In this document: positions 1-64,000 of the stretch, in pieces | How positions within the stretch are numbered: the stretch's first letter is position 1 | Layout of the letters: each line of letters starts with the position of its first letter | NCBI GenBank assembly: GCA_963797095.1 | Contig: CAWCNY010000001.1 | Location: forward strand, 288,001 to 352,000 | Length of the DNA stretch: 64,000 nucleotides | Reading direction: 5' to 3' | Source: an uncultured Chloroflexia bacterium | Lineage (GTDB): Bacteria > Chloroflexota > Chloroflexia > QHBQ01 > JADMIH01 | Notes under the pieces: model-generated | Seen by the model: only the letters and a program-made list of their open reading frames with translations | Database searches by the model: none | Told to the model about the DNA's origin: nothing | Made by a program: the position numbers and the translations under genes

Positions 1-2
1 GA

Positions 3-1646
3 ACGATCACCAGCGGGGAGATGGCACTGGACGGGCACCTCGACCCGCTGGGCAAACCAAGCGATAAGGCGTTGCTCCTCGCATACATAAACAGCTCTCT
101 CCAGATGGGAATGAAGAACCCACTTGACGAGGCAATCGTGCAGCACGAGCAGGCTGAACACCTCGATATCTCGGGCTACACCAAACTTGATGAAATACCG
201 TTTGATTTCGAGCGGAGGCTGCTGTCGGTGGGTGTAGAGGTGGCGGCGCAAAGTGCTGATACTGCAGGTACTGGCGGTGGCGCAGGGCCTGGTGCGGGCG
301 CCAGTAGAGGCGCGGGTGCAAAGCGGCTGATGATTACCAAGGGCGCGCCGGAGAGCGTGCTGAGTGTCTGTACCACTTACGAGATGCCGACGAATGAGAC
401 AGAGAGTCAGTCCGACGTCCTGAGCTTGTGAAGGATGGACGAGAGGGGCCGCAATCTGTGCCAGACAACCTATCAGGATCTGAGTGCGAACGGCTATCGG
501 GTGCTTGCTGTCGCCTGCCGGCCTGTAGAAGTGCAGCAAGCTTACAGGCTGGGGGACGAGCACGACCTGACACTCGTGGGTTTCCTCACTTTCCTTGACA
601 GGCCACTGCCCGATGCGGCCTCTTCGCTGGAGGCTATGCGGCGGGATGGAGTAGACGTAAAGATCCTGACCGGGGACAACGAGCTTGTGGCTCGCCACGT
701 CTGTACTGCGGTTGGTCTGGACGCGGGTAAGATCGTGCTGGGGGAGGAAATTGAAAAGATGAGCGACGTGGCGCTAGCCCATGTGGCCGAACAGAACAGC
801 GTGTTCGCGAGGGTGTCACCCGCCCAGAAGAACCGGATCATTCTGGCGCTCAAGGGCCGCAGCCACGTGGTCGGCTATATAGGGGACGGCATAAACGATG
901 CGCCATCTCTGCACGCGGCAGATGTCGGTATATCAGTAGCCGGTGGGGTGGACGTAGCCAAGGACGCCGCCGACATCATCCTGTTCGAACAGGGACTGGG
1001 AGTGCTGCATAGCAGCATACTGGAAGGGCGCCGGGCCTTCGGCAATGTGATGAAGTACCTGCTGATGGGCACAAGCTCCAACTTCGGCAACATGTTCTCG
1101 ATGGCAGTGGCCTCGGTATTTCTGCCTTTCCTGCCAATGTTGCCCACTCAAATCTTGCTCAACAACTTCATGTACGATCTGGCCCAGGTGACCATCCCCA
1201 CCGACAACGTCGACCGGGAGTTTATCGTGAAACCGAGGCGTTGGGACATCTCGATAATACGAGATTTCATGGTTTACATCGGGCCGATAAGCTCGATCTA
1301 TGACTTTCTGACCTTCTTCGCCCTGCTGTGGGTGTTCAAGGCACCTGAGGAGTTGTTCCACACTGGGTGGTTTGTGGAGTCGCTGGCCACGCAGACGCTC
1401 GTGTTGTTCGTGATACGCACGCTGGGCAACCCCTTGCGGAGCAGGCCAAGTACACCGCTGGCCATCACGACGCTGATGGTGGTGCTGGTGGGCATCGCGC
1501 TGCGTGTCTCGCCACTGGCCCCATTCCTTGGGTTCGTGCCGTTGCCCATGGGTTTCTTCCTGTTCCTCGGGGGTGCAACAGTGACCTATTTGCTGCTGGT
1601 GCAGGTGGCGAAGCGCCGAATCATGCGGCGCTGGCTGGGGGCATAA
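3..1646 (+). pseudogene. mgtA: Mg2+-translocating P-type ATPase (5'-truncated by window edge) interrupted by an in-frame TGA at 429-431
   Basis: Frame starts ...TITSGEM just after the DKTG motif. NPLDEAI, DEIPFDFERR, KGAPE, TGDN, GDGINDAP and SSNFGNMFS motifs are present. ORFs 21-431 and 435-1646 share a frame and are separated by one TGA. Confidence 0.8.
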
Positions 1647-1826
1647 GTTGGGGCACAAGAGAAGGTGACTTTGCCTGAACAGCGCCTAATGTTCCGGCAG
1701 CGATTTGGAGACCTGCAATACCTGATGAAGGCTGCCTAACGGCACGTAGTTGCTGCTGTTTGGCCATCGTTAGGACGCTCGAAGCTTCACAAGGAAGATT
1801 GCGAGTTCCCAGTTCTGACGCTTCCA

Positions 1827-2984
1827 TCATTCAGTCCTCCCGCCAAGGTTCTCGGCCACCCAGTCGACGATGTAATCAAGGGCATTGGCGCTGTTATCGA
1901 CACTGCTGTGCTCGATACCGCCCTCGCGGGGGGTGAATATCTTCAACTCGCGCTTGGGGCTGTTGACTAGCTGGTCGTAGGTCTGATAAGCATATTCGAC
2001 AGGTATCTGGCGGTCGTTGTGCCCATGGGTGACGAGAAACGGCACCGTGATGCGGTCGAGAACCCCGTTTAGCGTCACTCGCTCCGCTATCCGCATGAAT
2101 TCGTCCATATCCTTCGCGCCCCAGACCCACATGACATGCTCCCAATAGTGCGGCACGGGGCGCTCGCCCGCGAGGGCGAGCCGGCGCTTCTGGACCTCGC
2201 CCCAGTTGTGGTTTGCGCCCCACACCGCGCCCAGCGCAAAGCGTGGCTCGAAGGCCACCGCGCGAGGGCAGAAGTAGCCGCCGAGGGAGACGCCATGCAA
2301 ACCGATGCGCTTGGGGTCCACATCATCGCGCGTTTCCAGGTAGTCCACCACCTTGCTCGCCCATAGCTCGGCGTTGTACACCGCCTTCATATTGTGCAGT
2401 CGCAGAGCCTCGCCGGTGCCCGGCTGGTCTACAATGAGGGAGGAGATGCCCCTCCTTGCGAGCTCACGAGGGCCACCCACTCGGTAGATCATCTCCTTCG
2501 TGCTGTCGAGGCCGTTGACCTGCACCAGGATAGGCGCAGGTCCACTGACACCTTCCGCGCGCACATACAGGCCCGCGATGTGGGCGTCTTGGTAGCGAAT
2601 CTCCATGCGCTCGCAATTCTCCCGAGCCAGCCGCACACCTTTCTGGAACGTTGCCTGGAACTTAGCATAGAGCGCTTTGCGCGGCTCGTAACCGTGAGCC
2701 TGCATCCGCTCGCCGATTAGGTAGTAGGTTGCTGCGCGCCCCAGCTTGTTCCCCGCGCTGAGCAGCCTCCCCCGCGCCTCATCTTCGTCTGCCAGGCCGG
2801 CGAGTTTGTCGCCCGTTGCCACCCAGGACTGCATGAACGCCTGCGTCCCGGGATCGTCCCCTTGCCTGGCGATTTCGAGGAGGGGACGGCACATTTGGTC
2901 GATCTCGCCGATTTTCGCCCCCATTTCCATCGCCAGGTTGATCGACAGGTTCCAGACGTAGTTGCCCTTGAAATATTCAAACAT
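1827..2984 (-). CDS. Alpha/beta hydrolase, 2,6-dihydroxypseudooxynicotine hydrolase-like (possible C-C or ester hydrolase)
   Basis: NGLDSTKE, GVSLGG nucleophile elbow, D and H of the triad (HNDRQI, IEHSS); GGAGG RBS before ATG 2984. Confidence 0.75.
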   Translation of the reverse strand: MFEYFKGNYVWNLSINLAMEMGAKIGEIDQMCRPLLEIARQGDDPGTQAFMQSWVATGDKLAGLADEDEARGRLLSAGNKLGRAATYYLIGERMQAHGYEPRKALYAKFQATFQKGVRLARENCERMEIRYQDAHIAGLYVRAEGVSGPAPILVQVNGLDSTKEMIYRVGGPRELARRGISSLIVDQPGTGEALRLHNMKAVYNAELWASKVVDYLETRDDVDPKRIGLHGVSLGGYFCPRAVAFEPRFALGAVWGANHNWGEVQKRRLALAGERPVPHYWEHVMWVWGAKDMDEFMRIAERVTLNGVLDRITVPFLVTHGHNDRQIPVEYAYQTYDQLVNSPKRELKIFTPREGGIEHSSVDNSANALDYIVDWVAENLGGRTE

Positions 2985-3060
2985 CAACACACCTCCCGGC
3001 ACGTGCCCGCAGGCGCTGCCTTACCGCCGTTTCTCCAGAGCGCTATCTGGTTGGAAGGTC

Positions 3061-4005
3061 TCAATTCGCCATGGCATTGCGAATGAGAAGCTCCACTGTG
3101 CCATCGTTGTGGAATCCAAGACTTTCTGCGGTGCGGGCATATAGTGGCGGGTAGTGGCCAAACGCCGATTCGAGCGTCTCGTTCGGCTCGTAACGGACGA
3201 GTTGGCGGCGATCCTCCCCGTAGCAGCGGGCAAGAGCCTCCACCAGCTCCTCAATTGAGAGGCGCAGCACCGGCAAGACCATTGTACGCGCCGATCTACG
3301 TGTCTCCGGCGTAAGTCTCGCCGCGTGCAGCAGATTGTCCACGCAGCATCCAACCGACATCCACCATGCGACGGCACGGGCCGATACCGGGCAGGTGTAC
3401 GGCTCACCCGCAGCCAGCTTCCAGAAGATATCGCTCATGAACGCGGACAAGAGGCCTGAGGGTTCCGGCGGCCGCGCGACTATGCCGGGTAGCCGCAGCG
3501 CGATCCCGTCGATCCAGCCTCGCCTGCTGTAGTCACTGACAAGTATCTCCCCGATCAACTTGTGCGCACCATACGACAGCGTAGGTTTGGGTAGCGTGGC
3601 GTCATTTACCGCCGAGGGGAGAGGCTCTCCGTAGACGGCGATGCTGCTGGCGAGAACCGTTGTCGGCCGGCTGCCGAGTGCCCGTAGCTGCTCCAGGAGT
3701 TGGAGGGTGGCGTCGAGATTGACTTTGAGACCGAGCTCGTACTGCTGCTCGGCCAGTCCTCCTGGGATGCTCGCCAAATGGAAGACAGTGTCTACTCCCC
3801 CGCCCAGTGCTCGCTGCAATATTCCCACATCTGCGATGCTGCCGGGATATTGCTCGACACGCCGGTCTGCAGCTTCGCCGTCAAAGCGCTGGTCAATCAG
3901 CACAAGGCGTTCGAGGGGCTCGCCCAGGCCTGTGCCATCCACGAGCAGACGGCGCACCAGGCGACGTCCGACAAAGCCGCTTGCTCCCGTAATCAGCACC
4001 TGCAT
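3061..4005 (-). CDS. NAD-dependent epimerase/dehydratase (extended SDR, D-erythronate dehydrogenase-like)
   Basis: ITGASGFVG, YGAHK, LRLPGIVARP. Confidence 0.8.
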   Translation of the reverse strand: MQVLITGASGFVGRRLVRRLLVDGTGLGEPLERLVLIDQRFDGEAADRRVEQYPGSIADVGILQRALGGGVDTVFHLASIPGGLAEQQYELGLKVNLDATLQLLEQLRALGSRPTTVLASSIAVYGEPLPSAVNDATLPKPTLSYGAHKLIGEILVSDYSRRGWIDGIALRLPGIVARPPEPSGLLSAFMSDIFWKLAAGEPYTCPVSARAVAWWMSVGCCVDNLLHAARLTPETRRSARTMVLPVLRLSIEELVEALARCYGEDRRQLVRYEPNETLESAFGHYPPLYARTAESLGFHNDGTVELLIRNAMAN

Positions 4006-5006
4006 TACGCTTCACCTCGAGCTGGCACAGGTGCGCGCACCACCCGCTGGTCGATAGCGCCAAAGACGCTCCGGCCCTGGGCGTCGAGCACTTCCATGCG
4101 CACCATGTCGCCAAAGCGCATGAACCCGGTCGTCGGGGCACCATGATCGAGGATTTCGATTACGCGGCGCTCGGCGATGCATGCGCAGCCGGCGCTTCGG
4201 TCGGCGTTGGACACGGTGCCGGAGCCGACGATCGTTCCGGCTCGCAACCGGCGTGTCCTGGCGGCGTGCGCGATGAGATCGAAGAAGGTGAAGTGCATCT
4301 CGGCACCGCTCGGCCTGCCGAACTGCGCCCCGTTCAAGTAGACGTTCAGCGGCAGATGCACCCTTCCATTGCGCCACGCCCCGCCAAGCTCGTCTGGGGT
4401 GACGGCTACCGGCGCGAAGCTCGTCGCGGGCTTTGTCAGGAAGAAGCCGAAGCCGGTCTTCATCTCACGAGGGCCAAAAGCGCGCAGGCTCCAATCGTTA
4501 AGCAGCACGACCAACTTCAAGTGCTCTACAGCCTGCTCCGGCGTGCAGCCCATCGGTACATCATCGACGACGACCCCGTATTCGCCCTCGAAGTCGATGC
4601 TGTAAGTTTCGTCGGGCATTGGCACATCGTCGCACGGCCCAACGAAATCGTCTGAGCCGCCCTGGTAAATCAGAGGGATCGTCTCCGCGTCGGGTGGTGG
4701 TTCGAGATGGTAGGCTTGCTCCATCAGCAGGCCGTGGCTGAGAAAAGCCGAGCCGTCGCACCACTGGTACGCCCTCGGCAACGGCGGTGCCGCGGCCTGC
4801 GGCTCAAACGCAAACGTTTCGGGCGACCCACCCGCGTTTACTTCGTCGCACAACTGGCTTAATTGTGATGCCGTTTCGGCCCAGCCGTCGAGTGCCTGCT
4901 GGAGCGTCTTGGCCACCATGCTTGTCCTTGCAGCGCGGGATAGGTCGCGTGAGACCACGACAAGTGTGCCGTCGCGGCTGCCGTCTTTGAGAGTTGCAAG
5001 CCTCAT
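4005..5006 (-). CDS. Fumarylacetoacetate hydrolase family protein
   Basis: MRLATLKDGSRDG, YQWCDGSAF, IDFEGE, NDWSLR, GSGTVSN. Confidence 0.9.
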   Translation of the reverse strand: MRLATLKDGSRDGTLVVVSRDLSRAARTSMVAKTLQQALDGWAETASQLSQLCDEVNAGGSPETFAFEPQAAAPPLPRAYQWCDGSAFLSHGLLMEQAYHLEPPPDAETIPLIYQGGSDDFVGPCDDVPMPDETYSIDFEGEYGVVVDDVPMGCTPEQAVEHLKLVVLLNDWSLRAFGPREMKTGFGFFLTKPATSFAPVAVTPDELGGAWRNGRVHLPLNVYLNGAQFGRPSGAEMHFTFFDLIAHAARTRRLRAGTIVGSGTVSNADRSAGCACIAERRVIEILDHGAPTTGFMRFGDMVRMEVLDAQGRSVFGAIDQRVVRAPVPARGEA

Positions 5007-6061
5007 AATTGACCTCTTCCTGGCTCCGATCGCCAATGGATCATGGGCTGGCCCGCGACGGGGCTGCGAAAATAAGGGATCGTAGTGCCTCGCAAGCTGC
5101 CGAGGTAGACAGTCCGCAGGTTAGGTCCACCAAAGGTCACGCTCGCCATCCACGGGCAGAGCGTGCCGTGATTGGCGCCCATGATCTCGGGTGTGAGCGT
5201 GCCGGCCCGGAAGTGCTCTTCGTAGACGGCGTTCGCCTGCGGGTTGCTATCGTCTAGCAGCGTCAACACGTCGCCTTCGGGCGTGATCGCCACCAGCTTG
5301 TCGAGGAAGATCAGCGTTACCCACAGGTTGCCGTAGCTATCGAAGGCGAGTCCATCTGGGTGCCCTTCAAGCTCGCTGGGGCCATACACCTCGCGGTCGG
5401 TCAGGGAGCCATCCGGGTGGGCGCGCATCCGCGAGATGTGCCGGCCTGTGCTCTCCACGACGTACAGCCACTCCTCCTTGTCGTCAAAGCGAATCTCGTT
5501 GGTGCCGTTGAAGCCCTCAGCTACGATGCGGATGCCCAACTCATCGATCAGCCCGATGTAGCCATCGGGTGTCTTCGAGTTGACTTGCCTGGTCCACGGA
5601 ACCTCACGCGTGGTGACCGTGAACCAGATGCGATTCTTGGAGTCGCGTAGCGGAAAGTTAGCCTTGCCGAGCGGCTGCCCGTCGATCTCGGTGTACAAGG
5701 TGTATAACCGCCCCTCGCATGTCATTCTCTCGATCGCATCGGTGCCCCAGTTGGCGATGATGAAGTCGCCATTCTCGGCAAAGGCGAGGCCGTTCGGGAG
5801 CGATCCCTGCGCCTTCACGTATCGATCATTGAAGGCGGCAGTGCCGAGGGCCTTCTGTTCTATATAGGACGCGACCAGTTGCTGCTCACCGTCGGGCCTG
5901 ATCCTCATCACGCCCCCGCGCGCATCCGCTGCCCAGATCGTGCCGTCGGGCTCGGTGAGGATGCACTCCGGGCGCTGGAGGTCGTGGCCAATCGTGCGGA
6001 TCGACTCGCGATCCAACTGCCAGCCGTCGAGTGGATTGGGTGTGGAACGTGCCATAGTCAT
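5003..6061 (-). CDS. SMP-30/gluconolactonase family beta-propeller
   Basis: LQRPEC, PNGLAF, GTNEIRF, HPDGLAFDSYGNLWV, SVTFGGP. Confidence 0.85.
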   Translation of the reverse strand: MTMARSTPNPLDGWQLDRESIRTIGHDLQRPECILTEPDGTIWAADARGGVMRIRPDGEQQLVASYIEQKALGTAAFNDRYVKAQGSLPNGLAFAENGDFIIANWGTDAIERMTCEGRLYTLYTEIDGQPLGKANFPLRDSKNRIWFTVTTREVPWTRQVNSKTPDGYIGLIDELGIRIVAEGFNGTNEIRFDDKEEWLYVVESTGRHISRMRAHPDGSLTDREVYGPSELEGHPDGLAFDSYGNLWVTLIFLDKLVAITPEGDVLTLLDDSNPQANAVYEEHFRAGTLTPEIMGANHGTLCPWMASVTFGGPNLRTVYLGSLRGTTIPYFRSPVAGQPMIHWRSEPGRGQL

Positions 6062-6242
6062 AGTATCGGTATTCGGTATTACTGATTCATGTGTGTCGCC
6101 CCAGGCGACCAGATGCCTTGCTTGCCGGGGAAAGGATGCCGAAGGAATTCGGGTCGAGGTACTCTTTCAAGTCTTCGATAGATTCCATGGCCTCCGAGAA
6201 TATCAGCTCGGATACCCGGGGCGGAAGAATCTGGCTCATAGG

Positions 6243-7088
6243 TCAGTTCTTTTCATTTATTTGGTCAAGTGATCGGTCAAGCCTACCGGTGGGGTTGCGC
6301 CCCAGCAGAATATCCTCAGTCCGTTCGCGGATCTGCCAGTTCCGCTCCGGATGCGTCAGGATGTAGAACCGCTCCTCACGCACTGCCTCCAGCACGAGGT
6401 AGGCCACCGATTCGGGAGGCATGGCTGTTTCGAGCGCCTGCTGCAGACGTTGCGGAAGCGCAACGTCTCCGGGCTCTTCTCCGGATCGCGAGGCGCTGCT
6501 CAGAATGTCGGTCCTGACGACGCCCGGGAGCAACAGGGACACACCGATCTGAGGCGAGTGCTCGGCCAATTCGTGGTAGAGCGCCTCGGTGAAGCCCACA
6601 ACTGCGAACTTGGTCGTCCGGTATACACCTAGCCCCGGCGGAGAGATAACCCCAGCTATCGAGGCCGTGTTCACGATATGGCACGGCACCCCCTGTGCGC
6701 GCATGATGGGGGCGAATACCCGGACGCCATCTACGACGCCCCAGAGGTTGACGCCAAGCGCCCATTCCCAAACCGCGGCGGTGCTCTCCAGGATCTGGGT
6801 CATGATCCCAACGCCTGCGTTGTTACACAGTAGATGGACACCACCGAAGGCACTCACGGTCGCCTCGGCCAGCGAGTTTATGTCCTGGGCTTTTGACACG
6901 TCCGTTGGCACGGCCAGTACGTGTGCGCCTGATGCTTGCAGCTCGGATGCAGTCGCCTCCAGGGCAGATACCCTCAGATCAGCGAGCACGACGCGCATCC
7001 CTTCCTGGGCGAACCTGAACGCTAGGGCTTTGCCGATCCCGCTTGCCGCCCCCGTAACGACTGCAACTTTATCTCGAAACTCACGCAC
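6243..7088 (-). CDS. Short-chain dehydrogenase/reductase
   Basis: TGAASGIG, NNAG, NTAS, YRTTK. Confidence 0.9.
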   Translation of the reverse strand: MREFRDKVAVVTGAASGIGKALAFRFAQEGMRVVLADLRVSALEATASELQASGAHVLAVPTDVSKAQDINSLAEATVSAFGGVHLLCNNAGVGIMTQILESTAAVWEWALGVNLWGVVDGVRVFAPIMRAQGVPCHIVNTASIAGVISPPGLGVYRTTKFAVVGFTEALYHELAEHSPQIGVSLLLPGVVRTDILSSASRSGEEPGDVALPQRLQQALETAMPPESVAYLVLEAVREERFYILTHPERNWQIRERTEDILLGRNPTGRLDRSLDQINEKN

Positions 7089-7320
7089 CAGGACGATCCC
7101 CTCGCGCTTGCTCCTCCAACCTGATTTTCAGGGCAATAACGAAAGCCGTGCCAGGTGCGCCGTATGCCGAATCGGATAAGTGGTTCTGGGTATATTTGCG
7201 AATAAGCTCCTCAGCATCTGCGTCTTGCAGCGCGAGCGGCGCATGAACATGCTTCACGTGGTGAAACTCTGCCTGAGTCATGCCCGGTCGCCGCCCTGTC
7301 GCGATGAGGAACTTGATCAT
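7081..7320 (-). pseudogene. Truncated EthD-like domain remnant
   Basis: MIK...RRPGMTQAEF..HVHAPL...YTQNH matches an EthD N-terminus, but similarity ends after about 57 aa. Confidence 0.5.
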
Positions 7321-8111
7321 AGCTCCTCCTCGAACATGGCCACCACTCGGCTCCAGGCGGCGCCGGTGCCCCGCAGGTTGACGGGGAAGGCCATCACCGT
7401 GAAGCCGAAGGGGGCTGGGAGTTGATCAAGGTTCGCCAGCTTCTCGATCTGGCAATACTCCTTTTCGCGCCCCAGTATGTGCGACTCCCAGAACTGCGAT
7501 CTGCCCGCCTTAGCCTCCTCAGCCATCACGTCGTTGGGGCGGTCGAGACCCCAGGCGTCGATGCCGATCAGCTTCACGCCCCGGTCGATCAGCCATTCGG
7601 TGGCTGAGCGCCGCAGACCGGGGTGCATCAGCTCGTAACCCGGCTCTTTGAAGTGCTTGCTCGTATCGGTGCGCACCAGCACGATATCGTAGGGCTTGAG
7701 GGTGTAGCCGATGCGCTCAAGTTCCGCCTGCACGTCCTCGTCCGTGATCCCTTCTCCTCGCTTTTTGTGCGTCATGTTCAGGAGCACGCCATCACCGAAG
7801 CACCAGCGTATAGGCACCTTGTCGATCGTGCGCGTCTCGCCGAGTTTTGCCGGCCCGTAGTGGAGGGGCGCATCAATATGCGTGCCTGAGTGGGTGGTGA
7901 GGGTCACCGTTTCGGCGTTCCACACAGCGCCGTCAGGCCAGTACGTTTCATCGAGGCCCACCACCTGCTTGCTCTGGTTAAGGCCTCGCTCCTGGCTCAT
8001 ATACTCTATGTGGTGTTTGTTGAACTCGAACTCCGAGGTTTCGTTGCCCAGACAGTCGCTGAGATCTATCAGCGTGACCCTTTTGCCTCGGTACTCAAAC
8101 ACCTCTGCCAC
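7317..8111 (-). CDS. Cyclase family (kynurenine formamidase-like) metal-dependent hydrolase
   Basis: HSGTHIDAPLH, GIDAWGLD, QIEKLANL. Confidence 0.9.
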   Translation of the reverse strand: MAEVFEYRGKRVTLIDLSDCLGNETSEFEFNKHHIEYMSQERGLNQSKQVVGLDETYWPDGAVWNAETVTLTTHSGTHIDAPLHYGPAKLGETRTIDKVPIRWCFGDGVLLNMTHKKRGEGITDEDVQAELERIGYTLKPYDIVLVRTDTSKHFKEPGYELMHPGLRRSATEWLIDRGVKLIGIDAWGLDRPNDVMAEEAKAGRSQFWESHILGREKEYCQIEKLANLDQLPAPFGFTVMAFPVNLRGTGAAWSRVVAMFEEEL

Positions 8112-8165
8112 TGCGTTTGTCCTTCAGACTGAATGAGTTACAAAATAACGTCCGCCCAAGGTGCC

Positions 8166-9305
8166 CTATGCGGGCTGCGCTGCTAACTCGAATGACCTGC
8201 GTGTCGCCCCCTCGACGTCGGCATTGGGGCTGTGCTCTCGCTCCCAGCTGGCTATGAGCAACGAAATATCCACGAACTCCTTGCAGCGCTCGAAACGGCG
8301 GTTGCTGTAGTGCTCAAGCGCCTGGGCCAGGTCGTCACTCTTTGCCAGCTCGTCGCCGAGCACCACTGCGTCTTCCATCACCATAGCGGCACCCTGGGCT
8401 ATATGTGCCGTCATAGCATGCGCCGAGTCTCCCACAAGCACCACTCGGCCGCGGTGCCACGGAGCGGGCACCAGGATCGACTCGAAGGGGCGGTAAACCA
8501 CGTGGGAGGAATCGGTGATCTGGTCCTGGATGTCGATCGCAGGGCCAGGTGGGTAGGGTGCAAGCAGAGCCCGCATCCGACTGGCAAGCTCGCTTTCCGG
8601 CACGCGCAGCTCCGCGCCGGGGGCTGGTGTCTCTACCAGGAATATGTACATAAGATCAGGGCTGAGAGGGACAAAACCGACGCGAGGATCGAGGCCCATG
8701 AACATCCAGATGTCCTTGATTTCCTTGGGCTTGGGGAGGTTATAGCGCCAGACCATCTGCCCCTCGAAGTGCGGCTGCAACTCCTCCCCCTCACCGAACA
8801 CCAGCCGCCGCACAAGGGAGCGCAAGCCGTCGGCGCCAACGAGCAGGTCGTACTCTCCTGTTGTGCCGTCGGTGAAAGAGACGTGGACGCGGTCGGGCGT
8901 CTGCTCCAGGCTCCGCACAGTGACACCGACCTGGACCGGGACGCCCTCAGCGTGAACAGCGTCCTGAAGGATAGAGTGCAGGCGAGGGCGTGCGATGGCG
9001 TTGGTGGCAGGGAATTGCGGCCCTGCGAGCTTCGGCTGGGGGATGCGTGCGATCAAGTGCCCATCAGGCGTGTGTAGCTCAAGCGCGTCCATGCCGTAGC
9101 CTTCGGCCACGACACGCTCGGCGAGGCCCAGGGCAGCTAGAGCGCGCAGGGCGTTCGCCTGCTGAATGATCCCGACCCCGTAGACGTCCCACCTGGGGTT
9201 CACCTCTACTATTTCACACTCAATATCTGCTTTGCACAGCGCGACGGCGGTGCAAAGCCCCCCGATCCCCCCGCCGACAATCAGAACCCTCTGCACTGAA
9301 GCCAT
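8166..9305 (-). CDS. FAD-dependent monooxygenase (FdeE-like aromatic hydroxylase)
   Basis: GGGIGG, VGADGLRS, GDSAHAMTAHIAQGA. Confidence 0.85.
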   Translation of the reverse strand: MASVQRVLIVGGGIGGLCTAVALCKADIECEIVEVNPRWDVYGVGIIQQANALRALAALGLAERVVAEGYGMDALELHTPDGHLIARIPQPKLAGPQFPATNAIARPRLHSILQDAVHAEGVPVQVGVTVRSLEQTPDRVHVSFTDGTTGEYDLLVGADGLRSLVRRLVFGEGEELQPHFEGQMVWRYNLPKPKEIKDIWMFMGLDPRVGFVPLSPDLMYIFLVETPAPGAELRVPESELASRMRALLAPYPPGPAIDIQDQITDSSHVVYRPFESILVPAPWHRGRVVLVGDSAHAMTAHIAQGAAMVMEDAVVLGDELAKSDDLAQALEHYSNRRFERCKEFVDISLLIASWEREHSPNADVEGATRRSFELAAQPA

Positions 9306-9308
9306 AGC

Positions 9309-10355
9309 CTACTCCTTTGTTGTCTCGCGTGTCGTCTCGCGTGTTGTCCTGTGCCCTTCGCCCATGATGCTGGCGGACATTGCCAGCTCAGGCTCGCCGA
9401 TCACAGGGCCCGCTGCGGGCGGGAAGGCCTCGAGCATCGAAGGGGGCATCTCGATGTTGCGATACATGGAGTTGGGCCCTTCCGTGCCTTGCCAGTCGAC
9501 CGGCTCCCAGTCGGGCACGTAGTTGCGGTACCCCAGACTGTTCAGCTCGATGCGCAAACCCCCAGGCTCGCGGAAGTAGAGGTACATCTGCTCGCCGATG
9601 CCGTGCCGCCCGGGTCCGAACTCGATAGGCGTGCCCGCCTCCACGAGAAGGTCGGCGGCGCGAAGCAGGTCCTCCGACTCCTCCATCCAGAAAGCCAGGT
9701 GGTGAAAGCGAGCTGGTACGCCCGAGAAGTCGCCCGCTATGCCTAAGTCGTGCGAGGTCTCGTTGGTGGTTGTAACTGCGAAGACAGCTCTCTGGGGGTC
9801 CGGATCGAAAGGGATGTAGGCCATGACACGGAAACCGAGGACGTCTCGGTTCCACGCCGCCGTGCCACGCACGTCGTTGGCCGCCACTGTAAGGTGATCG
9901 AGTTGACGAGGTGCGATGCCGCGGGCTATGCGCTTTTGCGGGCGGTCGGGGTAGCTCGACCGCTGCTCTGGCGATGCTTTGTAGCGCTCTACTTCCCAGA
10001 ACACCTCCATCGAGTGCCCGTCGTGGCCCCGGAAGCGGTAGGAGCGCCCATGCCCGACCGACCGCTCGATCCACTCTCCTCTGGTGCCGCTGGCCTCGAT
10101 GCCGGCCACCGCTTCCTCCAGCTCCTCCGGGCCGAGGGTGCGCCAGGCACCATGGCCGAGAGCGGGCTGGTCGCCCTGGGTGAGAATCAAGCTGTGCTGA
10201 TAGTAATCGCCCCAGCAGCGCAAGTAAACAGACTGACCTTCCCTGTGGACCTCGTCCAGCCCGACGACATCTTTGAAAAAGGCGACCGATTGCTCGAGCC
10301 TGGGCGTGATAAGCTCCACGTGTGCTATGTGAGCGAGCAAGTGCTTTCGTCCCAT
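9309..10355 (-). CDS. Extradiol (catechol 2,3-type) ring-cleavage dioxygenase, VOC fold
   Basis: AHVELITP, LDHLT, HHLAFW, GPGRHGIGEQMYLYFREPGG.RIEL. Confidence 0.9.
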   Translation of the reverse strand: MGRKHLLAHIAHVELITPRLEQSVAFFKDVVGLDEVHREGQSVYLRCWGDYYQHSLILTQGDQPALGHGAWRTLGPEELEEAVAGIEASGTRGEWIERSVGHGRSYRFRGHDGHSMEVFWEVERYKASPEQRSSYPDRPQKRIARGIAPRQLDHLTVAANDVRGTAAWNRDVLGFRVMAYIPFDPDPQRAVFAVTTTNETSHDLGIAGDFSGVPARFHHLAFWMEESEDLLRAADLLVEAGTPIEFGPGRHGIGEQMYLYFREPGGLRIELNSLGYRNYVPDWEPVDWQGTEGPNSMYRNIEMPPSMLEAFPPAAGPVIGEPELAMSASIMGEGHRTTRETTRETTKE

Positions 10356-10376
10356 GTACTTCTCCTCAATACTACT

Positions 10377-10412
10377 CTGCTACCCGTCCCTGCTACCCGT
10401 CCCTGCTACCCG
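10377..10412. repeat. 13-bp tandem repeat CTGCTACCCGTCC, about 2.8 copies
   Basis: Read directly in the leader of the dioxygenase gene. Confidence 0.85.
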
Positions 10413-10560
10413 AGCCCGGCCTGCTCAGAGCACTCCCAGGCACATTGCACCCTACCTTGCCTAGCCAAGTCCAGCCCTCCGCCGTCAGGTTAGGGGCATG
10501 TCCATCTGTCTTGCCGGCACTCTACACGACTAACAGGAGTAAGGACCAAATGAGATGGGC

Positions 10561-10610
10561 AGAGTATATATCGCCCTTGCGCCGCGGACTACCAAAAAAA
10601 GCTGGGGAAA
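10561..10610 (-). promoter_or_regulatory. Putative activator-dependent promoter of the ring-cleavage operon (conserved box + TATACT)
   Basis: Minus strand TTTCCCCAGCTTTTTTTGGTAG-N20-TATACT, same spacing as four other promoters. Confidence 0.65.
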
Positions 10611-10680
10611 CGACAACTCCCCGGTTGAGCATCTTCTCCCAAAATACAGGTAGTGCTCTCAGCTTGAGCTCGTGGCGGTT

Positions 10681-10803
10681 GTGTCAGCCGGTGGCCGTGT
10701 TAGCGGGTGGGTAGTGTCAGCCGGTGGCCGTGTTAGCGGGTGGGTAGTGTCAGCCGGTGGCCGTGTTAGCGGGTGGGTAGTGTCAGCCGGTGGCCGTGTT
10801 AGC
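10681..10803. repeat. 33-bp tandem repeat GTGTCAGCCGGTGGCCGTGTTAGCGGGTGGGTA, about 3.7 copies
   Basis: Contiguous identical units with no spacers. Confidence 0.95.
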
Positions 10804-11004
10804 CGGGCCGTGTCTATTGACAGAGCGCGCGGCGGCCATTCGCGTCGATACATCCACCTTGCAATGCAGTTGGTAGTGTGCAGACAGCTGACAGGTAGCT
10901 GACCACTATGTGCTCAGGCCGATCACCAGCCTCTCGTCGATCTGCAGGCTGGACAGAGCGCCTGAGACCTTGTGCAAGGAGAGCCCAAAGCCCGGAGTCT
11001 TCAC

Positions 11005-11048
11005 AAGAAACGGCGCCTCCTGATCGGCGGAGCCCTGCCGATCAGGAG
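11005..11048 (-). terminator. Putative intrinsic terminator after the left deglycosidase operon
   Basis: 12-bp inverted repeat CTCCTGATCGGC/GCCGATCAGGAG (11017-11028/11037-11048), followed on the minus strand by TTTCTT. Confidence 0.55.
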
Positions 11049-11149
11049 CGTCGCCAATGGCTGAATGCATCCAGCCTTCATAGCTCGAGAACCACTATGC
11101 GCTACCAGATAGGGAACGCTTGCACAAGAAACCTCAATCCAGGAGAACC

Positions 11150-12181
11150 TTATTTCGCGGCCGGATCGGCTTCGGCCAGTAAGCGCGAACACATCCGGTG
11201 CCAAGCCTGCACTTCCTGCAAGCCAATCGGCTCCTCGGTAAACGCCTGCCCTTCCCACTCAGCCGAGATCGTCCCCATGTAGGCGGTGCGTTTCAGGAGG
11301 GCCATGATCTCCTCGTAAGGTATGGAAGGCTCGTGACCCAACTCGTCCACATGGTAGAACTTGCCGTGAATATGCCGGGCGTAAGGCAGCAACTCCGTCC
11401 ACATCTCCACAGACATGTGGCCGAACATTGTCATCGCCGTGTTCAGCTGGCCCATCACTGCCGGGCCGGCGCCGAGCCTGGCACCTGCCTCATGCAGAGC
11501 ACCAAACTTCTCGGGTATGCTCTTGTCGGTGTACCAGATCTCTTTCACGGCCTGGATCAGTTTCTCAGTCCCCCCTGCGCGTCGCAAGTTGCCCCAGTAG
11601 CCTTCCGGAATCGAGCGCATGCTCGTACTGAAGTCGGGGATGAAGCCGAGGAAAGGGGAGCCGACACGGTCGTACATCTCGCGAAATGCCACCACATCCG
11701 GGTGATCAACTGCAAGAGGCGAGTGCAACTCGCACGCAAGCTGTATGCCATATTTTTCGGCGGTGGGCACCAGCTCCTCCATGACGTCAATTCCAGCGCC
11801 CGGCTGGTAACGGTATACGGGGAAGCCCATTTTGGCGCTGCTGACGATCTGCCGCTTAATGTAGTCCAATCTCTCGTCGTGCGTCATGAGGCGGTCCTTA
11901 CGCCTCCCGATGTCGGAGTTGCCACCCAGGCAGGAAGGGATGAGGCCATTTTTCTCGAGGAGCTCCCGGAAATGGTTCGCGGTCTCGTCCGAGACGTCCG
12001 GGAAGTCGCGGAAGCTCTGGAAGCCCACCACCTCCACCGCCGGGCCGAGGCCAAGCTCGGCTATCTTTGCCAACATCTCCTCCAGGGTGTAGAGTCGCTG
12101 CTGCCATTCGTTGGTCAGGCTGAACAGGGTAGTACCGAGCACCGGCCCACCTGGCCCTTTTGCTTCTTGTTGAGCCATCAT
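11150..12181 (-). CDS. C-glycoside deglycosidase alpha subunit-like TIM barrel (SAEWEG class)
   Basis: TTLFSL, CELHS, IPDFS, HIHGKFY, SAEWEG; adjacent to a DUF6379-type gene. Confidence 0.8.
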   Translation of the reverse strand: MMAQQEAKGPGGPVLGTTLFSLTNEWQQRLYTLEEMLAKIAELGLGPAVEVVGFQSFRDFPDVSDETANHFRELLEKNGLIPSCLGGNSDIGRRKDRLMTHDERLDYIKRQIVSSAKMGFPVYRYQPGAGIDVMEELVPTAEKYGIQLACELHSPLAVDHPDVVAFREMYDRVGSPFLGFIPDFSTSMRSIPEGYWGNLRRAGGTEKLIQAVKEIWYTDKSIPEKFGALHEAGARLGAGPAVMGQLNTAMTMFGHMSVEMWTELLPYARHIHGKFYHVDELGHEPSIPYEEIMALLKRTAYMGTISAEWEGQAFTEEPIGLQEVQAWHRMCSRLLAEADPAAK

Positions 12182-12594
12182 CAACCTCCACTCGCTTCGC
12201 TTGCGACCTGGGTGGTCGAGTATCTGGTGGGAATGGTTAGGAATAGCCCGGGGCCAACCGCTATATATGGGAAGCGGAGCGCGATTTCCGCCTCAACGGT
12301 ATGCTCCTCTCCCGGCTTGACCTTGCCGGGATCCTGGACGTGCACGTGAGCTGTGTCCTGCACGAACCAGAACTCCTCGACCTTATCTTCCATTTCCTGG
12401 AGGGTGAACTGCTTGCCGTTCACCTCGAAGCGTATCGCTCCGGGGTTGACCGGCTGCCCGTCCAAGCTCAAGGCGACCTTCTCGACGCACGATATCGGCA
12501 AGGAACGATACCAGTTCAGGCGAACCCCAACTTCGTATCCGTCGTTGTTGGCTCGCAGGCTGTTATCTTCTACAATGCGCAAATCTGCTCCCAT
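12181..12594 (-). CDS. C-glycoside deglycosidase beta subunit-like (DUF6379)
   Basis: RLNWYRSLPISC, FWFVQD, PGEEH, LRFPY. Confidence 0.8.
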   Translation of the reverse strand: MGADLRIVEDNSLRANNDGYEVGVRLNWYRSLPISCVEKVALSLDGQPVNPGAIRFEVNGKQFTLQEMEDKVEEFWFVQDTAHVHVQDPGKVKPGEEHTVEAEIALRFPYIAVGPGLFLTIPTRYSTTQVASEASGG

Positions 12595-12610
12595 GCTTTG
12601 CTTACCTCCT

Positions 12611-13606
12611 TTACTCCGCAAGCAGGCGCGAGCACATATCATTCCAGGCCTTTACTTCCTGGAAGCCGATCGGCTCTTCAGTGAACGCATGCCCTTCCCA
12701 TTCGGCCGAGATCGTGCCCCTATATCCTGTGCTCTTCAGCAGGGCCATAATCGCCGAGTAGTCTATTGAAGGCTCCTGTCCCAGCTCATCGACGTGGTAG
12801 AACTTGCCGTGGCAGTGGCGCGTATATGGCAGCAGGACCGCCCAATCCTCCACCGGCATGCGGCCGTTCATCGAGATCACCGTGTGCAGCCTGCCCTCCA
12901 TCGCTGGGCTAACCCCAAAGCGCTGGAAGATCTCGTGCGCTGCGGCGAACCGCTCCGGCCCGCTGTCGATAGTGCGCCAGACCTCTTTGGTCTGCTCGAT
13001 CAGCTCTTCGGAGACTCCAGCCCGACGGGGGCCTTCCCACTGTCCCTCGGCAATCGACTTCATGCTTGAGCCGAAGTCGGGCACGAAGCCCAGGTAGGGA
13101 GTTTGCAGACGCTCGATAAGCTCCAACAGCCTGACCACGTCGGGCGACCTGGTCGTTTGAGGAGAGTGGACCTCGCACCCGATGTGCACGACCTCACGCT
13201 CGGCCAGAGGCAGTAGTCTCTCGTAGATGTGCGTGGGCAGGTTGGTGACGAGGCGCAGCACCGGAAAACCCATCTTGTGCGCGCTCATAAGCTGCCGCTC
13301 AACGTAGTCGATTATCTCGTCGTCGGTCAGGAAGCGGTCGCGCCACAGACCGTAGTCGAGATTGCCACCGAGCGAGCTTGCTACGAAGCCATATTTGTCC
13401 ATCAGGTCCCGCCAGTGGCCCGCGAACTGGTCCGACACATCGGGGTACTCTCGGAAGCTCTGGAAGCCGACCGCTTCAATCGCGGGTCCCAGCCTTAGCT
13501 CCGCGACTTTGGCCATCATGCTCTCGAGGGTATAGAGTCGCTGCTGCCACTCGTTTGTGAAGGAGTAGATAGAGACGCCAAGAATGGGTCCTTCTGTCTT
13601 CATCAC
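12611..13606 (-). CDS. C-glycoside deglycosidase alpha subunit-like (SAEWEG class)
   Basis: SIYSFTNEWQ, CEVHS, VPDFG, HCHGKFY, SAEWEG. Confidence 0.8.
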   Translation of the reverse strand: MMKTEGPILGVSIYSFTNEWQQRLYTLESMMAKVAELRLGPAIEAVGFQSFREYPDVSDQFAGHWRDLMDKYGFVASSLGGNLDYGLWRDRFLTDDEIIDYVERQLMSAHKMGFPVLRLVTNLPTHIYERLLPLAEREVVHIGCEVHSPQTTRSPDVVRLLELIERLQTPYLGFVPDFGSSMKSIAEGQWEGPRRAGVSEELIEQTKEVWRTIDSGPERFAAAHEIFQRFGVSPAMEGRLHTVISMNGRMPVEDWAVLLPYTRHCHGKFYHVDELGQEPSIDYSAIMALLKSTGYRGTISAEWEGHAFTEEPIGFQEVKAWNDMCSRLLAE

Positions 13607-14037
13607 TTTACTCCTGTCACGCCTGTCACGCCCGTGACATCTGATGCGACTTGCTTATCTGAGCAGGTGCTGGTCAGCACCAGGCACTTCCCCGGCCCGA
13701 CCACCATGTACGGCCGGCGCATAGCCAGCAGGGCGTCGACCTTGTGCTCCTCACCCGGCTTCACGCTGCCCGGCCGGTGAACCCGCACCCAGAGCGTATC
13801 TTGCACGAACCACTGCTCGTAGATCTTGTCCTCGAGCTCGGCGAAGCTGTAGCGGTGGCCGTTGATCTCGAAGATCATGTCCTTCTTGTCGATCGGCTGC
13901 CCATCAAGGCTGATCTCAAGCTGTTCAAGGCAAGACAGGGGGAGAGAACGGTACCAGTCGAGGCGAAGGCCGATTGCAAACCCGTCGTCCGTCGCCCGCA
14001 AGCTGTTGTCCTCTACGATGCGCATGTCCCAACCCAT
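13603..14037 (-). CDS. C-glycoside deglycosidase beta subunit-like (DUF6379)
   Basis: RLDWYRSLPLSC, QWFVQD, PGEEH. Confidence 0.8.
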   Translation of the reverse strand: MGWDMRIVEDNSLRATDDGFAIGLRLDWYRSLPLSCLEQLEISLDGQPIDKKDMIFEINGHRYSFAELEDKIYEQWFVQDTLWVRVHRPGSVKPGEEHKVDALLAMRRPYMVVGPGKCLVLTSTCSDKQVASDVTGVTGVTGVK

Positions 14038-14127
14038 AGTCGTTTACCTCCATGTAGCCCGGTTTGCCCCGCCTGGCTCATTTAGAGACAGCTCAGTCTG
14101 CGGGCACCTACTGAGTGGCTGAGCAGA

Positions 14128-15249
14128 CTATCCCAGTCGAATAGTGCGCCCCTCCCGCGAGGACTGGTAAATCGCCAGGATCATCTCCAGGCTCTTGATC
14201 GCCTCCTCACCCTTTATGTCCGGCTGCACCCCCGCCTCCAGACTGGCGTAGAAGTTGTCGATCTGCTGCTTGTGGCTCACACCCCAGTAGCCCCTTGGCG
14301 CTTTCCAGGTCACGGGAATCAGCAGCACTCCCCACTCGTTCAGAGTACGCATGGCTGCCTGGCCGGTGCTCTCGTTGAAAAAGGCCTGGAAGTCCGCCTC
14401 GTTCAGAGTCACCGTCGGGTCGTTGACAACGGTCAGCTCGCGGCCGTTCTTGTAAGTGATAATAGCTTTGTCGAACTCAAGCAGGGCTGTGCCGTGCTCG
14501 CAGTGTGTCTCCACAACCACGGGGGCGTTGTAGCTGAAGTTGTTGGTGGCGAAGAAGACCGACTTCAACCCGTTGCGGTAGGTGATCAGTCCCTCGGCTG
14601 TGTCTTCAGTCTCGATCTCCGGGTGGTTGCGGTTGGCAATAGTGGCTTGGATGCTGGCGATCGGATTGTCCACGAACCAGCGGGCCAGGTCCATCACGTG
14701 TATTGACTGGTCAATCATGAGAGAGCCGCCCTCTTTATCCCAGGTGCCGTGCCAGTCGCTGCGCTTGTAGTAGTCGGCGGGCTTGGTCCACGAGAGGATG
14801 ATGCGCTGCCCCACGATCTTACCCAAGCTTCCATCCGAGATGGCCGCTTTGACGGCCACTGACGCCGAGTTGTAGCGGTTCTGGCTGATGACGCCGAGGG
14901 TGACGTTGTTGCGCCGAGCGGCCTCTACCATGGCCCTTGCATCTTCCATGTTGATGGCCATCGGCTTCTCGGTGAGCACATGCTTGCCGGCATTCATGGC
15001 ATCTATGGCCATGGGCGCGTGCAGGTAGTGTGGGGTCAGGATATGCACAACGTCAATATCGTCCCGCCCTAGCATCTCGTGGTAGTCCTCGTAAGCCTCA
15101 CACCCCAGCAGGGCGGCTGCCGTCTGCCTGGCCTCGAATTTGACGTCACATACCGCCCTCACCTGCACATTGGCGAGCAGGTGCAGCGGGAAGGCGTGCA
15201 TACCGAAGATAGCACCGCAGCCTATAATCCCAACCCCATACGTTTTCAT
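14128..15249 (-). CDS. Gfo/Idh/MocA oxidoreductase (candidate glycoside 3-dehydrogenase)
   Basis: GIIGCGAI, TEKP, WHGTWDKEGG, DQSIH. Confidence 0.85.
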   Translation of the reverse strand: MKTYGVGIIGCGAIFGMHAFPLHLLANVQVRAVCDVKFEARQTAAALLGCEAYEDYHEMLGRDDIDVVHILTPHYLHAPMAIDAMNAGKHVLTEKPMAINMEDARAMVEAARRNNVTLGVISQNRYNSASVAVKAAISDGSLGKIVGQRIILSWTKPADYYKRSDWHGTWDKEGGSLMIDQSIHVMDLARWFVDNPIASIQATIANRNHPEIETEDTAEGLITYRNGLKSVFFATNNFSYNAPVVVETHCEHGTALLEFDKAIITYKNGRELTVVNDPTVTLNEADFQAFFNESTGQAAMRTLNEWGVLLIPVTWKAPRGYWGVSHKQQIDNFYASLEAGVQPDIKGEEAIKSLEMILAIYQSSREGRTIRLG

Positions 15250-16397
15250 CCTACAGTGTCCTCCTGTCTCATATGAACAACATCACCCGTGGCCGCCGAC
15301 GTGTAGATTGCCTCCAGGATCTGAGTGACGGTGTAGGCCTGCTCGGGCTTCACAACCAGCTCGGCCCCCGTCCTGATGCTGTTGAACCATGCCTCCTGCT
15401 CCTTGTACATGCCGGGGAAAAACTCCGGCGGCTGGCCGCTGCCGATGAATGTGCCGCCGAGTGCGTAGTTCTGGATGTACAGTCTGCCGTTGTGTTCGCC
15501 GTTCACCCGCACGTGGAAAGTGCGCTCGCCGCCGAAGTCGGCGGTACGCACCACCGGCCCGGGTGGTGGGTACATGTCCGCCCCCGCCTTCGTGCCGCAC
15601 AGAAGCGTCATAGTCTGGTCTGCCACGATCGTATTCAAAGCCCACGAGGCCTCCAGAATGACGGTAGCACCATTCCTGAACTTGACGAGGCCGAATGCGC
15701 TGTCTTCGACTTCGTAGGTGGCAGGGTTCCATGGGCCGAAACCATTTGCCTGGCTGCCGATCTTGCCAATCTTGTCGAAGGTCGAGCCGAGCACCGTCAC
15801 AGGCTCATAGTTCTGCAGCATCCACAAGGTGATATCCAGTGCGTGTGTGCCCAGGTCGATGAGTGGCCCGCCACCTTGCTTCTCTTTGTCTGTGAACACG
15901 CCGTGAGTAGGCACGCCACGCCTGCGGATCGCAAGGGCCTTGGCGAAGTAGATCTCGCCCAGCTCGCCCCCCTCGCACAACGACTTCATGAACAGAGTAT
16001 CCTCACGGAAGCGGTTCTGGTAGCCGATCGTGAGCAGCTTGCCGCTCGACCTGTAGGCCTCGAGCATCGCTTTGGCCTCGGCCGCGGTCTTGGCCATCGG
16101 TTTCTCGCACAGCACGTGCTTGCCGGCCCTGAGGGCAGCGACCGTGATCTCGGCGTGCGAGTTGTTGGGCGTGCAGACGTGTACCACGTCGACGTCGTCG
16201 CGCGCAACCAACTCCCGATAGTCCTCGTAGACCCCAGCATCGGGGGGACCGTAGCTCTTGGCTGCTGCCTGAGCACGCTCGACGATGATGTCGCAAAAGG
16301 CCACTATCTCCACGTCTGGCTGCCGGGAGATGCTAGGCAGGTGTTTGCGGTTGGCAATACCGCCGCACCCCACGATGCCTATTCTGATCTTGTTCAT
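15246..16397 (-). CDS. Gfo/Idh/MocA oxidoreductase, YcjS/LgdC-like (3-keto-sugar reductase or 3-dehydrogenase), copy 1
   Basis: GCGGIANRKH, CEKP, YQNRFR, RRRGVPT, GGGPLIDLGTH. Confidence 0.85.
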   Translation of the reverse strand: MNKIRIGIVGCGGIANRKHLPSISRQPDVEIVAFCDIIVERAQAAAKSYGPPDAGVYEDYRELVARDDVDVVHVCTPNNSHAEITVAALRAGKHVLCEKPMAKTAAEAKAMLEAYRSSGKLLTIGYQNRFREDTLFMKSLCEGGELGEIYFAKALAIRRRGVPTHGVFTDKEKQGGGPLIDLGTHALDITLWMLQNYEPVTVLGSTFDKIGKIGSQANGFGPWNPATYEVEDSAFGLVKFRNGATVILEASWALNTIVADQTMTLLCGTKAGADMYPPPGPVVRTADFGGERTFHVRVNGEHNGRLYIQNYALGGTFIGSGQPPEFFPGMYKEQEAWFNSIRTGAELVVKPEQAYTVTQILEAIYTSAATGDVVHMRQEDTVG

Positions 16398-16487
16398 GTG
16401 CCTATTCCTTTCCAGCTAGGATTGCTTGAGTATGACAATGCCCAGGACAATGCTGCCAGCGTTACTCGGACACGTTGTCCGGGGACC

Positions 16488-16516
16488 TTGACCAGACAGC
16501 ACATTGCTGCTATAAT
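16488..16516 (+). promoter_or_regulatory. Sigma70 promoter for the LacI gene (TTGACC-N17-TATAAT)
   Basis: TTGACC 16488-16493, TATAAT 16511-16516. Confidence 0.75.
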
Positions 16517-16546
16517 ATGCTTACACGTGTAAGCATATTATAGCAG
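16507..16546. promoter_or_regulatory. Perfect 40-bp palindrome centred on the LacI-type operator TTACACGTGTAA
   Basis: CTGCTATAATATGCTTACAC|GTGTAAGCATATTATAGCAG. Confidence 0.8.
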
Positions 16547-16565
16547 AGGTTCGTTTTTGTGTCAA
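16537..16565 (-). promoter_or_regulatory. Consensus sigma70 promoter (TTGACA-N17-TATAAT) for the Gfo-Gfo-beta-alpha-beta-alpha operon
   Basis: Plus-strand TGTCAA 16560-16565 and ATTATA 16537-16542. Confidence 0.8.
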
Positions 16566-16627
16566 TTGCCTCAAACAACCAAAGTGCCGGACACTCGACC
16601 GGCAAGTCAGCACGTGAGCAACCAGCG

Positions 16628-17743
16628 ATGCAGGACAACCAACACGACCGACAACACGACCGACAACACGACCGACAACACGACCGACAACACGACTGCA
16701 ACTCCAGGCCCGAACCCGAACCTGAGCCCGAAGTGAGGCCGAAGCGCACGGGCCGACCTACCAGGGGCGACGTGGCTCGACTGGCGGAGGTCTCCGGCGC
16801 GACTGTGTCGTACGTGCTCAACGATGTGCCGGATTCCCGCATAAGCGAGGCGACCAAAGAGCGGGTGCGGCAGGCTGCAGCGAAGCTGGGGTACGTCCCT
16901 GACGAGCTGGCAAGCTCATTACGCTCCGGCCGCAATGATCTGGTGCTGCTGCCCTTTTTCGACTGGCCATACAACCAGAGTTCCATCTCCTTCTTGCAGG
17001 AGCTTGCCAGGCAGCTGTCCGGAATGGGTTATTCCGTCATGCTGCGCTTTTTCGGGCAAGAGGAGAAGCGTGCCCTGGCGCGCAGGATCGCCTCGTTTCA
17101 CCCTGCGGGTGTGATCGTTATGTCGGAGGAGCTGTCGCCGGACGACCGCGAAATCCTGGCTCGCAACGGCGTGCAGGCGGTGCTCGTGTATGGGGGAACG
17201 ACGGGGGACCCGGCGCGTACGGTGCCCATAGACTTTACCCATGCCGGAGAGCTCGTCGGGCAGTATCTAGTCGATAAAGGGCACCGCCGCCTGGCAGGGG
17301 TGGTACCGCGCGACCGGCGCATCCTCAGGATAGGTCTGCAGCGGTTCGAGGGGCTGCGGCGAGTAGGCGAGCGGTTGGGCGCGTCAGTTGAGCGCGTTGA
17401 CATGAGCTATGACATCGGTGAGGCGGCCAGGCTCGCTGCCGCATGGCAGCGAGGTCCTCGGCCCAGCGCCGTATTCGCCTATAACGACGAGTACGCCTTC
17501 CTGCTGCTCGCCGCGCTACAGGACGCGGGCCTGCGAGTGCCGGACGACATCGCCCTGGTGGGCTGCGATGACTTGACCTTATGCCTCCTGACCAGGCCGC
17601 GCCTGACGTCCGTGCACACCGGGATACCTGAGCGCATCCAGGCGCTGGTCACATACTTCGATGCGCTGATGCAGAGCCGGACGCCCGAAAAGCCGCCCAG
17701 TTTTGATTTGTCGTTCGACCTGGTGGTCAGGGAGTCGGCATAG
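16628..17743 (+). CDS. LacI family transcriptional repressor (start uncertain)
   Basis: PTRGDVARLAEVSGATVSYVLN HTH, LGYVP, YNDEYA, GLRVPDDIALVGCDD, RPRLTSV, LVVRES. Confidence 0.9.
   Translation: MQDNQHDRQHDRQHDRQHDRQHDCNSRPEPEPEPEVRPKRTGRPTRGDVARLAEVSGATVSYVLNDVPDSRISEATKERVRQAAAKLGYVPDELASSLRSGRNDLVLLPFFDWPYNQSSISFLQELARQLSGMGYSVMLRFFGQEEKRALARRIASFHPAGVIVMSEELSPDDREILARNGVQAVLVYGGTTGDPARTVPIDFTHAGELVGQYLVDKGHRRLAGVVPRDRRILRIGLQRFEGLRRVGERLGASVERVDMSYDIGEAARLAAAWQRGPRPSAVFAYNDEYAFLLLAALQDAGLRVPDDIALVGCDDLTLCLLTRPRLTSVHTGIPERIQALVTYFDALMQSRTPEKPPSFDLSFDLVVRESA
16638..16732 (+). repeat. 12-bp (HDRQ)n and 6-bp (PE)n in-frame tandem repeats at the LacI 5' end
   Basis: ACAACACGACCG about 5 copies, then CCCGAA-like units. 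Confidence 0.85.
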
Positions 17744-17751
17744 GCGGGCCG

Positions 17752-17930
17752 GCTCTCGAGCTACAGCTGCTCAAGTTGTTCGTGTAAGGAGATATTTCGT
17801 CTACGCAGACTGCGAAGGCCCTCTAGCGCGCCCGCAGTGAGATTGGGAATGTATTAGTGGGTACCAGCACCAGCAGCACTAGCGCCAGCATCAGCATCAG
17901 CACTGATGCTAAACTGAATGTCGAGCGGTG
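17752..17930 (+). pseudogene. Decayed partial copy of the small ORF at 18598-18834
   Basis: Translates ALELQLLKLFV*GDISSTQTAKAL*RARSEIGNVL versus ALELQMLKLYEQGDISSMQASETLQRVRSEIGKVL. Confidence 0.75.
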
Positions 17931-17992
17931 GTGACCGTGACTACGATCGTGACTATGATCGTGACCGTGGCTATGATCGTGATCGTGACGCA

Positions 17993-18042
17993 GATCCCCA
18001 TGTTTTTGGGGTATTCTGTCGGCCTGTATGAGTGTATGCTCC
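17993..18042 (+). promoter_or_regulatory. Putative activator-dependent promoter of the cupin gene
   Basis: GATCCCCATGTTTTTGGGGTAT-N20-TATGCT. Confidence 0.6.
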
Positions 18043-18140
18043 CATTGCGGATGAAAACCCCGGACTGTTCGACCAGGGGGTAACCGGGCCGTGTCAGCCG
18101 TGACAGCAGTTCCTGTTTTGTCAAGCACAAGGAGGACGGA

Positions 18141-18527
18141 ATGAAGCACGTAATAGATCCGGAGGACGTAGAGAAGTGGCCCTTGGAGAAGCACATCGGT
18201 GTCACATCGAAGCTGCTTGCGGACGGCCAGAACATGACCGTGCTCTGGTCGCGCTGGGAGCCGAACGCCAGCGCGCCTGAGCACACCCACCCGCACGAAC
18301 AGATCGGTCTTTGCCTGCAAGGCGAGATCGTCTTCACGATAGACGGGCAAGACCATGTGGTGCGCGCCGGGGAATTCTACCACATCCCTCCTAACGCACC
18401 ACATTCCGAAAGGAACACCAGTGCAGAGCCGGCGGTTCTGACCGATTTCTTCGCGCCAGTCCGCAGCGACCTGCTAGAACGCCGATTCGAGCCAACAATT
18501 GTCGGACCGGATAGCTCAGGGCAGTAA
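18141..18527 (+). CDS. Cupin domain protein
   Basis: PEHTHPHEQ, G.FYHIPPNAPH; AGGAGG RBS. Confidence 0.9.
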   Translation: MKHVIDPEDVEKWPLEKHIGVTSKLLADGQNMTVLWSRWEPNASAPEHTHPHEQIGLCLQGEIVFTIDGQDHVVRAGEFYHIPPNAPHSERNTSAEPAVLTDFFAPVRSDLLERRFEPTIVGPDSSGQ

Positions 18528-18597
18528 GGGCCCGCAGATGAAGGGCTCATCAGCTGGGCTATCGGGTGACTCACCAGAGAAAGGGTGAAGAGGAACT

Positions 18598-18834
18598 ATG
18601 ATAGTGAACATCAGGCGGCGCACTTTGGCCGGCGTGCCGGCTACCCTTGAGGTTGAGGAGGACGGATTGCTGACCTTCGCCCTCGAGCTGCAGATGCTCA
18701 AGCTGTACGAGCAAGGAGACATCTCGTCTATGCAGGCTTCGGAGACCCTCCAGCGTGTCCGCAGTGAGATTGGAAAAGTGCTGGGGCCCGCCAGTACAGG
18801 TACGGGTACGGATACGCAACTGAATGTCGGATGA
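18598..18834 (+). CDS. Small hypothetical protein, weakly UPF0175-like
   Basis: LELQMLKLYEQGDISS segment; GAGG RBS; a decayed duplicate lies upstream. Confidence 0.4.
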   Translation: MIVNIRRRTLAGVPATLEVEEDGLLTFALELQMLKLYEQGDISSMQASETLQRVRSEIGKVLGPASTGTGTDTQLNVG

Positions 18835-18862
18835 TCACGACCAAACTCGTGATCGTGACGCA

Positions 18863-18912
18863 GAATCCCGTGTTTTTGGGGTATTCTGCCCGCCTGTGTG
18901 ACTGTATGCTCC
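18863..18912 (+). promoter_or_regulatory. Putative activator-dependent promoter of the beta-alpha pair
   Basis: GAATCCCGTGTTTTTGGGGTAT-N20-TATGCT. Confidence 0.6.
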
Positions 18913-18995
18913 CGTCGCAAATGAAAACCACAGGCCGGTCGACCAGGGTAAGCAGGCCGCGTAAGCATTCAATTTGGACATAGGAGGACGTTCGA

Positions 18996-19397
18996 ATGCT
19001 GGATCCACAGACCATTCAGATGAAAGGCTTCAGGAATGTCGTGCAGGACGGCCAGGCGGTTGGCTTCCAGGTGCGGGTGCGCTGTCCTTACTACCGAGGC
19101 ATCTGGCTCTCGCTTCTGGAGAAGGCTGAGCTGGCCGTAAATGGCGAGACGTTCCCGCCTGAGAAAGTGCGGTGGACGATAAACGGCGAGAACTTCACGA
19201 GCCCACAATTGGCCGTGCAGTCCCAAAAGCGCTGGCTCTTCGAGGAGCCGGTGACCCTCACTGTGGACAAGCCCGGCGGCTTAGTGCCGGGCCTCCACGA
19301 CGTCGAGGTGTCGATCAGCTGGCGTTGGTCGTACATCCCAATCGAGTTTCAACCAACGACGAATATTTCCCACAGGAAACTGGTTCTGGTTCGATAG
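18996..19397 (+). CDS. C-glycoside deglycosidase beta subunit-like (DUF6379)
   Basis: GFRNV, RCPYYRGIWLS, KPGGL.PG.H, WSYIP. Confidence 0.85.
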   Translation: MLDPQTIQMKGFRNVVQDGQAVGFQVRVRCPYYRGIWLSLLEKAELAVNGETFPPEKVRWTINGENFTSPQLAVQSQKRWLFEEPVTLTVDKPGGLVPGLHDVEVSISWRWSYIPIEFQPTTNISHRKLVLVR

Positions 19398-19438
19398 CGT
19401 CGCGTACCCTGTGATCGCACGCGACCAGGAGAGACAAA

Positions 19439-20398
19439 ATGACTACAACCCCGTCCGATATACAGCTAGGCGTTACCCTGTACAGCTATGGCGGCGACTT
19501 CCTGGTGACCATGAGCCTGGAAGATTGCCTTGCGGACATCGCAGACATAGGCGCGACCGGCGTCGAGATCCTGGCCGATACTCACATACCTGGCTATCCC
19601 AATCCCACCGCCGAGTGGATCGAGGAGTGGCACCGGTTGCTCAAGAAGTACAACCTCACCCCTACCTGCTACTCCAGTTGGGTCGATACCCGCCTCCATA
19701 ACGACCGGCCTCTGCCGGTGGACGAAGCCGCGGCCATACTTCGTCGCGATGTAGAGCTTGCTCACAAGCTCGGTTTCACGCTCGTCCGACCGAAGCTTGG
19801 TGTTGTCAGCCAGGACCTCATACCCGATCCGGTGTGGCGCGAGACTGTGAAGCGGGTACTGCCCGATGCACAAAAGTACGGCGTGCGTATTGTACCTGAA
19901 ATCCACGCACCGACGCCGCTCAAATCCAAGATAGTTAACGACTACCTGGCTCTGACGAAGGAGACGGGCACGAGATATTTCGGCCTCCTCGTAGACACGG
20001 GCATATTCCAGGACCGGGAGCGAGCCGCGGAACATGCCGACTCGCAGTACATCTTCGGCCAGGTGATTACCGATCCAGCCATAAAGGCCCGGGTCGATCG
20101 CGAAATGTCCAGGCCTCTGGGTGTAGACCCTGCTGATCTGGCTGAAGTGATGCCATACGTATACCATATACACGGCAAGTTCTGGGAGATGACCGACGAC
20201 CTGACAGATCCTCACATACCGTGGGATAGAGTCATCAAGGCGTTGGTGGAGGGGGGCTACAAAGGCTCGATATCGAGCGAGTACGAAGGAGCCAGAGACC
20301 TCTTCCGCGCCTCGGACATGCTGCGCCGCCAGCACGTGATGCTACGCAGACTTCTGGCTGAGCACGGTGTGGACGTACCTTTCAACCAGTCGGTTTAG
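19439..20398 (+). CDS. C-glycoside deglycosidase alpha subunit-like TIM barrel
   Basis: GVTLYSY, PEIHAP, VDTGIF, HIHGKFWEM, SSEYEG. Confidence 0.85.
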   Translation: MTTTPSDIQLGVTLYSYGGDFLVTMSLEDCLADIADIGATGVEILADTHIPGYPNPTAEWIEEWHRLLKKYNLTPTCYSSWVDTRLHNDRPLPVDEAAAILRRDVELAHKLGFTLVRPKLGVVSQDLIPDPVWRETVKRVLPDAQKYGVRIVPEIHAPTPLKSKIVNDYLALTKETGTRYFGLLVDTGIFQDRERAAEHADSQYIFGQVITDPAIKARVDREMSRPLGVDPADLAEVMPYVYHIHGKFWEMTDDLTDPHIPWDRVIKALVEGGYKGSISSEYEGARDLFRASDMLRRQHVMLRRLLAEHGVDVPFNQSV

Positions 20399-20415
20399 TA
20401 GATGCGTGGTCACGG

Positions 20416-20452
20416 CGAGGGGGATGGCGCGAGCGGTATGCCATCCCCCTCG
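20416..20452. terminator. 13-bp hairpin between convergent genes
   Basis: CGAGGGGGATGGC / GCCATCCCCCTCG. Confidence 0.6.
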
Positions 20453-20477
20453 TCCGTCCCAGACCGAGCGGTTCCAC

Positions 20478-21431
20478 TCACATACCGGTGAGGCGTGCAA
20501 CGACAGTTGCGAAAGGCGCTGGATCCGGTATCCCCCCTAGAATGGTTACGTAGGACAGGCCCAACAGCTCACGGCGCATCTGCAGGTCCTCAATTATCTG
20601 TTCAACGCTCCCTATGAGGGCGTGCGGAGACTGCACGACGTCTGCCGGGGTGGCCGACGCCGCTATTGGGCCCCAGCCCCTCAGGAACTCCGCTGCCGCG
20701 CCCTCCCTGTCGTCAGTGACGGCCACGAACAGCACCGGATGGTTCAGCTCAAGCTCGGTGAAGCGGTCACCGGCTGCAGCCCGAATCCACTCCACTTTCC
20801 GGCGCGTTGCCTCGGCAGTGAGGCTGGTGAAGTCCAGCATGCCATCTCGAGTGGTCCTAAGGTTGAGGCTTACGATGTTGGCCTCGCGGGCAGCCAGCGA
20901 GAGCATTCGCTGCCCGCCGCCGCCCAACAGGATCGGCGGGTGAGGCCGCTGCAATGGCGTGGGCCGCGATACGAGGTTATCGGTCCTGTAGTACTTGCCG
21001 GTGAATGATACCGGCTCTTCCTCTGCGGCAAAGAGTTGCTTGATCAGGCGCACCGCCTCTTCAAGTCGCTCTATACGCATGCCTGGTGGATCGAGAGGCA
21101 TTCCTCTCTCCAAGTAGTCCCCCTGGCGCCACCCTGTGCCCAGGCCAAGCTCCAGGCGCCCCTCTGACAGCACATCTATGGTCGACATCTCTCTGGCCAC
21201 TATGGTCGGGTGCCAGAAGTCATTGCCCAGGACGTAAGAACCGAGCCGCATTCGGCTGGTCAACGCGACAGCGTGCGCAAGGGCTGCTAATGGGGCAAAA
21301 GGGGAGAAAGTGTGATCGGCTACCGAGAACGTAGAGTATCCCTGGTCCTCAGCCTTGCGGATCAGCTCTTTCCAATCTGCCAGCGATCGGCTGCCGAATG
21401 CATTCAGGCCAAAGCGAAACGGTCGTGGCAT
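20478..21431 (-). CDS. LLM class (probably F420-dependent) oxidoreductase
   Basis: RPFRFG, VADH, GRLELGLGTGW, PPILLGGGG.RML. Confidence 0.85.
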   Translation of the reverse strand: MPRPFRFGLNAFGSRSLADWKELIRKAEDQGYSTFSVADHTFSPFAPLAALAHAVALTSRMRLGSYVLGNDFWHPTIVAREMSTIDVLSEGRLELGLGTGWRQGDYLERGMPLDPPGMRIERLEEAVRLIKQLFAAEEEPVSFTGKYYRTDNLVSRPTPLQRPHPPILLGGGGQRMLSLAAREANIVSLNLRTTRDGMLDFTSLTAEATRRKVEWIRAAAGDRFTELELNHPVLFVAVTDDREGAAAEFLRGWGPIAASATPADVVQSPHALIGSVEQIIEDLQMRRELLGLSYVTILGGIPDPAPFATVVARLTGM

Positions 21432-21595
21432 AGGTGCTCCTAAGTTGCGCTTGCTGTGTGAGGCTGTGCCTCGTAGCTATTAGCTATTGCCTACATACCC
21501 CTGGTGCCTAGACTCTAGATGGCTGCGTGCCCACAGCACGCCGCACTCCGCTGTGCAGCACACTGGAGAGCCCACCGGCCCGGGGCGGAGCAGGG

Positions 21596-22750
21596 CTAGC
21601 CGACGCTAACCCACCTCTCCTTACGGGCACTGCGCAGGATAGCTTCTGCTACCACTCGCTCGCGGTGCCCGTCCACGAATGTAGGAAAGTCAGGCGTGGC
21701 CATGAAATCGCCCCTATCCAGGTAGCTGTAGATCAAGCTGCAGAGGCTTCTGAAAGTTTCGAAGTAGCCCTCTACGTGCCCCGCCGGGTAGAAAGCAAAG
21801 TGCCGGATCTCGGGCGGCATGATCGCCCAGTCTTTCAACAACAGCTCGTTGGGCCTATCGCGGTGTCCAATCCACATCTCGTTCGCCTCTTCGGAATCCC
21901 ACGCGATCGATGAACTCGACCCGGTGATTTCATAAGAGAGCCTGTTCTTGCGCCCTGGACACATCTGTGAAACGGTCATTACTCCGCGAGCGCCCCCCGC
22001 ATAGCGAAACAGCACGGTAGCGTAATCTTCCGTAGTGACCTGCTGCTCAATGAATTCCACCTGCACTGGCAGACGGCTCGTGAACGTCTCGACCGGCCGT
22101 CCAGGCTTGCGGCGCACGGGCAGAAAGGTCTTGAAATCGGCCAGCACCGACTCAACTCGCAGGCCCGTCATATGGGAGATCAGGTCCATCCAGTGCGAAC
22201 CGATGTCCGAAACGGTGCGCAACTCGCCGCCCTTTCCCGGCTCAAGCCGCCAGTTCCAATCGGTCGGATACACCAGCCAATCCTGCAGGTACGAGCCCTG
22301 CACAATGCGCACATCACCCAGCTTGCCCTCCTGGACGAGAGCGCGAGCGTGCTGGTTGAGCGGGTAGTAGCGCAGATTGAAGCTCACCGCATTTACCAAC
22401 CGCTTCTCCTTCGCAAGCCTGACCAACTCACCCGATTCTCGGCTGTCCATGGCAAGTGGCTTTTCGCATACGACGTGCTTTCCCGCTTCCAGAGCCGCCT
22501 TCGCTTGCGGAAAGTGCAGGTGATTTGGTGAGGCGACGTGCACAACGTTAATATCAGGGTCTGCAATTAGCTCCTCAGCTGAGCCGTACGACCGCGGCAC
22601 GCCCAGGCTGTTTGCCTTGTCGGCCGCCCGATGGGGGTCGCTGCCGGCTACGGCCAGCACTTCAAGCCCCAGGCTGCGGAGCGCCGCCAGGTGCACCGCG
22701 CCGATGAAGCCGGTGCCGATCAGTCCTATATGCCATCTTCTTTCCGCCAC
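21596..22750 (-). CDS. Gfo/Idh/MocA oxidoreductase
   Basis: GTGFIG, CEKP, YLQDWL..TDWNWR, DIGSHW; GTG start with GGAGGA RBS. Confidence 0.9.
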
Positions 22751-22953
22751 AGCAGAATCCTCCTGTACGCAAGCAATCGTTATGCCTTGCGCTGCGTTCG
22801 CCACTGGAGCCGCCTTGCTGCGCTTCTCATCCGGGAGGCAGGATGGGAGCATTATCCACCCAGAGGGCAGAGGGAGGCAAGGTCGGTGCGTTGGTAGCGC
22901 TCCTACCTTGCCTCCCTGCCTCGGTCCTCAGGAGATCGGGTTACGCACGCAAA

Positions 22954-23953
22954 CTAAAACAGTGTTGCTTCGATAGTCCTTATCAACTGGTGGTGACGCT
23001 GGATCTGCTCAAAGGCGTCCAGGTCTGCATTCCAGTGATGCCCCTCATACTCGGTTGACACATAACCCTTGTAGCCAGCTTCATGCAGGGTTTTGACTAT
23101 TTCAGGATAGCGAACGGCGTTCTCGTTGAGGTTTTCGTCGATATGGAAGAACTTACCATGAACGTGGAACACGTGCTGGATGATCTTCGTGAACATTTCC
23201 GGGTCTCCGTCGATAAAGTACTGCGTCGAATTCAAGACCCATAAGCTGAGCAAGCTCGTCGCCGCCAGCCTCCTTAATCAGGTCTACAACTTCAGGTTCG
23301 AATTTCTCGCCGAAATTCTTGCCCTTCTTCCCAATTTTGTTCCACCAGTCAGTTATGAGTGAGATATACCTCTCATCAACGCCCTGATCTCTGAAGCGCT
23401 TGTAGTAGACGTCACTGGGCTCCCGGCACATTGTGCCGCAGTCAATACAGACACCAAGGTGCTCAGGGAACTTCTCGCAAAGCTCGATTTTCGAACCGAT
23501 GAGCTCCATGGGAGTGGGGCAGTGAACCTCGTAGACGAACTTCATGCCAACTTTCTCACAGTATGCACCGATCCTCTCATACATGCTGAATCGGTAGCCG
23601 GAACGGAGGATAGGGAAGCCCAGCTTCTTGGCTGCGTCAATCTGCACCTTCAGGAACTCGAAGGCTTCATCATCTGTGACAAAACGATGAGCAGGACGAG
23701 AGAGGTCCGAGTAGCCGCTGTAGCAGGCGGGCACGAGGCCATATTTGTCGAAGGCGCTCCTGAGTTTGTGCTCAACTTCCAGCGAGAGATATGGATATGA
23801 GCGGTCGAACATCGGAGTGACGATCTCAAGACAGGTGCCCTCTCCGAGGGAACCGATCAAACGCAGGATGTCGTCAAACGAGTACGTGTAATTGTAGTAT
23901 TCTCGGTTGAAGCTGTACATCGTAACGCCCAGCTTCAATGGCTCTTTAGTCAT
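22954..23953 (-). pseudogene. C-glycoside deglycosidase alpha subunit-like gene with a single frameshift near 23230
   Basis: The 5' ORF carries GVTMYSF, YEVHC and IDCG; HVHGKF and STEYEG lie in a different frame (22954-23253). Confidence 0.8.
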
Positions 23954-23967
23954 CGTCTTTTCCTCCC

Positions 23968-24375
23968 TCAGGCCGCTACATTCTCGTAGACCATTTTCTT
24001 CTGGCAGACGCCATACTCAACAAAGTCGTGAGAGTCCAGATATGGGATACGCACCTGCGCCATCAACCTCACGTCATGCTCTCCTTGAGAGAGAGGCTCG
24101 TCAAGGTGAAGCTCAATGGTCTTGGTATCGAGGACAAACCATTGCTCATCTATAAGCTCATGGAGCTGATCCAGGGTGTAGACGTATCCATCGGCCTGAA
24201 GTCTTAGTGACGTCCTGGGTATGTCCTTGCCATCGATCCTGAACTTCAGATCAGCTACTGCGGATAGCGGAAGCGAGCGATACCAGGGTAATCGCATCCT
24301 TACACATACAATCTTGTCGTCTTTGCTGTTCTTGGGGAACAAGTCATCGCCTCCAAGCATAAGCTCGTCATGCAT
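23968..24375 (-). CDS. C-glycoside deglycosidase beta subunit-like (DUF6379)
   Basis: RLPWYRSLPLS, QWFVLD, GEHDV, RIPY; AGGAGG RBS. Confidence 0.8.
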   Translation of the reverse strand: MHDELMLGGDDLFPKNSKDDKIVCVRMRLPWYRSLPLSAVADLKFRIDGKDIPRTSLRLQADGYVYTLDQLHELIDEQWFVLDTKTIELHLDEPLSQGEHDVRLMAQVRIPYLDSHDFVEYGVCQKKMVYENVAA

Positions 24376-24410
24376 GGGAGCACCTCCTTTTGTAGTTTGC
24401 TGCTCCAGTC

Positions 24411-24454
24411 TTCCCACATTTCTACCGGTTGGAATTACGGTAGAAATGTGGGAA
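24411..24454. promoter_or_regulatory. Perfect 17-bp inverted repeat with 10-nt spacer upstream of the beta gene
   Basis: TTCCCACATTTCTACCG-N10-CGGTAGAAATGTGGGAA. Confidence 0.6.
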
Positions 24455-24542
24455 TTGAGGTGGGAGTTCCGGCCTCCTTTTGTGCGCTCCAAGATTATCC
24501 GGCGGCAAGAGGCGCAGGATAACTCCCAACTCTACTTCACTT

Positions 24543-25694
24543 CTATACCGTAGCCAGCTCCTCGCCCATGTGAATCACATCGCCGGACGCCGCGGATCTA
24601 TAGATGGCTTCCAGGATGAGCGTAACGGCATAGGCTTGCTCAGGCTTGACCACCAACTCGGCGCCATTGCGCACGGCGTTGAGCCAAGCCTCCTGCTCCT
24701 TGAACATACCAGGGAAGTCTTCCTTCGCGTCCGGGCCGCCGATGAAGGAGGCGCCCAGCGTGTAATTCTGGATGTACAGTTGCCCGTCGTTTTCGCCGTT
24801 GACCCTCACCTGGTAGCTGGGAGCCGACTGGAAATCGGCTGTGCGTACGACCGGTCCCGTGGGTGGGAACATATCTGCTCCGGCCCTGGTGCCACAAAGC
24901 ATAGTCATTGCCTCGTTGGCGACAATCATATTGATAGCCCAGGAAGCTTCAAGCACGATTGTAGCGCCGTTCTTCATCCTTACCAGTCCGAAAGCGCTAT
25001 CCTCGACCTCATAGTTGTCGGGATCCCACGGGCCCATGCCATTGGCCGGGCTGCCGATCTTGCCGATCTTGTCGAAAGTCGAGCCGAGCACGGTGTCAGG
25101 CTCGTAGTTGTTCATCATCCAGAGGGTGAGGTCCAGCGCGTGAGTGCCCAGGTCAATAAGGGGGCCTCCGCCCTGCTTCTCTTTGTCCATGAACACGCCC
25201 CACGTCGGCACGCCTCGACGCCTGGTAGCGAACGCCTTGCCCAGGTAGATATCGCCAAGCTCGCCGTTGTCGGCCATCTTCTTCATAAGGAGCGAGTCCT
25301 CGCGGAAGCGGTTCTGGTAGCCGATTGTGAGGAGCCTGCCGGTCTCTCTGTACGCGTCGAGCATCGCTTTGGCATCGGCAGCGGTCTTGGCCATCGGCTT
25401 CTCGCACAGGACGTGCTTGCCGGCCCTCAGGGCAGCGACCGTGATTTCGGCGTGCGAGATATTGGGCGTGCAGACGTGTACCACGTCAATGTCGTCGCGA
25501 GCTATCAAATCGTGGTAGTTCTCATAGACGGCGGCATCGGGGGTGCCGTATTGCTTGGCGCATGCCTCGGCCTTCTCCACTATGATGTCGCAAAAAGCCA
25601 CCATCTCAGCATCGTCGCGGCGCGCGAGGGAGGGCATATGCTTGCGAGTGGCGATAAAGCCGCAGCCCACGATACCCACTCTTGTCTTTTTCAC
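24543..25694 (-). CDS. Gfo/Idh/MocA oxidoreductase, YcjS/LgdC-like, copy 2
   Basis: GCGFIATRKH, CEKP, RRRGVPTWG, GGGPLIDLGTH. Confidence 0.85.
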   Translation of the reverse strand: MKKTRVGIVGCGFIATRKHMPSLARRDDAEMVAFCDIIVEKAEACAKQYGTPDAAVYENYHDLIARDDIDVVHVCTPNISHAEITVAALRAGKHVLCEKPMAKTAADAKAMLDAYRETGRLLTIGYQNRFREDSLLMKKMADNGELGDIYLGKAFATRRRGVPTWGVFMDKEKQGGGPLIDLGTHALDLTLWMMNNYEPDTVLGSTFDKIGKIGSPANGMGPWDPDNYEVEDSAFGLVRMKNGATIVLEASWAINMIVANEAMTMLCGTRAGADMFPPTGPVVRTADFQSAPSYQVRVNGENDGQLYIQNYTLGASFIGGPDAKEDFPGMFKEQEAWLNAVRNGAELVVKPEQAYAVTLILEAIYRSAASGDVIHMGEELATV

Positions 25695-25809
25695 CTTTGT
25701 TCTCCTTTCATTATTCCTGTTGGTAGATTGGATTGCTATTAGCCTGTCTGTCCCACGGAGCGAGCTCCGGCTGTGGGACAGGCGTAAATCCCAAGAGCCA
25801 CGGCTTGCG

Positions 25810-26805
25810 CTAGCCGGCCAGCGCCATACCATAGGCGGCAGCGCCGAGTAAGCCCACTTTCGGGTTCAAAATGACGCGTACGGGCACGTTGCTCAGCATT
25901 TCGCGGAATCGCCCCTTGCTGTGCATTGCCTCCAAAAACGCGGGCTTCTGCAGTTGCTCCACTATACGCGGAGACATGCCTCCGCTCAGGTAAAGCCCGC
26001 CCGTGGCCAGCACCTTGAGCGCCAGGTTGCCTGCTTCCCCTCCCAGGATAGCCACGAATAGGTCGATGACCGCACAGGCCAGGTCACACTGCTTCGTCGG
26101 GTCCTGCGCTGCCGCCAGAATAACGGGTGTGGGGTCGGCGGCAGCGGCCAACTGCTCCGCCAGCCAGTCAGGCTCCGGGTACCCAATCGATTTCAGGTAG
26201 CTGTACAGGTTTGGAATACCCAGTCCACCCGAGCAGACGCGCTCGACGCTCACGTGATCGAAGCCCTTTTTGTTCATATACTGCAGCAGGCCTATTTGCA
26301 GTTCGCCGACAGGCCCGAACGATACATGACTCCCCTCGCAGCCATAAGGGTGGTAGCGCCCTTCAGCCCAAGTTAGGAACCCTTCGCCAAGGCCGGTGCC
26401 CGGCGCCAGCACACCGATATTGCCTTCGGGGAGCGCCGTGCCTTCGTTGAGTGTAAATATATCCTCCGGCTGCAGGCTCGGGATAGCATTCGCTATTCCC
26501 TGCATGTCGTTCAGCACTGCCACGGCCTTCCAGTCGAATGTCGACTTGATTGTCGGTCCGTCGATTACCCAGGTCAGGTTTGTGATTTTCGCCCGCTGAG
26601 CGAGCACCGGCCCGGCTACCGCGAAGCATGCCGTATCAACGGGCATCTCTACGGTGGCCAGAAACTCGCGGATCATATACTCGAGGCTGGTATACCGCCC
26701 GCTCGGAAAACTGATTTCGGCCAAGGGCTGGCTCAACCCGGCATCGCTGGAGTAGACCGCCAGGATGGTCTTTGTACCGCCGATGTCACCTGCAAGTACA
26801 TTCAT
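25810..26805 (-). CDS. glk: Glucokinase
   Basis: LAGDIGGTKT, AVAGPV, ITNL.W, LND, APGTGLG, EGSH, SVERVCSG. Confidence 0.9.
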   Translation of the reverse strand: MNVLAGDIGGTKTILAVYSSDAGLSQPLAEISFPSGRYTSLEYMIREFLATVEMPVDTACFAVAGPVLAQRAKITNLTWVIDGPTIKSTFDWKAVAVLNDMQGIANAIPSLQPEDIFTLNEGTALPEGNIGVLAPGTGLGEGFLTWAEGRYHPYGCEGSHVSFGPVGELQIGLLQYMNKKGFDHVSVERVCSGGLGIPNLYSYLKSIGYPEPDWLAEQLAAAADPTPVILAAAQDPTKQCDLACAVIDLFVAILGGEAGNLALKVLATGGLYLSGGMSPRIVEQLQKPAFLEAMHSKGRFREMLSNVPVRVILNPKVGLLGAAAYGMALAG

Positions 26806-26807
26806 GG

Positions 26808-27770
26808 CTAGGCCCACCACATGGCTGCCGGCTGCTCGATCAGCAGCACGTCCTTGAGGAAGCTCACCGCCCGCTGGAACCCCTCGTCCACCGACGCCAT
26901 AGCGTCCTCGTGTTCTATGGAAAGCACGCCGTCGTAGCCCACAAGCCGAAGGGTGCTCACGAGAGTGCGCCAGGTTAGCTGGTCGTGGCCGTAGCCGACG
27001 GTACGGAAGGTCCACGAGCGGTGCAACAGGTCGCTGTACGGCTTGGTATCGAGCACCCCGTTGACGGCCACGTTGAGCTTGTCCACGAAGGTATCCTTGG
27101 CGTGCACGTGGTGGATTGCCCCGCCCAGGGCGCGTATCGAAGCTTCCGGTTCGATGCCCTGCCAGAATAGATGGCTCGGGTCGTAGTTGGCCCCCACGAC
27201 CGGCCCGACAGCTTCGCGCAGCCGCAAGAGCGTCTCCGGGTTGTAGACGATGAAGCCCGGGTGCATTTCAAACGCCAGCTTCACCCCGTTATCGGCGGCG
27301 AACTTGCCTGCTTCCCGCCAGTAAGGGATCGCCTTTTCCTCCCACTGCCATTTGAGCAGCTCCTCAAATTCCGGAGGCCACGCGCAGGTTACCCAGTTAG
27401 GGTATTTGCCTCTGTCCGAATCGCCGGGACAGCCGGAGAATAGGTTGATCACCCCCACGCCCAGTTCCGTCGCGAGGTGTACAGTGTCGCGGTAAACGCT
27501 GTCGTACTGCCTAGCTGTATCGGGGTCGGGGTGCAGAGGGTTGCCGTGACACGAAAGAGCGCTTATCACCAGCCCGCGCGCTTCGACGGCCTTGCGCAGT
27601 GCGGCAGCCGCCTGCTTATTCTTGAGCAGCTCGGCGGGGTTGGCGTGGGTATTGCCAGGCCAGGCGCCGGTGCCGAACTCAACGGCCTGCAGGCCCATCG
27701 AGGCCACATTGTCCAGCACCTCCTCCAGCGGGCGATCCTGGAAAAGCACAGTAAGAACTCCAAGCTTCAT
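26808..27770 (-). CDS. Sugar phosphate isomerase/epimerase TIM barrel, candidate 2-hydroxy-3-keto-glucal hydratase
   Basis: LSCHGNPLHP, WVTCAWPP, FEMHPG, DPSHLFWQG, HVHAKD, SIEHED; a family distinct from the 14 alpha subunits. Confidence 0.75.
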   Translation of the reverse strand: MKLGVLTVLFQDRPLEEVLDNVASMGLQAVEFGTGAWPGNTHANPAELLKNKQAAAALRKAVEARGLVISALSCHGNPLHPDPDTARQYDSVYRDTVHLATELGVGVINLFSGCPGDSDRGKYPNWVTCAWPPEFEELLKWQWEEKAIPYWREAGKFAADNGVKLAFEMHPGFIVYNPETLLRLREAVGPVVGANYDPSHLFWQGIEPEASIRALGGAIHHVHAKDTFVDKLNVAVNGVLDTKPYSDLLHRSWTFRTVGYGHDQLTWRTLVSTLRLVGYDGVLSIEHEDAMASVDEGFQRAVSFLKDVLLIEQPAAMWWA

Positions 27771-27953
27771 AGACGGCCTCCTTTTTGCTCTCGTCGGTGA
27801 GCGTAACCATGCAATCACCGATCAAGGCCTAACTCCGAACATCTATTCCGCTAGGGTGAATGCTTCTCCTGCTGAGCACAAGGGTATATCGTTGCGGGTC
27901 TTCCCCTGTGTGCGCAGCACGTAGTCGCGTAGTAGTAGTATATGAAGCATTCA

Positions 27954-29168
27954 CTAAAGCGAATCAGATACGTCGGACACCGCTATCCACCGCTCCTCAC
28001 GGGCGCTGCGCAGGATAACTTCTGCCACCAGCCGCTCACGATGCCCGTCCTCAAAAGTTGGGAAAGTGGGCGCGGCCGCAACGTCGCCCCTGTCCAGGTA
28101 GCCATAGAAGTCCCGGCAAAGGCTTCCCAAAGGGTCAGGTGAGACATTGAAGGCACCCGAGGGGTAGCCGCCACTTGCAGCGTCACCTGCAGGGTCGCCG
28201 AAGTCGGAGCCCTCTTCCTCCGACGCGTTGGGTCGATCCTTGTGCAGCATCTGGTTGGGTCGATCCTTGTGCAGCATCTGGTTGGGTCGGTCCCAGTGCC
28301 CTATCCATAGCTCATGCGGCTCGTCAGCGCTCCATGCGATGGCCTCGCGCCAGCCGTCGATCTCATACGTAGTTCTGTTCTTGCGTCCGGCGCTGACCCG
28401 GCAGACAGTCAGGACGCTTCGCGCCCCATCTGAATACCTAAGAAAGACGCCCGCATAATCGTCGGTTCTGGCCTCAAGGCCATGCAGCTTCTCATCATCC
28501 TGAACTTGTGCCGGCGATCCCTCGCTGGGAGCACCGCTCCGTCGGGCGGGCTTGCGAGCCACCGACCAGAAGGCGCCCATATCGGCCATAACGGCCTCCA
28601 CTTCCAGCCCCGTGATATATGAGATCAGGTCGATCCGGTGGCCGCCCACGTCCAATGCAGAGGGGATCTCGTCCGCCGGCATCGGCGCCAGGCGCCAATC
28701 CTGCAAGCATGAACCTCGCACGACGTACACGTCTCCAAGCTCCTGGCTCCTAGCCAGCACGTCCACGTGCTGGCTAGGAGGGTAGTACCGCAGGTTGAAC
28801 ACCGTCGCGTTTGCCACCCGCTTTTGCGCCGCGAGCCGGGCCAGCTGATAGGACTCCCTCGGATTCATCGCCAGCGGAGTTTCGCAGGCTACATGTTTAC
28901 GAGCTTCCAGGGAGGCTCTGACCTGCGAGAAGTGCAGATCAGCTGGCGTGGTGATATGCACGACGTCGACCTCAGGGTCGACCAGTAGTTCCTCGGCCGA
29001 GTTGTATAGCCGAGCCATTCTGAATTGCCGGGCTACCTGCTTAGTCTCGTGCGGGTCACTGCCTGCAAGAGCCACGATGCTGTTCCCCAGGCCACTCAGA
29101 GTCTCAAGGTGCGACATGGCAATCGAGTCTGTGCCGATCACACCACGACGCCATTTTGTTCCGACCAT
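27954..29168 (-). CDS. Degenerate Gfo/Idh/MocA paralog of 21596-22750
   Basis: Collinear with the 21.6-kb gene but GTDSIA replaces GTGFIG and CETP replaces CEKP; internal 27-bp duplication. Confidence 0.65.
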   Translation of the reverse strand: MVGTKWRRGVIGTDSIAMSHLETLSGLGNSIVALAGSDPHETKQVARQFRMARLYNSAEELLVDPEVDVVHITTPADLHFSQVRASLEARKHVACETPLAMNPRESYQLARLAAQKRVANATVFNLRYYPPSQHVDVLARSQELGDVYVVRGSCLQDWRLAPMPADEIPSALDVGGHRIDLISYITGLEVEAVMADMGAFWSVARKPARRSGAPSEGSPAQVQDDEKLHGLEARTDDYAGVFLRYSDGARSVLTVCRVSAGRKNRTTYEIDGWREAIAWSADEPHELWIGHWDRPNQMLHKDRPNQMLHKDRPNASEEEGSDFGDPAGDAASGGYPSGAFNVSPDPLGSLCRDFYGYLDRGDVAAAPTFPTFEDGHRERLVAEVILRSAREERWIAVSDVSDSL

Positions 29169-29282
29169 CGTCACTCCCTTCACTCGGCCCCCTCCCCAGT
29201 CAGCCCCAGCACTAGCGCATTTCCAACAGAGGTTCGCGAAATCAGGCTTCTCTTCCCCAGCAAATCAGCACGTAAGGGCCAG

Positions 29283-29687
29283 TCAACTCGCCAGGGTAAG
29301 TTGCTTGCTGTCCTGACCGAAGAAACCTTTCCCGCCGAAAGAGAGGATGTAGGAGATCACCATGTGCTGCCGCAGCTCCACCGTGTGCTCGCCCGGCGCC
29401 AGGCCGCCCGGTTTGTCCACGGTCAGGATGCCGACATCTCCAAACTCCCACTTCTCTTCCGTTTCGTTCTTGATTTCGCTCAAGCGGAAGTTGTGGCCGT
29501 TGATGGTAAGCGTTATCTGCTCGGGAGCGAAGCGCTCGCCGTCGACGGTGAGATCCGTATCGCCCAGCAGCGACAGCACGACGCCGCGATAATAGGGCAG
29601 GCGTATACCGATCTGGAAACCGGTCACCTTGCCCTCCTGCTCGACGTTGCGGAATACCTCACCCACGATCAAATACTTGTCAAACAT
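29283..29687 (-). CDS. C-glycoside deglycosidase beta subunit-like (DUF6379, YYRG class)
   Basis: MFDKY, RLPYYRG, WEFGD, KPGGLAPGEH. Confidence 0.85.
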   Translation of the reverse strand: MFDKYLIVGEVFRNVEQEGKVTGFQIGIRLPYYRGVVLSLLGDTDLTVDGERFAPEQITLTINGHNFRLSEIKNETEEKWEFGDVGILTVDKPGGLAPGEHTVELRQHMVISYILSFGGKGFFGQDSKQLTLAS

Positions 29688-29730
29688 CGTACATTTACCT
29701 CCCCTGCCCACCGGCAGGCTCAACTCGTGA

Positions 29731-30720
29731 CTATTCCTCGCCCAGTAGCCGCTTGAACATCTCCTGCTCGCGGCGTACCTGCTCCACGCTGTCCACCTCG
29801 TATACATCCTGTATATGGCGGTTGCCCTCGTACTCGCTGGACAGGTAGCCGCCGTAGCCCGCCTCCACAAGAACCGGGATGACGTCCTCGTAGGGGATGC
29901 TGTACTCGGTGTAGTCGGGCAGCATCTCGTAGAACTTGGCGTGGATATGGAAGATGAAGTCCTTTATCTTCAGCAGATCGCGCGGGTTTGAGTAGATGTA
30001 GTGGCCCGCCATACTCGCCAGGGCCACGTCTTGCTCGTTGCCGCCCATCGCTTTGACCTTGTCGACCAGGTCGTCCAGCGGTTCGTGGCTGTAGTAGCGC
30101 TCTACTATATACCCGACTATAGTCTCCTGGGCGCCGTCGCGCACGTAGCGCTCGGTAATTACTCGAGGGAAGCGCTTGACGAAGATGCCCATGTCGGGGA
30201 TAAACCCGAGGAACTTCGTGCCCGTGCGCTCTATAGTCTCGATGTGGGCCTTGATGCGCTCGTGGTCCACACTGAACGGCGAGTGGATCTCGACGCCCAT
30301 CTTCACGCCTATCTCCTCGGCGTATGGTATCGCCTTCTCCGCAATCTCAGGCGGTGTGTTTGCTATGACTCGGATTACCGGGCAGCCGAGCTTCTTCGCG
30401 AACTGCAGGTCGCGCACCACCGAGCGCAGCATTTCGTCCTCGTCCAGCAGGCGGCCCTGGTAGCGGTTGCGGTCAAGGAACATGTCGTGGCAGGTGGGCG
30501 TTGTGCCGTACCTCTCCATCCATTCGTGCCAGTTGTCGAAGAAGGCCCCGCCCGGGTTGGGGAAGCCGGGGGCCATCTGCTCGCCGATGATCTCTATGCC
30601 CTTTGCGCCCATCCTGGCAGCGGCGGCTATGCAATCTTCCAGGCTCATCTTGCGCAGGAAGTACTCTTCCTGGAAGCTGTACAGGCTCACTCCGCGTCTA
30701 ATGCCGGTCGTGTTGGTCAT
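29731..30720 (-). CDS. C-glycoside deglycosidase alpha subunit-like (SLYSFQEE class)
   Basis: RGVSLYSFQEE, VEIHS, PDMG, HIHAKFYEM, SSEYEGNRH. Confidence 0.85.
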   Translation of the reverse strand: MTNTTGIRRGVSLYSFQEEYFLRKMSLEDCIAAAARMGAKGIEIIGEQMAPGFPNPGGAFFDNWHEWMERYGTTPTCHDMFLDRNRYQGRLLDEDEMLRSVVRDLQFAKKLGCPVIRVIANTPPEIAEKAIPYAEEIGVKMGVEIHSPFSVDHERIKAHIETIERTGTKFLGFIPDMGIFVKRFPRVITERYVRDGAQETIVGYIVERYYSHEPLDDLVDKVKAMGGNEQDVALASMAGHYIYSNPRDLLKIKDFIFHIHAKFYEMLPDYTEYSIPYEDVIPVLVEAGYGGYLSSEYEGNRHIQDVYEVDSVEQVRREQEMFKRLLGEE

Positions 30721-30784
30721 TGTTTTTACCTCTTCGCGGCCCTGGGCCGTAGAGCGTGGTGACCTGGCTTCCACCCGGCACGCC

Positions 30785-31714
30785 CTACTCGGACCGGGCC
30801 AGTATGCTATCGATATCTTTCAGTTCCTCGGGCGTCAGGGTCCAACCGGCGGCCGCGACGTTGGCCCGTACTTGCTCAGGCTTCGTCGCACCGGCGAAAA
30901 CCGAGGCCACGACCGGGCGCGCGAGCAGCCATGAGACCGCGAGATCGAGCAGCGACCGGTCGTGAGCTTGCGCGAAGCTTATGAGGTCTTCGACCAGCGC
31001 CAGGTTGCGCTCCGTGAGGACCTGTGAGGCCCGGTCGCCAGGATCAGCGATGCGCGTCCCCTGCGGTACAGGTTTGCCGGCGCGAAACTTACCTGTGAGC
31101 AGCCCGTTAGCGAGGGGTGTATAAGGCAAGAAGGCCAGCCCTTGCCTTTCGCACTCAGGCAGGAGTTCCTGCTCCGCGTCGCGGCGCAGCATGTTGTACT
31201 GGTTCTGGACGCTGACAAAGTGCACGCCCTGGCCCTGGGCGGCATCCTCCGCCGCGCGCAACTGCTCCTCCGTGAAGTTTGAGCAGCCTATCTCGCGCAC
31301 CTTGCCCGCCCGCACCAGATCGGCGAGCGCGCCCAGCGTCTCCTCAAGCGGGGTCCTGGGGTCAGGCTGGTGAAACTGGTAGAGGTCGATCCGGTCGGTG
31401 CCGAGCCGGCGCAGGCTGCCTTCCACCGCCTGCTGTATGTAGGCCGGGCTGCCGCCGCTCTCCGGCCCCGACGTGTGATGCCCGAACTTGGTGGCCACGG
31501 CCACCTCATTGCGGCGGCTGCCCAGCGCCCGGCCGAGGTACTCCTCGCTCTTGCCGGCGCCGTACATTTCGGCTGTGTCGAAGAAGGTCACACCGGCATC
31601 AAGCGCGGCGTTGACGACAACCGCCGTGCCCTCGGCATCGAGCCGACGGCCGAAATTGTTGCACCCCAGGCCCACCACCGATACCTGGAGCGATCCTAGC
31701 TTGCGAGTTTCCAT
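30785..31714 (-). CDS. Aldo/keto reductase
   Basis: GLGCNNFG, FDTAEMYG, ATKFG, IDLYQFH, IGCSNF. Confidence 0.9.
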   Translation of the reverse strand: METRKLGSLQVSVVGLGCNNFGRRLDAEGTAVVVNAALDAGVTFFDTAEMYGAGKSEEYLGRALGSRRNEVAVATKFGHHTSGPESGGSPAYIQQAVEGSLRRLGTDRIDLYQFHQPDPRTPLEETLGALADLVRAGKVREIGCSNFTEEQLRAAEDAAQGQGVHFVSVQNQYNMLRRDAEQELLPECERQGLAFLPYTPLANGLLTGKFRAGKPVPQGTRIADPGDRASQVLTERNLALVEDLISFAQAHDRSLLDLAVSWLLARPVVASVFAGATKPEQVRANVAAAGWTLTPEELKDIDSILARSE

Positions 31715-31755
31715 AAGGCCGGTATTCCTTTTATGCACTTGCGCCTCGCCATGGC

Positions 31756-32148
31756 CTAGGCGGCTACTTTGAGCACCTTCGTATCGCGTCCCGCGAAGGT
31801 CTGCTGCCAGTAGCCGATCCGCAGGTAGGGTGCGAGCGACAGTGTGTGCTCGCCCGGCTTGAGGCCGCCCGGCTGATCTATCGTCACGATGCCCACCTCG
31901 CCGAACTCCCACCGGTCGTTTTCCTCTGTGAGAAACTGGTCGAGAGTGTACGTGTTGCCGTGGAGAGTCACGCGGATCCGGTCACGCGGTATGCTCTCAC
32001 TGTCCACGGTAAGCTCCAGGTCGTCTATCTGAGACACCTGGATGCCGCGGTAGTACGGTATGCGAGCGCCCAGCTGGAAACCTGTCGCCTCGCCGTTCCG
32101 CGTCACATTCTTGAAATCCTCACCGACGATTATGTATTTGTCGAACAC
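31756..32148 (-). CDS. C-glycoside deglycosidase beta subunit-like (YYRG class)
   Basis: RIPYYRG, RWEFGE, PGGLKPGEH. Confidence 0.85.
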   Translation of the reverse strand: MFDKYIIVGEDFKNVTRNGEATGFQLGARIPYYRGIQVSQIDDLELTVDSESIPRDRIRVTLHGNTYTLDQFLTEENDRWEFGEVGIVTIDQPGGLKPGEHTLSLAPYLRIGYWQQTFAGRDTKVLKVAA

Positions 32149-32180
32149 GCGTGGCCCTCCTCTCGCCGCTTGCGAGCCTT

Positions 32181-32576
32181 TCAGCCTACCAGTTGCAGCA
32201 CCTTCTTGTCCTCGCCTGAGAAGCCCTCGGGCACATAGGTCATGAGTACGGTTTCTTTCATCTCGACCCTGTGCTCACCAGGTTCCAGTCCGCCCGGCTT
32301 GCGCACCGTGACGGTGGCAACCTCACCGAACTCCCAGCGGTCCTCTATCTCGGTCTCCATCTCGTCGAGGGTGTAGGTGTTGCCGTGGACCGTGATGGTG
32401 AGCAGGTCGCGGGGGACCTGCTCACCATCAATAGTCAGGTCAATTCCGCCGAAGAGGGACAGGAAGATCCCGCGGTAGTACGGCAGCCGGGCGCCAAGCT
32501 GATAACCTACCGCCTTGCCGTCCTTCACCACGTTCTTGAATTCCTCGCCGACGATCATAAAGTTGTCGTGTATCAC
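32181..32576 (-). CDS. C-glycoside deglycosidase beta subunit-like (YYRG class)
   Basis: RLPYYRG, RWEFGE, PGGLEPGEH. Confidence 0.85.
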   Translation of the reverse strand: MIHDNFMIVGEEFKNVVKDGKAVGYQLGARLPYYRGIFLSLFGGIDLTIDGEQVPRDLLTITVHGNTYTLDEMETEIEDRWEFGEVATVTVRKPGGLEPGEHRVEMKETVLMTYVPEGFSGEDKKVLQLVG

Positions 32577-32579
32577 GCT

Positions 32580-33641
32580 TCACTCCTTCGCTGCGTCACC
32601 GGCACCATCCTGCCCGAGCAGGCGGCGCAGCATGACCTGGTGGCGGCGCACCTGCTCGACGCTGTCCACTTCGAAGGCATCCTCGATGTGGTACTGGCCC
32701 TCGTACTCGCTGGCGATGTAGCCCTGGTAGCCACCCTCCTTGAGGACGGAGATGACCTGGTCGTAAGGGATGCTGTACTCAGTGTAGTCGGGGAGCATCT
32801 CGTAGAACTTGCCATGGACGTGTACTATCCGGTGCATGTAATCGAGCATACGCCGGGGATCCGACCAAATGATGTAATAGAGGCTGAAGAGGGCGTTACT
32901 CACATCGCTCGCCGTGCCACCCATCCTGAGGATGTTCTCCTCCAATTTGGCCTTATCGGGCTGCGTGCCGTTTTCCCTCGCTTCCACGATATAGCGGACT
33001 ATCTCGTCCTTCATGCCGTTGCGCTTCCAGCGCTCGGTCAGGATGCGCGGCAGGCGACGCACGAAGATGCCACAATCGGGTATGACTCCCAGGTAGGGGG
33101 AGCCGACCCGCTCCATCATCTCGAGCTGCCCCTGAATCAGGGGTGCGTCGAGGTGGCTGGGCGCGTGGATCTCAAGGCCGAGCTTGACGTTGTACTTCTC
33201 GGCGTTTTCAGCAGACCGCGCCATTACCTCGGGCGGCGTATCGACGATCACGCGGATGACCGAGCAGCCGAGGCGGTTGGCGAACTTGATGTCGCGCAGC
33301 AGCAACTCGACCATCTCGTCCCCCGTCATGAGCCGTCCCTTGTAGAGGTTCATGTCAAGGAACATGTCGTGGCAGACCGGGGTAACGCCGTACTTCTCCA
33401 GCCAGGCGTGCCACTCCTCGAAGACCGAGTCGGGCACCTTCGGGAAGCCACGTATCATCTGCTCTGTCACGATTTCCACGCCCGGAATGCCAAGTCGCCC
33501 GGTAGTGGCAATGCAATCCTCAAGCGACATCTGCCCCAGCATGTACTCCTGCTGGAAGCTGTACAGGCTCACGGCCCGCTTGATGTTGGCCGTCTTCGTC
33601 GAGCCGGTAGTGCCGGCTGCCTGAGCCGTATTGCTGCTCAT
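32580..33641 (-). CDS. C-glycoside deglycosidase alpha subunit-like (SLYSFQ class)
   Basis: LEIHAP, PDCG, HVHGKFYEM, ASEYEG. Confidence 0.85.
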   Translation of the reverse strand: MSSNTAQAAGTTGSTKTANIKRAVSLYSFQQEYMLGQMSLEDCIATTGRLGIPGVEIVTEQMIRGFPKVPDSVFEEWHAWLEKYGVTPVCHDMFLDMNLYKGRLMTGDEMVELLLRDIKFANRLGCSVIRVIVDTPPEVMARSAENAEKYNVKLGLEIHAPSHLDAPLIQGQLEMMERVGSPYLGVIPDCGIFVRRLPRILTERWKRNGMKDEIVRYIVEARENGTQPDKAKLEENILRMGGTASDVSNALFSLYYIIWSDPRRMLDYMHRIVHVHGKFYEMLPDYTEYSIPYDQVISVLKEGGYQGYIASEYEGQYHIEDAFEVDSVEQVRRHQVMLRRLLGQDGAGDAAKE

Positions 33642-34687
33642 CTGACCTTCACCTCTTCCCGAGTCTCAACTCCCGAATGCGGCACTTCGCCCAGCAGTCG
33701 CTTGAGCATAACCTGGTGGCGGCGCACCTGCTCCACACTGTCTACAGGGAAGGCATCCTGTATGTGGCGGTTGCCTTCATATTCGCTGGAGAGGTAGCCA
33801 TTGTAGCCGCCCTCTATGAGAACCGGGATGATCTCCTCGTAGGGGATGCTGTACTCTGTATAGTCTTCCAGCATCTCGTTGAATTTGGCGTGGAAATGGA
33901 AGATGTAGGGCATGAAATCGAGCATACGGTGTGGGTCCACATAGATGTTGTGGGTGCCCATGCGCATCATATTGACGTCGTCCTGGGTGGCGCCCATCCG
34001 GCGTATGTCTTCCTCCAACGTGTCAAGCCCTTCATGGCGGTTGTATTTATCTGTGATCACGTGAGCTATTTCCGGGCGCATGCCGTCGCGCACCCAGCGG
34101 TCGCTCACCACGCGTGGCAGGCGCTTGGTGTAGATGCCGAAGTCAATCACGAATCCCACGTGCTTGGAGCCTGTGCGCTGGAACATCTCAACCAGGCTCT
34201 TCGAGAATGCGTCGTCAAGATGGCTGGGTGCGTGGATCTCGTTTCCCAATCGCACGTTGTACTCCGCGGCGTAGGGCGCCGCCTTCTCCATGACTGCTGG
34301 CGACGTGTCGTGGATTACGCGTATCACTGAGCAGCCCAATTTGGCGGCGTTCTTGATGTCCCGGACCAGCACGGCGACACGCTCGTCCTCGGTCATCACG
34401 CGGCCAGGGTACTTGTTCCAGTCGATAAATTGGTCGAGGCAGACGGGTGTGCGCCCGTATTTCTGCATCCAGCCTTGCCACTGCTCGAAGAACAACTCGG
34501 GGACGTTGGGATAGTGGCGGATCATCTGGTCGCCGATGATCTCAATACCAGGTATGTCCAACTTAGCGCAAGTCGCGATGATCTCCTCCAGCGTCATTTT
34601 GCGGAGGAAGAACTCCTCCTGGAAGCTATAGAGGCTGACGCTGCGCTTAATGTTGTGCGCTTTGGCTGTAGTTGTGTTGCTCATCAT
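33638..34687 (-). CDS. C-glycoside deglycosidase alpha subunit-like (SLYSFQEE class)
   Basis: NEIHAP, IDFG, HFHAKF, SSEYEG. Confidence 0.85.
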   Translation of the reverse strand: MMSNTTTAKAHNIKRSVSLYSFQEEFFLRKMTLEEIIATCAKLDIPGIEIIGDQMIRHYPNVPELFFEQWQGWMQKYGRTPVCLDQFIDWNKYPGRVMTEDERVAVLVRDIKNAAKLGCSVIRVIHDTSPAVMEKAAPYAAEYNVRLGNEIHAPSHLDDAFSKSLVEMFQRTGSKHVGFVIDFGIYTKRLPRVVSDRWVRDGMRPEIAHVITDKYNRHEGLDTLEEDIRRMGATQDDVNMMRMGTHNIYVDPHRMLDFMPYIFHFHAKFNEMLEDYTEYSIPYEEIIPVLIEGGYNGYLSSEYEGNRHIQDAFPVDSVEQVRRHQVMLKRLLGEVPHSGVETREEVKVR

Positions 34688-34788
34688 TCTCTCCTTGAAC
34701 TGCCATTGCTGAACCGGACAGCGATGGCTGCTGTGAATCTGTTCCAATGTATCCGGTATGCAGAGAGCCAGGGTCGCTGCCCTACCCA

Positions 34789-35181
34789 TCAGTTGTCGAT
34801 GGTGAGCTTCTTGGCGTCGCTCCCCTTGAAGCCGAAAGGCACATAGGAAATCTTCAATTGCTGCGACAGCTCAACCTCGTGTTCCCCCGGCGCAAGCCCG
34901 CCCGGCTTCTCCACTGTAAGGAGGCCCACCTCGCCGAACTCCCACCTGTCGCCGGTCTGGTCCTCCACCTCGGTCAGCCGGTAGGTGTTGCCGTGTAAGG
35001 TCACCGAGATCTTGTCGGGCGAGAAGTGCTCGCCGTCCACTGCAAGGTCGGTCGTGCCCACCAGGGAGAGTGTAATACCGCGGTAGTAGGGCAGCCGCTC
35101 GCCGACCTGGAAGCCGGCAACCTTGCCATCTTTCTCCACGTTCCTGAACTCTTCGCCAACGATAATATACTTATCGAACAT
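34789..35181 (-). CDS. C-glycoside deglycosidase beta subunit-like (YYRG class)
   Basis: MFDKY, RLPYYRG, RWEFGE, KISYVP. Confidence 0.85.
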   Translation of the reverse strand: MFDKYIIVGEEFRNVEKDGKVAGFQVGERLPYYRGITLSLVGTTDLAVDGEHFSPDKISVTLHGNTYRLTEVEDQTGDRWEFGEVGLLTVEKPGGLAPGEHEVELSQQLKISYVPFGFKGSDAKKLTIDN

Positions 35182-35226
35182 CTGTGTAACCTCCATCTAC
35201 ATCAGCCCAGCCGGTGAGCAACCTCC

Positions 35227-35325
35227 CTAGCTGTGCAGTGCTAAACGCTCCGTCGTTCCGCCCATCACAATGCCCCACGTGCGGTTGTCGATGCGCCGCG
35301 TTGCCTCGTGATCTACGAGGGTGCG
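35227..35325 (-). pseudogene. Orphan 3' fragment of a beta-subunit gene of the 38141 type
   Basis: Encodes TLVDHEATRRIDNRTWGIVMGGTTE, nearly identical to the tail of 38141-38605; DNA 35251-35316 matches about 38175-38240. Confidence 0.7.
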
Positions 35326-35348
35326 GGCGCGGCCGCGGTGGAGAGATA

Positions 35349-35753
35349 TTAGCGCGCCAGCTCCAACACCTTGCGGTCGTGCGTACGGAAGCCATATGGC
35401 AGCGCATAGGTGATCATCAGCCGCTGCACCAACTCTACCTCGTGCGAGCCCGGTTTCAGCCCGCCCGGCTTCTCCACCGTCAGGATACCTACATCGCCGA
35501 ACTCCCAGCGATCGCGGCACTGGTCCTCGATCTCGGACAGCCTGAAGGTGTTACCGTGAAGGGTTAGAGTCACCTTGTCGGGCGAGAAGTGCTCGCCGTC
35601 CACCGACAGGTCGGCGGGGCGCAGCACAGAGAGGACCACACCTCGATAGTAAGCCAAGCGAGCGCCGATCTGGAAACCGGTAACCTCACCGTCCTGCTCG
35701 ATGTTCCCGAACTCTTCGCCCACTATCATGTATTTGTCGAGCATCTTGATCAT
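35349..35753 (-). CDS. C-glycoside deglycosidase beta subunit-like (YYRG class)
   Basis: RLAYYRG, RWEFGD, KPGGLKPGSH. Confidence 0.85.
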   Translation of the reverse strand: MIKMLDKYMIVGEEFGNIEQDGEVTGFQIGARLAYYRGVVLSVLRPADLSVDGEHFSPDKVTLTLHGNTFRLSEIEDQCRDRWEFGDVGILTVEKPGGLKPGSHEVELVQRLMITYALPYGFRTHDRKVLELAR

Positions 35754-35765
35754 CTCCTCTCGCGG

Positions 35766-36803
35766 CTAAACGCCGACAGGCTCGGCGGCCGGTACTTCGC
35801 CCAACAACTTCTTGAGCATCGTCTGCTGGCGGCGCACCTGCTCGATGCTCTCGAACTCGATGTTGCGCTGGCCCTCGTACTCGCTCGACAAGTAGCCGTT
35901 ATAGCCGCCCTCGATAAGCACGGGCACTATCTCCTCATAGGGGATGCTGTACTCGGTCGTATCGTCGACCATCTCCCAGAACTTGGCGTGGATGTGCACT
36001 ACCCGCGGCATGATCTTCAGGAGGGTGCGCGGGTCGGTGTAGACCATGTGGGTCGTCATGAAAGCGGCACTCTGGTCCGCCGGGCCGCCGCCCATCTTCG
36101 CGATCTCTTCGGGCAGCTTGTCGATCGCGGCGAGGTCGTGGGTGTTGTAGACGGCGAAGATATGCTCCAACATCTCGGGCCGGGCGCCCTTGCTGATCCA
36201 CTGGTCGGTGATCACGCGAGGCAAGCGCTTCACGAACATACCCATGTCGGGAACGAAGCCGAGGTAGGGCGAGCCGAGGCGCTCCATATACTCCCACAGT
36301 TCCTGGGTGAAGGGGTGCTCTACGTGGAACGGAGCATGGATCTCCCAGCCCCATTTGACGCCGACCTTCTCCGCATATTCGGCGACCCTGGCCAACACGT
36401 TCAGGTCGGTCGGGTGAATGTCGCGCACGACAGAACAGCCGAGACGCTTGGCGAAGTCGAGGTCGCGCACGAACGCCTGGTACTGCTCGTCGGCCGTCAT
36501 GACGCGGCCCTTGTACATGTTCCAGTCGAGAAACGCGTCCTGGGCGACTGGCGTGCGGCCGTACTTCTCAATGGCCGCATGCCACATTTTGAACCACTCC
36601 TCGCCGGGGTCGGGGAAGCCGGGGGCCATCTGCTCGCCGATGATCTCGATACCTGGTATGTCGAGCTCCGCGCACTTGGCGATTATGTCTTCCAGCGTCA
36701 TCTCCCGCAGGAAGTACTCTTCCTGGAAGCTGTAGAAGCTAACGCTCCGCTTGATGTTGTGGCGCTTGGCGCTGTTGCCAGGCCCGTTTGTCGCCATTGT
36801 CAT
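35766..36803 (-). CDS. C-glycoside deglycosidase alpha subunit-like (SFYSFQEE class)
   Basis: WEIHAP, PDMG, HIHAKFWEM, SSEYEG. Confidence 0.85.
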   Translation of the reverse strand: MTMATNGPGNSAKRHNIKRSVSFYSFQEEYFLREMTLEDIIAKCAELDIPGIEIIGEQMAPGFPDPGEEWFKMWHAAIEKYGRTPVAQDAFLDWNMYKGRVMTADEQYQAFVRDLDFAKRLGCSVVRDIHPTDLNVLARVAEYAEKVGVKWGWEIHAPFHVEHPFTQELWEYMERLGSPYLGFVPDMGMFVKRLPRVITDQWISKGARPEMLEHIFAVYNTHDLAAIDKLPEEIAKMGGGPADQSAAFMTTHMVYTDPRTLLKIMPRVVHIHAKFWEMVDDTTEYSIPYEEIVPVLIEGGYNGYLSSEYEGQRNIEFESIEQVRRQQTMLKKLLGEVPAAEPVGV

Positions 36804-36921
36804 TTGCTCACCTCCAAAAACTCAGGTTCGCCCGGTCCTCATCTGGGCCCGAAGACTCTCGACCTGCGGGGGCAGGCTCACGTAGTCAGGCTGGCGCGAC
36901 TTCAGGTGTCGTACCATGCTG

Positions 36922-36952
36922 AGTATTGCCGCCAATCCCGCGCGGCAATACT
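36922..36952. terminator. Intra-operon 11-bp hairpin (attenuator or mRNA-stabilising stem)
   Basis: AGTATTGCCGC / GCGGCAATACT just after the Gfo stop; no U-tract. Confidence 0.4.
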
Positions 36953-36959
36953 AAGGAAC

Positions 36960-38144
36960 CTAGGGGCGGCTTGCTGGTACCGCCTGCAACTCGTCTATGT
37001 GCACTACGTCGCCCCTCTCCGAAGACTTATAGATGGCCTCAAGGATTAGAGTAACGGTGTAAGCTTGCTCGGGCTTGATAACCAGTTCACCGCCGTTGCG
37101 GACAGCGTTGTACCAGACTTCCTGCTCCCTGAACATACCAGGGTAGAACTCCGGCTGCTCGCCGCTGCCGATGAAGCTCCCACCGAGCGCATAGTTCTGG
37201 ATATACAGCTTGCCGTTGTTCTCGCCGTTCACCCGGACATTGAAGGTCCGATTCCGGTCGAAGTCGATGGTGAGGATGCCCGGCCCCGTCTCCGGGAACA
37301 TGTCTGCCCCGGCCTTGGTGCCGCACAGCACGACATATGCATCCTGCTGAGCTATGACTTGATTCAGAGCCCAGGACAATTCGACTATGACGGTAGCCCC
37401 GTTCTTGAACTTCACAAGCCCGAAGCCACTGTCCTCCACTTCGAACTTGTCCGGGTCCCATGGTCCCATGATGTTTGCCCCGCTGCCGATCTTGCCGAGC
37501 TTATTGAAGGTCGAGCCGAGCACAGTCTCGGGCTCGTAATTGTCCATCATCCAGAGCGTAAGATCCAGCGTGTGGGTGGCAAGGTCAATGAGAGAGCCAC
37601 CACCCTGCTTGGCTTTGTCGAGGAAGACCCCGTGGGTTGGCACTCCGCGCCGGCGGGTGCCCAGCGCCTTGCCAAGATATATCTCGCCCAGCTCGCCGTC
37701 TTCGACTACCTTCTTCAGGAACTGCGCGTTGGGGCGGTAGCGGTTCTGGTAGCCGATCGTGAGCAACCTGCCTGTCTCGCGGCTGGCGTCTAGCATGGCC
37801 CTGGCTTCCGCTGCGGTCTTGGCCATCGGCTTCTCGCACAGTACGTGCTTGCCCGCGCGAAGGGCTGCTATACTGATCTCGGCGTGTGAGCTATTGGGCG
37901 TGCAGACGTGCACTACCTCGATATCGTCGCGGGCGAGCAGGTTCGTGTAATCCCCGTACACGGCCGCACTCGAGGTGCCGTACTTCCTGGCCGCGGCCTG
38001 CGCCCGCTCGACGATGATGTCGCAGAAAGCGATAATCTCCACGTCGGGCAGCCGGGATATGCTGGGCATGTGCTTTTGATTGGCAATGCCACCGCACCCG
38101 ATGATGCCTACCCTGGTCTTGTCACTGCGACTACTGAGGTTCAT
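36960..38144 (-). CDS. Gfo/Idh/MocA oxidoreductase, YcjS/LgdC-like, copy 3
   Basis: GCGGIANQKH, CEKP, RRRGVPTHG, LIDLATH. Confidence 0.85.
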   Translation of the reverse strand: MNLSSRSDKTRVGIIGCGGIANQKHMPSISRLPDVEIIAFCDIIVERAQAAARKYGTSSAAVYGDYTNLLARDDIEVVHVCTPNSSHAEISIAALRAGKHVLCEKPMAKTAAEARAMLDASRETGRLLTIGYQNRYRPNAQFLKKVVEDGELGEIYLGKALGTRRRGVPTHGVFLDKAKQGGGSLIDLATHTLDLTLWMMDNYEPETVLGSTFNKLGKIGSGANIMGPWDPDKFEVEDSGFGLVKFKNGATVIVELSWALNQVIAQQDAYVVLCGTKAGADMFPETGPGILTIDFDRNRTFNVRVNGENNGKLYIQNYALGGSFIGSGEQPEFYPGMFREQEVWYNAVRNGGELVIKPEQAYTVTLILEAIYKSSERGDVVHIDELQAVPASRP

Positions 38145-38605
38145 GCTCTCACTCCTTGCAATTCTATGTTCTCCGTCGTGCCGCCCATCACAATGCCCCA
38201 CGTGCGGTTATCGATGCGGGGAGTTGCCTCGTGATCCACAAGAGTGCTGTAGCGCATGTAGTAAATATCCAGACTGAACCGCACTGTTACCTCGTGCTCC
38301 CCCGGCGCGAGACCCCCCGGCTTGGCGACAGTCAGGACGCCAAACTTGCCGTACTCCCAGCGGTTGTCAGGATCATTCTCGAATTGCGCCAGCGGGTAGG
38401 TCTTCTCGCCCAGCGTCACCGAAATCTTGTCGGGCGAGAAGCTCTCGCCGTCCACCACAAGCTCGATCCCCTTGAGCATCGAGAGATAAAAGCCCCGGTA
38501 GTATGGCACGCGCACATTGATTTGGAACCCCGTGATGCGCCCGTCCTGCTCCACGTTCTTGAAGCTCTCCTTGGCGATCACGTATTTGTCGGATATGGTC
38601 TTCAT
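38141..38605 (-). CDS. C-glycoside deglycosidase beta subunit-like with an extended C-terminal loop
   Basis: RVPYYRG, RWEYG, KPGGLAPGEH, then about 15-20 extra residues. Confidence 0.8.
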   Translation of the reverse strand: MKTISDKYVIAKESFKNVEQDGRITGFQINVRVPYYRGFYLSMLKGIELVVDGESFSPDKISVTLGEKTYPLAQFENDPDNRWEYGKFGVLTVAKPGGLAPGEHEVTVRFSLDIYYMRYSTLVDHEATPRIDNRTWGIVMGGTTENIELQGVRA

Positions 38606-39687
38606 CTCCCTGCCTCGCTTCCCACCAGAGCCGGGCCTGTTGTGCCTGCCCTGCTGCCCGTGTCGTCTGCTTGCGTTTCGCCCAACAGATGCCTGAGCAT
38701 GACCTGATGGCGGCGCACCTGCTCTACGCTATCTGATTCTGTGTCGTCCACGAGCCAGCCGTTGCCTTCATACTCGCTCGAGATGTAGCCGTTGTATCCT
38801 CCCTCGATCAGCACCGGCACAACTTCTTCGTAGGGGATGGCCTCCTCCCGGTACCCGCTAACAGGGTCCTCAACCATATCGTTGAACTTGCCGTGGACGT
38901 GGAGTATGTGCGGCATGTACTCTGCCAGCCGCTGTGGGTCGGCGAAGATGAAGCGGGCCGCGCGGTTTGCCATGGCGATCTCGTCCTGTGTGCCCCCCAG
39001 GCGCTCGACCTCTGCGGGTATCTGTCCTATGCTTTCGTGGCTGTTGTACGCTTTGGTAATGAAGCCGGCGATGTGCGGGCGCATACCGTTGGCCAGCCAG
39101 TAGCTGAGGAAGATTCGAGGCATATGCTTGGTGAAAATCCCCATGTCGACTGTGAAGCCGAGGTAGGGGGAGCCAACCTCGCGCATCATGGTCACGTGCT
39201 TCTGCATCCATACATCATCCAGCTGGTGCGGCGCATGGACCTCGAGTGCCTGCTTGACATTGTATTTCTCGGCATACGGAGCCACACGCGCCAGGATGGA
39301 GGGCGGGGTGAGGTGCAACACCCGGATAACGGTGCAGCCAAGGCGATTCGCGAACACGATGTCTCGGATCGCCAACTCGACCATCTCGTCCTCGGTCATG
39401 AGGCGGCCGCTGTACCTGTTGATGTCGAGGAACATATCGTGGGCGACGGGAGTGCGGCCGTACTTGGCAAGCCAGCCTTTCCACTGCGCCAGCCACTCAT
39501 CGCCGGGATCGGGGAAGTTGGGCACCATCTGCTCCCCGATCACCTCAATTCCGGGGATACCCAGATCGGCTGCAGTCTTGATGCAATCTTCCAGGCTCAT
39601 CTTGCCTATGAAGTAGTCGTGCCGCCAGCTATAGAACGTAACACAACGCTTGATGTCGTGCGGCACGGTCGTGTCTGTCTCATCCAT
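38602..39687 (-). CDS. C-glycoside deglycosidase alpha subunit-like (divergent SLYSFQEE-class member)
   Basis: VTFYSW, LEVHAP, VDMG, HVHGKF, SSEYEG. Confidence 0.85.
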   Translation of the reverse strand: MDETDTTVPHDIKRCVTFYSWRHDYFIGKMSLEDCIKTAADLGIPGIEVIGEQMVPNFPDPGDEWLAQWKGWLAKYGRTPVAHDMFLDINRYSGRLMTEDEMVELAIRDIVFANRLGCTVIRVLHLTPPSILARVAPYAEKYNVKQALEVHAPHQLDDVWMQKHVTMMREVGSPYLGFTVDMGIFTKHMPRIFLSYWLANGMRPHIAGFITKAYNSHESIGQIPAEVERLGGTQDEIAMANRAARFIFADPQRLAEYMPHILHVHGKFNDMVEDPVSGYREEAIPYEEVVPVLIEGGYNGYISSEYEGNGWLVDDTESDSVEQVRRHQVMLRHLLGETQADDTGSRAGTTGPALVGSEAGR

Positions 39688-39699
39688 TCCCAGCTCCTT

Positions 39700-40779
39700 T
39701 CACGCCGACGCGGCTAGATACTTGTTAACCATGGCGTGCCACTTCTGCACTTCTTGCATGGCGGCATTCGGATCCGCGGTGAATCTGCTGCCCTCCCACT
39801 CGGCAGAGATAGAGCCGCTGTAGCCGCTCTCCTTGAGCAGCTTGATAATTTCGCCGTAAGGGATAGAAGGCTCAACTCCGCTCTCGTCTATGTGGTAGAA
39901 CTTGCCGTGGATGTGGCGGCTGTAAGGGAGCACCTCGCGCCAGGTCTCTACCGGCATGTGCCCGAACATCGTAATTACCGAGTTGAGCGAGCCGACGAGC
40001 GATGCCGGCGCCTGGTAGCGCTGGGCTGCGCCGGCAAGGGCGGCAAACTTCTGCATGGACGGCTCATCGCTGTGCCAGATCTCTCTCGTCGTTTCGATCA
40101 GCGGCTCGGGCGCGCCCATCTGCCGCAGCATCGGCCAATATCCATCGGGCGGCTTGGTCATGGAGCAGCTGAGGTCGGGCACGAAGCCAAGGTAAGGCGA
40201 CCCGATGCGGTCGTAAAGCTCCCGCAACTCGATAACTTCAGGATGTGAGGGGGAGAGGGGCGAATGCAGTTCGCAGGCCACCTGCACCTCCGCCCGCTCG
40301 GCGGCCGGCACCAGCCTCTGTATGGCTTCGGGTCCGGCGAGCGCCTGAATGCGCAGCACCGGAAAGCCCAGCTTACGGGCCGCCTCGATCTGCGGCTCTA
40401 TGTAGGCTACCGTTTCCTCCACCGTCATTAGCCGGCCCGGGAAGCGGCCCAGGTCTACGTTGCCGGACAGCGAGGTGGGCCGCAGACCCAGGCGCGTCGT
40501 AACTTCCCTGAACAGCTCGGCGAACTCATCAGTGATATCGGGGTAGTCGCGTATGCTCTGGAAGCCCACGACCTCGACGCCGGGCCCCACTCCCAGCTCT
40601 GCTACCTTCTCCATCAACTGCTCAAGAGTGAAGCGGCGTGTCTGCCACCGGCTGGTGAAGCTGTAGAGGGTAGTACCCAGGACGATATTGCCGGTGTTTG
40701 CGCCGCCTGCGCCGCCTGCGCCGCCTGCGCCGCCTGCGCCGTCCGTCCCGCTTGTGCTAGATCTATTGTAAGTGTTCAT
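39700..40779 (-). CDS. C-glycoside deglycosidase alpha subunit-like (SAEWEG class)
   Basis: GTTLYSFT, CELHS, PDLS, HIHGKFY, SAEWEG; (GGA)n repeat at the N-terminus. Confidence 0.85.
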   Translation of the reverse strand: MNTYNRSSTSGTDGAGGAGGAGGAGGANTGNIVLGTTLYSFTSRWQTRRFTLEQLMEKVAELGVGPGVEVVGFQSIRDYPDITDEFAELFREVTTRLGLRPTSLSGNVDLGRFPGRLMTVEETVAYIEPQIEAARKLGFPVLRIQALAGPEAIQRLVPAAERAEVQVACELHSPLSPSHPEVIELRELYDRIGSPYLGFVPDLSCSMTKPPDGYWPMLRQMGAPEPLIETTREIWHSDEPSMQKFAALAGAAQRYQAPASLVGSLNSVITMFGHMPVETWREVLPYSRHIHGKFYHIDESGVEPSIPYGEIIKLLKESGYSGSISAEWEGSRFTADPNAAMQEVQKWHAMVNKYLAASA

Positions 40780-40789
40780 CGCTTGGCCC

Positions 40790-41182
40790 TCACGCGGCTA
40801 CCTGTGTTGTGGCATACTGCCAAGTTGGGGTCAAGAACTTGCCCGGGCCCACCAGGATGTAGGGAGCACGCACCGCCAGTTGTAGCTCTAACCTGTGGCT
40901 CTCGCCCGCCTTCACCCGGCCCGGGTCGCGCACGCCCAGCAGAGCGGAGTCGAGCACGAACCAGAACTCATCGGCATGTGCGGCCAGCTCCTCCAGCCGG
41001 TATCGGTGCCCGTTGATGCCGAAGCGAATAGCGTCGGGCGGCACAGGCCGCCCGTCCAGGCTCAACTCGACCCTTTCGACGCACGACAGAGGCAGTGACC
41101 TGTACCAGTTGAGGCGGGCCTCCAACTGGTAGCCTTCTTGTGTAGCCCGCAGGCTGTTGTCCTCTATTATGTTCAGAGGCAT
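40790..41182 (-). CDS. C-glycoside deglycosidase beta subunit-like (WYRSLPLS class)
   Basis: RLNWYRSLPLSC, FWFVLD, RAPY. Confidence 0.85.
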   Translation of the reverse strand: MPLNIIEDNSLRATQEGYQLEARLNWYRSLPLSCVERVELSLDGRPVPPDAIRFGINGHRYRLEELAAHADEFWFVLDSALLGVRDPGRVKAGESHRLELQLAVRAPYILVGPGKFLTPTWQYATTQVAA

Positions 41183-41198
41183 GTGAGCACCACCCTCC

Positions 41199-42266
41199 CT
41201 ACTTGGTCTCGCCGAGCAACTGCTTGAACATCTCTTGCTCGCGGCGCACCTGCTCCACGCTGTCTACCTGGTAAATGTCCTGGATGTGGCGGTTGCCTTC
41301 GTACTCGCTGGACAGGTAGCCATTGTAGCCGCCCTCGATCAGCACGGGCACCACCTCGTCGTAGGCAATGCTGTACTCGGTGTAGTCGGGCAGCATCTCG
41401 TAGAACTTGGCGTGGATATGCACGAAGTGCGGCATGAACTCGAGCAAGCGCTGCGGGTTCTCGTAAATCTGGAACTTGGCCATGCGGGCCATCTCGCGGT
41501 CGTAGTCGTTCGCGCCCATTTTCTCCACCTCGTCAGGTAGGTTGTCGAGGTTGTCGTGGTTGTTGAACTTCTCGAGGACGTAGTTCACGATATTCTGGTG
41601 CGCGCCGTTCCTGACGAGGCGGTCGCTCGTCACGCGAGGGAAGCGCCTGGTGAAGATGCCCATGTCCGGGGTGAAGCCGAGATATGGAGAGCCGAGCCGA
41701 TCCATGAGCTTGATTCGATCTTTGAACCACTCTTCCTCGAAGTGGTGCGGCGCGTGGATCTCGATGCCCATCTTGACATCGTATTTCTCGGCGAATGGCA
41801 CCGCTCGCTCCAACACGGGCAGCTCGGTGTTGTGGATGACTCGGATGACTTTGCAGCCGAGGCGGTTGGCGAAGCGCAGGTCGCGCACCACCGAGTCAAC
41901 CATCTCGTCCTCGGTCATTTTGCGGCCCTTGTAGATGTTCCAGTCGAGGAACATGTCGTGGCATACGGGTGTACGGCCATACTTGCGCATCCACTCATGC
42001 CACTGCTCGAAGAAGGCCTCGCCCGGCTCGGGGAAGCCAGGCACCATCTGCTCGCCGATGATCTCGATACCTGGTATGTCGAGCTTTTCGCAGGTGGCGA
42101 TAATGTCCTCCAGGCTCATTTTGCGCAGGAAGTACTCTTCCTGGAAGCTATACAGGCTCACGCCGCGCTTGATGGTGGGGGTCTTGGCGGTGCTTGCACC
42201 GGTGCCGGCGCCAGATACACTTGGGCTACTCATCATCTTCTCCTTCGGCTCCATCAGAGCCTCCAT
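41199..42266 (-). CDS. C-glycoside deglycosidase alpha subunit-like (SLYSFQEE class)
   Basis: IEIHAP, PDMG, HIHAKFYEM, SSEYEGNRH. Confidence 0.85.
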   Translation of the reverse strand: MEALMEPKEKMMSSPSVSGAGTGASTAKTPTIKRGVSLYSFQEEYFLRKMSLEDIIATCEKLDIPGIEIIGEQMVPGFPEPGEAFFEQWHEWMRKYGRTPVCHDMFLDWNIYKGRKMTEDEMVDSVVRDLRFANRLGCKVIRVIHNTELPVLERAVPFAEKYDVKMGIEIHAPHHFEEEWFKDRIKLMDRLGSPYLGFTPDMGIFTRRFPRVTSDRLVRNGAHQNIVNYVLEKFNNHDNLDNLPDEVEKMGANDYDREMARMAKFQIYENPQRLLEFMPHFVHIHAKFYEMLPDYTEYSIAYDEVVPVLIEGGYNGYLSSEYEGNRHIQDIYQVDSVEQVRREQEMFKQLLGETK

Positions 42267-42269
42267 TTA

Positions 42270-42662
42270 TCAGTGGACTAATTCCAGAACTTTGTGATCG
42301 TGACCTCTGAAGCCTGCAGGCACATACGATATCTTCAGGTGCTGTTCCACATCTACCTCGTGCCGGCCCGGCTTGAGCCCACCCGGCTTGTTCACGGTCA
42401 CGATACCGACCTCACCGAACTCCCAGCGGTCCACGTCCTGGTCTTCCATCTCGGCGAGTTTGTAGGTGTTCCCGTGCAGGGTGACCGTCAACCCCTCCGG
42501 GGCGATGCTCTCGCCATCCACACTAAGTTGGGGAGGATCGACCAGGGATATCACGATGCCACGATAATATGGCAAGCGCAGTCCGACTTGGAACCCCGTG
42601 ACCTCACCGTCCTTCTCCACGTTCCTGAACTCCTCACCCACGATCATGTATTTGTCAAACAT
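42270..42662 (-). CDS. C-glycoside deglycosidase beta subunit-like (YYRG class)
   Basis: MFDKY, RLPYYRG, RWEFGE, KISYVP. Confidence 0.85.
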   Translation of the reverse strand: MFDKYMIVGEEFRNVEKDGEVTGFQVGLRLPYYRGIVISLVDPPQLSVDGESIAPEGLTVTLHGNTYKLAEMEDQDVDRWEFGEVGIVTVNKPGGLKPGRHEVDVEQHLKISYVPAGFRGHDHKVLELVH

Positions 42663-42690
42663 AGCGTGTCTCCTTCTCCCGACTAGACCC

Positions 42691-43743
42691 TTAGCGCCCA
42701 GCAGAAACGGCCGACGTCTCGCCAAGCAGCCGTTTGAACATCACGTGTTGGCGGCGCACCTGCTCTACGCTGTCTACGGGGAAAGCATCCTGGATATGGC
42801 GGTTGCCCTCGTACTCGCTCGACAGATAGCCGCCGTAGCCGCCCTCGATCAGCACGGGGATGATCTCGTCATAGGGGATGCTGTACTCTGTGTAGTCGGG
42901 CAGCATTTCATTGAACTTGGCGTGAATGTGGACCACGTGCGGCATGATCGGCAGGAGGCGGCGCGGGTCGACGTAGATCATGGCTCGGCTCGTATAGGAG
43001 GCCGCCCACTTGTCAACAGGCCCACCGCCCATCTTCTCAACATCTTCCGGCAGGTGCTCCTGTCCTTCATGGCTGTTGTAGACCTCGACGATGTGATCGA
43101 CGATGTCTTGGCGAGCTCCGTCGCGCACCCACCGCTCGCTGACTACCCGTGGCATACGCTTGGTGAAAATGCCCATGTCGGGAGTGAAGCCCAGGTAAGG
43201 AGAGCCAAGCCGCTCCATTAGCTCCAACAGCTCCTGCATTGCGGGATTGTCGGGGTGGTTGGGCGCGTGTATCTCCACGCCTATCTTGACGTCAAGCTCC
43301 TCGGCGTAGGGCACCGAGCGCGCCAGCACGTTCAGGCTGGCCGTGTGGATCCCGCGGATGACTTTGCAGCCGAGGTGGTTGGCGAAGCGCAAGTCGCGCA
43401 CTACCGATTGCACCTGCTCATCCTCGGTCATGGTGCGGCCCTTGTGCTTGTTCCAGTCGAGGAACATGTCGTGGCACACCGGAGTGCGGCCGTACTTGCG
43501 CATCCACTCGTGCCAGTTCTGGAAAAATGCCTCACCAGGCTCGGGGAAGCCAGGGGCCATCTGCTCGCCGATGATCTCGATACCTGGTATATCGAGCTTT
43601 TCGCAGGTGGCGATAATGTCCTCCAGGCTCATTTTGCGCAGGAAATACTCTTCCTGGAAGCTGTACAGGCTCGCCCCTCGCTTTATGTTGTTGGCGGGGA
43701 CTTGCTTGGTGCTGTTTGCCTCGGTTGTGCTTGCGTTGCTCAC
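42691..43743 (-). CDS. C-glycoside deglycosidase alpha subunit-like (SLYSFQEE class)
   Basis: VEIHAP, PDMG, HIHAKF, SSEYEGNRH. Confidence 0.85.
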   Translation of the reverse strand: MSNASTTEANSTKQVPANNIKRGASLYSFQEEYFLRKMSLEDIIATCEKLDIPGIEIIGEQMAPGFPEPGEAFFQNWHEWMRKYGRTPVCHDMFLDWNKHKGRTMTEDEQVQSVVRDLRFANHLGCKVIRGIHTASLNVLARSVPYAEELDVKIGVEIHAPNHPDNPAMQELLELMERLGSPYLGFTPDMGIFTKRMPRVVSERWVRDGARQDIVDHIVEVYNSHEGQEHLPEDVEKMGGGPVDKWAASYTSRAMIYVDPRRLLPIMPHVVHIHAKFNEMLPDYTEYSIPYDEIIPVLIEGGYGGYLSSEYEGNRHIQDAFPVDSVEQVRRQHVMFKRLLGETSAVSAGR

Positions 43744-43785
43744 GTTCGGTCACCTCCATGTGCATGAAAGCCGCAAATCTGATAC

Positions 43786-44181
43786 TCAGGCGGCTAGATT
43801 GAGGTCTTTATGGTCGTTGCCGCGGAAGCCCCGACCCGGTATGTAACTAATGTCCAGGTGGATGAACAGGTCGAACTTGTGCTCGCCAGGGGCAAGGCCA
43901 CCCGGTTTGTTCATCCTCAGGATGCCCACTTCGCCGAACTCCCACCGGAAGTCGGGCATCGACTTGAGGGCTGTGAGAGGGTACGTCTGGCCATGCAAGG
44001 TTACGCTGATCTTTTCGGGTGGGATGTGCTCCCCGTCAACAGCCAGGTCTATTGTCTTGATGAGCGACACGCAAATGCCGCGGTAGTACGGAAGGCGAGC
44101 GCCGACCTGGAAGCCGGTAATCTCGCCGTCCTTGCTGACGTTGCGGAATTCCTCGCCCACGATCATGTATCTGTCAAACAT
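43786..44181 (-). CDS. C-glycoside deglycosidase beta subunit-like (YYRG class)
   Basis: MFDRY, RLPYYRG, RWEFGE, ISYIP. Confidence 0.85.
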   Translation of the reverse strand: MFDRYMIVGEEFRNVSKDGEITGFQVGARLPYYRGICVSLIKTIDLAVDGEHIPPEKISVTLHGQTYPLTALKSMPDFRWEFGEVGILRMNKPGGLAPGEHKFDLFIHLDISYIPGRGFRGNDHKDLNLAA

Positions 44182-44203
44182 CTCACTGAACTCCTTATTT
44201 GGG

Positions 44204-45259
44204 CTACCGGGCGGCAGTTTCCGTAGCCGGAACCTCCCCGATCAGCTGCTTGAACATTGCATGTTGCCGGCGAACCTGCTCGGTGCTGTCCACCGGGAAG
44301 GCATCCTGTATATGGCGGTTGCCTTCGTACTCGCTCGACAGGTGGCCATCGAAACCCGCCTCGATCAGCACGGGCACAACCTCGTCATAGGCGATGCTGT
44401 ATTCGGTGTAATCGGGCAGCATCTCGTAGAACTTGGCGTGGATGTGGAAGATGTAGTCCTTAATCTTCAGCAGGTCGCGAGGTTTCTCGAAGATGCCCAG
44501 GCGCATGCCATACCCGAGCTGGAAAGCCTCCTGCTCCGTGGCTCCGATCTTCGTTGACGCCTCTTGCAGATCGTCCATGTAGAGGCCGCTGTTGTATAGC
44601 TCTACGAACCTATCGGCAATCTCCTGCCGCAAGCCGTCGCGCACCCAGCGCTCGCTGACCACGCGCGGAAAGCGGCGCGTGAAGATGCCCATATCGGGCA
44701 GGAAGCCGTAGTGGCGCGTGCCCGTGCGCTGGATCACCTCCAGGTGCAACTCGATCCATTCGCCGTTCAGGCGGCGGGGTGAGTGGATCTCCACCGCGAG
44801 CTTGATATCGCGCTCCTCGGCGTAGGGCAGAGCCAACTCGATCCACTTCGGCGCGATACCCGAACCGACGCGGATCACCTTGCAGCCAAGCTTGTGAGCG
44901 AACTCGATGTCGCGCACCAGGTCGTGACGAGCCTCCTCGTCAGTCATCATCCGTCCCTCGTACTTGTTCCAGTCGAGGAAGAGGTCGTGGCACACCGGAG
45001 TGCGGCCGTACTTGCGCATCCACTCGTGCCAGTTCTGGAAAAATGCCTCACCAGGCTCGGGGAAGCCAGGGGCCATCTGCTCGCCGATGATCTCGATACC
45101 TGGTATGTCGAGCTTTTCGCAGGTGGCGATAATGTCCTCCAGGCCCATTTTGCGCAGGAAATACTCTTCCTGGAAGCTGTACAGGCTCGCCCCTCGCTTT
45201 ATGTTTTGGGCGGGGACCTTTGCCGGTCCTGGTGTGCCTTGTGTATCAGCGTTAGCCAT
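44204..45259 (-). CDS. C-glycoside deglycosidase alpha subunit-like (SLYSFQEE class)
   Basis: VEIHS, PDMG, HIHAKFYEM, SSEYEGNRH. Confidence 0.85.
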   Translation of the reverse strand: MANADTQGTPGPAKVPAQNIKRGASLYSFQEEYFLRKMGLEDIIATCEKLDIPGIEIIGEQMAPGFPEPGEAFFQNWHEWMRKYGRTPVCHDLFLDWNKYEGRMMTDEEARHDLVRDIEFAHKLGCKVIRVGSGIAPKWIELALPYAEERDIKLAVEIHSPRRLNGEWIELHLEVIQRTGTRHYGFLPDMGIFTRRFPRVVSERWVRDGLRQEIADRFVELYNSGLYMDDLQEASTKIGATEQEAFQLGYGMRLGIFEKPRDLLKIKDYIFHIHAKFYEMLPDYTEYSIAYDEVVPVLIEAGFDGHLSSEYEGNRHIQDAFPVDSTEQVRRQHAMFKQLIGEVPATETAAR

Positions 45260-45297
45260 ATTCTCATGCCTCCTTCCGAGGGCCCGAACAGGCGGGT

Positions 45298-46275
45298 CTA
45301 TGTCGCTGCCTTGATGCATCCCTCGATGTATCGTTTGATCATAGCCTGGTGCTCCTGCACCATTGCCAGCGAATCGGGCGCGTCACCCTCAAACTCGCTG
45401 GACATCCACCCTTTGTAGCCGCCCGCTAACAATTCATGCACCACTTCCTCGTAGCGCAGGTTCGGCTCGGTGCCGTTTTCCATGCTGAAGAACTTGCCGT
45501 GCACATGCATAATGTAGGACATGATCGTGCGTAGGGCCGCCGGCTCCGAGTGGCCAAAGCTGCCCCAGAAGCTCTCGACAGCACTGACCTGGCTTTTTTG
45601 CAAGCCGTGATGCTCCAATTCGGCCAGAGCCTCCGGCAGTGGGGTCTCTGCGTTCCACAGCTCCACCGCCCTCGTTACGATGCTCTCTGCCACCCCGCGG
45701 GCACGGGCCCGCTCAGTGGCGAACTGCGGCACCGAGCGGGCGAAGATACCCATGTCCGGGATAAGACCGAGATGGTCGGAGGAAATCCGCTCTACCTGCC
45801 TGATCAGCTCCTGCGTTTGCGGAGCTTCGATCATCAAGGGCACGTGCAATTCGTAGCCCATCTTCAAACCGAGCTTCTCAGCGTAGGGCAGCAGCCGCTC
45901 GATCACCGGGTAAACGAAGTACTGGAGTCGCACCACCCGGAAGCCGAGCTTTGCCGCGCCAATTAACTGCGGAACAGTGTATTCGACCAGCTCATCGGGC
46001 GTGAGGTCTCGGCCGGGCAGCATGAAGGGGTCAGCGTAGCTGCCATACGAAGTGGGCGTCAGGCCGTTACGCTCAATAGAGCTTTTGAAGATGCGCTCGA
46101 ACTCGGACGTAACGTAGGGGAAGCCCCGGTGATGAGCCGGCCCCACGATTTCCACCCCGCCGCCAAGCCCGGCGGCTTTCTGCATCATGTCCTCGAAGGA
46201 CCACTGGAATGAGCAATACTCGTTCGTGAAGCTATGGAACGATATGCCCACTTTGAAGGGCTCTGTTATGGTCAC
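45298..46275 (-). CDS. C-glycoside deglycosidase alpha subunit-like (divergent class)
   Basis: ISFHSFTNE, YELHVP, PDMG, HVHGKF, SSEFEG. Confidence 0.8.
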   Translation of the reverse strand: MTITEPFKVGISFHSFTNEYCSFQWSFEDMMQKAAGLGGGVEIVGPAHHRGFPYVTSEFERIFKSSIERNGLTPTSYGSYADPFMLPGRDLTPDELVEYTVPQLIGAAKLGFRVVRLQYFVYPVIERLLPYAEKLGLKMGYELHVPLMIEAPQTQELIRQVERISSDHLGLIPDMGIFARSVPQFATERARARGVAESIVTRAVELWNAETPLPEALAELEHHGLQKSQVSAVESFWGSFGHSEPAALRTIMSYIMHVHGKFFSMENGTEPNLRYEEVVHELLAGGYKGWMSSEFEGDAPDSLAMVQEHQAMIKRYIEGCIKAAT

Positions 46276-46757
46276 GATATGTCCTCCGGCCCTCCACTCT
46301 CAAGACGCAGACGTTTGCTGGAGGAGTTGTAAAAGGAAAATCTCCCCGCGGTCGCGTAAGGCTCTACAGTGACCAGGGTGCCCTGGACGTCATGGACGCC
46401 GGGCTCGAGCGGTGCATGCGGCACAAAGAGGTCGGCGTAATCGAGGATGAACCACCAGACCTTACTCAGGCCGCGAAGCTCATCGAGTTTGTGGCCGTAG
46501 TTATTGAGGATGAGGACGATGTTTTGGGGGTCTATTTGCTCACCGTCAATGCTCAGCTCTATTCCTTCGATGCACGAGAGCGGAAGAGACCTGTAACTGG
46601 TCAGCCTGACCTTGAGCATGACGCCGGGCTGGCTATTGTGTACTGAGTTACGCAAGCCCTGGTCGGCAATAAAGCCCCGATCTTTAGGATGCCGCGCAAT
46701 TGCTATCGGGGACGAGGCTGCGGTCCCCGCCGGCAATGCTCTCTCCTGGCAATCCAT
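46272..46757 (-). CDS. C-glycoside deglycosidase beta subunit-like (SYRSLPLS class)
   Basis: RLTSYRSLPLSC, WWFILD, PGVHDV; AAGGAG RBS before ATG 46757. Confidence 0.8.
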   Translation of the reverse strand: MDCQERALPAGTAASSPIAIARHPKDRGFIADQGLRNSVHNSQPGVMLKVRLTSYRSLPLSCIEGIELSIDGEQIDPQNIVLILNNYGHKLDELRGLSKVWWFILDYADLFVPHAPLEPGVHDVQGTLVTVEPYATAGRFSFYNSSSKRLRLESGGPEDIS

Positions 46758-46908
46758 ACTCTGCTCCTTTCGCTCCCTGTGACGGCCGTGCCTGCCCCTA
46801 TGGCATGTGTAAGTGCACGGCTTGCCGAACGAGGGGTCCAGCCGATGGCCGGTCATTGTGGGCGCGCCAATGCGTGTGCGGCCGGCACTACTTTGCCGGT
46901 ACCAGAGA

Positions 46909-46958
46909 AGAGTATATCCCCCATTTTTCTGCCGAAACACCGTAAAAACCTGGGAATC
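46909..46958 (-). promoter_or_regulatory. Putative activator-dependent promoter heading the main deglycosidase array
   Basis: Minus strand GATTCCCAGGTTTTTACGGTGT-N20-TATACT. Confidence 0.65.
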
Positions 46959-47011
46959 AACGCGCGCGAATACCGGGCGAATCTTCGCGGGATTTAGCGG
47001 CTGAGCCGCAC

Positions 47012-50000
47012 CTAGATAGCTTCTATGGTGACGAGGCGGTGCTCAATTGCGTAGCGCATGGCGGCCGTGCGCGACGACACGTCCAGTTTGCCGTAAATGA
47101 CGTTGAGGTAGCTGACTACCGTGCTGGGGCTGATCACCAGTTGCTCTGCGATATCCAGGTTGGACAGTCCCTTGGCAACCAACAGCAGCACGTCAAGCTC
47201 GCGTTTGGTCAAGCCTGCGGGGCGCTCAGGGGCCTTGACACGATGCTTGTGCGTGCTGCGAGCGACGTTTTCAAGCGAGAGCAACTGCTCAATGGGCAGA
47301 TTGTGTCCCTCTTCCCATGTGCTGAGGAATTCCAGCTCGCCCATTTCCTGGCGCGCCGAAGCGACCAGTTGTGCACGCTCGGCGGACGGAGCAGGGTGGT
47401 GGTGTGGGTCGGACGCTTGCCGCTGCCTCTCGCCGGCTGCCCAGAGTTGTACGGCCCAGCCCACGCGTCCGCACCGCATGGCCGCGTCGGCCAGCTCCTC
47501 CAGGCAACTGATGATGGCAGCATGCGCGCCTATGGCCTGGGCGCTCGCAATGCAACGTCGAGCCATCGTGATTGATGTCAGGTAATCCTGCCTGTACAGG
47601 GCTGCCTGGGCCATGAGGAGGCTTGCGCGAGCGATACCGCGTATGTCTTGCAGCCGGTCGAACAGGTCGAGCGCCCTCTCAATCAATACCGATGCGCGTG
47701 ACCAATCGCCGCTGCTCAGCGCAAAGCGCCCGTGAGCGCAGAGAAAGTACCCTGCCGTACCGCCCCAGCGGCGCAGTTCCATTTCCTGGATCTGCTCGTC
47801 GAAGAGCGCCTGGGCTCTTGCTCTCTCGCCCGTGGCGAGCAGCGCATCGGCCAGATTCAGCAACGACATGCGGCGCAGATGCAGATCACCCAACTCGGCA
47901 AAGAGCGCGGCGCACCGTTCGAGATGAATACGAGAGCGCGCAAACTCGCCGCAATATTGTGCAAGCATGCCGGACGAGTATTCAATGTGGGCCAGAGTCC
48001 ATGGATCGGCACGCCCATCCATCAGACCGAACAACTCTTCCGCCTGGGCCTTCGCCGCGGCAACATTGCCCTTCACCAGGTGGAAGAGACTCAATATGTG
48101 CGAAGCTCTGGCAATGTTCCTGTTGTCACCGGCTGCTTTACTCAGTTCAAAGCTTTCGCGAAGCCAATCCTGGGCACGCTCGCCCTGGTCAAGATGCAGA
48201 GCGAGCAAGCCCGCAGCTAAGAGGGTTTGCCTGTTGCGCGGTCCGGTGACTTCTCCCTCCGGGGCGTACAATACCTGCTCAGCCCAACTCAACCCCTCAC
48301 TAAGCCTGCCACGAACGTACCAGAATTGCCCCAGATCCCCAACCAGCTCCGCGCTGCGGTCGTAGTCATGCTCAGACAGCAAGAAGGAAAGCGCAGCGTT
48401 GAAGTTGTGTTCATCCCGGTCGAATCTTCCCAGCCAGTGCATCTGCTGCTCACTGTGTAACCCCGGTCCGGCTTGCCGGGCGAGAGAGATGTAGTGTTCG
48501 GCGTGGGCGGTCCTGGCCATACGCAATTCGCCGCTCCGCTCCAGGCGCTCCAGCGCATATTCCCGCACCGTCTCCGAGAGGCTGAGGCGCGGTGCCTTCC
48601 CGGCCTTTGCAGCTGAGAGGAGCAGGCTCTTGTCAATCAGCGAGGAAAGGATGTCCAGAACGGAGGTCGCCAGCTCCCCAAATGCATTGCACACCGCTTC
48701 GGCCGCGTCCAGGTCAAATCGGGCGTTGAAAACGGCAAGCCGCCGTAGCGCCGACTGCTCATCGGGGTGCAGCAGATCATAGCTCCAATCCAGAGTGGCG
48801 CGTAACGTCTGGTGGCGCGCCGGGCGCTCTCGCCCGCCCCCGGTGAGCACCGCCAGCAGGTGCTCCAGTCGCTCAAGCAGCGCCTCAGGCGATAGGAGCC
48901 GCACGCGGGCAGCCGCCAGCTCGATAGCCAGTGGAAGTCCGTCCAGACGCGCACAAATCTGAGCAATCGCCTTCAGGGAGGGACCGCTCACGTCCAGGTT
49001 CGGGGCGATTGCAGTTGCCCGGTCAAGGAAAAGGGCAATTGCCGGGTAATTCAGGAGGTTATCATGGGGCGGCAGGTCGGCGGGGTCGGGGAAAGATAGC
49101 GACTTCACAAGAATGGAGTGTTCGCCCCGGAGGTAGAGCACTTCGCGGCTAGTGACCAGCAGCTTAAGCCCGTCGCATGCGCTAACAAGTTCGTCCAGCA
49201 TTGGGACAACCTCAGGCACCTGTTCGAGGTTGTCGAGGATAAGCAGCAGCTCTCGGTGCTGTAGCGCCTCGCTGAGCAGCACTCTGATCGAGGTGTGGCC
49301 GTCGGTAGGCAATCCGAACAGCCGAGCCACTCTCGTAAGGGCGATTTGCGGATCGCGCACAGAATCGATGGACAGAAAGTATACGCCATCCCGGAAGTCG
49401 GCTTGCAATGCGGAGATGGCCTCAAAGGCAAGGCGTGTTTTGCCTATGCCGCCCGGACCCACCAGGCTGACCACTCTGACATCCGGGCGACGAAGCAGAG
49501 CTACCAGGGACGCCACTTCATCAACGCGGTCCACAAGGCGTGTTGTCGGGAGAGGCACCGGCGCCGGAGGGTTTAGCCTGGCAATCGAGCCTGCGTCCAG
49601 GGCGATGTATCTTGAAGCTGCGGGCTCAGCTTTCGCAACGAGCATATCGACAAGACGATGTGTGCTAGGCTCCTCGGTGTCGCTCAGTTCGGTGGGATCC
49701 TCTGGGTCAACATGGTCGGCCTGATCGCTGTGATCGCTGTAGTCTTCCAGGCGCAGCAGTTTGCCCACAACCGTGATCAGGCGCGCCCAGGTCATTTCCT
49801 CAGCTTTTCCAATGTAGGTACTGATGCGCTTACCCTGCGTCTTGCGATATGCGTACCAGTATGGTTTGCCGGAGCGCACCTCTTTACGAGCGCTGAAAGA
49901 GCCAGCAGGTGACTCGAACCGGAATGAGGAATGTGTGTCGAGCCAGGCAAACCATTGTGCCGAGCCGACCCTAACGGGACTCGTGACGTCAACTATATTT

Positions 50001-50044
50001 TGCAGTAATCCCTGCCGAATAATCGGAGCACAACTGGTGTTCAA
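47012..50044 (-). CDS. STAND ATPase-TPR-LuxR HTH transcriptional regulator with an extra N-terminal domain
   Basis: GPGGIGKT, LLILDNLEQ, VTSRE, RLDGLPLAIELAA, TPR-like helices, C-terminal LTKRELDVL..GLSN..IAEQL; TTG start inferred from a GGAGG RBS. Confidence 0.9.
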   Translation of the reverse strand: MNTSCAPIIRQGLLQNIVDVTSPVRVGSAQWFAWLDTHSSFRFESPAGSFSARKEVRSGKPYWYAYRKTQGKRISTYIGKAEEMTWARLITVVGKLLRLEDYSDHSDQADHVDPEDPTELSDTEEPSTHRLVDMLVAKAEPAASRYIALDAGSIARLNPPAPVPLPTTRLVDRVDEVASLVALLRRPDVRVVSLVGPGGIGKTRLAFEAISALQADFRDGVYFLSIDSVRDPQIALTRVARLFGLPTDGHTSIRVLLSEALQHRELLLILDNLEQVPEVVPMLDELVSACDGLKLLVTSREVLYLRGEHSILVKSLSFPDPADLPPHDNLLNYPAIALFLDRATAIAPNLDVSGPSLKAIAQICARLDGLPLAIELAAARVRLLSPEALLERLEHLLAVLTGGGRERPARHQTLRATLDWSYDLLHPDEQSALRRLAVFNARFDLDAAEAVCNAFGELATSVLDILSSLIDKSLLLSAAKAGKAPRLSLSETVREYALERLERSGELRMARTAHAEHYISLARQAGPGLHSEQQMHWLGRFDRDEHNFNAALSFLLSEHDYDRSAELVGDLGQFWYVRGRLSEGLSWAEQVLYAPEGEVTGPRNRQTLLAAGLLALHLDQGERAQDWLRESFELSKAAGDNRNIARASHILSLFHLVKGNVAAAKAQAEELFGLMDGRADPWTLAHIEYSSGMLAQYCGEFARSRIHLERCAALFAELGDLHLRRMSLLNLADALLATGERARAQALFDEQIQEMELRRWGGTAGYFLCAHGRFALSSGDWSRASVLIERALDLFDRLQDIRGIARASLLMAQAALYRQDYLTSITMARRCIASAQAIGAHAAIISCLEELADAAMRCGRVGWAVQLWAAGERQRQASDPHHHPAPSAERAQLVASARQEMGELEFLSTWEEGHNLPIEQLLSLENVARSTHKHRVKAPERPAGLTKRELDVLLLVAKGLSNLDIAEQLVISPSTVVSYLNVIYGKLDVSSRTAAMRYAIEHRLVTIEAI

Positions 50045-50314
50045 CTGCTTACCTCCACTAGCTCCAGACACATCTGCCGTTTCAGTCTCCAGAGAGGGTC
50101 TGGTGGCTAAAGGTAGATACACAATAATGTCCGGGTGCCCAACGGGTGCGCAACCCATACTCTTCAGTAAGAAGGAGCACAACTAGGGCAAATTAGGCGA
50201 AGCGCTGGCCAAATATGGCTGCTCAGGGCAAAGAACCGGTGCCAGCATACGCAATAGAGGACCTTAGCGCTGCGCTCCTCCCGCCGACGTGGACGTGGCA
50301 ACAACTGTAGGCTA

Positions 50315-50367
50315 TTGACAGTTACACGTATAACTAGTATTATAAGGGCAGATTGTGCATCTGTCAA
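50315..50367. promoter_or_regulatory. Overlapping bidirectional sigma70 promoters with LacI-type operator AGTTACACGTATAACT
   Basis: Plus strand TTGACA(50315)-N17-TATTAT(50338); minus strand TTGACA(50367)-N17-TATAAT(50344); operator at 50320-50335. Confidence 0.8.
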
Positions 50368-50550
50368 TACTCTTTGTGGTGACGGCTCACAGGTGCTCAA
50401 GACCCAGGGATTTCCACCTGCGGGGCTGCAAATATGCCGGGGCGATAGCCCCCGGCGAATTATCATATCTTGCTGCGTCGCGGCCCGGATAGGAATAAAT
50501 CTTCTCGCGCGCAAGTAGGATCGACGTATCCAATCGAGGAGGATGCAAGG

Positions 50551-51609
50551 ATGCCGAGGCGAGTTAGAGGCGCAGCGAACCAGGACCAAACCCTGATTGA
50601 TAAGGCCCCCCGCAAGGGCCCGCCTACCAGCGCAGATGTGGCGATGCTCGCGGGCGTTTCTCAGGCCACCGTATCGCTCGTGCTGAACGACGTGGGCAAC
50701 AGCCGGTTCAGCGACGAGACGCGAGACCGTGTGCTGAGCGCGGTGGACGCACTGGGCTACGTGCCGCACGCGATGGCAAGTGCGCTGCGCGCCGGGCAGA
50801 GCAACCTCATACTTATCACCTTCTTGAGCCTCCCAACAGGTGCCCAACTGGCTGTGTTCTATGACCAGTTGGCCGCCAAGCTTAATGAGCGCGGCTACAC
50901 TGTGCTCTTCCATGCTGACCGCGCTCAGTTGGGCGTGGCGGCAGCCCGTGCGTGGGCTGCGCTCAGGCCCGCTGGGGTTGTAGTTGACGGCACGCGGCTG
51001 AGCGACGAGGTGCTGAAGGTCTTGCGCAAAGTCGGAGTCAAGGCAATAGTGGCCATGGGGGGCGATGCCATCAGATCTGTGCCCACAGTCAGCATAGGAA
51101 GCGATGTAGCAGGCAAGCTTGCGACAGAGCACATGATTAGTATGGGCCGCCACAGGCTCGCAGTTGTGGTGCCGAAAGATCCGGAGCTACTGCCGGTAGC
51201 AATGGAGCGCCTCAACGCTGCGGAAAAGGCGGCTCGTGAGCGCAATATCGCTTTGCAGCGTATTGATCTTGCCCTCGATGAGGAGGATGCGGCCAGGGTG
51301 GCGGCAGAGTGGACGCGCGGGCCACACCCTGATGGAATATTCGCGTTTAACGACATTTATGCCGGATTGCTGCTTATTGCCTTACAAGAGGCTGGGCTGC
51401 GGGTGCCGGACGACGTTGCCGTAATTGGCTGCGACGATCTGCCGGTAAGCTGGTTCTTTCGCCCACGCCTCACCACGGTACGCTTCCCTATTGAACAGAT
51501 AACCCGGCAAATAGCGACCATAGTTGACGCCATGGTGCAGGGGAAGAGTGTCGACTTTGAGCGGTCACAGGATACCGAACCGTACCTGGTCTTGAGAGAC
51601 TCAGCCTAG
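50551..51609 (+). CDS. LacI family transcriptional repressor
   Basis: PTSADVAMLAGVSQATVSLVLN, LGYVP, GLRVPDDVAVIGCDD, RPRLTTV. Confidence 0.9.
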   Translation: MPRRVRGAANQDQTLIDKAPRKGPPTSADVAMLAGVSQATVSLVLNDVGNSRFSDETRDRVLSAVDALGYVPHAMASALRAGQSNLILITFLSLPTGAQLAVFYDQLAAKLNERGYTVLFHADRAQLGVAAARAWAALRPAGVVVDGTRLSDEVLKVLRKVGVKAIVAMGGDAIRSVPTVSIGSDVAGKLATEHMISMGRHRLAVVVPKDPELLPVAMERLNAAEKAARERNIALQRIDLALDEEDAARVAAEWTRGPHPDGIFAFNDIYAGLLLIALQEAGLRVPDDVAVIGCDDLPVSWFFRPRLTTVRFPIEQITRQIATIVDAMVQGKSVDFERSQDTEPYLVLRDSA

Positions 51610-51723
51610 AACATCGCGATCACAGCCATCGCAGCCAAAGAAGCACCGCAACACGGCGACACGACAAATGGAGAGGGGGATACCCACAATTCCCGTGCCC
51701 TGCCTCCTCAACGATTTCCCTCA

Positions 51724-51773
51724 TTTTCCCAGGTTTTTGTAGTAGCTTAAGCCTTAAGCAGCCTTTATACTCG
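51724..51773 (+). promoter_or_regulatory. Putative activator-dependent promoter of the ABC importer
   Basis: TTTTCCCAGGTTTTTGTAGTAG-N20-TATACT. Confidence 0.65.
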
Positions 51774-51932
51774 CCCCGAATGGCTCGCTCCGGCCTACGA
51801 TCTGCGGCGCCAGATGGGAGTTGTTACAAGGGGTCGGTGACCTTCTGATAGACTAGCGCTGGCTATCCAGAGGGGCAATTCGTGCTATCAGCGCTGCGAA
51901 AAACCTGCAGGTTGATCCTAAGGAGGAAAGCA

Positions 51933-53765
51933 ATGCACAAACGAGTAATGTTGCTTATATGCTTTGCGGTTGTCAGCAGTATGCTGCTGTCAGCTTGCGA
52001 CACAGGCTCTCCCACCGCTACTCCCGTTCCCGCACCAACCGCCACCACAGCGCAGGCGGCGCCCACCGATACGACTGCCCCTGCCGCAGCCGCTACCAAC
52101 ACAACTTCCACTGCGGCACAGCCTACCAACACTACCGCCACCGGCGGGAGCACGGGCCAACCAGCCACCACGGGCGTGATGCATGTCATGCCCAACGGCG
52201 GGCAGATGACAACGTTCGCGCGCAACTTCAACCCCTTCGTCCAGGCCTCGCTCTTCCCAACGCAGAACGGCATCTACGAGCTTCTGATGATAGACAACCC
52301 GGCCACCAATAAGATTGAGCCCTGGTTGGCCGATTCCTACGAGTGGAGCAGCGACCTCAAGACCCTGACGCTCAAGCTCCACCCCAACGTCAAGTGGTCC
52401 GACGGGCAGCCCTTCACCGCTAATGACGTGGTCTTCACCTTCGACCTGCTCAAGAACACCCCCGGCCTGCTCGGCAACGGCATCAACGCCGTCAATACAA
52501 CGAGCGGCTACGTTAGCTCAGTGGAAGCGGTCAACGACCTGACCGTGAAGTTCAACTTCTCCAAGGTCTTCACTCCCGGCATCCACGACATCGTTACACA
52601 GGTGATCGTGCCCGAGCACATCTGGAAGGATGTCCAGGACGTGTCGAAGTTCACCAACGACAACCCGGTCGCTACCGGCCCCTTCATCCAGGTGAGCAAC
52701 TTCACCGCGCAGAGCTACCAGATCGAGAAGAATCCCAACTACTGGCAGCCAGGCAAGCCCTACATCAACGCACTCCGCATGGATGCATACAGCGGCAACG
52801 ACCCGACAACCATCGCCTTCATCAACGGCGACCTTGACTACGGCGCATGGTTCCAGATCGACCCGCAGAATACCGTTCTCAACAAGGACCCAACCAACCT
52901 GCACCACGTGGCGGGAGCAGGACCCGGGACTGGCATCATGTTCATGCTGAACACGACGGTCAAGGGGCTTGACGACCCGATCGTGCGCAAGGCCATAAGT
53001 ATGTCGCTCAACCGCCCTGAGATGATGGCCATCGTCATGGGCCCCGGCGGCTACAAGAACGATATCACAGGCCTCAACTTCGCATTCAACTCCTGGAAGC
53101 CCTCCGACCTCTCCAGCCTCGGCCAGGACTGGACCGCTTACGACCCCGACGCGGCCAACAAGATGCTCGACGACGCCGGCTACAAGATGGGCGCTGACGG
53201 CATCCGTGCCAAGGGCGACGTCAAGCTCAGCTTCGAGTACACCTCGATCAATGGCTTTACGGACTTCATCGCCGTTGGGCCGACGATGATAGAGAACATG
53301 AAGACCATCGGCGTGGAAGCCAAATCGGTGTCTCAGGACCCGGGCCTCGCCATCGGCAACTGGCAGGTGGGTAAGTTCCAGATGTCGCTGTGGTTCGGCA
53401 CCACCTCGAGCACTCCCTACTACGTCTACTGGCGCCTGATGTCTCCCAACTCCGTGATACCGCTGGACACCAACACCAACTACAACTACTCGCGCTACGG
53501 CAGCCAGGCCGCCGCGCCCCTGCTCGACGAGTTCGCCTCCACCCAGGACGAGGCCAAGCAGAAGGAAGTTACCCTGCAGCTGGAGAAGGTCTTCGCCGAC
53601 GAGGCGCCTTACGTGCCCATGTGGACGCTGCCCGGCGATTGGTGGTACAGTACCAAGAACTTCACCGACTGGCCGGACCAGACCAAGGTTCTCAGCGGCC
53701 CCGTACGGGGTGTCGGTTTCACCGGCGAGCAATTGTACATACTGACCAGCGTCAAACCCAAGTAA
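51933..53765 (+). CDS. ABC transporter substrate-binding lipoprotein, family 5 (Opp/Dpp-like, sugar-binding subgroup)
   Basis: Lipobox LLSAC, Thr/Ala/Pro linker, NFNPF, PWLA, WSDGQPFTANDVVFTF, TGPF, KNPNYW. Confidence 0.9.
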   Translation: MHKRVMLLICFAVVSSMLLSACDTGSPTATPVPAPTATTAQAAPTDTTAPAAAATNTTSTAAQPTNTTATGGSTGQPATTGVMHVMPNGGQMTTFARNFNPFVQASLFPTQNGIYELLMIDNPATNKIEPWLADSYEWSSDLKTLTLKLHPNVKWSDGQPFTANDVVFTFDLLKNTPGLLGNGINAVNTTSGYVSSVEAVNDLTVKFNFSKVFTPGIHDIVTQVIVPEHIWKDVQDVSKFTNDNPVATGPFIQVSNFTAQSYQIEKNPNYWQPGKPYINALRMDAYSGNDPTTIAFINGDLDYGAWFQIDPQNTVLNKDPTNLHHVAGAGPGTGIMFMLNTTVKGLDDPIVRKAISMSLNRPEMMAIVMGPGGYKNDITGLNFAFNSWKPSDLSSLGQDWTAYDPDAANKMLDDAGYKMGADGIRAKGDVKLSFEYTSINGFTDFIAVGPTMIENMKTIGVEAKSVSQDPGLAIGNWQVGKFQMSLWFGTTSSTPYYVYWRLMSPNSVIPLDTNTNYNYSRYGSQAAAPLLDEFASTQDEAKQKEVTLQLEKVFADEAPYVPMWTLPGDWWYSTKNFTDWPDQTKVLSGPVRGVGFTGEQLYILTSVKPK

Positions 53766-53773
53766 TCTGAAAA

Positions 53774-53801
53774 GGGAGTGGCCCCACGATGGGCCACTCC
53801 C
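53774..53801 (+). terminator. Hairpin after the SBP gene (partial terminator or stabiliser)
   Basis: GGGAGTGGCCC / GGGCCACTCCC. Confidence 0.55.
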
Positions 53802-53882
53802 CTCCTCCCTGGTCCCTGGCTCCCCGGCTACGCTGCTATGCGGGCAGCCGGCCTGTCTTCTCGCCAGACAAGGAGCACGCAA

Positions 53883-54857
53883 ATGCGCTACATTCTGCGC
53901 CGCCTGGGATTCTACATCCTGGCTTTCTTTTCGGCCGTAGTCATCAACTTCGCCCTACCGCGCATGTTGCCGGGCGACCCCGCCTCGATCATCCTGGCGC
54001 AGGCCACCCAGCTCACCTCCGAGCAGGTCCAGGCTATGCGCCTGTCGCTCGGGCTGACCAACGACCCGTTGCCGGTGCAGTTCTGGAACTATGTTACCCA
54101 TGCCATCACGGGCGACTTCGGCATCTCATACTCGTATTACCCGTCCCCCGTCACATCTGTGATCTCCAACGGCATCGGCTGGACGCTGCTACTCGGGCTG
54201 ACCAGCTTGCTCATCGCCTTCATCTTCGGCAACATCATAGGCGTCATCAGTGCCTGGCGGCGCGGCGGCCTGATGGACAACATAACGCCGCCGCTGCTCA
54301 TGTTCATCGGCGCTTTTCCTCCATTCTTCCTGGCCCTCGCGTTTCTCTTTATCCTGGCCCTCGGCACCGGCTGGTTCCCCACCGCCCACTCGTTCGACAC
54401 CTCAATCGTGCCAGGATGGACCTGGCAATATATAGGGAGCGTGGCGCACCACCTTATCTTACCGGCCAGCGTCGTCATACTCGTTTCTATTGGGGGGTGG
54501 GCCCTCGGAATGCGCAACGTCATGATGGGCGTGCTCGGCGAAGACTATATTACCCTCGCCGAAGCCAAGGGCCTCAAGACGAACCGGCTCATGGCCTGGT
54601 ACGCGGCGCGCAACGCCCTCTTACCCGGCATCACCGGCTTCGGTACCCAGCTGGGTTTCATCTTGAGCGGCCAGATATTGATAGAACAGGTCTTCGCCTA
54701 CCCTGGCGTCGGCTACCAACTGGTCAGCGCGGTCGGCAATCGCGACTACCCGCTCATGCAGGGGCTTTTCCTGATGATCACGATCGCGGTGCTGCTCGCC
54801 AATTTCCTCGTTGACATACTCTACGTCCGCCTCGACCCGCGGGTAAGGACCAGGTGA
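53883..54857 (+). CDS. ABC transporter permease (DppB-like)
   Basis: LPRMLPGDP, GDFGIS, EDYITLAEAKGL, RDYPLMQG, LDPRVR. Confidence 0.9.
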   Translation: MRYILRRLGFYILAFFSAVVINFALPRMLPGDPASIILAQATQLTSEQVQAMRLSLGLTNDPLPVQFWNYVTHAITGDFGISYSYYPSPVTSVISNGIGWTLLLGLTSLLIAFIFGNIIGVISAWRRGGLMDNITPPLLMFIGAFPPFFLALAFLFILALGTGWFPTAHSFDTSIVPGWTWQYIGSVAHHLILPASVVILVSIGGWALGMRNVMMGVLGEDYITLAEAKGLKTNRLMAWYAARNALLPGITGFGTQLGFILSGQILIEQVFAYPGVGYQLVSAVGNRDYPLMQGLFLMITIAVLLANFLVDILYVRLDPRVRTR

Positions 54858-54868
54858 GGAGGGCACCG

Positions 54869-55999
54869 ATGCAACAAGAAACACCCGAGAGGAATACTCA
54901 ACCCGACGACCCGGCGGAGCGCGTGGAGTTTATTGATGGCGAGGCCGCCGAAGTCGAGGCCGCCGAAGGCCAGTCCCTCGCCCTCGTGACCGATCCGGTG
55001 CGCGACGCGCAGGACGCGGCGACCGGCGTACAGGTGGAGCTTTCCGGGCAGTTCGTAGCAGCGCCAATAGCAGCGCCCCCAAGGCGGCGCTTCCAGGTGC
55101 TCAGGACGTTCCTGGGCAGCCCCAAGTCGCGCCTGGGGTTCGGGGTTGTGCTCTTCTTCGTGCTGGTCGCCATATTCGCGCCCTGGATCGCCAACGCCAG
55201 CCCGACCAAGTTCACAGGCGTTATAGGCTCGCCTCCTTCGGCTGACCACTGGTTCGGCACCGGCACCCAGGGCCGCGACGTCTTCAGCCAGACCGTGTAT
55301 GGTGCGCGCATCACGCTGATAGTCGGCTTTGCCACGGGCGCGCTGGCCTCGGCCCTGGCGGTGATCGTTGGGCTGACGGCAGCCTACTTCCGCGGCAGGG
55401 TTGACGACATAATCACCCTGATCGCCAACCTCTTCCTGACCATACCGGGCCTGCCTCTGCTCATCGTCATCTCGGTCTATTTCACGGCGGGCACTATCAC
55501 CGTCATCCTGGCCCTGGCCTTCACAAGCTGGGCATACGGCTCACGCATCATCCGCGCACAGGCGCTCTCCATCCGCGAAAAAGAGTTCATAGCGGCAAGC
55601 ATTGTGGCGGGCGAAAGCAGCACCCGCATCATTTTCCGCGAGATGCTGCCTAACCTGATCAATATCATCGGCGGCAACTTCCTCGGCAGCACCCTCTTCG
55701 CAATCGCCGCATCGACCAGCCTTGCCTTCCTGGGCCTGACCGATACGACCGAGGTCAGCTGGGGCACCAACCTGTTCTTCGCTCAAAACGGCGGGGCCAT
55801 GATGAGGGGGTACTGGTGGACATTTGTTCCGTCGGGCCTGTGCGTCGCCTTCGTGGCGTTCGGCCTTTCGATGATCAACTACGGCATGGACGAAATCACA
55901 AACCCGCGCCTGCGCGCTGAAAGAGAACTGCGAAATGTATTCAAGAACAGGAATTTCCGGCGCGGTCGTGCCACGCCCGTCGTCCGCGACTCAGAATGA
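54869..55999 (+). CDS. ABC transporter permease (DppC-like)
   Basis: PPSADHWFGT..QGRDV, RAQALS.REKEF, SWG, DEITNPRLR. Confidence 0.9.
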   Translation: MQQETPERNTQPDDPAERVEFIDGEAAEVEAAEGQSLALVTDPVRDAQDAATGVQVELSGQFVAAPIAAPPRRRFQVLRTFLGSPKSRLGFGVVLFFVLVAIFAPWIANASPTKFTGVIGSPPSADHWFGTGTQGRDVFSQTVYGARITLIVGFATGALASALAVIVGLTAAYFRGRVDDIITLIANLFLTIPGLPLLIVISVYFTAGTITVILALAFTSWAYGSRIIRAQALSIREKEFIAASIVAGESSTRIIFREMLPNLINIIGGNFLGSTLFAIAASTSLAFLGLTDTTEVSWGTNLFFAQNGGAMMRGYWWTFVPSGLCVAFVAFGLSMINYGMDEITNPRLRAERELRNVFKNRNFRRGRATPVVRDSE

Positions 56000-56987
56000 G
56001 CCACTACTGGATGTCCGCGGGCTGTGCGTTGAGTACCACACGCCCAGAGGCTCGGTGCGCGCTGTCGACAACGTATCGTTCTCCATCGCCCCAGGCGAGG
56101 TATTCGGGCTGGCAGGGGAGTCGGGCAGCGGCAAGTCGACCATAGCCCATGCCATCATGAGAATACTGCGCCCCCCGGCTATGATCAGGAAGGGCGAGAT
56201 CACCGTGAACGGCCAGGACGTGCTCGAAATGACCGATAGCGAGCTTCAGGAGTTCAGGTGGCGCGACGTATCAATGGTGTTCCAGGGCGCTCTCAACTCG
56301 CTGAACCCGGTGATGAAGGTCGGCCACCAGATCGCGGATGTGCTGGTTACGCACCTTCACATACCCTGGAAGCAGGCGCTCGAACGCGCCGCCGACCTTC
56401 TCAAGCTGGTCAACATCGAGCCGAAACGCCTGGAGAGCTACCCCCATGAGCTATCGGGCGGTATGCGCCAGCGTGTTGTCATCGCCATCGCGCTGACGCT
56501 AAACGCACCCCTCCTGATCATGGACGAGCCGACAACGGCCCTCGACGTGGTTGTGCAGAAGGACATCATGAAGCAGATTGCGAGCCTGAAGCAGCAGTTT
56601 GGCTTCTCAACCCTCTTCATCACGCACGACCTGTCGCTGATGGCGGAGCTTTCGGACCGCATAGGCATTATGTACGCAGGGCAGATTGTGGAGATGGCAG
56701 CAGCCAAGGAGATCTTCAACAACCCCTTGCACCCATATACGCAGGGATTGCTTACCTCCTTCCCGCCGCTGCAGGGGGAGAAGCGCAGGTTGAGTGGCAT
56801 CCCCGGCTCGCCGCCCGACATGTCCGAGCCGCCCACCGGCTGCCGCTTCCACCCGCGCTGCACTTTTTGTAATCCTCTGGAGACGAAAGAGCAGCCGAAG
56901 CTAATCGAGGTGCTGCCCGGGCACTGGCTCTCCTGGCACGAAGGCATGCCGCTGAAACTGAACGTCGCGGGAAAGGTACTACCATGA
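55968..56987 (+). CDS. ABC transporter ATP-binding protein (DppD-like; start uncertain)
   Basis: GESGSGKST, LSGGMRQR, DEPTTALD, HPYT, GCRFHPRC. Confidence 0.9.
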   Translation: MPRPSSATQNEPLLDVRGLCVEYHTPRGSVRAVDNVSFSIAPGEVFGLAGESGSGKSTIAHAIMRILRPPAMIRKGEITVNGQDVLEMTDSELQEFRWRDVSMVFQGALNSLNPVMKVGHQIADVLVTHLHIPWKQALERAADLLKLVNIEPKRLESYPHELSGGMRQRVVIAIALTLNAPLLIMDEPTTALDVVVQKDIMKQIASLKQQFGFSTLFITHDLSLMAELSDRIGIMYAGQIVEMAAAKEIFNNPLHPYTQGLLTSFPPLQGEKRRLSGIPGSPPDMSEPPTGCRFHPRCTFCNPLETKEQPKLIEVLPGHWLSWHEGMPLKLNVAGKVLP

Positions 56988-58078
56988 CAACACCGGCTAC
57001 GAATATCGCCCCCGCCGGCGGCCCGGCAACTAACGGCGCGGCAGATCAGTCTCCGGTAGTGCTGGAGGTCCGCAACCTCACCAAGCACTTCCCTATGGGC
57101 AGCCCGCTCCGCCCGCTTTTCGTGCATGCCCTCACCGATGCGTCCTTCACCATTTCGCGCGGAGAGGTAGTCGCACTGGTAGGCGAGTCGGGCAGCGGCA
57201 AATCCACCACCGCCCGCGTGATAGTGAGGTTGATCGAGCCGACCGGCGGCAAGATACTGCTTCATGGCCGGGATATGCTCAAGGAGGAGCCTCGCAAGGC
57301 TTCGCTGAGCTATCGCAAGGCTGTGCAAATGATCTTCCAGGATCCATTCGGCTCGCTGAATCCGGTGCATACGATAGAGCACACGGTGGGCCGCCCCATC
57401 TCCATCCACAACAAGACGAAGCGCTCACCCGAGAACGAAGTGCTTACGCTGCTGGACTCGGTCGGCTTGCACCCGGCGGCCGACGTGGCCGCCCGTTACC
57501 CCTTCCAGCTATCGGGTGGGCAGCGCCAGCGTGTGGCTATCGCCAGGGCTCTCGCGGTAAACCCCGAGATCATCCTGGCGGACGAGCCCGTTTCGATGCT
57601 GGATGTGTCCATCCGAATGGGCATTTTGAACTTGATGGAGCGGCTCAAGGACGACAAGGGGATCGGCTTCCTGTATATCACCCACGACCTGGCGAGCGCT
57701 CGCTACATAGGTGACCGCACCATCGTGCTGTACGCCGGGCACATGGTGGAAGGCGCCGAGAGCAAGGAATTGATGGCCGAGCCTGCACACCCGTATTCCC
57801 GCTTGCTGCTTTCAGCCGTGCCCAACCCCCAGGCGGGCCTCGTGGTGGACGACGAGGAGGTGCGTGGCGAGATACCGTCGCTTATCAACCCGCCCCCCGG
57901 CTGTCCGTTCGCTCCTCGCTGCCCGCACGTCATGGACGCATGCCGACAGGTGATGCCTGGTCGTGAGAATGTATCATCTGACCATTGGGTTCGCTGCCAT
58001 CTCTACGGCCCCGGTAAGTCGCAAGATATACAAGATATAATGGAGAAGCCAGCCGTTTCAGCGGCACAAAGCCAGTAG
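56984..58078 (+). CDS. ABC transporter ATP-binding protein (DppF-like)
   Basis: GESGSGKST, LSGGQRQR, DEPVSMLD, GCPFAPRC. Confidence 0.9.
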   Translation: MTTPATNIAPAGGPATNGAADQSPVVLEVRNLTKHFPMGSPLRPLFVHALTDASFTISRGEVVALVGESGSGKSTTARVIVRLIEPTGGKILLHGRDMLKEEPRKASLSYRKAVQMIFQDPFGSLNPVHTIEHTVGRPISIHNKTKRSPENEVLTLLDSVGLHPAADVAARYPFQLSGGQRQRVAIARALAVNPEIILADEPVSMLDVSIRMGILNLMERLKDDKGIGFLYITHDLASARYIGDRTIVLYAGHMVEGAESKELMAEPAHPYSRLLLSAVPNPQAGLVVDDEEVRGEIPSLINPPPGCPFAPRCPHVMDACRQVMPGRENVSSDHWVRCHLYGPGKSQDIQDIMEKPAVSAAQSQ

Positions 58079-58197
58079 ATCTTTGGATTTCGCCCCAGGG
58101 AACGTTCTAACCACCATACTGGCCCATCGGGGGAACGGGCTCTGCCGTTGGAGCATCTCCGAAAAGGCATATGCGGTTCGTCTGAACGGACATCACT

Positions 58198-60267
58198 ATG
58201 CAGACTTCGGGCTCGCCAATCACACCATACGCTCCGGCATCCGCGCAAGACCAACCGACGATCCGCTCCGGGCTGGTAGTGCTGATAGGCGCGCTCTCCG
58301 CTCTGGCGCCGCTGTCGCTTACCATGTACCTGCCGGGGCTGCCTTCGATAGTGCGCGACCTGGGAGCTAGCACATCAGAGGGTCAGTTGTCCCTGACCGC
58401 CTGTATGTTCGGGTTGGCCGCCGGGCAAATTGTCGCCGGATCGTTGAGCGACGCGCTGGGCCGCCGTAGACCGCTCATAGTGGGGTTGCTAATCTACACA
58501 GTGGCGTCCCTCCTCTGCGCTCTGGTTCCGTCGGCGGGCGTTTTGATCGGTTTGCGCTTCGTTCAGGGGCTTGCCGGAGCTGCGTGCGTGGTGACGGCGC
58601 TAGCCATAGTGCGCGACCTCTTTGAGGGCACTGAAATGGCGCGCTTTCTCACGCTGACAATGCTGGTGTCAGGGCTCGCGCCGATTCTCGCCCCGATAGT
58701 GGGCGGCGCGCTTCTGGACGTCACCTCCTGGCGTGGTGTCTTCCTTCTCTTGGCGGCATACGGAGGAGTGCTGGCGCTGCTTTGCGCCATGGGTATGCGA
58801 GAGACCCTGCCCACAGAGCGTCGAGCTCAGGCGCAGTCTATTGCTACCCTTGGCGCCTTCCGGAGACTGCTCACAGACCGCGTTTTCCTCGGCTACGCAC
58901 TCTCATCTGGTCTCGCTACGGGCGCTCTATTTGCCTACGTCTCCGGCTCGCCCTTCGTCCTGCAGAACATCTATGGTATGTCGCCCCAGGCCTTCAGCCT
59001 TCTGTTCGGCCTGAACTCGGTGGGTGGTATCATGGCGAGCTTTATCGCCAATCGGCTGGTCAAGCGTCTGGCGCCCCAGAGGATTCTTGTTATCGGTTTG
59101 ACTACGTTGCTTTGTGCCGGGCTGCTACTGCTAGCCTGCCTTCTGACAGGACTGGGATTGCTTGGCATCATGCCGGCCTTCTTTATAATAGGCAGTTGCT
59201 TCGGGTTCATCACGCCCATGGCGAACGCTTTAGCGTTGACTAGCCACCCGGAAGCGGCAGGTAGCGCCGCGGGCCTGGTCGGTATGCTAGGCTTTGCGTT
59301 CGGCGGGTTAGTTGCTCCCCTTGTCGGAATTGCTGGGCCGGCTACGGCCATGCCAATGGCGCTGATTGTAGTAATTGCCAGCGCAGGTGCGTGCTGCACT
59401 TACCTACTCTTGAGCTATAGAGCCGGCCGCATCCCTGGCCGTGTGGCCAGGGCGGAAGATTCAAGGGTTGACCTGCAGGCGAGCCGCGGTGGTGCAGCAG
59501 GTGGTGCAGCAGGTGGTGCAGCTGGTGTGGCTCGTGGTGCAGCTGGCGGCATGTGCGTGGTTACTATATCGGGCGAATATGGCAGCGGCAGTGGTGAGGT
59601 GGCTGCACGGCTGGCGAAGCGCCTCGGATGGCAGCTCGTTGACCACGAAATCATCAGCAGGGTGGCCAATGCGCTCGGGGTGACACCCGAACTTGCCGAA
59701 GCGCACGATGAGCGGACCGATAAGCCTTCCCCGGAATACCTCGCCGGCCTGCAGACTATGCAAGTCCTGGCTAATGCCCCGATACCCGTAGATATCCCGC
59801 GCGACTCTCAGGCCTACTCCGAAGCGCGACGTTTAGTTGTCCGGGAGGCCGCTGCGAGTGGCAAAGTCGTTATAGTGGGTCGAGGTGGACAGGTACTGCT
59901 CGCGGGCCGGCGCGACACTTTGCATGCCAGGATCGTTGCTCCCCTTCTCGAGCGTACAGCCTACGTAAGGCGGCGCGAGTTGCTGAACGCCGATGCAGCC
60001 CTGGAGCGGATACAGACCAAAGATAGAGAGCGAGCTAAATTCCTGATGGTGGAGCACGGGCATGACCCGGCGGACGTCCACCTGTACGACATTGTACTTA
60101 ACACTGCAATGCTGGACCTCGACAGTGTTGTGGATCAGCTGGCAGATGCTCTACAGCGCAAGGGGACGAGGATCGCAGTACCAACTGCAGACTTGGGACC
60201 GGGAGCGGGGCTGCAACCCTATCCCACGCTGCCCACAGCCGGCGAAGCGCCCAATGCAAGCCTATAG
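58198..60267 (+). CDS. Bcr/CflA-type MFS efflux permease fused to a C-terminal cytidylate-kinase-like domain
   Basis: MYLPGLP, GSLSDALGRRRPL, LRFVQG, YVSGSPF; after a Gly/Ala linker come VVTISGEYGSGSGEVA, VIVGRGG and YDIVLNT. Confidence 0.8.
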   Translation: MQTSGSPITPYAPASAQDQPTIRSGLVVLIGALSALAPLSLTMYLPGLPSIVRDLGASTSEGQLSLTACMFGLAAGQIVAGSLSDALGRRRPLIVGLLIYTVASLLCALVPSAGVLIGLRFVQGLAGAACVVTALAIVRDLFEGTEMARFLTLTMLVSGLAPILAPIVGGALLDVTSWRGVFLLLAAYGGVLALLCAMGMRETLPTERRAQAQSIATLGAFRRLLTDRVFLGYALSSGLATGALFAYVSGSPFVLQNIYGMSPQAFSLLFGLNSVGGIMASFIANRLVKRLAPQRILVIGLTTLLCAGLLLLACLLTGLGLLGIMPAFFIIGSCFGFITPMANALALTSHPEAAGSAAGLVGMLGFAFGGLVAPLVGIAGPATAMPMALIVVIASAGACCTYLLLSYRAGRIPGRVARAEDSRVDLQASRGGAAGGAAGGAAGVARGAAGGMCVVTISGEYGSGSGEVAARLAKRLGWQLVDHEIISRVANALGVTPELAEAHDERTDKPSPEYLAGLQTMQVLANAPIPVDIPRDSQAYSEARRLVVREAAASGKVVIVGRGGQVLLAGRRDTLHARIVAPLLERTAYVRRRELLNADAALERIQTKDRERAKFLMVEHGHDPADVHLYDIVLNTAMLDLDSVVDQLADALQRKGTRIAVPTADLGPGAGLQPYPTLPTAGEAPNASL

Positions 60268-60329
60268 TGGATCTACGAATGCGAGCGTGATGCTCGGTAA
60301 GGACAACTACAGGCCAAGGTATTACTAAC

Positions 60330-60935
60330 ATGACAGACACATCAACCAATATTTCCGGTACGACAATTCTCATCGCTGATGAGGACTCAATCCTGCGGCT
60401 CGACTTGCGCGATCTACTGCAAGCGATGGGCTACCTGGTGATCGGGGAGGCACGCGACGGGCAAAGCGCCATAGCCATGGCGAGAAGCCTGCACCCCGAC
60501 CTGGTCATTGTGGGCGTACGGCTGGTAGGAGATATGGATGGCGTTGCTGTCGCCGCGGTGCTTACGTCGGAGCGGATCGCTCCGGTGCTTCTGCTGTCCC
60601 ACTTCAGCGACTCCCCCCTGGCCCGCCGGGCCGCGGAGGCAGGCGTAGCGGGCTACGTGCTGAAGCCGGTTGATGAGAGTAACCTCTACCCGGCAATCGA
60701 GGTAGCCATCTCTCGTTTCCGGCAGATCCAGTCGCTTGAGAATAAGATAAGCTATTTGCTCGACGAACTGGAGACGACCAAGCTGTTGGAGCGCGCCAAG
60801 GCGGTGCTTATGAAGCAGCACCAGCTGACCGAGGAAGAAGCACTTGTTCGCATCGAATATGTGTGCAACAACGCGAACAAGTCTATGCGCGCCGTAGCCG
60901 AAGCTATAATCCTCACGCAACGTCTTGGCGCGTGA
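60330..60935 (+). CDS. ANTAR-domain response regulator (PdtaR/AmiR/NasT-like) with a degenerate receiver
   Basis: ILIADED, GYVLKP, LET.KLLERAKAVLM....TEEEA. Confidence 0.8.
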   Translation: MTDTSTNISGTTILIADEDSILRLDLRDLLQAMGYLVIGEARDGQSAIAMARSLHPDLVIVGVRLVGDMDGVAVAAVLTSERIAPVLLLSHFSDSPLARRAAEAGVAGYVLKPVDESNLYPAIEVAISRFRQIQSLENKISYLLDELETTKLLERAKAVLMKQHQLTEEEALVRIEYVCNNANKSMRAVAEAIILTQRLGA

Positions 60936-61004
60936 CCCGGCCACCTCTGCGCCAGGCTACCCCAGGATGTAGGAGCAAGGAAGCCCATGCGGAAGTGGCC
61001 GTGA

Positions 61005-61155
61005 AGTGGCCATGTCGGAGTGGCCATGTCGGAGTGGCCATGTCGGAGTGGCCATGTCGGAGTGGCCATGTCGGAGTGGCCATGTCGGAGTGGCCATGTC
61101 GGAGTGGCCATGTCGGAGTGGCCATGTCGGAGTGGCCATGTCGGAGTGGCCATGT
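61005..61155. repeat. 14-bp tandem repeat AGTGGCCATGTCGG, about 10.8 copies
   Basis: Ten perfect units 61005-61144 plus a partial unit. Confidence 0.95.
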
Positions 61156-61234
61156 AGCCGTAAGCAGTAGCCCGCAACGCGACCCGCTGCGTTCGCGTCG
61201 CCTCGCGTGGCCTCAGGAGGGAATAAGAGTAACG

Positions 61235-62149
61235 ATGGTGCAAATAGAATTCGGCTTGCTGCTTCCTCATGGAGCGCAAACACCACAGGCTCGGGTTCGC
61301 TACCTGCGAGATTGCCTAAGCAACCTGCAGATCATAAAGGGCCGTTTCACATCGGTCTGGATGTCTGACCACCTGCAGGTAGGTGGTCAGGATGTCATGG
61401 AGTGTTGGACCACCCTGGCGTACTTCGCCGCCCTCCACCCCGAGCTGTACTTCGGATCGGTCGTGCTCTCCCAGGCCTATCGGAATCCGGCTCTGGTGGC
61501 AAAGATGGGCGCCACCTTCCAGTACCTTACCGGCGGCCGCCTGGTGTTGGGCCTGGGAGCAGGCTGGAAGGAGGACGAATTCCACTCCTATAACTACCCG
61601 TTCCCATCGCCGGCCACGCGCGTAAGCGAGCTGGAGGAGGCGGTCACAATCATCAAGGCGCTGTGGACCCAGGAGGAGACCACTTTCGAGGGTAAGCACT
61701 ACAGTGTGCGCGCCGCCCGCTGCGAACCGAAACCCGAACCTGTGCCGCCCATTTTGATCGGCGCACAGCGGCCGCAATTGATGCGTATCGCAGCCCGGCT
61801 GGCTGACCGGTGGGATATCACCGGCTCGGCGGTATCGCGCGACGACTACCCGGCCCTCGCCCGCAGGATGGACGCGCTCCTGGACGAAGTCGGCCGAGAC
61901 CCCGCGACCTTGCGGCGCAGCTTCTCTGGGCCGTGTGCCGTAGCCCCAACCGAAGCCGAGGTCAAGGAGTTGGCCGCGCGTATACCCGAGGGCAAAGGCA
62001 TAGTCGGCACACCCTCCAGGGTGGTGGAGCAGCTCGGGCGTTTCGTCGATCATGGGGTAACACGGTTCCAGCTTGCGTTCGCGGGTTTCCCCGACACCGG
62101 ACAGATCGAGCTCTTTATGAGAGAGGTTATGCCACAGCTGGGGGTGTAG
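61235..62149 (+). CDS. LLM class flavin/F420-dependent oxidoreductase
   Basis: WMSDH, YRNPALVAKM, GRLVLGLGAGW, PPILIG. Confidence 0.85.
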   Translation: MVQIEFGLLLPHGAQTPQARVRYLRDCLSNLQIIKGRFTSVWMSDHLQVGGQDVMECWTTLAYFAALHPELYFGSVVLSQAYRNPALVAKMGATFQYLTGGRLVLGLGAGWKEDEFHSYNYPFPSPATRVSELEEAVTIIKALWTQEETTFEGKHYSVRAARCEPKPEPVPPILIGAQRPQLMRIAARLADRWDITGSAVSRDDYPALARRMDALLDEVGRDPATLRRSFSGPCAVAPTEAEVKELAARIPEGKGIVGTPSRVVEQLGRFVDHGVTRFQLAFAGFPDTGQIELFMREVMPQLGV

Positions 62150-62171
62150 GGGCATTCGCAAACTATTACCG

Positions 62172-62609
62172 TCAGTTGCCCCTGACTTTGGTCGGGGTGA
62201 TCCTGATGGGCACCGTATACTTCGCGGCGAAGTTCTCGGGCGTGCCCCACGGGCCGTGGGCAATGAAGTCGGCATACTTTGTGGCGTACGTCTGGTTCGT
62301 GGCCGCCGACGGCTCTCCGGGGTAGATGCGCGCCTCGCCCCCTATCACGATTATGTGCCCGCCCCGGCCGTCGCCGTCGAAGTTGAACGACACACGTGGC
62401 TTGCGCTTGATATTTGCGACCCTGGCGGCATGAGTGAGGCTGTACATAAGTATCGTGTCGCCCTCCCACAGGAACCAAACCGGGTTGGGCTGAGGCGTGC
62501 CGTCTTCTCCCACTGTGGTGAGCCCGGCCAGCTTCTCCTCGCGCAGCCTTCTCGCCACCCGCCCGCCGAAGGACGTGGAAGTGGGAGGCATAGCAGAACT
62601 CTCACTCAT
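62172..62609 (-). CDS. PPOX class F420-dependent oxidoreductase (Rv3369-like)
   Basis: LTTV..DGTPQPNPVWFLW, NI...PRVS.NF, Y..KY. Confidence 0.8.
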   Translation of the reverse strand: MSESSAMPPTSTSFGGRVARRLREEKLAGLTTVGEDGTPQPNPVWFLWEGDTILMYSLTHAARVANIKRKPRVSFNFDGDGRGGHIIVIGGEARIYPGEPSAATNQTYATKYADFIAHGPWGTPENFAAKYTVPIRITPTKVRGN

Positions 62610-63840
62610 GTTGTAGTCCTTTCTCCTGTTTGATAGTGTCTCCCCTGCTCGGCATGGTTGCGGGCTGAGGCTCGGCGAAATGGTGCCGGGTCAGTTGGGC
62701 AGCAAGCATCAGGACCAGCGCCAGCAGCGCAGCGCCACTGCTCGCCACCATTATGCTGCGTACGCCAAACGCATCGAACACGAAGCCCCCCAGCAGGCTG
62801 GCAGCCAGGGGCGCGAGCCCCTGTATGCCTATGTTCATCAGCCCCTGGTAGGTCGCCCCTCGCTGGGGCGGTGCCCAGCTGTTGACCAGCCGCACAGTGG
62901 TGGGCACGAACGTGGCGTAGCCCAAGCCCTGAAGTATCGCTGCGAGAGGCAGCAGCACAGGCTCAGTAATCAGGAAGGCGCTCATATAGGAGCAAGCGGA
63001 CACGCCATAGGAGAGGAGCAGCGTGCGTGGCCCCCCCAGGCGGTCCATGATAGCGCCGTGAGTCAGCATCACCGGCACCTCCACTGCCGCGGCCACCGCC
63101 GAGTAGATCCCCACCAGCACTTGCCCGCCCAGGTTGCTGAAGTACACGGGGGAGAATATCCGCATCATCGACATGCCCAGGCTCAGGAAGAACGAACAAG
63201 CCAGCACGACCCAGAAACGGCGCTGCACTGAGCTGAGGCGCAGGGTTGGTGGGGCCATGGTGGGTCCTTCCTTCTTATCGCCGAGCAGCGGCACTATTAC
63301 GCTCGCGACGAGATAGAAGAAGGTGGTGACCGGAAACATCAGCAGCATGCCCAGGCGTTGCCACAGCACGCCGGCCACGGCGGGCAACACCGCAAAAGTC
63401 GCGGATCCCCACAGCCGCATCCGTCCAAAACTCAAGTTGTGGCGTGCAGCCAGCTGCACTGCCAACCCGTCAGTGAGGGAGAAAATCGAGCAGCTGCAGA
63501 ACGCAAAGGCGGTTGCCGCCGAAAGCAAGGTGGCGAATGAGCCGGTGAGGGGATATAGCAGGAATATTATGCCGCTGCAGATCATGCTGAGTCGCAGCAG
63601 TGCCACCTGCCAGCCGTGGCGGTCGGCGAAAGATATGAGCACCGGCGCGGCAAACAGCGACATCAACGGCCCTAGGGCGCTCAGCAGCCCGATTTCGCTG
63701 CCGGACAGCCCCCGCTGAGCATAGTAGACGCTCAGGAAGGGCAAGAAGAACGCATTGCCGCTCATGAAGGCCAAGTAGACGAGGCCCCCGCGCGCTGTGG
63801 GGCTGAGACGGGACCGCCACTTTTCGATCATTGCTGCCAC
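62602..63840 (-). CDS. MFS transporter (MFS_1-like)
   Basis: About 12 hydrophobic segments, PFLSVY, ADRHG, FGRMRLWGS. Confidence 0.85.
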   Translation of the reverse strand: MAAMIEKWRSRLSPTARGGLVYLAFMSGNAFFLPFLSVYYAQRGLSGSEIGLLSALGPLMSLFAAPVLISFADRHGWQVALLRLSMICSGIIFLLYPLTGSFATLLSAATAFAFCSCSIFSLTDGLAVQLAARHNLSFGRMRLWGSATFAVLPAVAGVLWQRLGMLLMFPVTTFFYLVASVIVPLLGDKKEGPTMAPPTLRLSSVQRRFWVVLACSFFLSLGMSMMRIFSPVYFSNLGGQVLVGIYSAVAAAVEVPVMLTHGAIMDRLGGPRTLLLSYGVSACSYMSAFLITEPVLLPLAAILQGLGYATFVPTTVRLVNSWAPPQRGATYQGLMNIGIQGLAPLAASLLGGFVFDAFGVRSIMVASSGAALLALVLMLAAQLTRHHFAEPQPATMPSRGDTIKQEKGLQHE

Positions 63841-64000
63841 TTTGCTACATTCCTGCCACTTACCAGCTGCCGCCTCGACGTGGGCCGTAGCCTATCATGA
63901 TGGTTTCGTGTTGTTCCCTAACGCCCGTTCTTAGCCACTCTCTGCAAGTCTCTACAAGCCCGGAACCTTGGAGGCTGCCTCCACATCTGCCGTGCCGATG

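Follow-up and report, generated by a model that had tools for sequence, protein, structure and literature searches.

The window examined here, a 64,000-nucleotide stretch of DNA from an uncultured Chloroflexia bacterium, contains 14 alpha and 14 beta genes of the C-glycoside deglycosidase (CGD) type within one 36-kb array, together with a set of flanking and pathway genes (Table 1). Thirteen of the 14 alphas are intact, and a04 is frameshifted. In a profile search, all 14 small open reading frames matched PF19906 (CGDB, formerly DUF6379) with scores of 65-134 bits (cut-off, 27.6 bits); the whole 6.0-Mb genome had exactly these 14 PF19906 matches, all inside the window, and none of 14 control genomes had one. 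PF01261 was matched by every alpha (14/14), and a profile built from the 14 alphas found, within the genome, only these loci. The motifs E-x-H, D, H-x-H-x-K-F and E-[YWF]-E-G of the alphas and R-x-x-[YWS]-Y-R-[GS] of the betas were present in every copy. The 14 TIM-barrel genes and 14 small genes with such motifs that a preliminary description had noticed are hence confirmed, and so is its count of 20 alpha or beta genes among the 22 co-oriented genes at 29283-46757; an aldo-keto reductase and one of the DgpA orthologs make up the remaining two. The window has one more PF01261 gene, at 26808-27770, which does not encode an alpha subunit, as it did not match the alpha profile.

The catabolic system is wider than first described, reaching from approximately 1.8 to 58 kb (roughly 56 kb). 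Between 46.8 and 20.5 kb, 30 genes follow one another in the same orientation, never more than 183 bp apart and mostly preceded by purine-rich ribosome-binding-like sequences; at several places in the region, neighboring reading frames share 4 bp. One pair (b03/a03, 18996-20398) lies on the + strand, and 12 pairs' worth of genes are in or near one co-oriented run. A linked glycoside 3-oxidoreductase is present as three DgpA orthologs, the first of which matched DgpA1 (9m3d, E 6e-121) and DgpA (7xr9, E 1e-118), with the next match at E 4e-31. GMC oxidase is absent from the cluster, and the single PF05199 match of the genome sits on another contig. Near CGD genes elsewhere, we found 39-44% identical homologs of the Gfo gene at 21596-22852 (in G460, L031, and L020) and 47-55% identical homologs of the IolE-like gene (in G460, L019, L020, and L031), and in G461/L030, two CGD pairs together with a DgpA homolog have an ABC importer set of 45-73% identity beside them. 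One Gfo paralog in the window looks degenerate.

Table 1. Coordinates and strands of the genes and other features in the window
Feature	Coordinates	Strand	Remarks
Aglycone-degradation module, 8 genes	1827..10355	-	8/8 with tblastn match in Deinococcus aetherius plasmid
Alpha/beta hydrolase (aglycone module)	1827..3002	-	
NAD-dependent epimerase/dehydrogenase (aglycone module)	3061..4005	-	
FAA hydrolase (aglycone module)	4005..5036	-	
SMP-30/lactonase (aglycone module)	5003..6061	-	
SDR (aglycone module)	6243..7088	-	
Cyclase (aglycone module)	7317..8111	-	
FAD monooxygenase (aglycone module)	8166..9305	-	
Extradiol dioxygenase (aglycone module)	9309..10355	-	
Alpha a01 (AgCGD2-like clade)	11150..12184	-	
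Beta b01	12181..12594	-	PF19906
Alpha a02 (AgCGD2-like clade)	12611..13606	-	
Beta b02	13603..14037	-	PF19906
Gfo/Idh/MocA oxidoreductase	14128..15249	-	
DgpA ortholog 1, putative NAD-dependent glycoside 3-dehydrogenase by homology	15246..16397	-	PDB matches
LacI-family regulator	16559..17743	+	
Beta b03	18996..19397	+	PF19906
Alpha a03 (short-lid form)	19439..20398	+	
Luciferase-like monooxygenase family protein	20478..21431	-	
Gfo/Idh/MocA oxidoreductase, candidate 3-keto-sugar reductase	21596..22852	-	
Alpha a04, frameshifted near 23229	22954..23953	-	
Beta b04	23968..24375	-	PF19906
DgpA ortholog 2	24543..25694	-	74% identical to ortholog 1
Glucokinase	25810..26805	-	TIGR00749, 242 bits vs cut-off 225
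IolE-like TIM barrel, candidate 2-hydroxy-3-keto-glucal hydratase	26808..27770	-	Weak 8ro4 match, E 1.4e-7
Gfo/Idh/MocA oxidoreductase, diverged paralog of 21596..22852	27954..29183	-	
Beta b05	29283..29687	-	PF19906
Alpha a05	29731..30720	-	
Aldo-keto reductase	30785..31714	-	
Beta b06, without adjacent alpha	31756..32148	-	PF19906
Beta b07	32181..32576	-	PF19906
Alpha a06	32580..33641	-	
Alpha a07	33638..34687	-	
Beta b08	34789..35181	-	PF19906
77-nt remnant	35248..35324	-	90% identical to b10 3' end
Beta b09	35349..35744	-	PF19906
Alpha a08	35766..36803	-	
DgpA ortholog 3	36960..38144	-	71% identical to ortholog 1
Beta b10 (long C-terminal loop)	38141..38605	-	PF19906
Alpha a09	38602..39687	-	
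Alpha a10 (AgCGD2-like clade)	39700..40779	-	7dnm, E 5e-63
Beta b11	40790..41182	-	PF19906
Alpha a11	41199..42233	-	8qvc, E 3e-118
Beta b12	42270..42662	-	PF19906
Alpha a12	42691..43743	-	
Beta b13	43786..44181	-	PF19906
Alpha a13	44204..45259	-	N-terminal ~250 nt nearly identical to a12
Alpha a14	45298..46275	-	
Beta b14	46272..46757	-	PF19906
LuxR/NB-ARC/TPR regulator	47012..50182	-	Putative link to cluster, by position only
LacI-family regulator	50470..51609	+	
ABC importer: SBP_bac_5 binding protein, 2 permeases, 2 ATPases	51882..58078	+	

It is hardly conceivable that the array is an assembly artefact fusing loci of several organisms. Admittedly, the genome is in eight contigs and maybe metagenome-derived, none of 25 congeneric genomes had a match over the cut-off, and no single contig among those compared spans the whole region. 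Nonetheless, the contig is 592 kb long with 0.62% contamination, the GC content across the window stays at 0.56-0.63, and the 4-bp gene overlaps also speak for an intact locus. In four runs from two studies, contigs of related strains covered 17-26 of the 30 bins tested and bridged the junctions b05/a05, b06/b07, b09/a08, and a06/a07. Independent contigs of 112 kb, 23.9 kb, and 4.0 kb, furthermore, each bear several orthologs, and the chimera feared at the outset is contradicted by independent assemblies carrying orthologs of individual paralogs. Relatives of the host were found in soil metagenomes.

In AgCGD2, the metal is bound by E147, D179, H269, K271, and E305, with His149 as the catalytic residue and Glu307 in a supporting role (PMC8563793). 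When aligned with 7dnm, the columns of all these seven residues (E147, H149, D179, H269, K271, E305, and E307) were conserved in 14/14 alphas, with a04 scored by reading through its frameshift. Also, the column of DgpB Tyr39, which is needed for C-cleavage but dispensable for O-cleavage (PMC10628242), was invariant in 14/14 betas. In PDB searches with a11 and a10, all eight matches of each belonged to the same small set including DgpC1, 7bvr, 7dnm, and 7bvs. A single-chain O-glycoside eliminase of the AtOGE type, having neither beta subunit nor lid and with His for the first Glu ligand, was rejected as an assignment, since the alphas carry E-x-H and come with beta genes to match. PF19906, PF01261, and the catalytic residues agree with the earlier assignment to the DgpBC/DfgAB/CarBC family, and the array genes are predicted to encode CGD-type eliminases.

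We consider it probable that the locus is an aryl-glycoside catabolic cluster with an oxidise-eliminate-hydrate-reduce route, in which the cleavage step is multiplied to 14 heterodimers with differing specificities. Namely, glycosides would be taken up by the ABC importer, as its conserved linkage suggests, and the sugar would be oxidised at C3 by the three DgpA orthologs, for which the homology is strong. The 3-keto-glycoside would be bound at the alpha/beta interface, where the metal/His site, with its residues present, may beta-eliminate the aglycone. The glycal might be hydrated by the IolE-like barrel, a candidate hydratase from a weak match (E 1e-7), and reduced by the Gfo or aldo-keto reductases, with glucokinase leading into glycolysis; the aromatic ring of the aglycone, in turn, could be broken by the monooxygenase, dioxygenase, and hydrolase module. 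From this pathway context, many plant C-/O-glycosides are the predicted substrate range. It is unlikely that the main substrates are instead other aryl C-/O-glycosides (e.g., microbial angucycline-/anthraquinone-type), removed for detoxification or scavenging; carminic acid is among the varied aglycones that CGDs accept, and PuCGE can act on 3-keto-O-glucosides as well (PMC10628242), but three gene types of the aglycone module match A-ring flavonoid catabolism by fde/ifc (PMC11069340), glucokinase indicates glucose as the freed sugar, and Tyr39 of the betas is retained in every copy.

The alpha and beta trees divided the genes of the window identically (8/3/1/1/1), and the two mirrored each other with r = 0.895 over 14 pairs, a value reached by none of 19,999 shuffles. 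Identities among the paralogs were 19-69% overall (24-69% for alphas and 19-68% for betas), revealing no recent whole-gene duplicates, and dN/dS between paralogs was approximately 0.24-0.54. Seven of the eight large-clade alphas have an external ortholog with 69-93% identity as sister in the tree; those of a05, a07, a08, a11, and a12 share 112,251 bp as their longest contig, a figure suggesting one common contig. Three of nine lineage-specific columns are in segments mappable to known pocket loops, which is suggestive only. The best reading would be that the paralogs descend from ancient lineages, each inherited separately, and that their pocket-forming loops differ, most likely giving every pair an aglycone or a linkage position (C6, C8, or O) of its own. 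The "diversified library" first proposed is likewise supported. Dosage amplification or neutral accumulation, by which the copies would be redundant or decaying, is very unlikely: the a04 frameshift, one gene remnant, the degenerate-looking Gfo paralog, and the mixture of silent and non-silent strain variants might be so explained, but not the low identities, the conserved ortholog owned by each of several paralogs, and the catalytic residues intact throughout.

Several traces of turnover were nonetheless seen in the array. The one-base frameshift near 23229 splits a04 in the assembly, and in one contig of the X1 run (depth 2.5) a base is missing at 23229, which leaves an open frame of 333 aa. 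The 77-nt remnant is probably what is left of a vanished beta paralog, and in one X1 contig an in-register crossover connects this remnant with the b10 3' end. In the block shared by a12 and a13, 1/74 codons differed silently versus 47/131 elsewhere, and gene conversion with a12 is the probable origin of the N-terminal block of a13. Strain variants in the alpha/beta genes were silent in 13 and amino-acid-changing in 17 cases, whereas all 7 in the IolE-like gene were silent (37 of 273 variants examined), and 6/7 changes in a11 were in its N-terminal tail; this sample is small and biased, and strong purifying selection is not demonstrated. We propose that the array is still turning over via gene conversion and loss.

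While co-phylogeny is strong at the level of clades, pairing inside the 8-member clade is weakly resolved; the best adjacency-based scheme ranked 259 of 40,320, or 1,874 with the converted block masked, and the exact alpha/beta pairs are putative. As both subunits line the aglycone pocket (PMC8563793), promiscuous pairing of the 8 + 8 clade subunits would produce many more than eight specificities, to which gene conversion would add chimeric alphas. Such mixing appears rather unlikely. It would fit the alpha-alpha and beta-beta neighbors, the two alphas and two betas lacking a partner in the usual alpha-then-beta order of the clade, the weak mirror signal, the mosaic-looking a13, and the 40-68% identity of the clade betas. 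Alphas and betas are, however, equal in number in all five lineages, a Bryobacterales genome (G460) keeps 14/14 pairs strictly adjacent, and the subunits of PuCGD and EuCGD, albeit far more distant from each other, are not exchangeable (PMC8563793). An extension of the same idea, to which we likewise give little credence, is that rare generalists in unrelated phyla independently built mega-clusters of approximately 14 eliminases, and that the 8 + 8 subunits here combine freely and are reshuffled by gene conversion to form dozens of pockets per operon-like run.

The known C-glycoside-cleaving enzymes amount to a handful of pairs, and every one of them discriminates between linkage positions. 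Distributed over five lineages, one of them with eight close paralogs, and with their catalytic sites intact, the 14 pairs of this host constitute a natural panel for relating pocket sequence to substrate and for examining subunit exclusivity; the panel also has biocatalytic value, because the reverse reaction was recently shown to make aryl-C-glycosides (PMC13273386). More than five copies were found in none of 1,730 genomes sampled across five phyla, so that arrays of more than ten pairs are rare. The expansion, assumed at first to be undescribed, is indeed larger than any set found in print but is not unique, given that G460 has 14 pairs, mostly of other subclades, and multi-copy carriage is already in print. 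This second genome belongs to another lineage and hints that a small number of specialists could account for much of the soil C-glycoside turnover.

In terms of known systems, the scale and organisation of the array are new, while its chemistry and pathway are already known. DgpA-DgpB/C of the gut strain PUE (PuCGD/PuCGE; 7bvr, 7exz, 7xr9) has in common with the array an NAD-dependent Gfo/Idh/MocA oxidase partner, no FAD oxidase in the cluster, and an alpha/beta eliminase in which the metal site, the His, and beta-Tyr39 are alike, but strain PUE has one pair, as opposed to 14 pairs, three DgpA copies, and an attached ring-cleavage module. DgpABC homologs, according to the available part of one survey, occur almost only in Bacillota (PMC12724307), whereas strains related to the array host are in soil metagenomes. 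CarB/C, AgCGD1/2, MtCGD, and PurBC of soil Actinomycetota (7dnm) are also heterodimeric CGDs, with a10 and its clade-mates a01 and a02 as AgCGD2-like members of the array; these systems use FAD-dependent CarA/PurA, with one or two pairs described per organism, unlike the present cluster without GMC oxidase. Among solved structures, the 8qvc/8umc pair is nearest to the 8-member clade (alpha E 3e-118, beta E 9e-27), and 8qvc is, we presume, a Deinococcus CGD. A Deinococcus aetherius plasmid carries the same eight aglycone gene types (tblastn, 32-77% identity) with a single CGD pair and GMC oxidase, in contrast to the eightfold expansion of the 8qvc-related clade here; the module is also partly present in L010, L012, and L015. 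Three of its gene types, FAD monooxygenase, glyoxalase-fold dioxygenase, and DHPON-like hydrolase, recur in fde (Herbaspirillum) and ifc (Variovorax) for A-ring flavonoid catabolism (PMC11069340), a likeness by gene type alone. Large-scale multiplication within a single catabolic family acting on recalcitrant organic matter is also described, in the portion of the SAR202 study available (PMC6946804), for other families than the two-subunit lyase in one tandem array seen here. Finally, Catenibacillus decagia (six dgpBC clusters and DfgAB) and C. scindens (four), which are gut anaerobes with dgpA located elsewhere, likewise have several dgpBC sets whose diversity was proposed to explain a broad substrate range (PMC11170127), and the 14 pairs in one 36-kb stretch are about twice this largest number found in print.

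ORF calling and translation of the array recovered 14 alpha loci and 14 beta genes of C-glycoside deglycosidases (CGDs), in agreement with the count in the preliminary description. All 14 betas exceeded the cut-off of PF19906 (formerly DUF6379), the family expected of the small proteins, and PF01261 was matched in all 14 alphas. Thirteen alphas are intact, and a04 is broken by one base; in a single low-depth contig from X1, one of four soil-metagenome runs compared with the window, the base at 23229 is absent and a04 is open to 333 aa. In the 6.02-Mb host genome (8 contigs, 93% complete, 0.62% contamination), PF19906 matched these 14 betas and none further, a local profile search of the whole genome found no alpha or beta beyond those of the window, and none of 14 control genomes matched PF19906. 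LpxC and WhiB gave no match in the host, which probably belongs to Chloroflexota. One alpha/beta pair is on the + strand; in the densest part, 20 of the 22 genes encode CGD subunits (ten alphas and ten betas), again as first described.

Coordinates of the features (window positions unless a genome or locus is named)
Feature	Location	Observation
CGD array	11150-46757	
Densest part	29283-46757	
Co-oriented run	46757 to 20478	30 genes; intergenic gaps of at most 183 bp
DgpA gene	15246-16397	
Aglycone module	1827-10355	downstream; eight genes
Extradiol dioxygenase	9309-10355	
ABC importer	51882-58078	
Duplicated segments	17752-18098; 18679-18966	
33-bp tandem repeat	10677-10814	3.8 copies, 98% match; between array and aglycone module
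14-bp tandem repeat	61005-61155	perfect, 10.8 copies; upstream of a luciferase-like monooxygenase domain
MFS transporter fused to cytidylate-kinase-like domain	58198-60267	PF07690 + PF13189
P-type ATPase frame	21-1646	stop at 431; family called by eye from motifs
tRNA gene array	G000:C2:1272514-1283690	~25 genes in 11 kb of the same genome, outside the window
Bryobacterales pairs (G460, L025-L029)	C149:9400-73267; C19:3797-13245	IolE-like and Gfo homologs present
Actinomycete locus (L030)	G461:C2:95000-114999	two pairs, DgpA, ABC importer
Beta-alpha fusion genes	L002:1498-3207; L018:9398-11110; L019:9599-11104	500-570 aa; match both profiles

Among structures, a11 hit 8qvc_A (E 3e-118) and a10 hit 7dnm_A (E 5e-63), while the betas searched returned DUF6379, DfgB, DgpB and AgCarC2 chains. 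The metal ligands and catalytic residues named in the accessible text of Mori et al. (PMC8563793), namely E147, H149, D179, H269, K271, E305 and E307, are kept in all 14 alphas, as counted along the 7dnm alignment. Also, Tyr39 of the beta subunit, on which the cleavage of C-glycosides but not of O-glycosides depends according to the accessible text of Bitter et al. (PMC10628242), aligns with a tyrosine that every one of the 14 betas keeps. The array genes are CGDs by every available sequence test, and the predicted mechanism of each pair follows from the established enzymology. PDB 8qrz matches as both subunits, as do the natural beta-alpha fusions; for 8qvc, 8qrz and 9m3a-d, no paper was found in a literature search with thin coverage of subscription journals.

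A chimeric assembly, which the preliminary description had considered, was weighed against independent sequences. In the four metagenome runs (X1-X4, from two studies), 7-12% of sampled words were common with the query, and their contigs touched 26, 18, 17 and 19 of 30 bins over 22500-42499; several contigs bridge gene junctions, with no single one covering all of this range. Some of the listed pieces have no mismatches (X2 and X3, possibly close to the source sample), and some are 90-99% identical (X1 and X4). Searching with the a12 protein at E 1e-40 or better gave 1,603 proteins, 120 of which were listed; among these matches, seven of the eight alphas in the large clade (a05-a09 and a11-a13) have an external protein of 69-93% identity as the tree sister, and a13 has no external protein above 62%. 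Furthermore, longest contigs of 112,251 bp (orthologs of a05, a07, a08, a11 and a12), 23,859 bp (three clusters) and 3,978 bp (orthologs of a12, a11 and b11) recur, each taken from its equal size to be the same contig. With junctions bridged, external orthologs for individual paralogs, and several orthologs per independent contig, a chimera was rejected as very unlikely.

Identity among the paralogs is 24-69% for alphas and 19-68% for betas. Two trees, one of 49 alphas (finished) and one of 49 betas (a quick tree only), place the window genes in the same five lineages (8/3/1/1/1). Alpha and beta distances correlate over the 14 presumed pairs (r = 0.895), mostly from the clade structure; inside the 8-member clade, the mirror-tree signal for particular partners is weak. 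Recent amplification in place was rejected, because silent sites are largely saturated (paralog dN/dS about 0.24-0.54, with dS near saturation) and the paralogs are ungrouped once 117 external homologs are added; this FastTree-only tree, with a01, a02, a04, a10 and a14 left out, counts 8 label changes over the 8 genes. The copies stem from old duplications, each having been passed down as a separate lineage. Nine columns are fixed inside each of four ortholog groups and differ between groups; three of these columns lie within loop and lid segments matching the pocket residues of AgCGD2 named in the accessible text. A division of labour among the pairs is, we infer, probable; combinatorial mixing of the subunits is possible in principle but unsupported and improbable.

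Of the codons shared by a12 and a13, 1 of 74 carries a silent difference within residues 17-100 and 47 of 131 do so elsewhere; in the other 27 pairs, 22-54% differ in this block. The likeness, in a block at 43417-43701 in a12 and 44933-45217 in a13, points to gene conversion, while a polishing artefact may also produce it. Besides the block ascribed to gene conversion, b09 is followed by 77 nt left over from the end of a b10-like gene, and a crossover between this remnant and the b10 end is seen in one X1 contig; turnover of the array is still going on. Among the strain variants (37 of 273 rows examined), 30 were scored in alpha/beta genes, 13 silent and 17 non-silent, a ratio that gives no sign of strong constraint in this small sample. 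As for mobile-element signatures, none of 27 PF00589 matches is in the window, the nearest lying ~25 kb past its end, and gene GC3 (0.60-0.87) is within reach of that of the genome at large, overlapping it mostly toward the upper end.

The DgpA gene matched DgpA at E about 1e-119 (best non-DgpA match, 4e-31); the array contains two further copies, with 74% and 71% identity to it, and the rest of the genome gave none at E 1e-40. The region also encodes a glucokinase, an IolE-like barrel with a weak match to 2-hydroxy-3-keto-glucal hydratase, three more Gfo/Idh/MocA proteins beyond the DgpA copies, and one aldo-keto reductase, which could complete the four-step glycoside route set out in the accessible text of PMC13273386. 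All eight genes of the aglycone module, which are of aromatic-degradation enzyme types, have matches of 32-77% identity beside a lone CGD pair on a plasmid of Deinococcus aetherius, and subsets adjoin CGD genes in three other loci (L010, L012 and L015). An actinomycete genome has a counterpart of the ABC importer, 45-73% identical, next to CGD pairs and a homolog of DgpA. Taken together, the pathway genes, the aglycone module and the linked importer put the size of the functional unit at about 56 kb. The extradiol dioxygenase falls in a 90% cluster of 19 members versus 2-4 for the CGD genes, and this far wider spread suggests that the module moves separately from them. In the actinomycete locus, the alphas nest within the window's 8-member and 3-member (a01, a02 and a10; AgCGD2-like) clades, and this likeness, shared by the transporter, hints at transfer between lineages.

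Promoter and terminator sites were no more numerous than in shuffles over 27.5-47.4 kb. No RNA run was among the data sets listed as sharing words with the window. The LacI gene and the + strand pair are 1.2 kb apart, and in this gap two segments of ~100-120 nt are duplicated with ~82% identity, possibly as a duplicated regulatory region.

One of 60 relatives, bearing a single fused beta-alpha gene, and none of 25 congeners exceeded the PF19906 cut-off, many of these genomes being incomplete. In even draws from five phyla, Bacillota left out, carriers numbered 1/400, 2/400, 1/300, 1/330 and 1/300, with at most five matches in any genome; these counts are lower bounds because candidates were prefiltered, the same search scoring 11 of the 14 copies here. 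Thirteen genomes chosen as carriers had 1-5 copies each, except for a Bryobacterales genome (G460) with 14. Arrays above ten pairs are thus not common. Plasmids gave 22 matching records among 72,556 (1-3 places each among 15 listed), and a b08 scan of metagenome contigs gave at least nine loci, mostly short, with no array among the matches listed; the beta family comprises 1,070 clusters at 50% identity.

In G460, 12 adjacent pairs occupy 64 kb of one 80-kb contig and two pairs lie on another, and one of 120 relatives matched, with one copy. Its alphas are 30-52% identical to those of the window in their best matches, and other subclades are expanded; one shared array moved between the two genomes was hence rejected, and the two mega-clusters therefore arose largely independently. 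A similar-scale expansion is present in a second phylum.

In conclusion, the expansion is real, rare and intact, a two-subunit lyase of known type having been multiplied within an apparently complete glycoside-catabolic cluster. The CGD enzymes and the degradation route are already known. As to the proposal of an undescribed expansion, neither a tandem array nor more than seven sets was found in the literature, with subscription journals and supplements thinly covered, but G460 matches the scale and multiple copies occur in Catenibacillus. By description alone, the gene types of the aglycone module are as in fde/ifc flavonoid catabolism (accessible parts of PMC11069340 and PMC11303751). In the accessible text of PMC11170127, C. 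scindens has four DgpBC, and C. decagia has six dgpBC clusters together with DfgAB and 11 dgpA homologs.

Follow-up and report, generated by a model that had tools for sequence, protein, structure and literature searches.

The window analysed here comprises 64,000 nucleotides from the genome of an uncultured, soil-type Chloroflexia bacterium, which is assembled in 8 contigs. When the whole genome was searched, we found 14 beta genes (PF19906) and 14 alpha genes (PF01261), and every match lies inside the window at 11.1-46.8 kb. This island of about 36 kb holds all alpha and beta genes of C-glycoside deglycosidases (CGDs) in the genome. CGDs break the sugar-carbon bonds of plant C-glycosides, and on sequence grounds all 14 alphas and 14 betas are subunits of such enzymes.

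Gene content of the island

The nearest solved structures are CGDs, namely 8QVC (chains A and B) for class I and 7DNM for class II. The Mn ligands E147, D179, H269, K271 and E305 (AgCGD2 numbering), the catalytic His and Tyr17 are intact in all eight class I alphas, and the five metal ligands together with the catalytic His are intact in 13 of the 14 island alphas. The Tyr17 site carries His in A9' and Phe in A14'. A previous reading of the sequence alone had assigned the array genes to the C-deglycosidase family, and the nearest structures, the PF19906 matches and the intact Mn ligands prove it right. Each CGD would be a Mn-dependent alpha/beta heteromer cleaving the C-C bond of a 3-oxo-C-glycoside, which would be made by DgpA-type NAD oxidoreductases. 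Genes of this type adjoin the CGD genes and three are present in the island: GFO2 (36960..38144, minus strand), a Gfo/Idh/MocA glycoside 3-oxidoreductase (377 bits to 9M3D_B, DgpA1; 374 bits to 7XR9_A), and two paralogues (15246..16397, minus strand; 24543-25832), both Pfam GFO_IDH_MocA and 72-76% identical to GFO2 in nucleotides over about 1.13 kb.

Eight alphas and eight betas form the class I array. Besides this array, the island carries a ninth YYRG beta and five beta->alpha pairs of other subclasses. The ninth YYRG beta, B12' (YYRG-IWLS; 18996..19397, plus strand; PF19906, 124 bits), shares 35-45% identity with the class I betas and forms a beta->alpha pair with A12' (19439..20398, plus strand). 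The other pairs lie on the minus strand. The divergent beta B9' (46272..46757; PF19906, 65 bits) precedes A9' (45298..46275), a divergent alpha. B10' (40790..41182; PF19906, 81 bits), a class II beta of the WYRSLPLS type that is 51-59% identical to B13' and B14', precedes the class II alpha A10' (39700..40779; 7DNM_A, AgCGD2, E 4.8e-63; active-site set intact). The divergent beta B11' (23968..24492; PF19906) accompanies A11' (22957..23953), the only one of the 14 alphas split by a frameshift, and two further class II pairs follow, B13' (13603..14037) with A13' (12611..13606) and B14' (12181..12642) with A14' (11150..12184). The 8:8 balance that had been described thus holds for the array class; the genome as a whole has 14:14, the ninth YYRG beta included. 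A LuxR-type STAND regulator (NB-ARC, TPR, GerE; 47012..50182, minus strand) is encoded directly upstream of the array.

Order and history of the class I array

The array occupies 29283-45259 on the minus strand and consists of eight SLYSFQEE-type TIM-barrel alphas (PF01261) and eight YYRG-type betas (PF19906), exactly in the order that the sequence-only reading had given. In the direction of transcription this order is A1 B1 A2 B2 A3, B10' A10', A4 B4, GFO, A5 B5a B5b A6 A7 B7a B7b, AKR, A8 B8. Its first alpha, A1 (351 aa, 44204..45259; PF01261), aligns with 8QVC_A over 328 residues (E 2.5e-97) and has all seven active-site residues intact, and B1 (43786..44181; PF19906, 119.7 bits) matches 8QVC_B (E 7e-24). 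A2 (42691..43743; PF01261, active-site set intact) and B2 (42270..42662; PF19906, 128 bits) come next, followed by A3 (41199..42254), which has no class I beta after it and a class II beta 16 nt downstream. A4 (38602..39687) is the most divergent class I alpha. Its neighbour B4 (38141..38605) has a 24-aa C-terminal extension and overlaps A4 and GFO2 by 4 nt each. The two gaps in the order that had been pointed out are filled by the class II pair B10'/A10' and by this DgpA-type oxidoreductase. Downstream lie A5 (35766..36803; domain and active-site set intact), B5a (35349..35753), B5b (34789..35181; no preceding alpha), A6 (33638..34687; 'W/Y74' subtype), which overlaps A7 (32580..33641) by 4 nt, B7a (32181..32576) and B7b (31756..32148; no preceding alpha). 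An aldo/keto reductase (AKR; 30785..31714; PF00248, 264 bits) separates these genes from A8 (29731..30720), which is basal in the alpha tree, and B8 (29283..29687). The residues after YYRG in the eight betas (ICVS, IVIS, FYLS, VVLS, ITLS, IFLS, IQVS and VVLS, from B1 to B8) are those listed earlier. It had also been stated that the betas differ mainly there and in the C-terminal strand. Variability does peak in these regions, where a column holds 3-7 residue types among the eight, yet it is equally high at positions 42-47 and 74-78. Altogether 22 genes are co-oriented with gaps of at most 167 nt and four 4-nt overlaps, terminator-like sites are rarer than in shuffled sequence, and the array genes are likely to be co-transcribed.

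Mis-joining is possible in paralogous arrays, and one short X1 contig fuses the end of B5a to sequence resembling the B4 tail and the GFO2 start. That the non-alternating order results from mis-assembly of a repetitive array is hardly credible, however. Outside a 255-nt tract the paralogues are just 63-75% identical in DNA and therefore too divergent for collapse, the assembly has 8 contigs, and independent soil-metagenome contigs from other runs span the odd junctions B7b/B7a (X1) and A6/A7 (X2), while an X4 contig holds the B5b start and runs into the spacer. The X1 contig over B7b/B7a differs from the window at 12 positions and therefore represents another strain.

DNA alignments of 1.35-2.55 kb cross the alpha-beta junction in A1B1, A2B2, A4B4, A5B5a, A7B7a and A8B8, and these six units look as if they had been duplicated as alpha+beta blocks. 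We infer both the duplication history and the subunit pairing. The array would have expanded as alpha+beta units were duplicated in tandem; a few rearrangements on a local scale or duplications of single genes would later have produced B5a/B5b, B7a/B7b, the beta-less A3 and the position of A6 directly before A7, and gene conversion between alphas would have come after them. The 255-nt gene-conversion tract in A1 (44963..45217, minus strand) is 97.6% identical to its A2 counterpart (43447-43701), compared with about 72% for the whole genes. It spans 20 of the 28 predicted beta-docking residues, which are identical in A1 and A2, and this equalization makes limited partner sharing within one subgroup plausible.

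Across 158 foreign loci, 117 of the 129 class I alphas have a class I beta directly behind them. In the window strict neighbour pairing fails, since neither A3 nor A6 has a following class I beta, and non-neighbour pairing is therefore required if all 16 genes work. To this extent the earlier idea of non-cognate pairing stands; its extension to 64 heterodimers does not. Alternatively, only the six neighbour pairs might work, A3, A6, B5b and B7b being redundant by-products of duplication and deletion that are unpaired or being lost, and the 8:8 balance being coincidental. At the DNA level B5b is closest to the neighbouring B5a (74.7% over 359 nt) and B7b to the neighbouring B7a (69.9%), which makes them look more like duplicates of a beta alone than like displaced partners. 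A 77-nt repeat in the B5a-B5b spacer (35248..35324, minus strand), whose second copy (38171-38247; 89.6% identical, just two in the genome) encodes the B4 tail, is a scar suggestive of a rearrangement at this place; A11' shows that another island alpha is already frameshifted, and foreign contigs L099, L101 and L103 also carry class I alphas near which no beta was found. Nevertheless, we consider this scenario rather improbable. All four genes have intact ORFs with plausible ribosome-binding sites and share just 52-68% identity with any paralogue, so that they have been kept open through long divergence. Moreover, A3 and A6 retain every catalytic and metal residue, and B5b and B7b retain the invariant interface core.

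Pairing of alpha and beta subunits

The reading that we favour, with somewhat more confidence than doubt, takes the 16 array genes to be the class I core of an island for C-glycoside catabolism and to encode eight defined heteromers without free mixing. The array subunits probably form fixed pairs, some of which are encoded apart. In the best assignment, five heteromers would be encoded side by side (A1:B1, A2:B2, A4:B4, A5:B5a, A7:B7a) and three in trans (A3:B5b, A6:B8, A8:B7b).

B5b is the likely partner of A3. The residues predicted to lie at the interface are 91% identical between B5b and B2 and 89% identical between A3 and A2. The A3+B5b complex model reached an ipSAE of 0.90 versus 0.08 for the best control. 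Among solved complexes 116 of 157 attained this mark, among mismatched pairs 2 of 215. The runs of the model agree in 100% of contacts and partner pLDDT is at least 91, but its pass may reflect resemblance to CGDs of known structure.

The covariation seen across 89 non-redundant natural alpha/beta pairs indicates A6:B8, A8:B7b and A3:B5b as partners. At alpha74/beta79 these pairs show F-R in 42 cases, Y-K in 24 and F-K in none. Within the window Y74 occurs in A6 alone and K79 in B8 alone, and the neighbours A8-B8 combine F74 with K79 (0/89). In the log-odds matrix A6xB8 is the sole positive cell (+3.2; A8xB8, -63), and the other cells are negative because most window sequences are hybrids new to the model. 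The covariation model identified the correct within-genome partner 15 times out of 22, always missing it where the paralogues belonged to a single subtype, and its signal shares ancestry with the trees. In these trees A6 and 20 foreign alphas make up a 21-row clade (support 99/97), and B8 groups with the betas of these 20 relatives (94/98). The beta tree is weak: neither a grouping of B8 with B2, B5a and B5b (p-AU 0.22) nor B5b or B2 at the place of B8 (p-AU 0.10 and 0.135) was rejected. The strongest covariation was that of alpha105 with beta37 (W-V 22, T-G 28), and R at alpha105 with Q at beta37 points to B7b as candidate partner of A8. On the other hand, A8-B8 align as a unit with other alpha-beta units, which favours A8:B8.

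The sequence-only reading had proposed that non-cognate pairing could give up to 64 heterodimers, i.e. that the subunits made from one transcript, eight alphas and eight betas, combine without restriction and form differing aglycone pockets. Several data fit this idea. Co-transcription is likely, and 6 of the 28 alpha positions and 8 of the 22 beta positions at the predicted interface form an invariant core, many others being almost invariant. A1, A2, A3, A5 and A8 have 79-92% of the predicted beta-docking residues in common, and through the conversion tract A1 and A2 remain identical there. In the foreign tandem arrays L005 and L001, identity is 51-59% among alphas but 82-85% among the betas next to them, and two betas of L005 agree at all ten variable interface positions compared. 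Alpha-beta co-divergence is weak: the correlation of alpha with beta distances in the six neighbour pairs speaks for their pairing (r = 0.61; 21 of 720 permutations equally high) but falls to 0.40 when the conversion tract is removed (102 of 720), and the distance correlation is nearly equal for type-based (r = 0.688) and neighbour-based (r = 0.684) assignments. According to He 2022, DgpB and DgpC made separately assemble once the lysates are mixed.

A free 8x8 matrix is unlikely all the same, and we regard 64 heteromers as improbable. A4/B4 and A7/B7a have private residues at the predicted interface, and A6/B8 carry a subtype-specific signature. In genomes with two class I subtypes every alpha adjoins a beta of its own subtype, which the covariation score preferred to a beta of the other subtype in 16 of 16 comparisons by 35 to 122 log units. 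The window betas are diverged as far as the alphas (54% and 54%), interface positions 36, 37, 40 and 110 included. Equal alpha and beta numbers are predicted by one-to-one pairing and unneeded for free mixing. In Mori 2021 (PMC8563793), the betas of the PUE and Eubacterium CGDs were not exchangeable in pull-downs, the PuCGD/EuCGD beta swap giving no co-elution. Within the favoured scheme of fixed pairs, partner sharing is possible among A1, A2, A3, A5 and perhaps A8, whose docking surfaces are near-identical.

Comparison with known CGD systems

The class I CGD of 8QVC/8QVD/8UMC (alpha 'xylose isomerase-like TIM barrel', beta 'DUF6379'), presumably the Deinococcus aerius enzyme, shares the alpha->beta order and the SLYSFQEE and YYRG motifs with the array. 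It is a single pair, whereas the array has eight paralogous pairs in shuffled order with diversified residues after YYRG. AgCGD2 of Arthrobacter globiformis (7DNM/7DNN) is the closest solved relative of the class II pairs and has the Mn ligands in common with them. The hosts of AgCGD2 and of MiCGD CarB/CarC have one or two pairs each, compared with 14 in the island. In these organisms the oxidation step is carried out by the FAD oxidase CarA, in place of which the island has DgpA-type NAD enzymes. Mori 2021 (PMC8563793) places the CGD active site at the alpha/beta interface, to which the beta adds its N-terminus and the beta7-beta8 loop. The beta lines the substrate pocket, in agreement with the sequence-only reading, according to which it contributes to this pocket.

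The two-step logic of DgpA/DgpB/DgpC (strain PUE) and DfgAB (Eubacterium cellulosolvens), 3-oxidation by a Gfo/Idh/MocA enzyme and cleavage by an alpha/beta CGD, is the same as here, and their beta->alpha order is common to six island pairs; these enzymes come from gut Firmicutes and are alpha4beta4. For Catenibacillus decagia, PMC11170127 describes six dgpBC clusters and 11 dgpA homologues, a multiplicity read as breadth of substrate range, and dgpA genes away from dgpBC in other Catenibacillus strains. The 14 pairs of the present genome, by comparison, all occupy a single 36-kb island, and eight of these pairs form a tandem array. In the Chloroflexia MAG G441, which holds locus L005, an island of 45 kb carries 11 betas from several subclasses and, as in our array, tandem class I pairs, three in number. 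Each beta of G441 adjoins an alpha, and identity among the three tandem betas is 82-85%; the window, by contrast, has a broken order and diverged betas.

Subunit inventory and catalytic equipment

When the whole 6.0-Mb assembly was searched for PF19906 (CGDB/DUF6379 beta-sandwich; beta subunit of C-glycoside deglycosidases, CGDs), 14 open reading frames scored above the curated cut-off (65-134 bits) and every one of them was located within the window. A profile built from the eight alpha genes of the SLYSFQEE type also recovered 14 genes in the genome, each within the window, and all 14 matched PF01261 (xylose-isomerase-like TIM barrel). The sequence-only reading had counted eight alphas and eight betas. 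These totals hold for one subclass (class I, SLYSFQEE/YYRG type), but for the island the ratio is 14:14.

In the direction of transcription (reverse strand), the array consists of B9' (46272-46757), A9' (45298-46275), A1 (44204-45259), B1 (43786-44181), A2 (42691-43743), B2 (42270-42662), A3 (41199-42254), B10' (40790-41182), A10' (39700-40779), A4 (38602-39687), B4 (38141-38605), the Gfo/Idh/MocA oxidoreductase gene GFO2 (36960-38144), A5 (35766-36803), B5a (35349-35753), B5b (34789-35181), A6 (33638-34687), A7 (32580-33641), B7a (32181-32576), B7b (31756-32148), an aldo/keto reductase gene (AKR, 30785-31714), A8 (29731-30720) and B8 (29283-29687), in which A denotes PF01261 alphas and B PF19906 betas. 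This order and the Pfam families bear out the string read earlier for the SLYSFQEE/YYRG class (a-b-a-b-a ... a-b ... a-b-b-a-a-b-b-(AKR)-a-b), including its ends, and the four residues following YYRG also match those read before. The first gap in the string holds the class II pair B10'/A10' directly after A3.

Beyond the eight alphas and eight betas of class I there are six pairs in the order beta then alpha. Besides B9'/A9', these are B11' (23968-24492) with the frameshift-split A11' (22957-23953) on the reverse strand, B12' (18996-19397), which carries YYRG too, with A12' (19439-20398) on the forward strand, and three class II pairs (B10'/A10'; B13', 13603-14037, with A13', 12611-13606; B14', 12181-12642, with A14', 11150-12184) of 47-59% mutual identity. 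Alpha and beta are adjacent for 12 of the 14 alphas and for six of the eight in class I. Here, A3 and A6 are followed by no class I beta, and B5b and B7b are preceded by no alpha.

The solved CGD closest to class I is 8QVC (A1 versus chain A, E 2.5e-97; B1 versus chain B, E 7e-24), and AgCGD2 (7DNM) is the closest solved structure of the class II pairs (A10' versus chain A, E 4.8e-63). The manganese ligands of AgCGD2, named in passages of Mori et al. 2021 (PMC8563793) as Glu147, Asp179, His269, Lys271 and Glu305, fall on E157, D189, H274, K276 and E310 of A2 in the HMMER alignment. Together with the catalytic histidine of the E-x-H motif (DgpC H143 in excerpts of He 2022, PMC9939296) and the Tyr17 equivalent, these five ligands are invariant in all eight class I alphas. 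Overall, the metal ligands and the catalytic histidine are kept in 13 of the 14 alphas, and the Tyr17 site is occupied by His in A9' and by Phe in A14'. In A11' the last three active-site residues are missing; the gene is frameshifted, with its HxK and SxEYEG motifs in the other frame. Its N-terminal 266 aa lie in one frame and the C-terminal part with HVHGKF and STEYEG in another, while its partner B11' is intact; A11' is either a pseudogene or the product of a sequencing error.

GFO2 scored 377 and 374 bits against DgpA structures and has paralogues at 15246-16397 and 24543-25832 (72-76% DNA identity); seven Gfo/Idh/MocA genes were found by Pfam in all. In or beside the island lie genes for a glucokinase, a further TIM-barrel protein, LacI- and LuxR-type regulators and an ABC transporter, and the first 10 kb of the window carry ring-cleavage-type genes (FAD monooxygenase, extradiol dioxygenase, FAA hydrolase). 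NCBIfam returned no family for any of the six alphas and betas tried and only sub-threshold names for the Gfo and AKR proteins. The CGD subunits with their kept ligands and the DgpA-type genes indicate that the island encodes the DgpA-type two-step route, in which 3-oxidation of the sugar would precede Mn-dependent C-C cleavage by an alpha/beta CGD, and that this route is present there many times over.

Several neighbouring genes were recorded in addition. A fifteenth TIM-barrel gene (26808-27773, reverse strand; PF01261, 124 bits) has no beta partner and carries Ser at the Lys271 ligand; from its weak likeness to myo-inosose dehydratase, its product may act on the keto-sugar that is released. 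Next to B8, on its downstream side, a Gfo/Idh/MocA gene (27954-29183, reverse strand) contains a low-complexity insert in which a peptide of about 9 aa is repeated in tandem and in frame, in roughly three copies. At 17752-18966, stretches of 82% identity (17977-18098 with 18847-18966, and 17752-17849 with 18679-18776) lie in two small reverse-strand ORFs lacking Pfam matches (17823-18404 and 18516-18968), which look like a paralogue pair beside a LacI regulator. Finally, a 689-aa ORF at 58198-60267 (forward strand) combines an MFS transporter with a cytidylate-kinase-like domain (PF07690 + PF13189), an unusual fusion.

Origin of the array and its broken order

DNA alignments of 1.35-2.55 kb run through the alpha-beta junctions of A1B1, A2B2, A4B4, A5B5a, A7B7a and A8B8, the longest of them placing A2-B2-A3 on A1-B1-A2, and these data suggest that the array arose when alpha+beta units were duplicated in tandem. 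In DNA, each extra beta has its best match in the beta next to it (B5b to B5a, 74.7% over 359 nt; B7b to B7a, 69.9% over 299 nt), so that a beta-only duplication is possible for both. A6 is an old lineage: together with 20 foreign alphas it makes up a clade of 21 rows (support 99/97), and placing A8 or A3 there instead was rejected (p-AU 0.0024 and 0.0004, for groups named after the tree was seen).

Over the whole genes A1 and A2 are about 72% identical, against 97.6% in a 255-nt tract (44963-45217 and 43447-43701), third codon positions included, which A3 shares at 90-91%. This pattern points to recent gene conversion among the alphas. Among the betas no gene conversion was found, the top 60-nt window being 85% identical. 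A 77-nt direct repeat of 89.6% identity occurs just twice in the genome. One copy (38171-38247) encodes the C-terminal tail of B4, immediately ahead of the DgpA-type gene, and the other (35248-35324) lies in the non-coding B5a-B5b spacer; the repeat probably marks a rearrangement scar at exactly one of the odd junctions. A 246-nt contig of the soil-metagenome run X1 follows 35248-35410 and then continues with 83 letters like the B4-tail/GFO2 start; it represents either a recombinant, with GFO2-A5-B5a duplicated between the repeats, or an assembly chimera.

An artefact of assembly could in principle produce a non-alternating order. However, the paralogues of the window are diverged (63-75% DNA identity outside the one tract), and contigs of other soil runs cover the odd junctions. 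The B7b/B7a junction is bridged by an X1 contig, whose 12 differences indicate another strain, the A6/A7 junction by a contig of run X2, and the start of B5b with its spacer is covered by a contig of run X4. Misassembly of the array is therefore unlikely, and we regard an artefactual order as highly improbable.

In the genomes examined by Mori et al. 2021 (PMC8563793), alpha and beta genes are reported to lie side by side. We counted neighbours in 158 foreign loci: for 129 class I alphas the sequence extends 600 nt or more downstream, and in 117 of these cases a class I beta comes directly after the alpha. Of the 12 exceptions, two (L054, L040) are artefacts of the distance rule and five are pairs from Bacillota-type loci in which the beta comes first. 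In L087 two alphas of 60% identity stand before one beta, in L150 pieces of alphas follow the alpha, and three loci (L099, L101, L103) have alphas with no beta in the available sequence, 0.8 to 8.5 kb downstream. With so few true exceptions, a non-alternating order is rare and not unique to the window. Promoter- and terminator-like sites (3 and 5) were both under their shuffle means and no operon borders could be called; the 16 class I genes are probably co-transcribed.

Fixed pairs and subunit mixing

We modelled one complex (A3+B5b), for which an ipSAE of 0.90 was obtained versus 0.08 for the best control; 116 of 157 solved complexes attain the calibration mark, as do 2 of 215 mismatched pairs, counts that hold only roughly here since our own alignments were supplied. 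Contacts agreed 100% between runs and partner pLDDT was at least 91. As CGD complexes have already been solved, this pass may merely reflect likeness to them. The predicted interface comprises alpha residues 35, 38, 41-44, 66-70, 72-74, 102-109, 140-142, 322 and 325-326 and beta residues 1-2, 4-5, 29, 33-37, 39-40, 73-74, 76, 79, 81-83, 110 and 112-113, and it has an invariant core. The model places the Tyr17 equivalent and the beta N-terminus at the interface, so that the prediction fits passages of Mori et al. 2021 (PMC8563793), where these elements and the C-terminal loop lie at interface and pocket. At the predicted positions A1, A2, A3, A5 and A8 are 79-92% alike, and A4, A6 and A7 43-68% like the others; among the betas, likeness is 91% between B2 and B5b, and B4 and B7a are 45-59% like the others.

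Across 89 non-redundant natural neighbour pairs, the strongest interface covariation was that of alpha105/beta37 (W-V 22, T-G 28, Y-S 12); alpha74/beta79 gave F-R 42, Y-K 24, C-R 10, Y-R 5 and F-K 0. In genomes with two subtypes each alpha always adjoins a beta of its own subtype. Both position pairs are candidate specificity determinants. In the window Y74 occurs solely in A6 and K79 solely in B8, which carries the VVL/K signature of A6's foreign clade and which groups in the beta tree with precisely those betas that belong to the 20 foreign relatives of A6 (support 94/98). In an 8x8 log-odds matrix, A6xB8 was the sole positive cell (+3.2; -63 for the neighbours A8xB8), and the matrix was informative for this cell only. 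A covariation-optimal one-to-one assignment was discarded as not meaningful because nearly all cells were strongly negative. At alpha105, W is present in A1, A2, A3, A5 and A6, and beta37 is C, V, V, T and V in B1, B2, B5a, B5b and B8, respectively; I meets Y in A4-B4, M meets F in A7-B7a, and R is found in A8 and Q in B7b. This division and the A6/B8 signatures suggest the trans pairs A6:B8, A8:B7b and A3:B5b, and A6 is predicted to work with B8 across 4 kb.

These trans pairs are a best guess only; for A3, the adjacent class II beta B10' is a conceivable alternative partner. The covariation signal and the trees have ancestry in common, and the model found the right within-genome partner in 15 of 22 cases, never within one subtype. 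The beta tree is weak: AU tests left B8 with B2, B5a and B5b unrejected (p-AU 0.22), as well as B5b in the place of B8 (0.10). Congruence of alpha and beta trees had been proposed as a check on pairing; with 130 columns, the signal proved too small to establish or exclude incongruence. For the six neighbour pairs, alpha-beta distances correlated at r = 0.61 (21 of 720 permutations as high), falling to 0.40 when the conversion tract was removed (102 of 720), which suggests that co-divergence is present but weak. Adding the leftovers as A3:B5b + A6:B7b gave r = 0.684 (rank 296 of 40320) and as A3:B7b + A6:B5b r = 0.476, and this neighbour-based assignment did not separate from the type-based one (0.684 vs. 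0.688). In the best mirror-tree permutations the neighbour pairs are scrambled, a sign of the low resolution of this method here. That A3, A6, B5b and B7b, the four subunits left over by gene order, are idle appears unlikely to us.

The sequence-only reading had proposed combinatorial mixing with up to 64 heterodimers, most plausibly conceivable now within A1/A2/A3/A5(/A8) x B1/B2/B5a/B5b(/B8). Mixing is favoured by the probable co-transcription of the 16 genes, by the invariant core of the predicted interface and by the conversion tract, which holds 20 of the 28 predicted alpha interface positions, all 20 identical in A1 and A2, and thereby evens out the predicted docking face of A1, A2 and partly A3. 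Separately produced CGD subunits are able to assemble once the cells have been lysed, according to excerpts of He 2022 (PMC9939296). Moreover, in two foreign tandem arrays (L005, L001) alphas of 51-59% identity lie beside betas of 82-85%, and two of the L005 betas do not differ at any of the ten variable interface positions compared; docking within one subtype is, from these sequences, evidently tolerant. However, the only experiment, a PuCGD/EuCGD beta swap described in passages of Mori et al. 2021 (PMC8563793), gave no complexes, subtype signatures stay apart within genomes, and the window betas have diverged at interface positions 36, 37, 40, 110 and 112. In three aligned foreign tandem arrays every class I beta reads YYRGVVLS; in the wider foreign set, positions 36-37 are variable (Val in 12 and 15 of 28). 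In addition, A4/B4 and A7/B7a look co-adapted, and equal numbers of alphas and betas are a requirement of one-to-one pairing. The evidence as a whole narrows the mixing hypothesis, itself testable, and does not support it; we consider substantial mixing distinctly unlikely. Eight essentially fixed heteromers, some encoded in trans, are the reading that we find fairly probable.

Should conversion keep the beta-docking face of several alphas identical while other alpha parts and beta pocket parts diverge, A1/A2/A3/A5(/A8) and B1/B2/B5a/B5b(/B8) could share subunits. This scenario, to which we give little credence, would let one operon yield up to about 25 C-deglycosidases with differing aglycone pockets beside the insulated A4:B4 and A7:B7a, a modular mix-and-match catabolic enzyme system.

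Distribution and comparison with known systems

C-glycosides (puerarin, vitexin, orientin, mangiferin and carminic acid, for example) are resistant to ordinary glycosidases, and the known bacterial route to their aglycones is the CGD system. Here, one cell has eight diverged, related alpha/beta pairs in broken order, a conversion tract on the predicted docking surface and candidate specificity residues, which makes partner choice and the tuning of substrate range by the beta subunit directly testable. The island is also a ready panel for biocatalytic deglycosylation. The main new leads are the tract on the predicted docking surface, the pairs alpha105/beta37 and alpha74/beta79, and the predicted partnership of A6 with B8.

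Within the genus, none of 24 genomes, of which many are incomplete (57-93%), had a PF19906 match above cut-off; one of 16 others from the order or class had such a match, as did one additional genome among 400 sampled from the phylum. From this scarcity the island looks lineage-specific; base composition showed no break. Class I homologues occur widely among MAGs that bear labels such as Chloroflexota, Bacteroidota and Actinomycetota, and the eight class I alphas of the window fall inside a clade of Chloroflexota-labelled sequences. A metagenome scan with A6 yielded 80 loci (best 64% full-length, 71% for one partial), among them no close copy of the island in which conservation of order could be tested.

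A second CGD super-island was found in a Chloroflexia-labelled MAG (G441, contig C6, 22-67 kb; loci L159-L161 and L005). It has 11 betas of several subclasses, each adjoining an alpha, and one beta is split into two ORFs. Its three tandem class I betas are 82-85% identical (their alphas 51-59%), which suggests concerted evolution of these betas. The CGD literature searched contained no paper on arrays of such size, nor on subunit mixing beyond the Mori swap. The six dgpBC clusters of Catenibacillus decagia (PMC11170127) are the most reported in one genome in that literature. With 14 pairs, versus 11 in G441 and six reported in C. decagia, the island is the largest CGD arsenal among what was searched. 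Taken together, the findings describe a genuine CGD island of unusual size, in which a known enzyme system is arranged in a new way.
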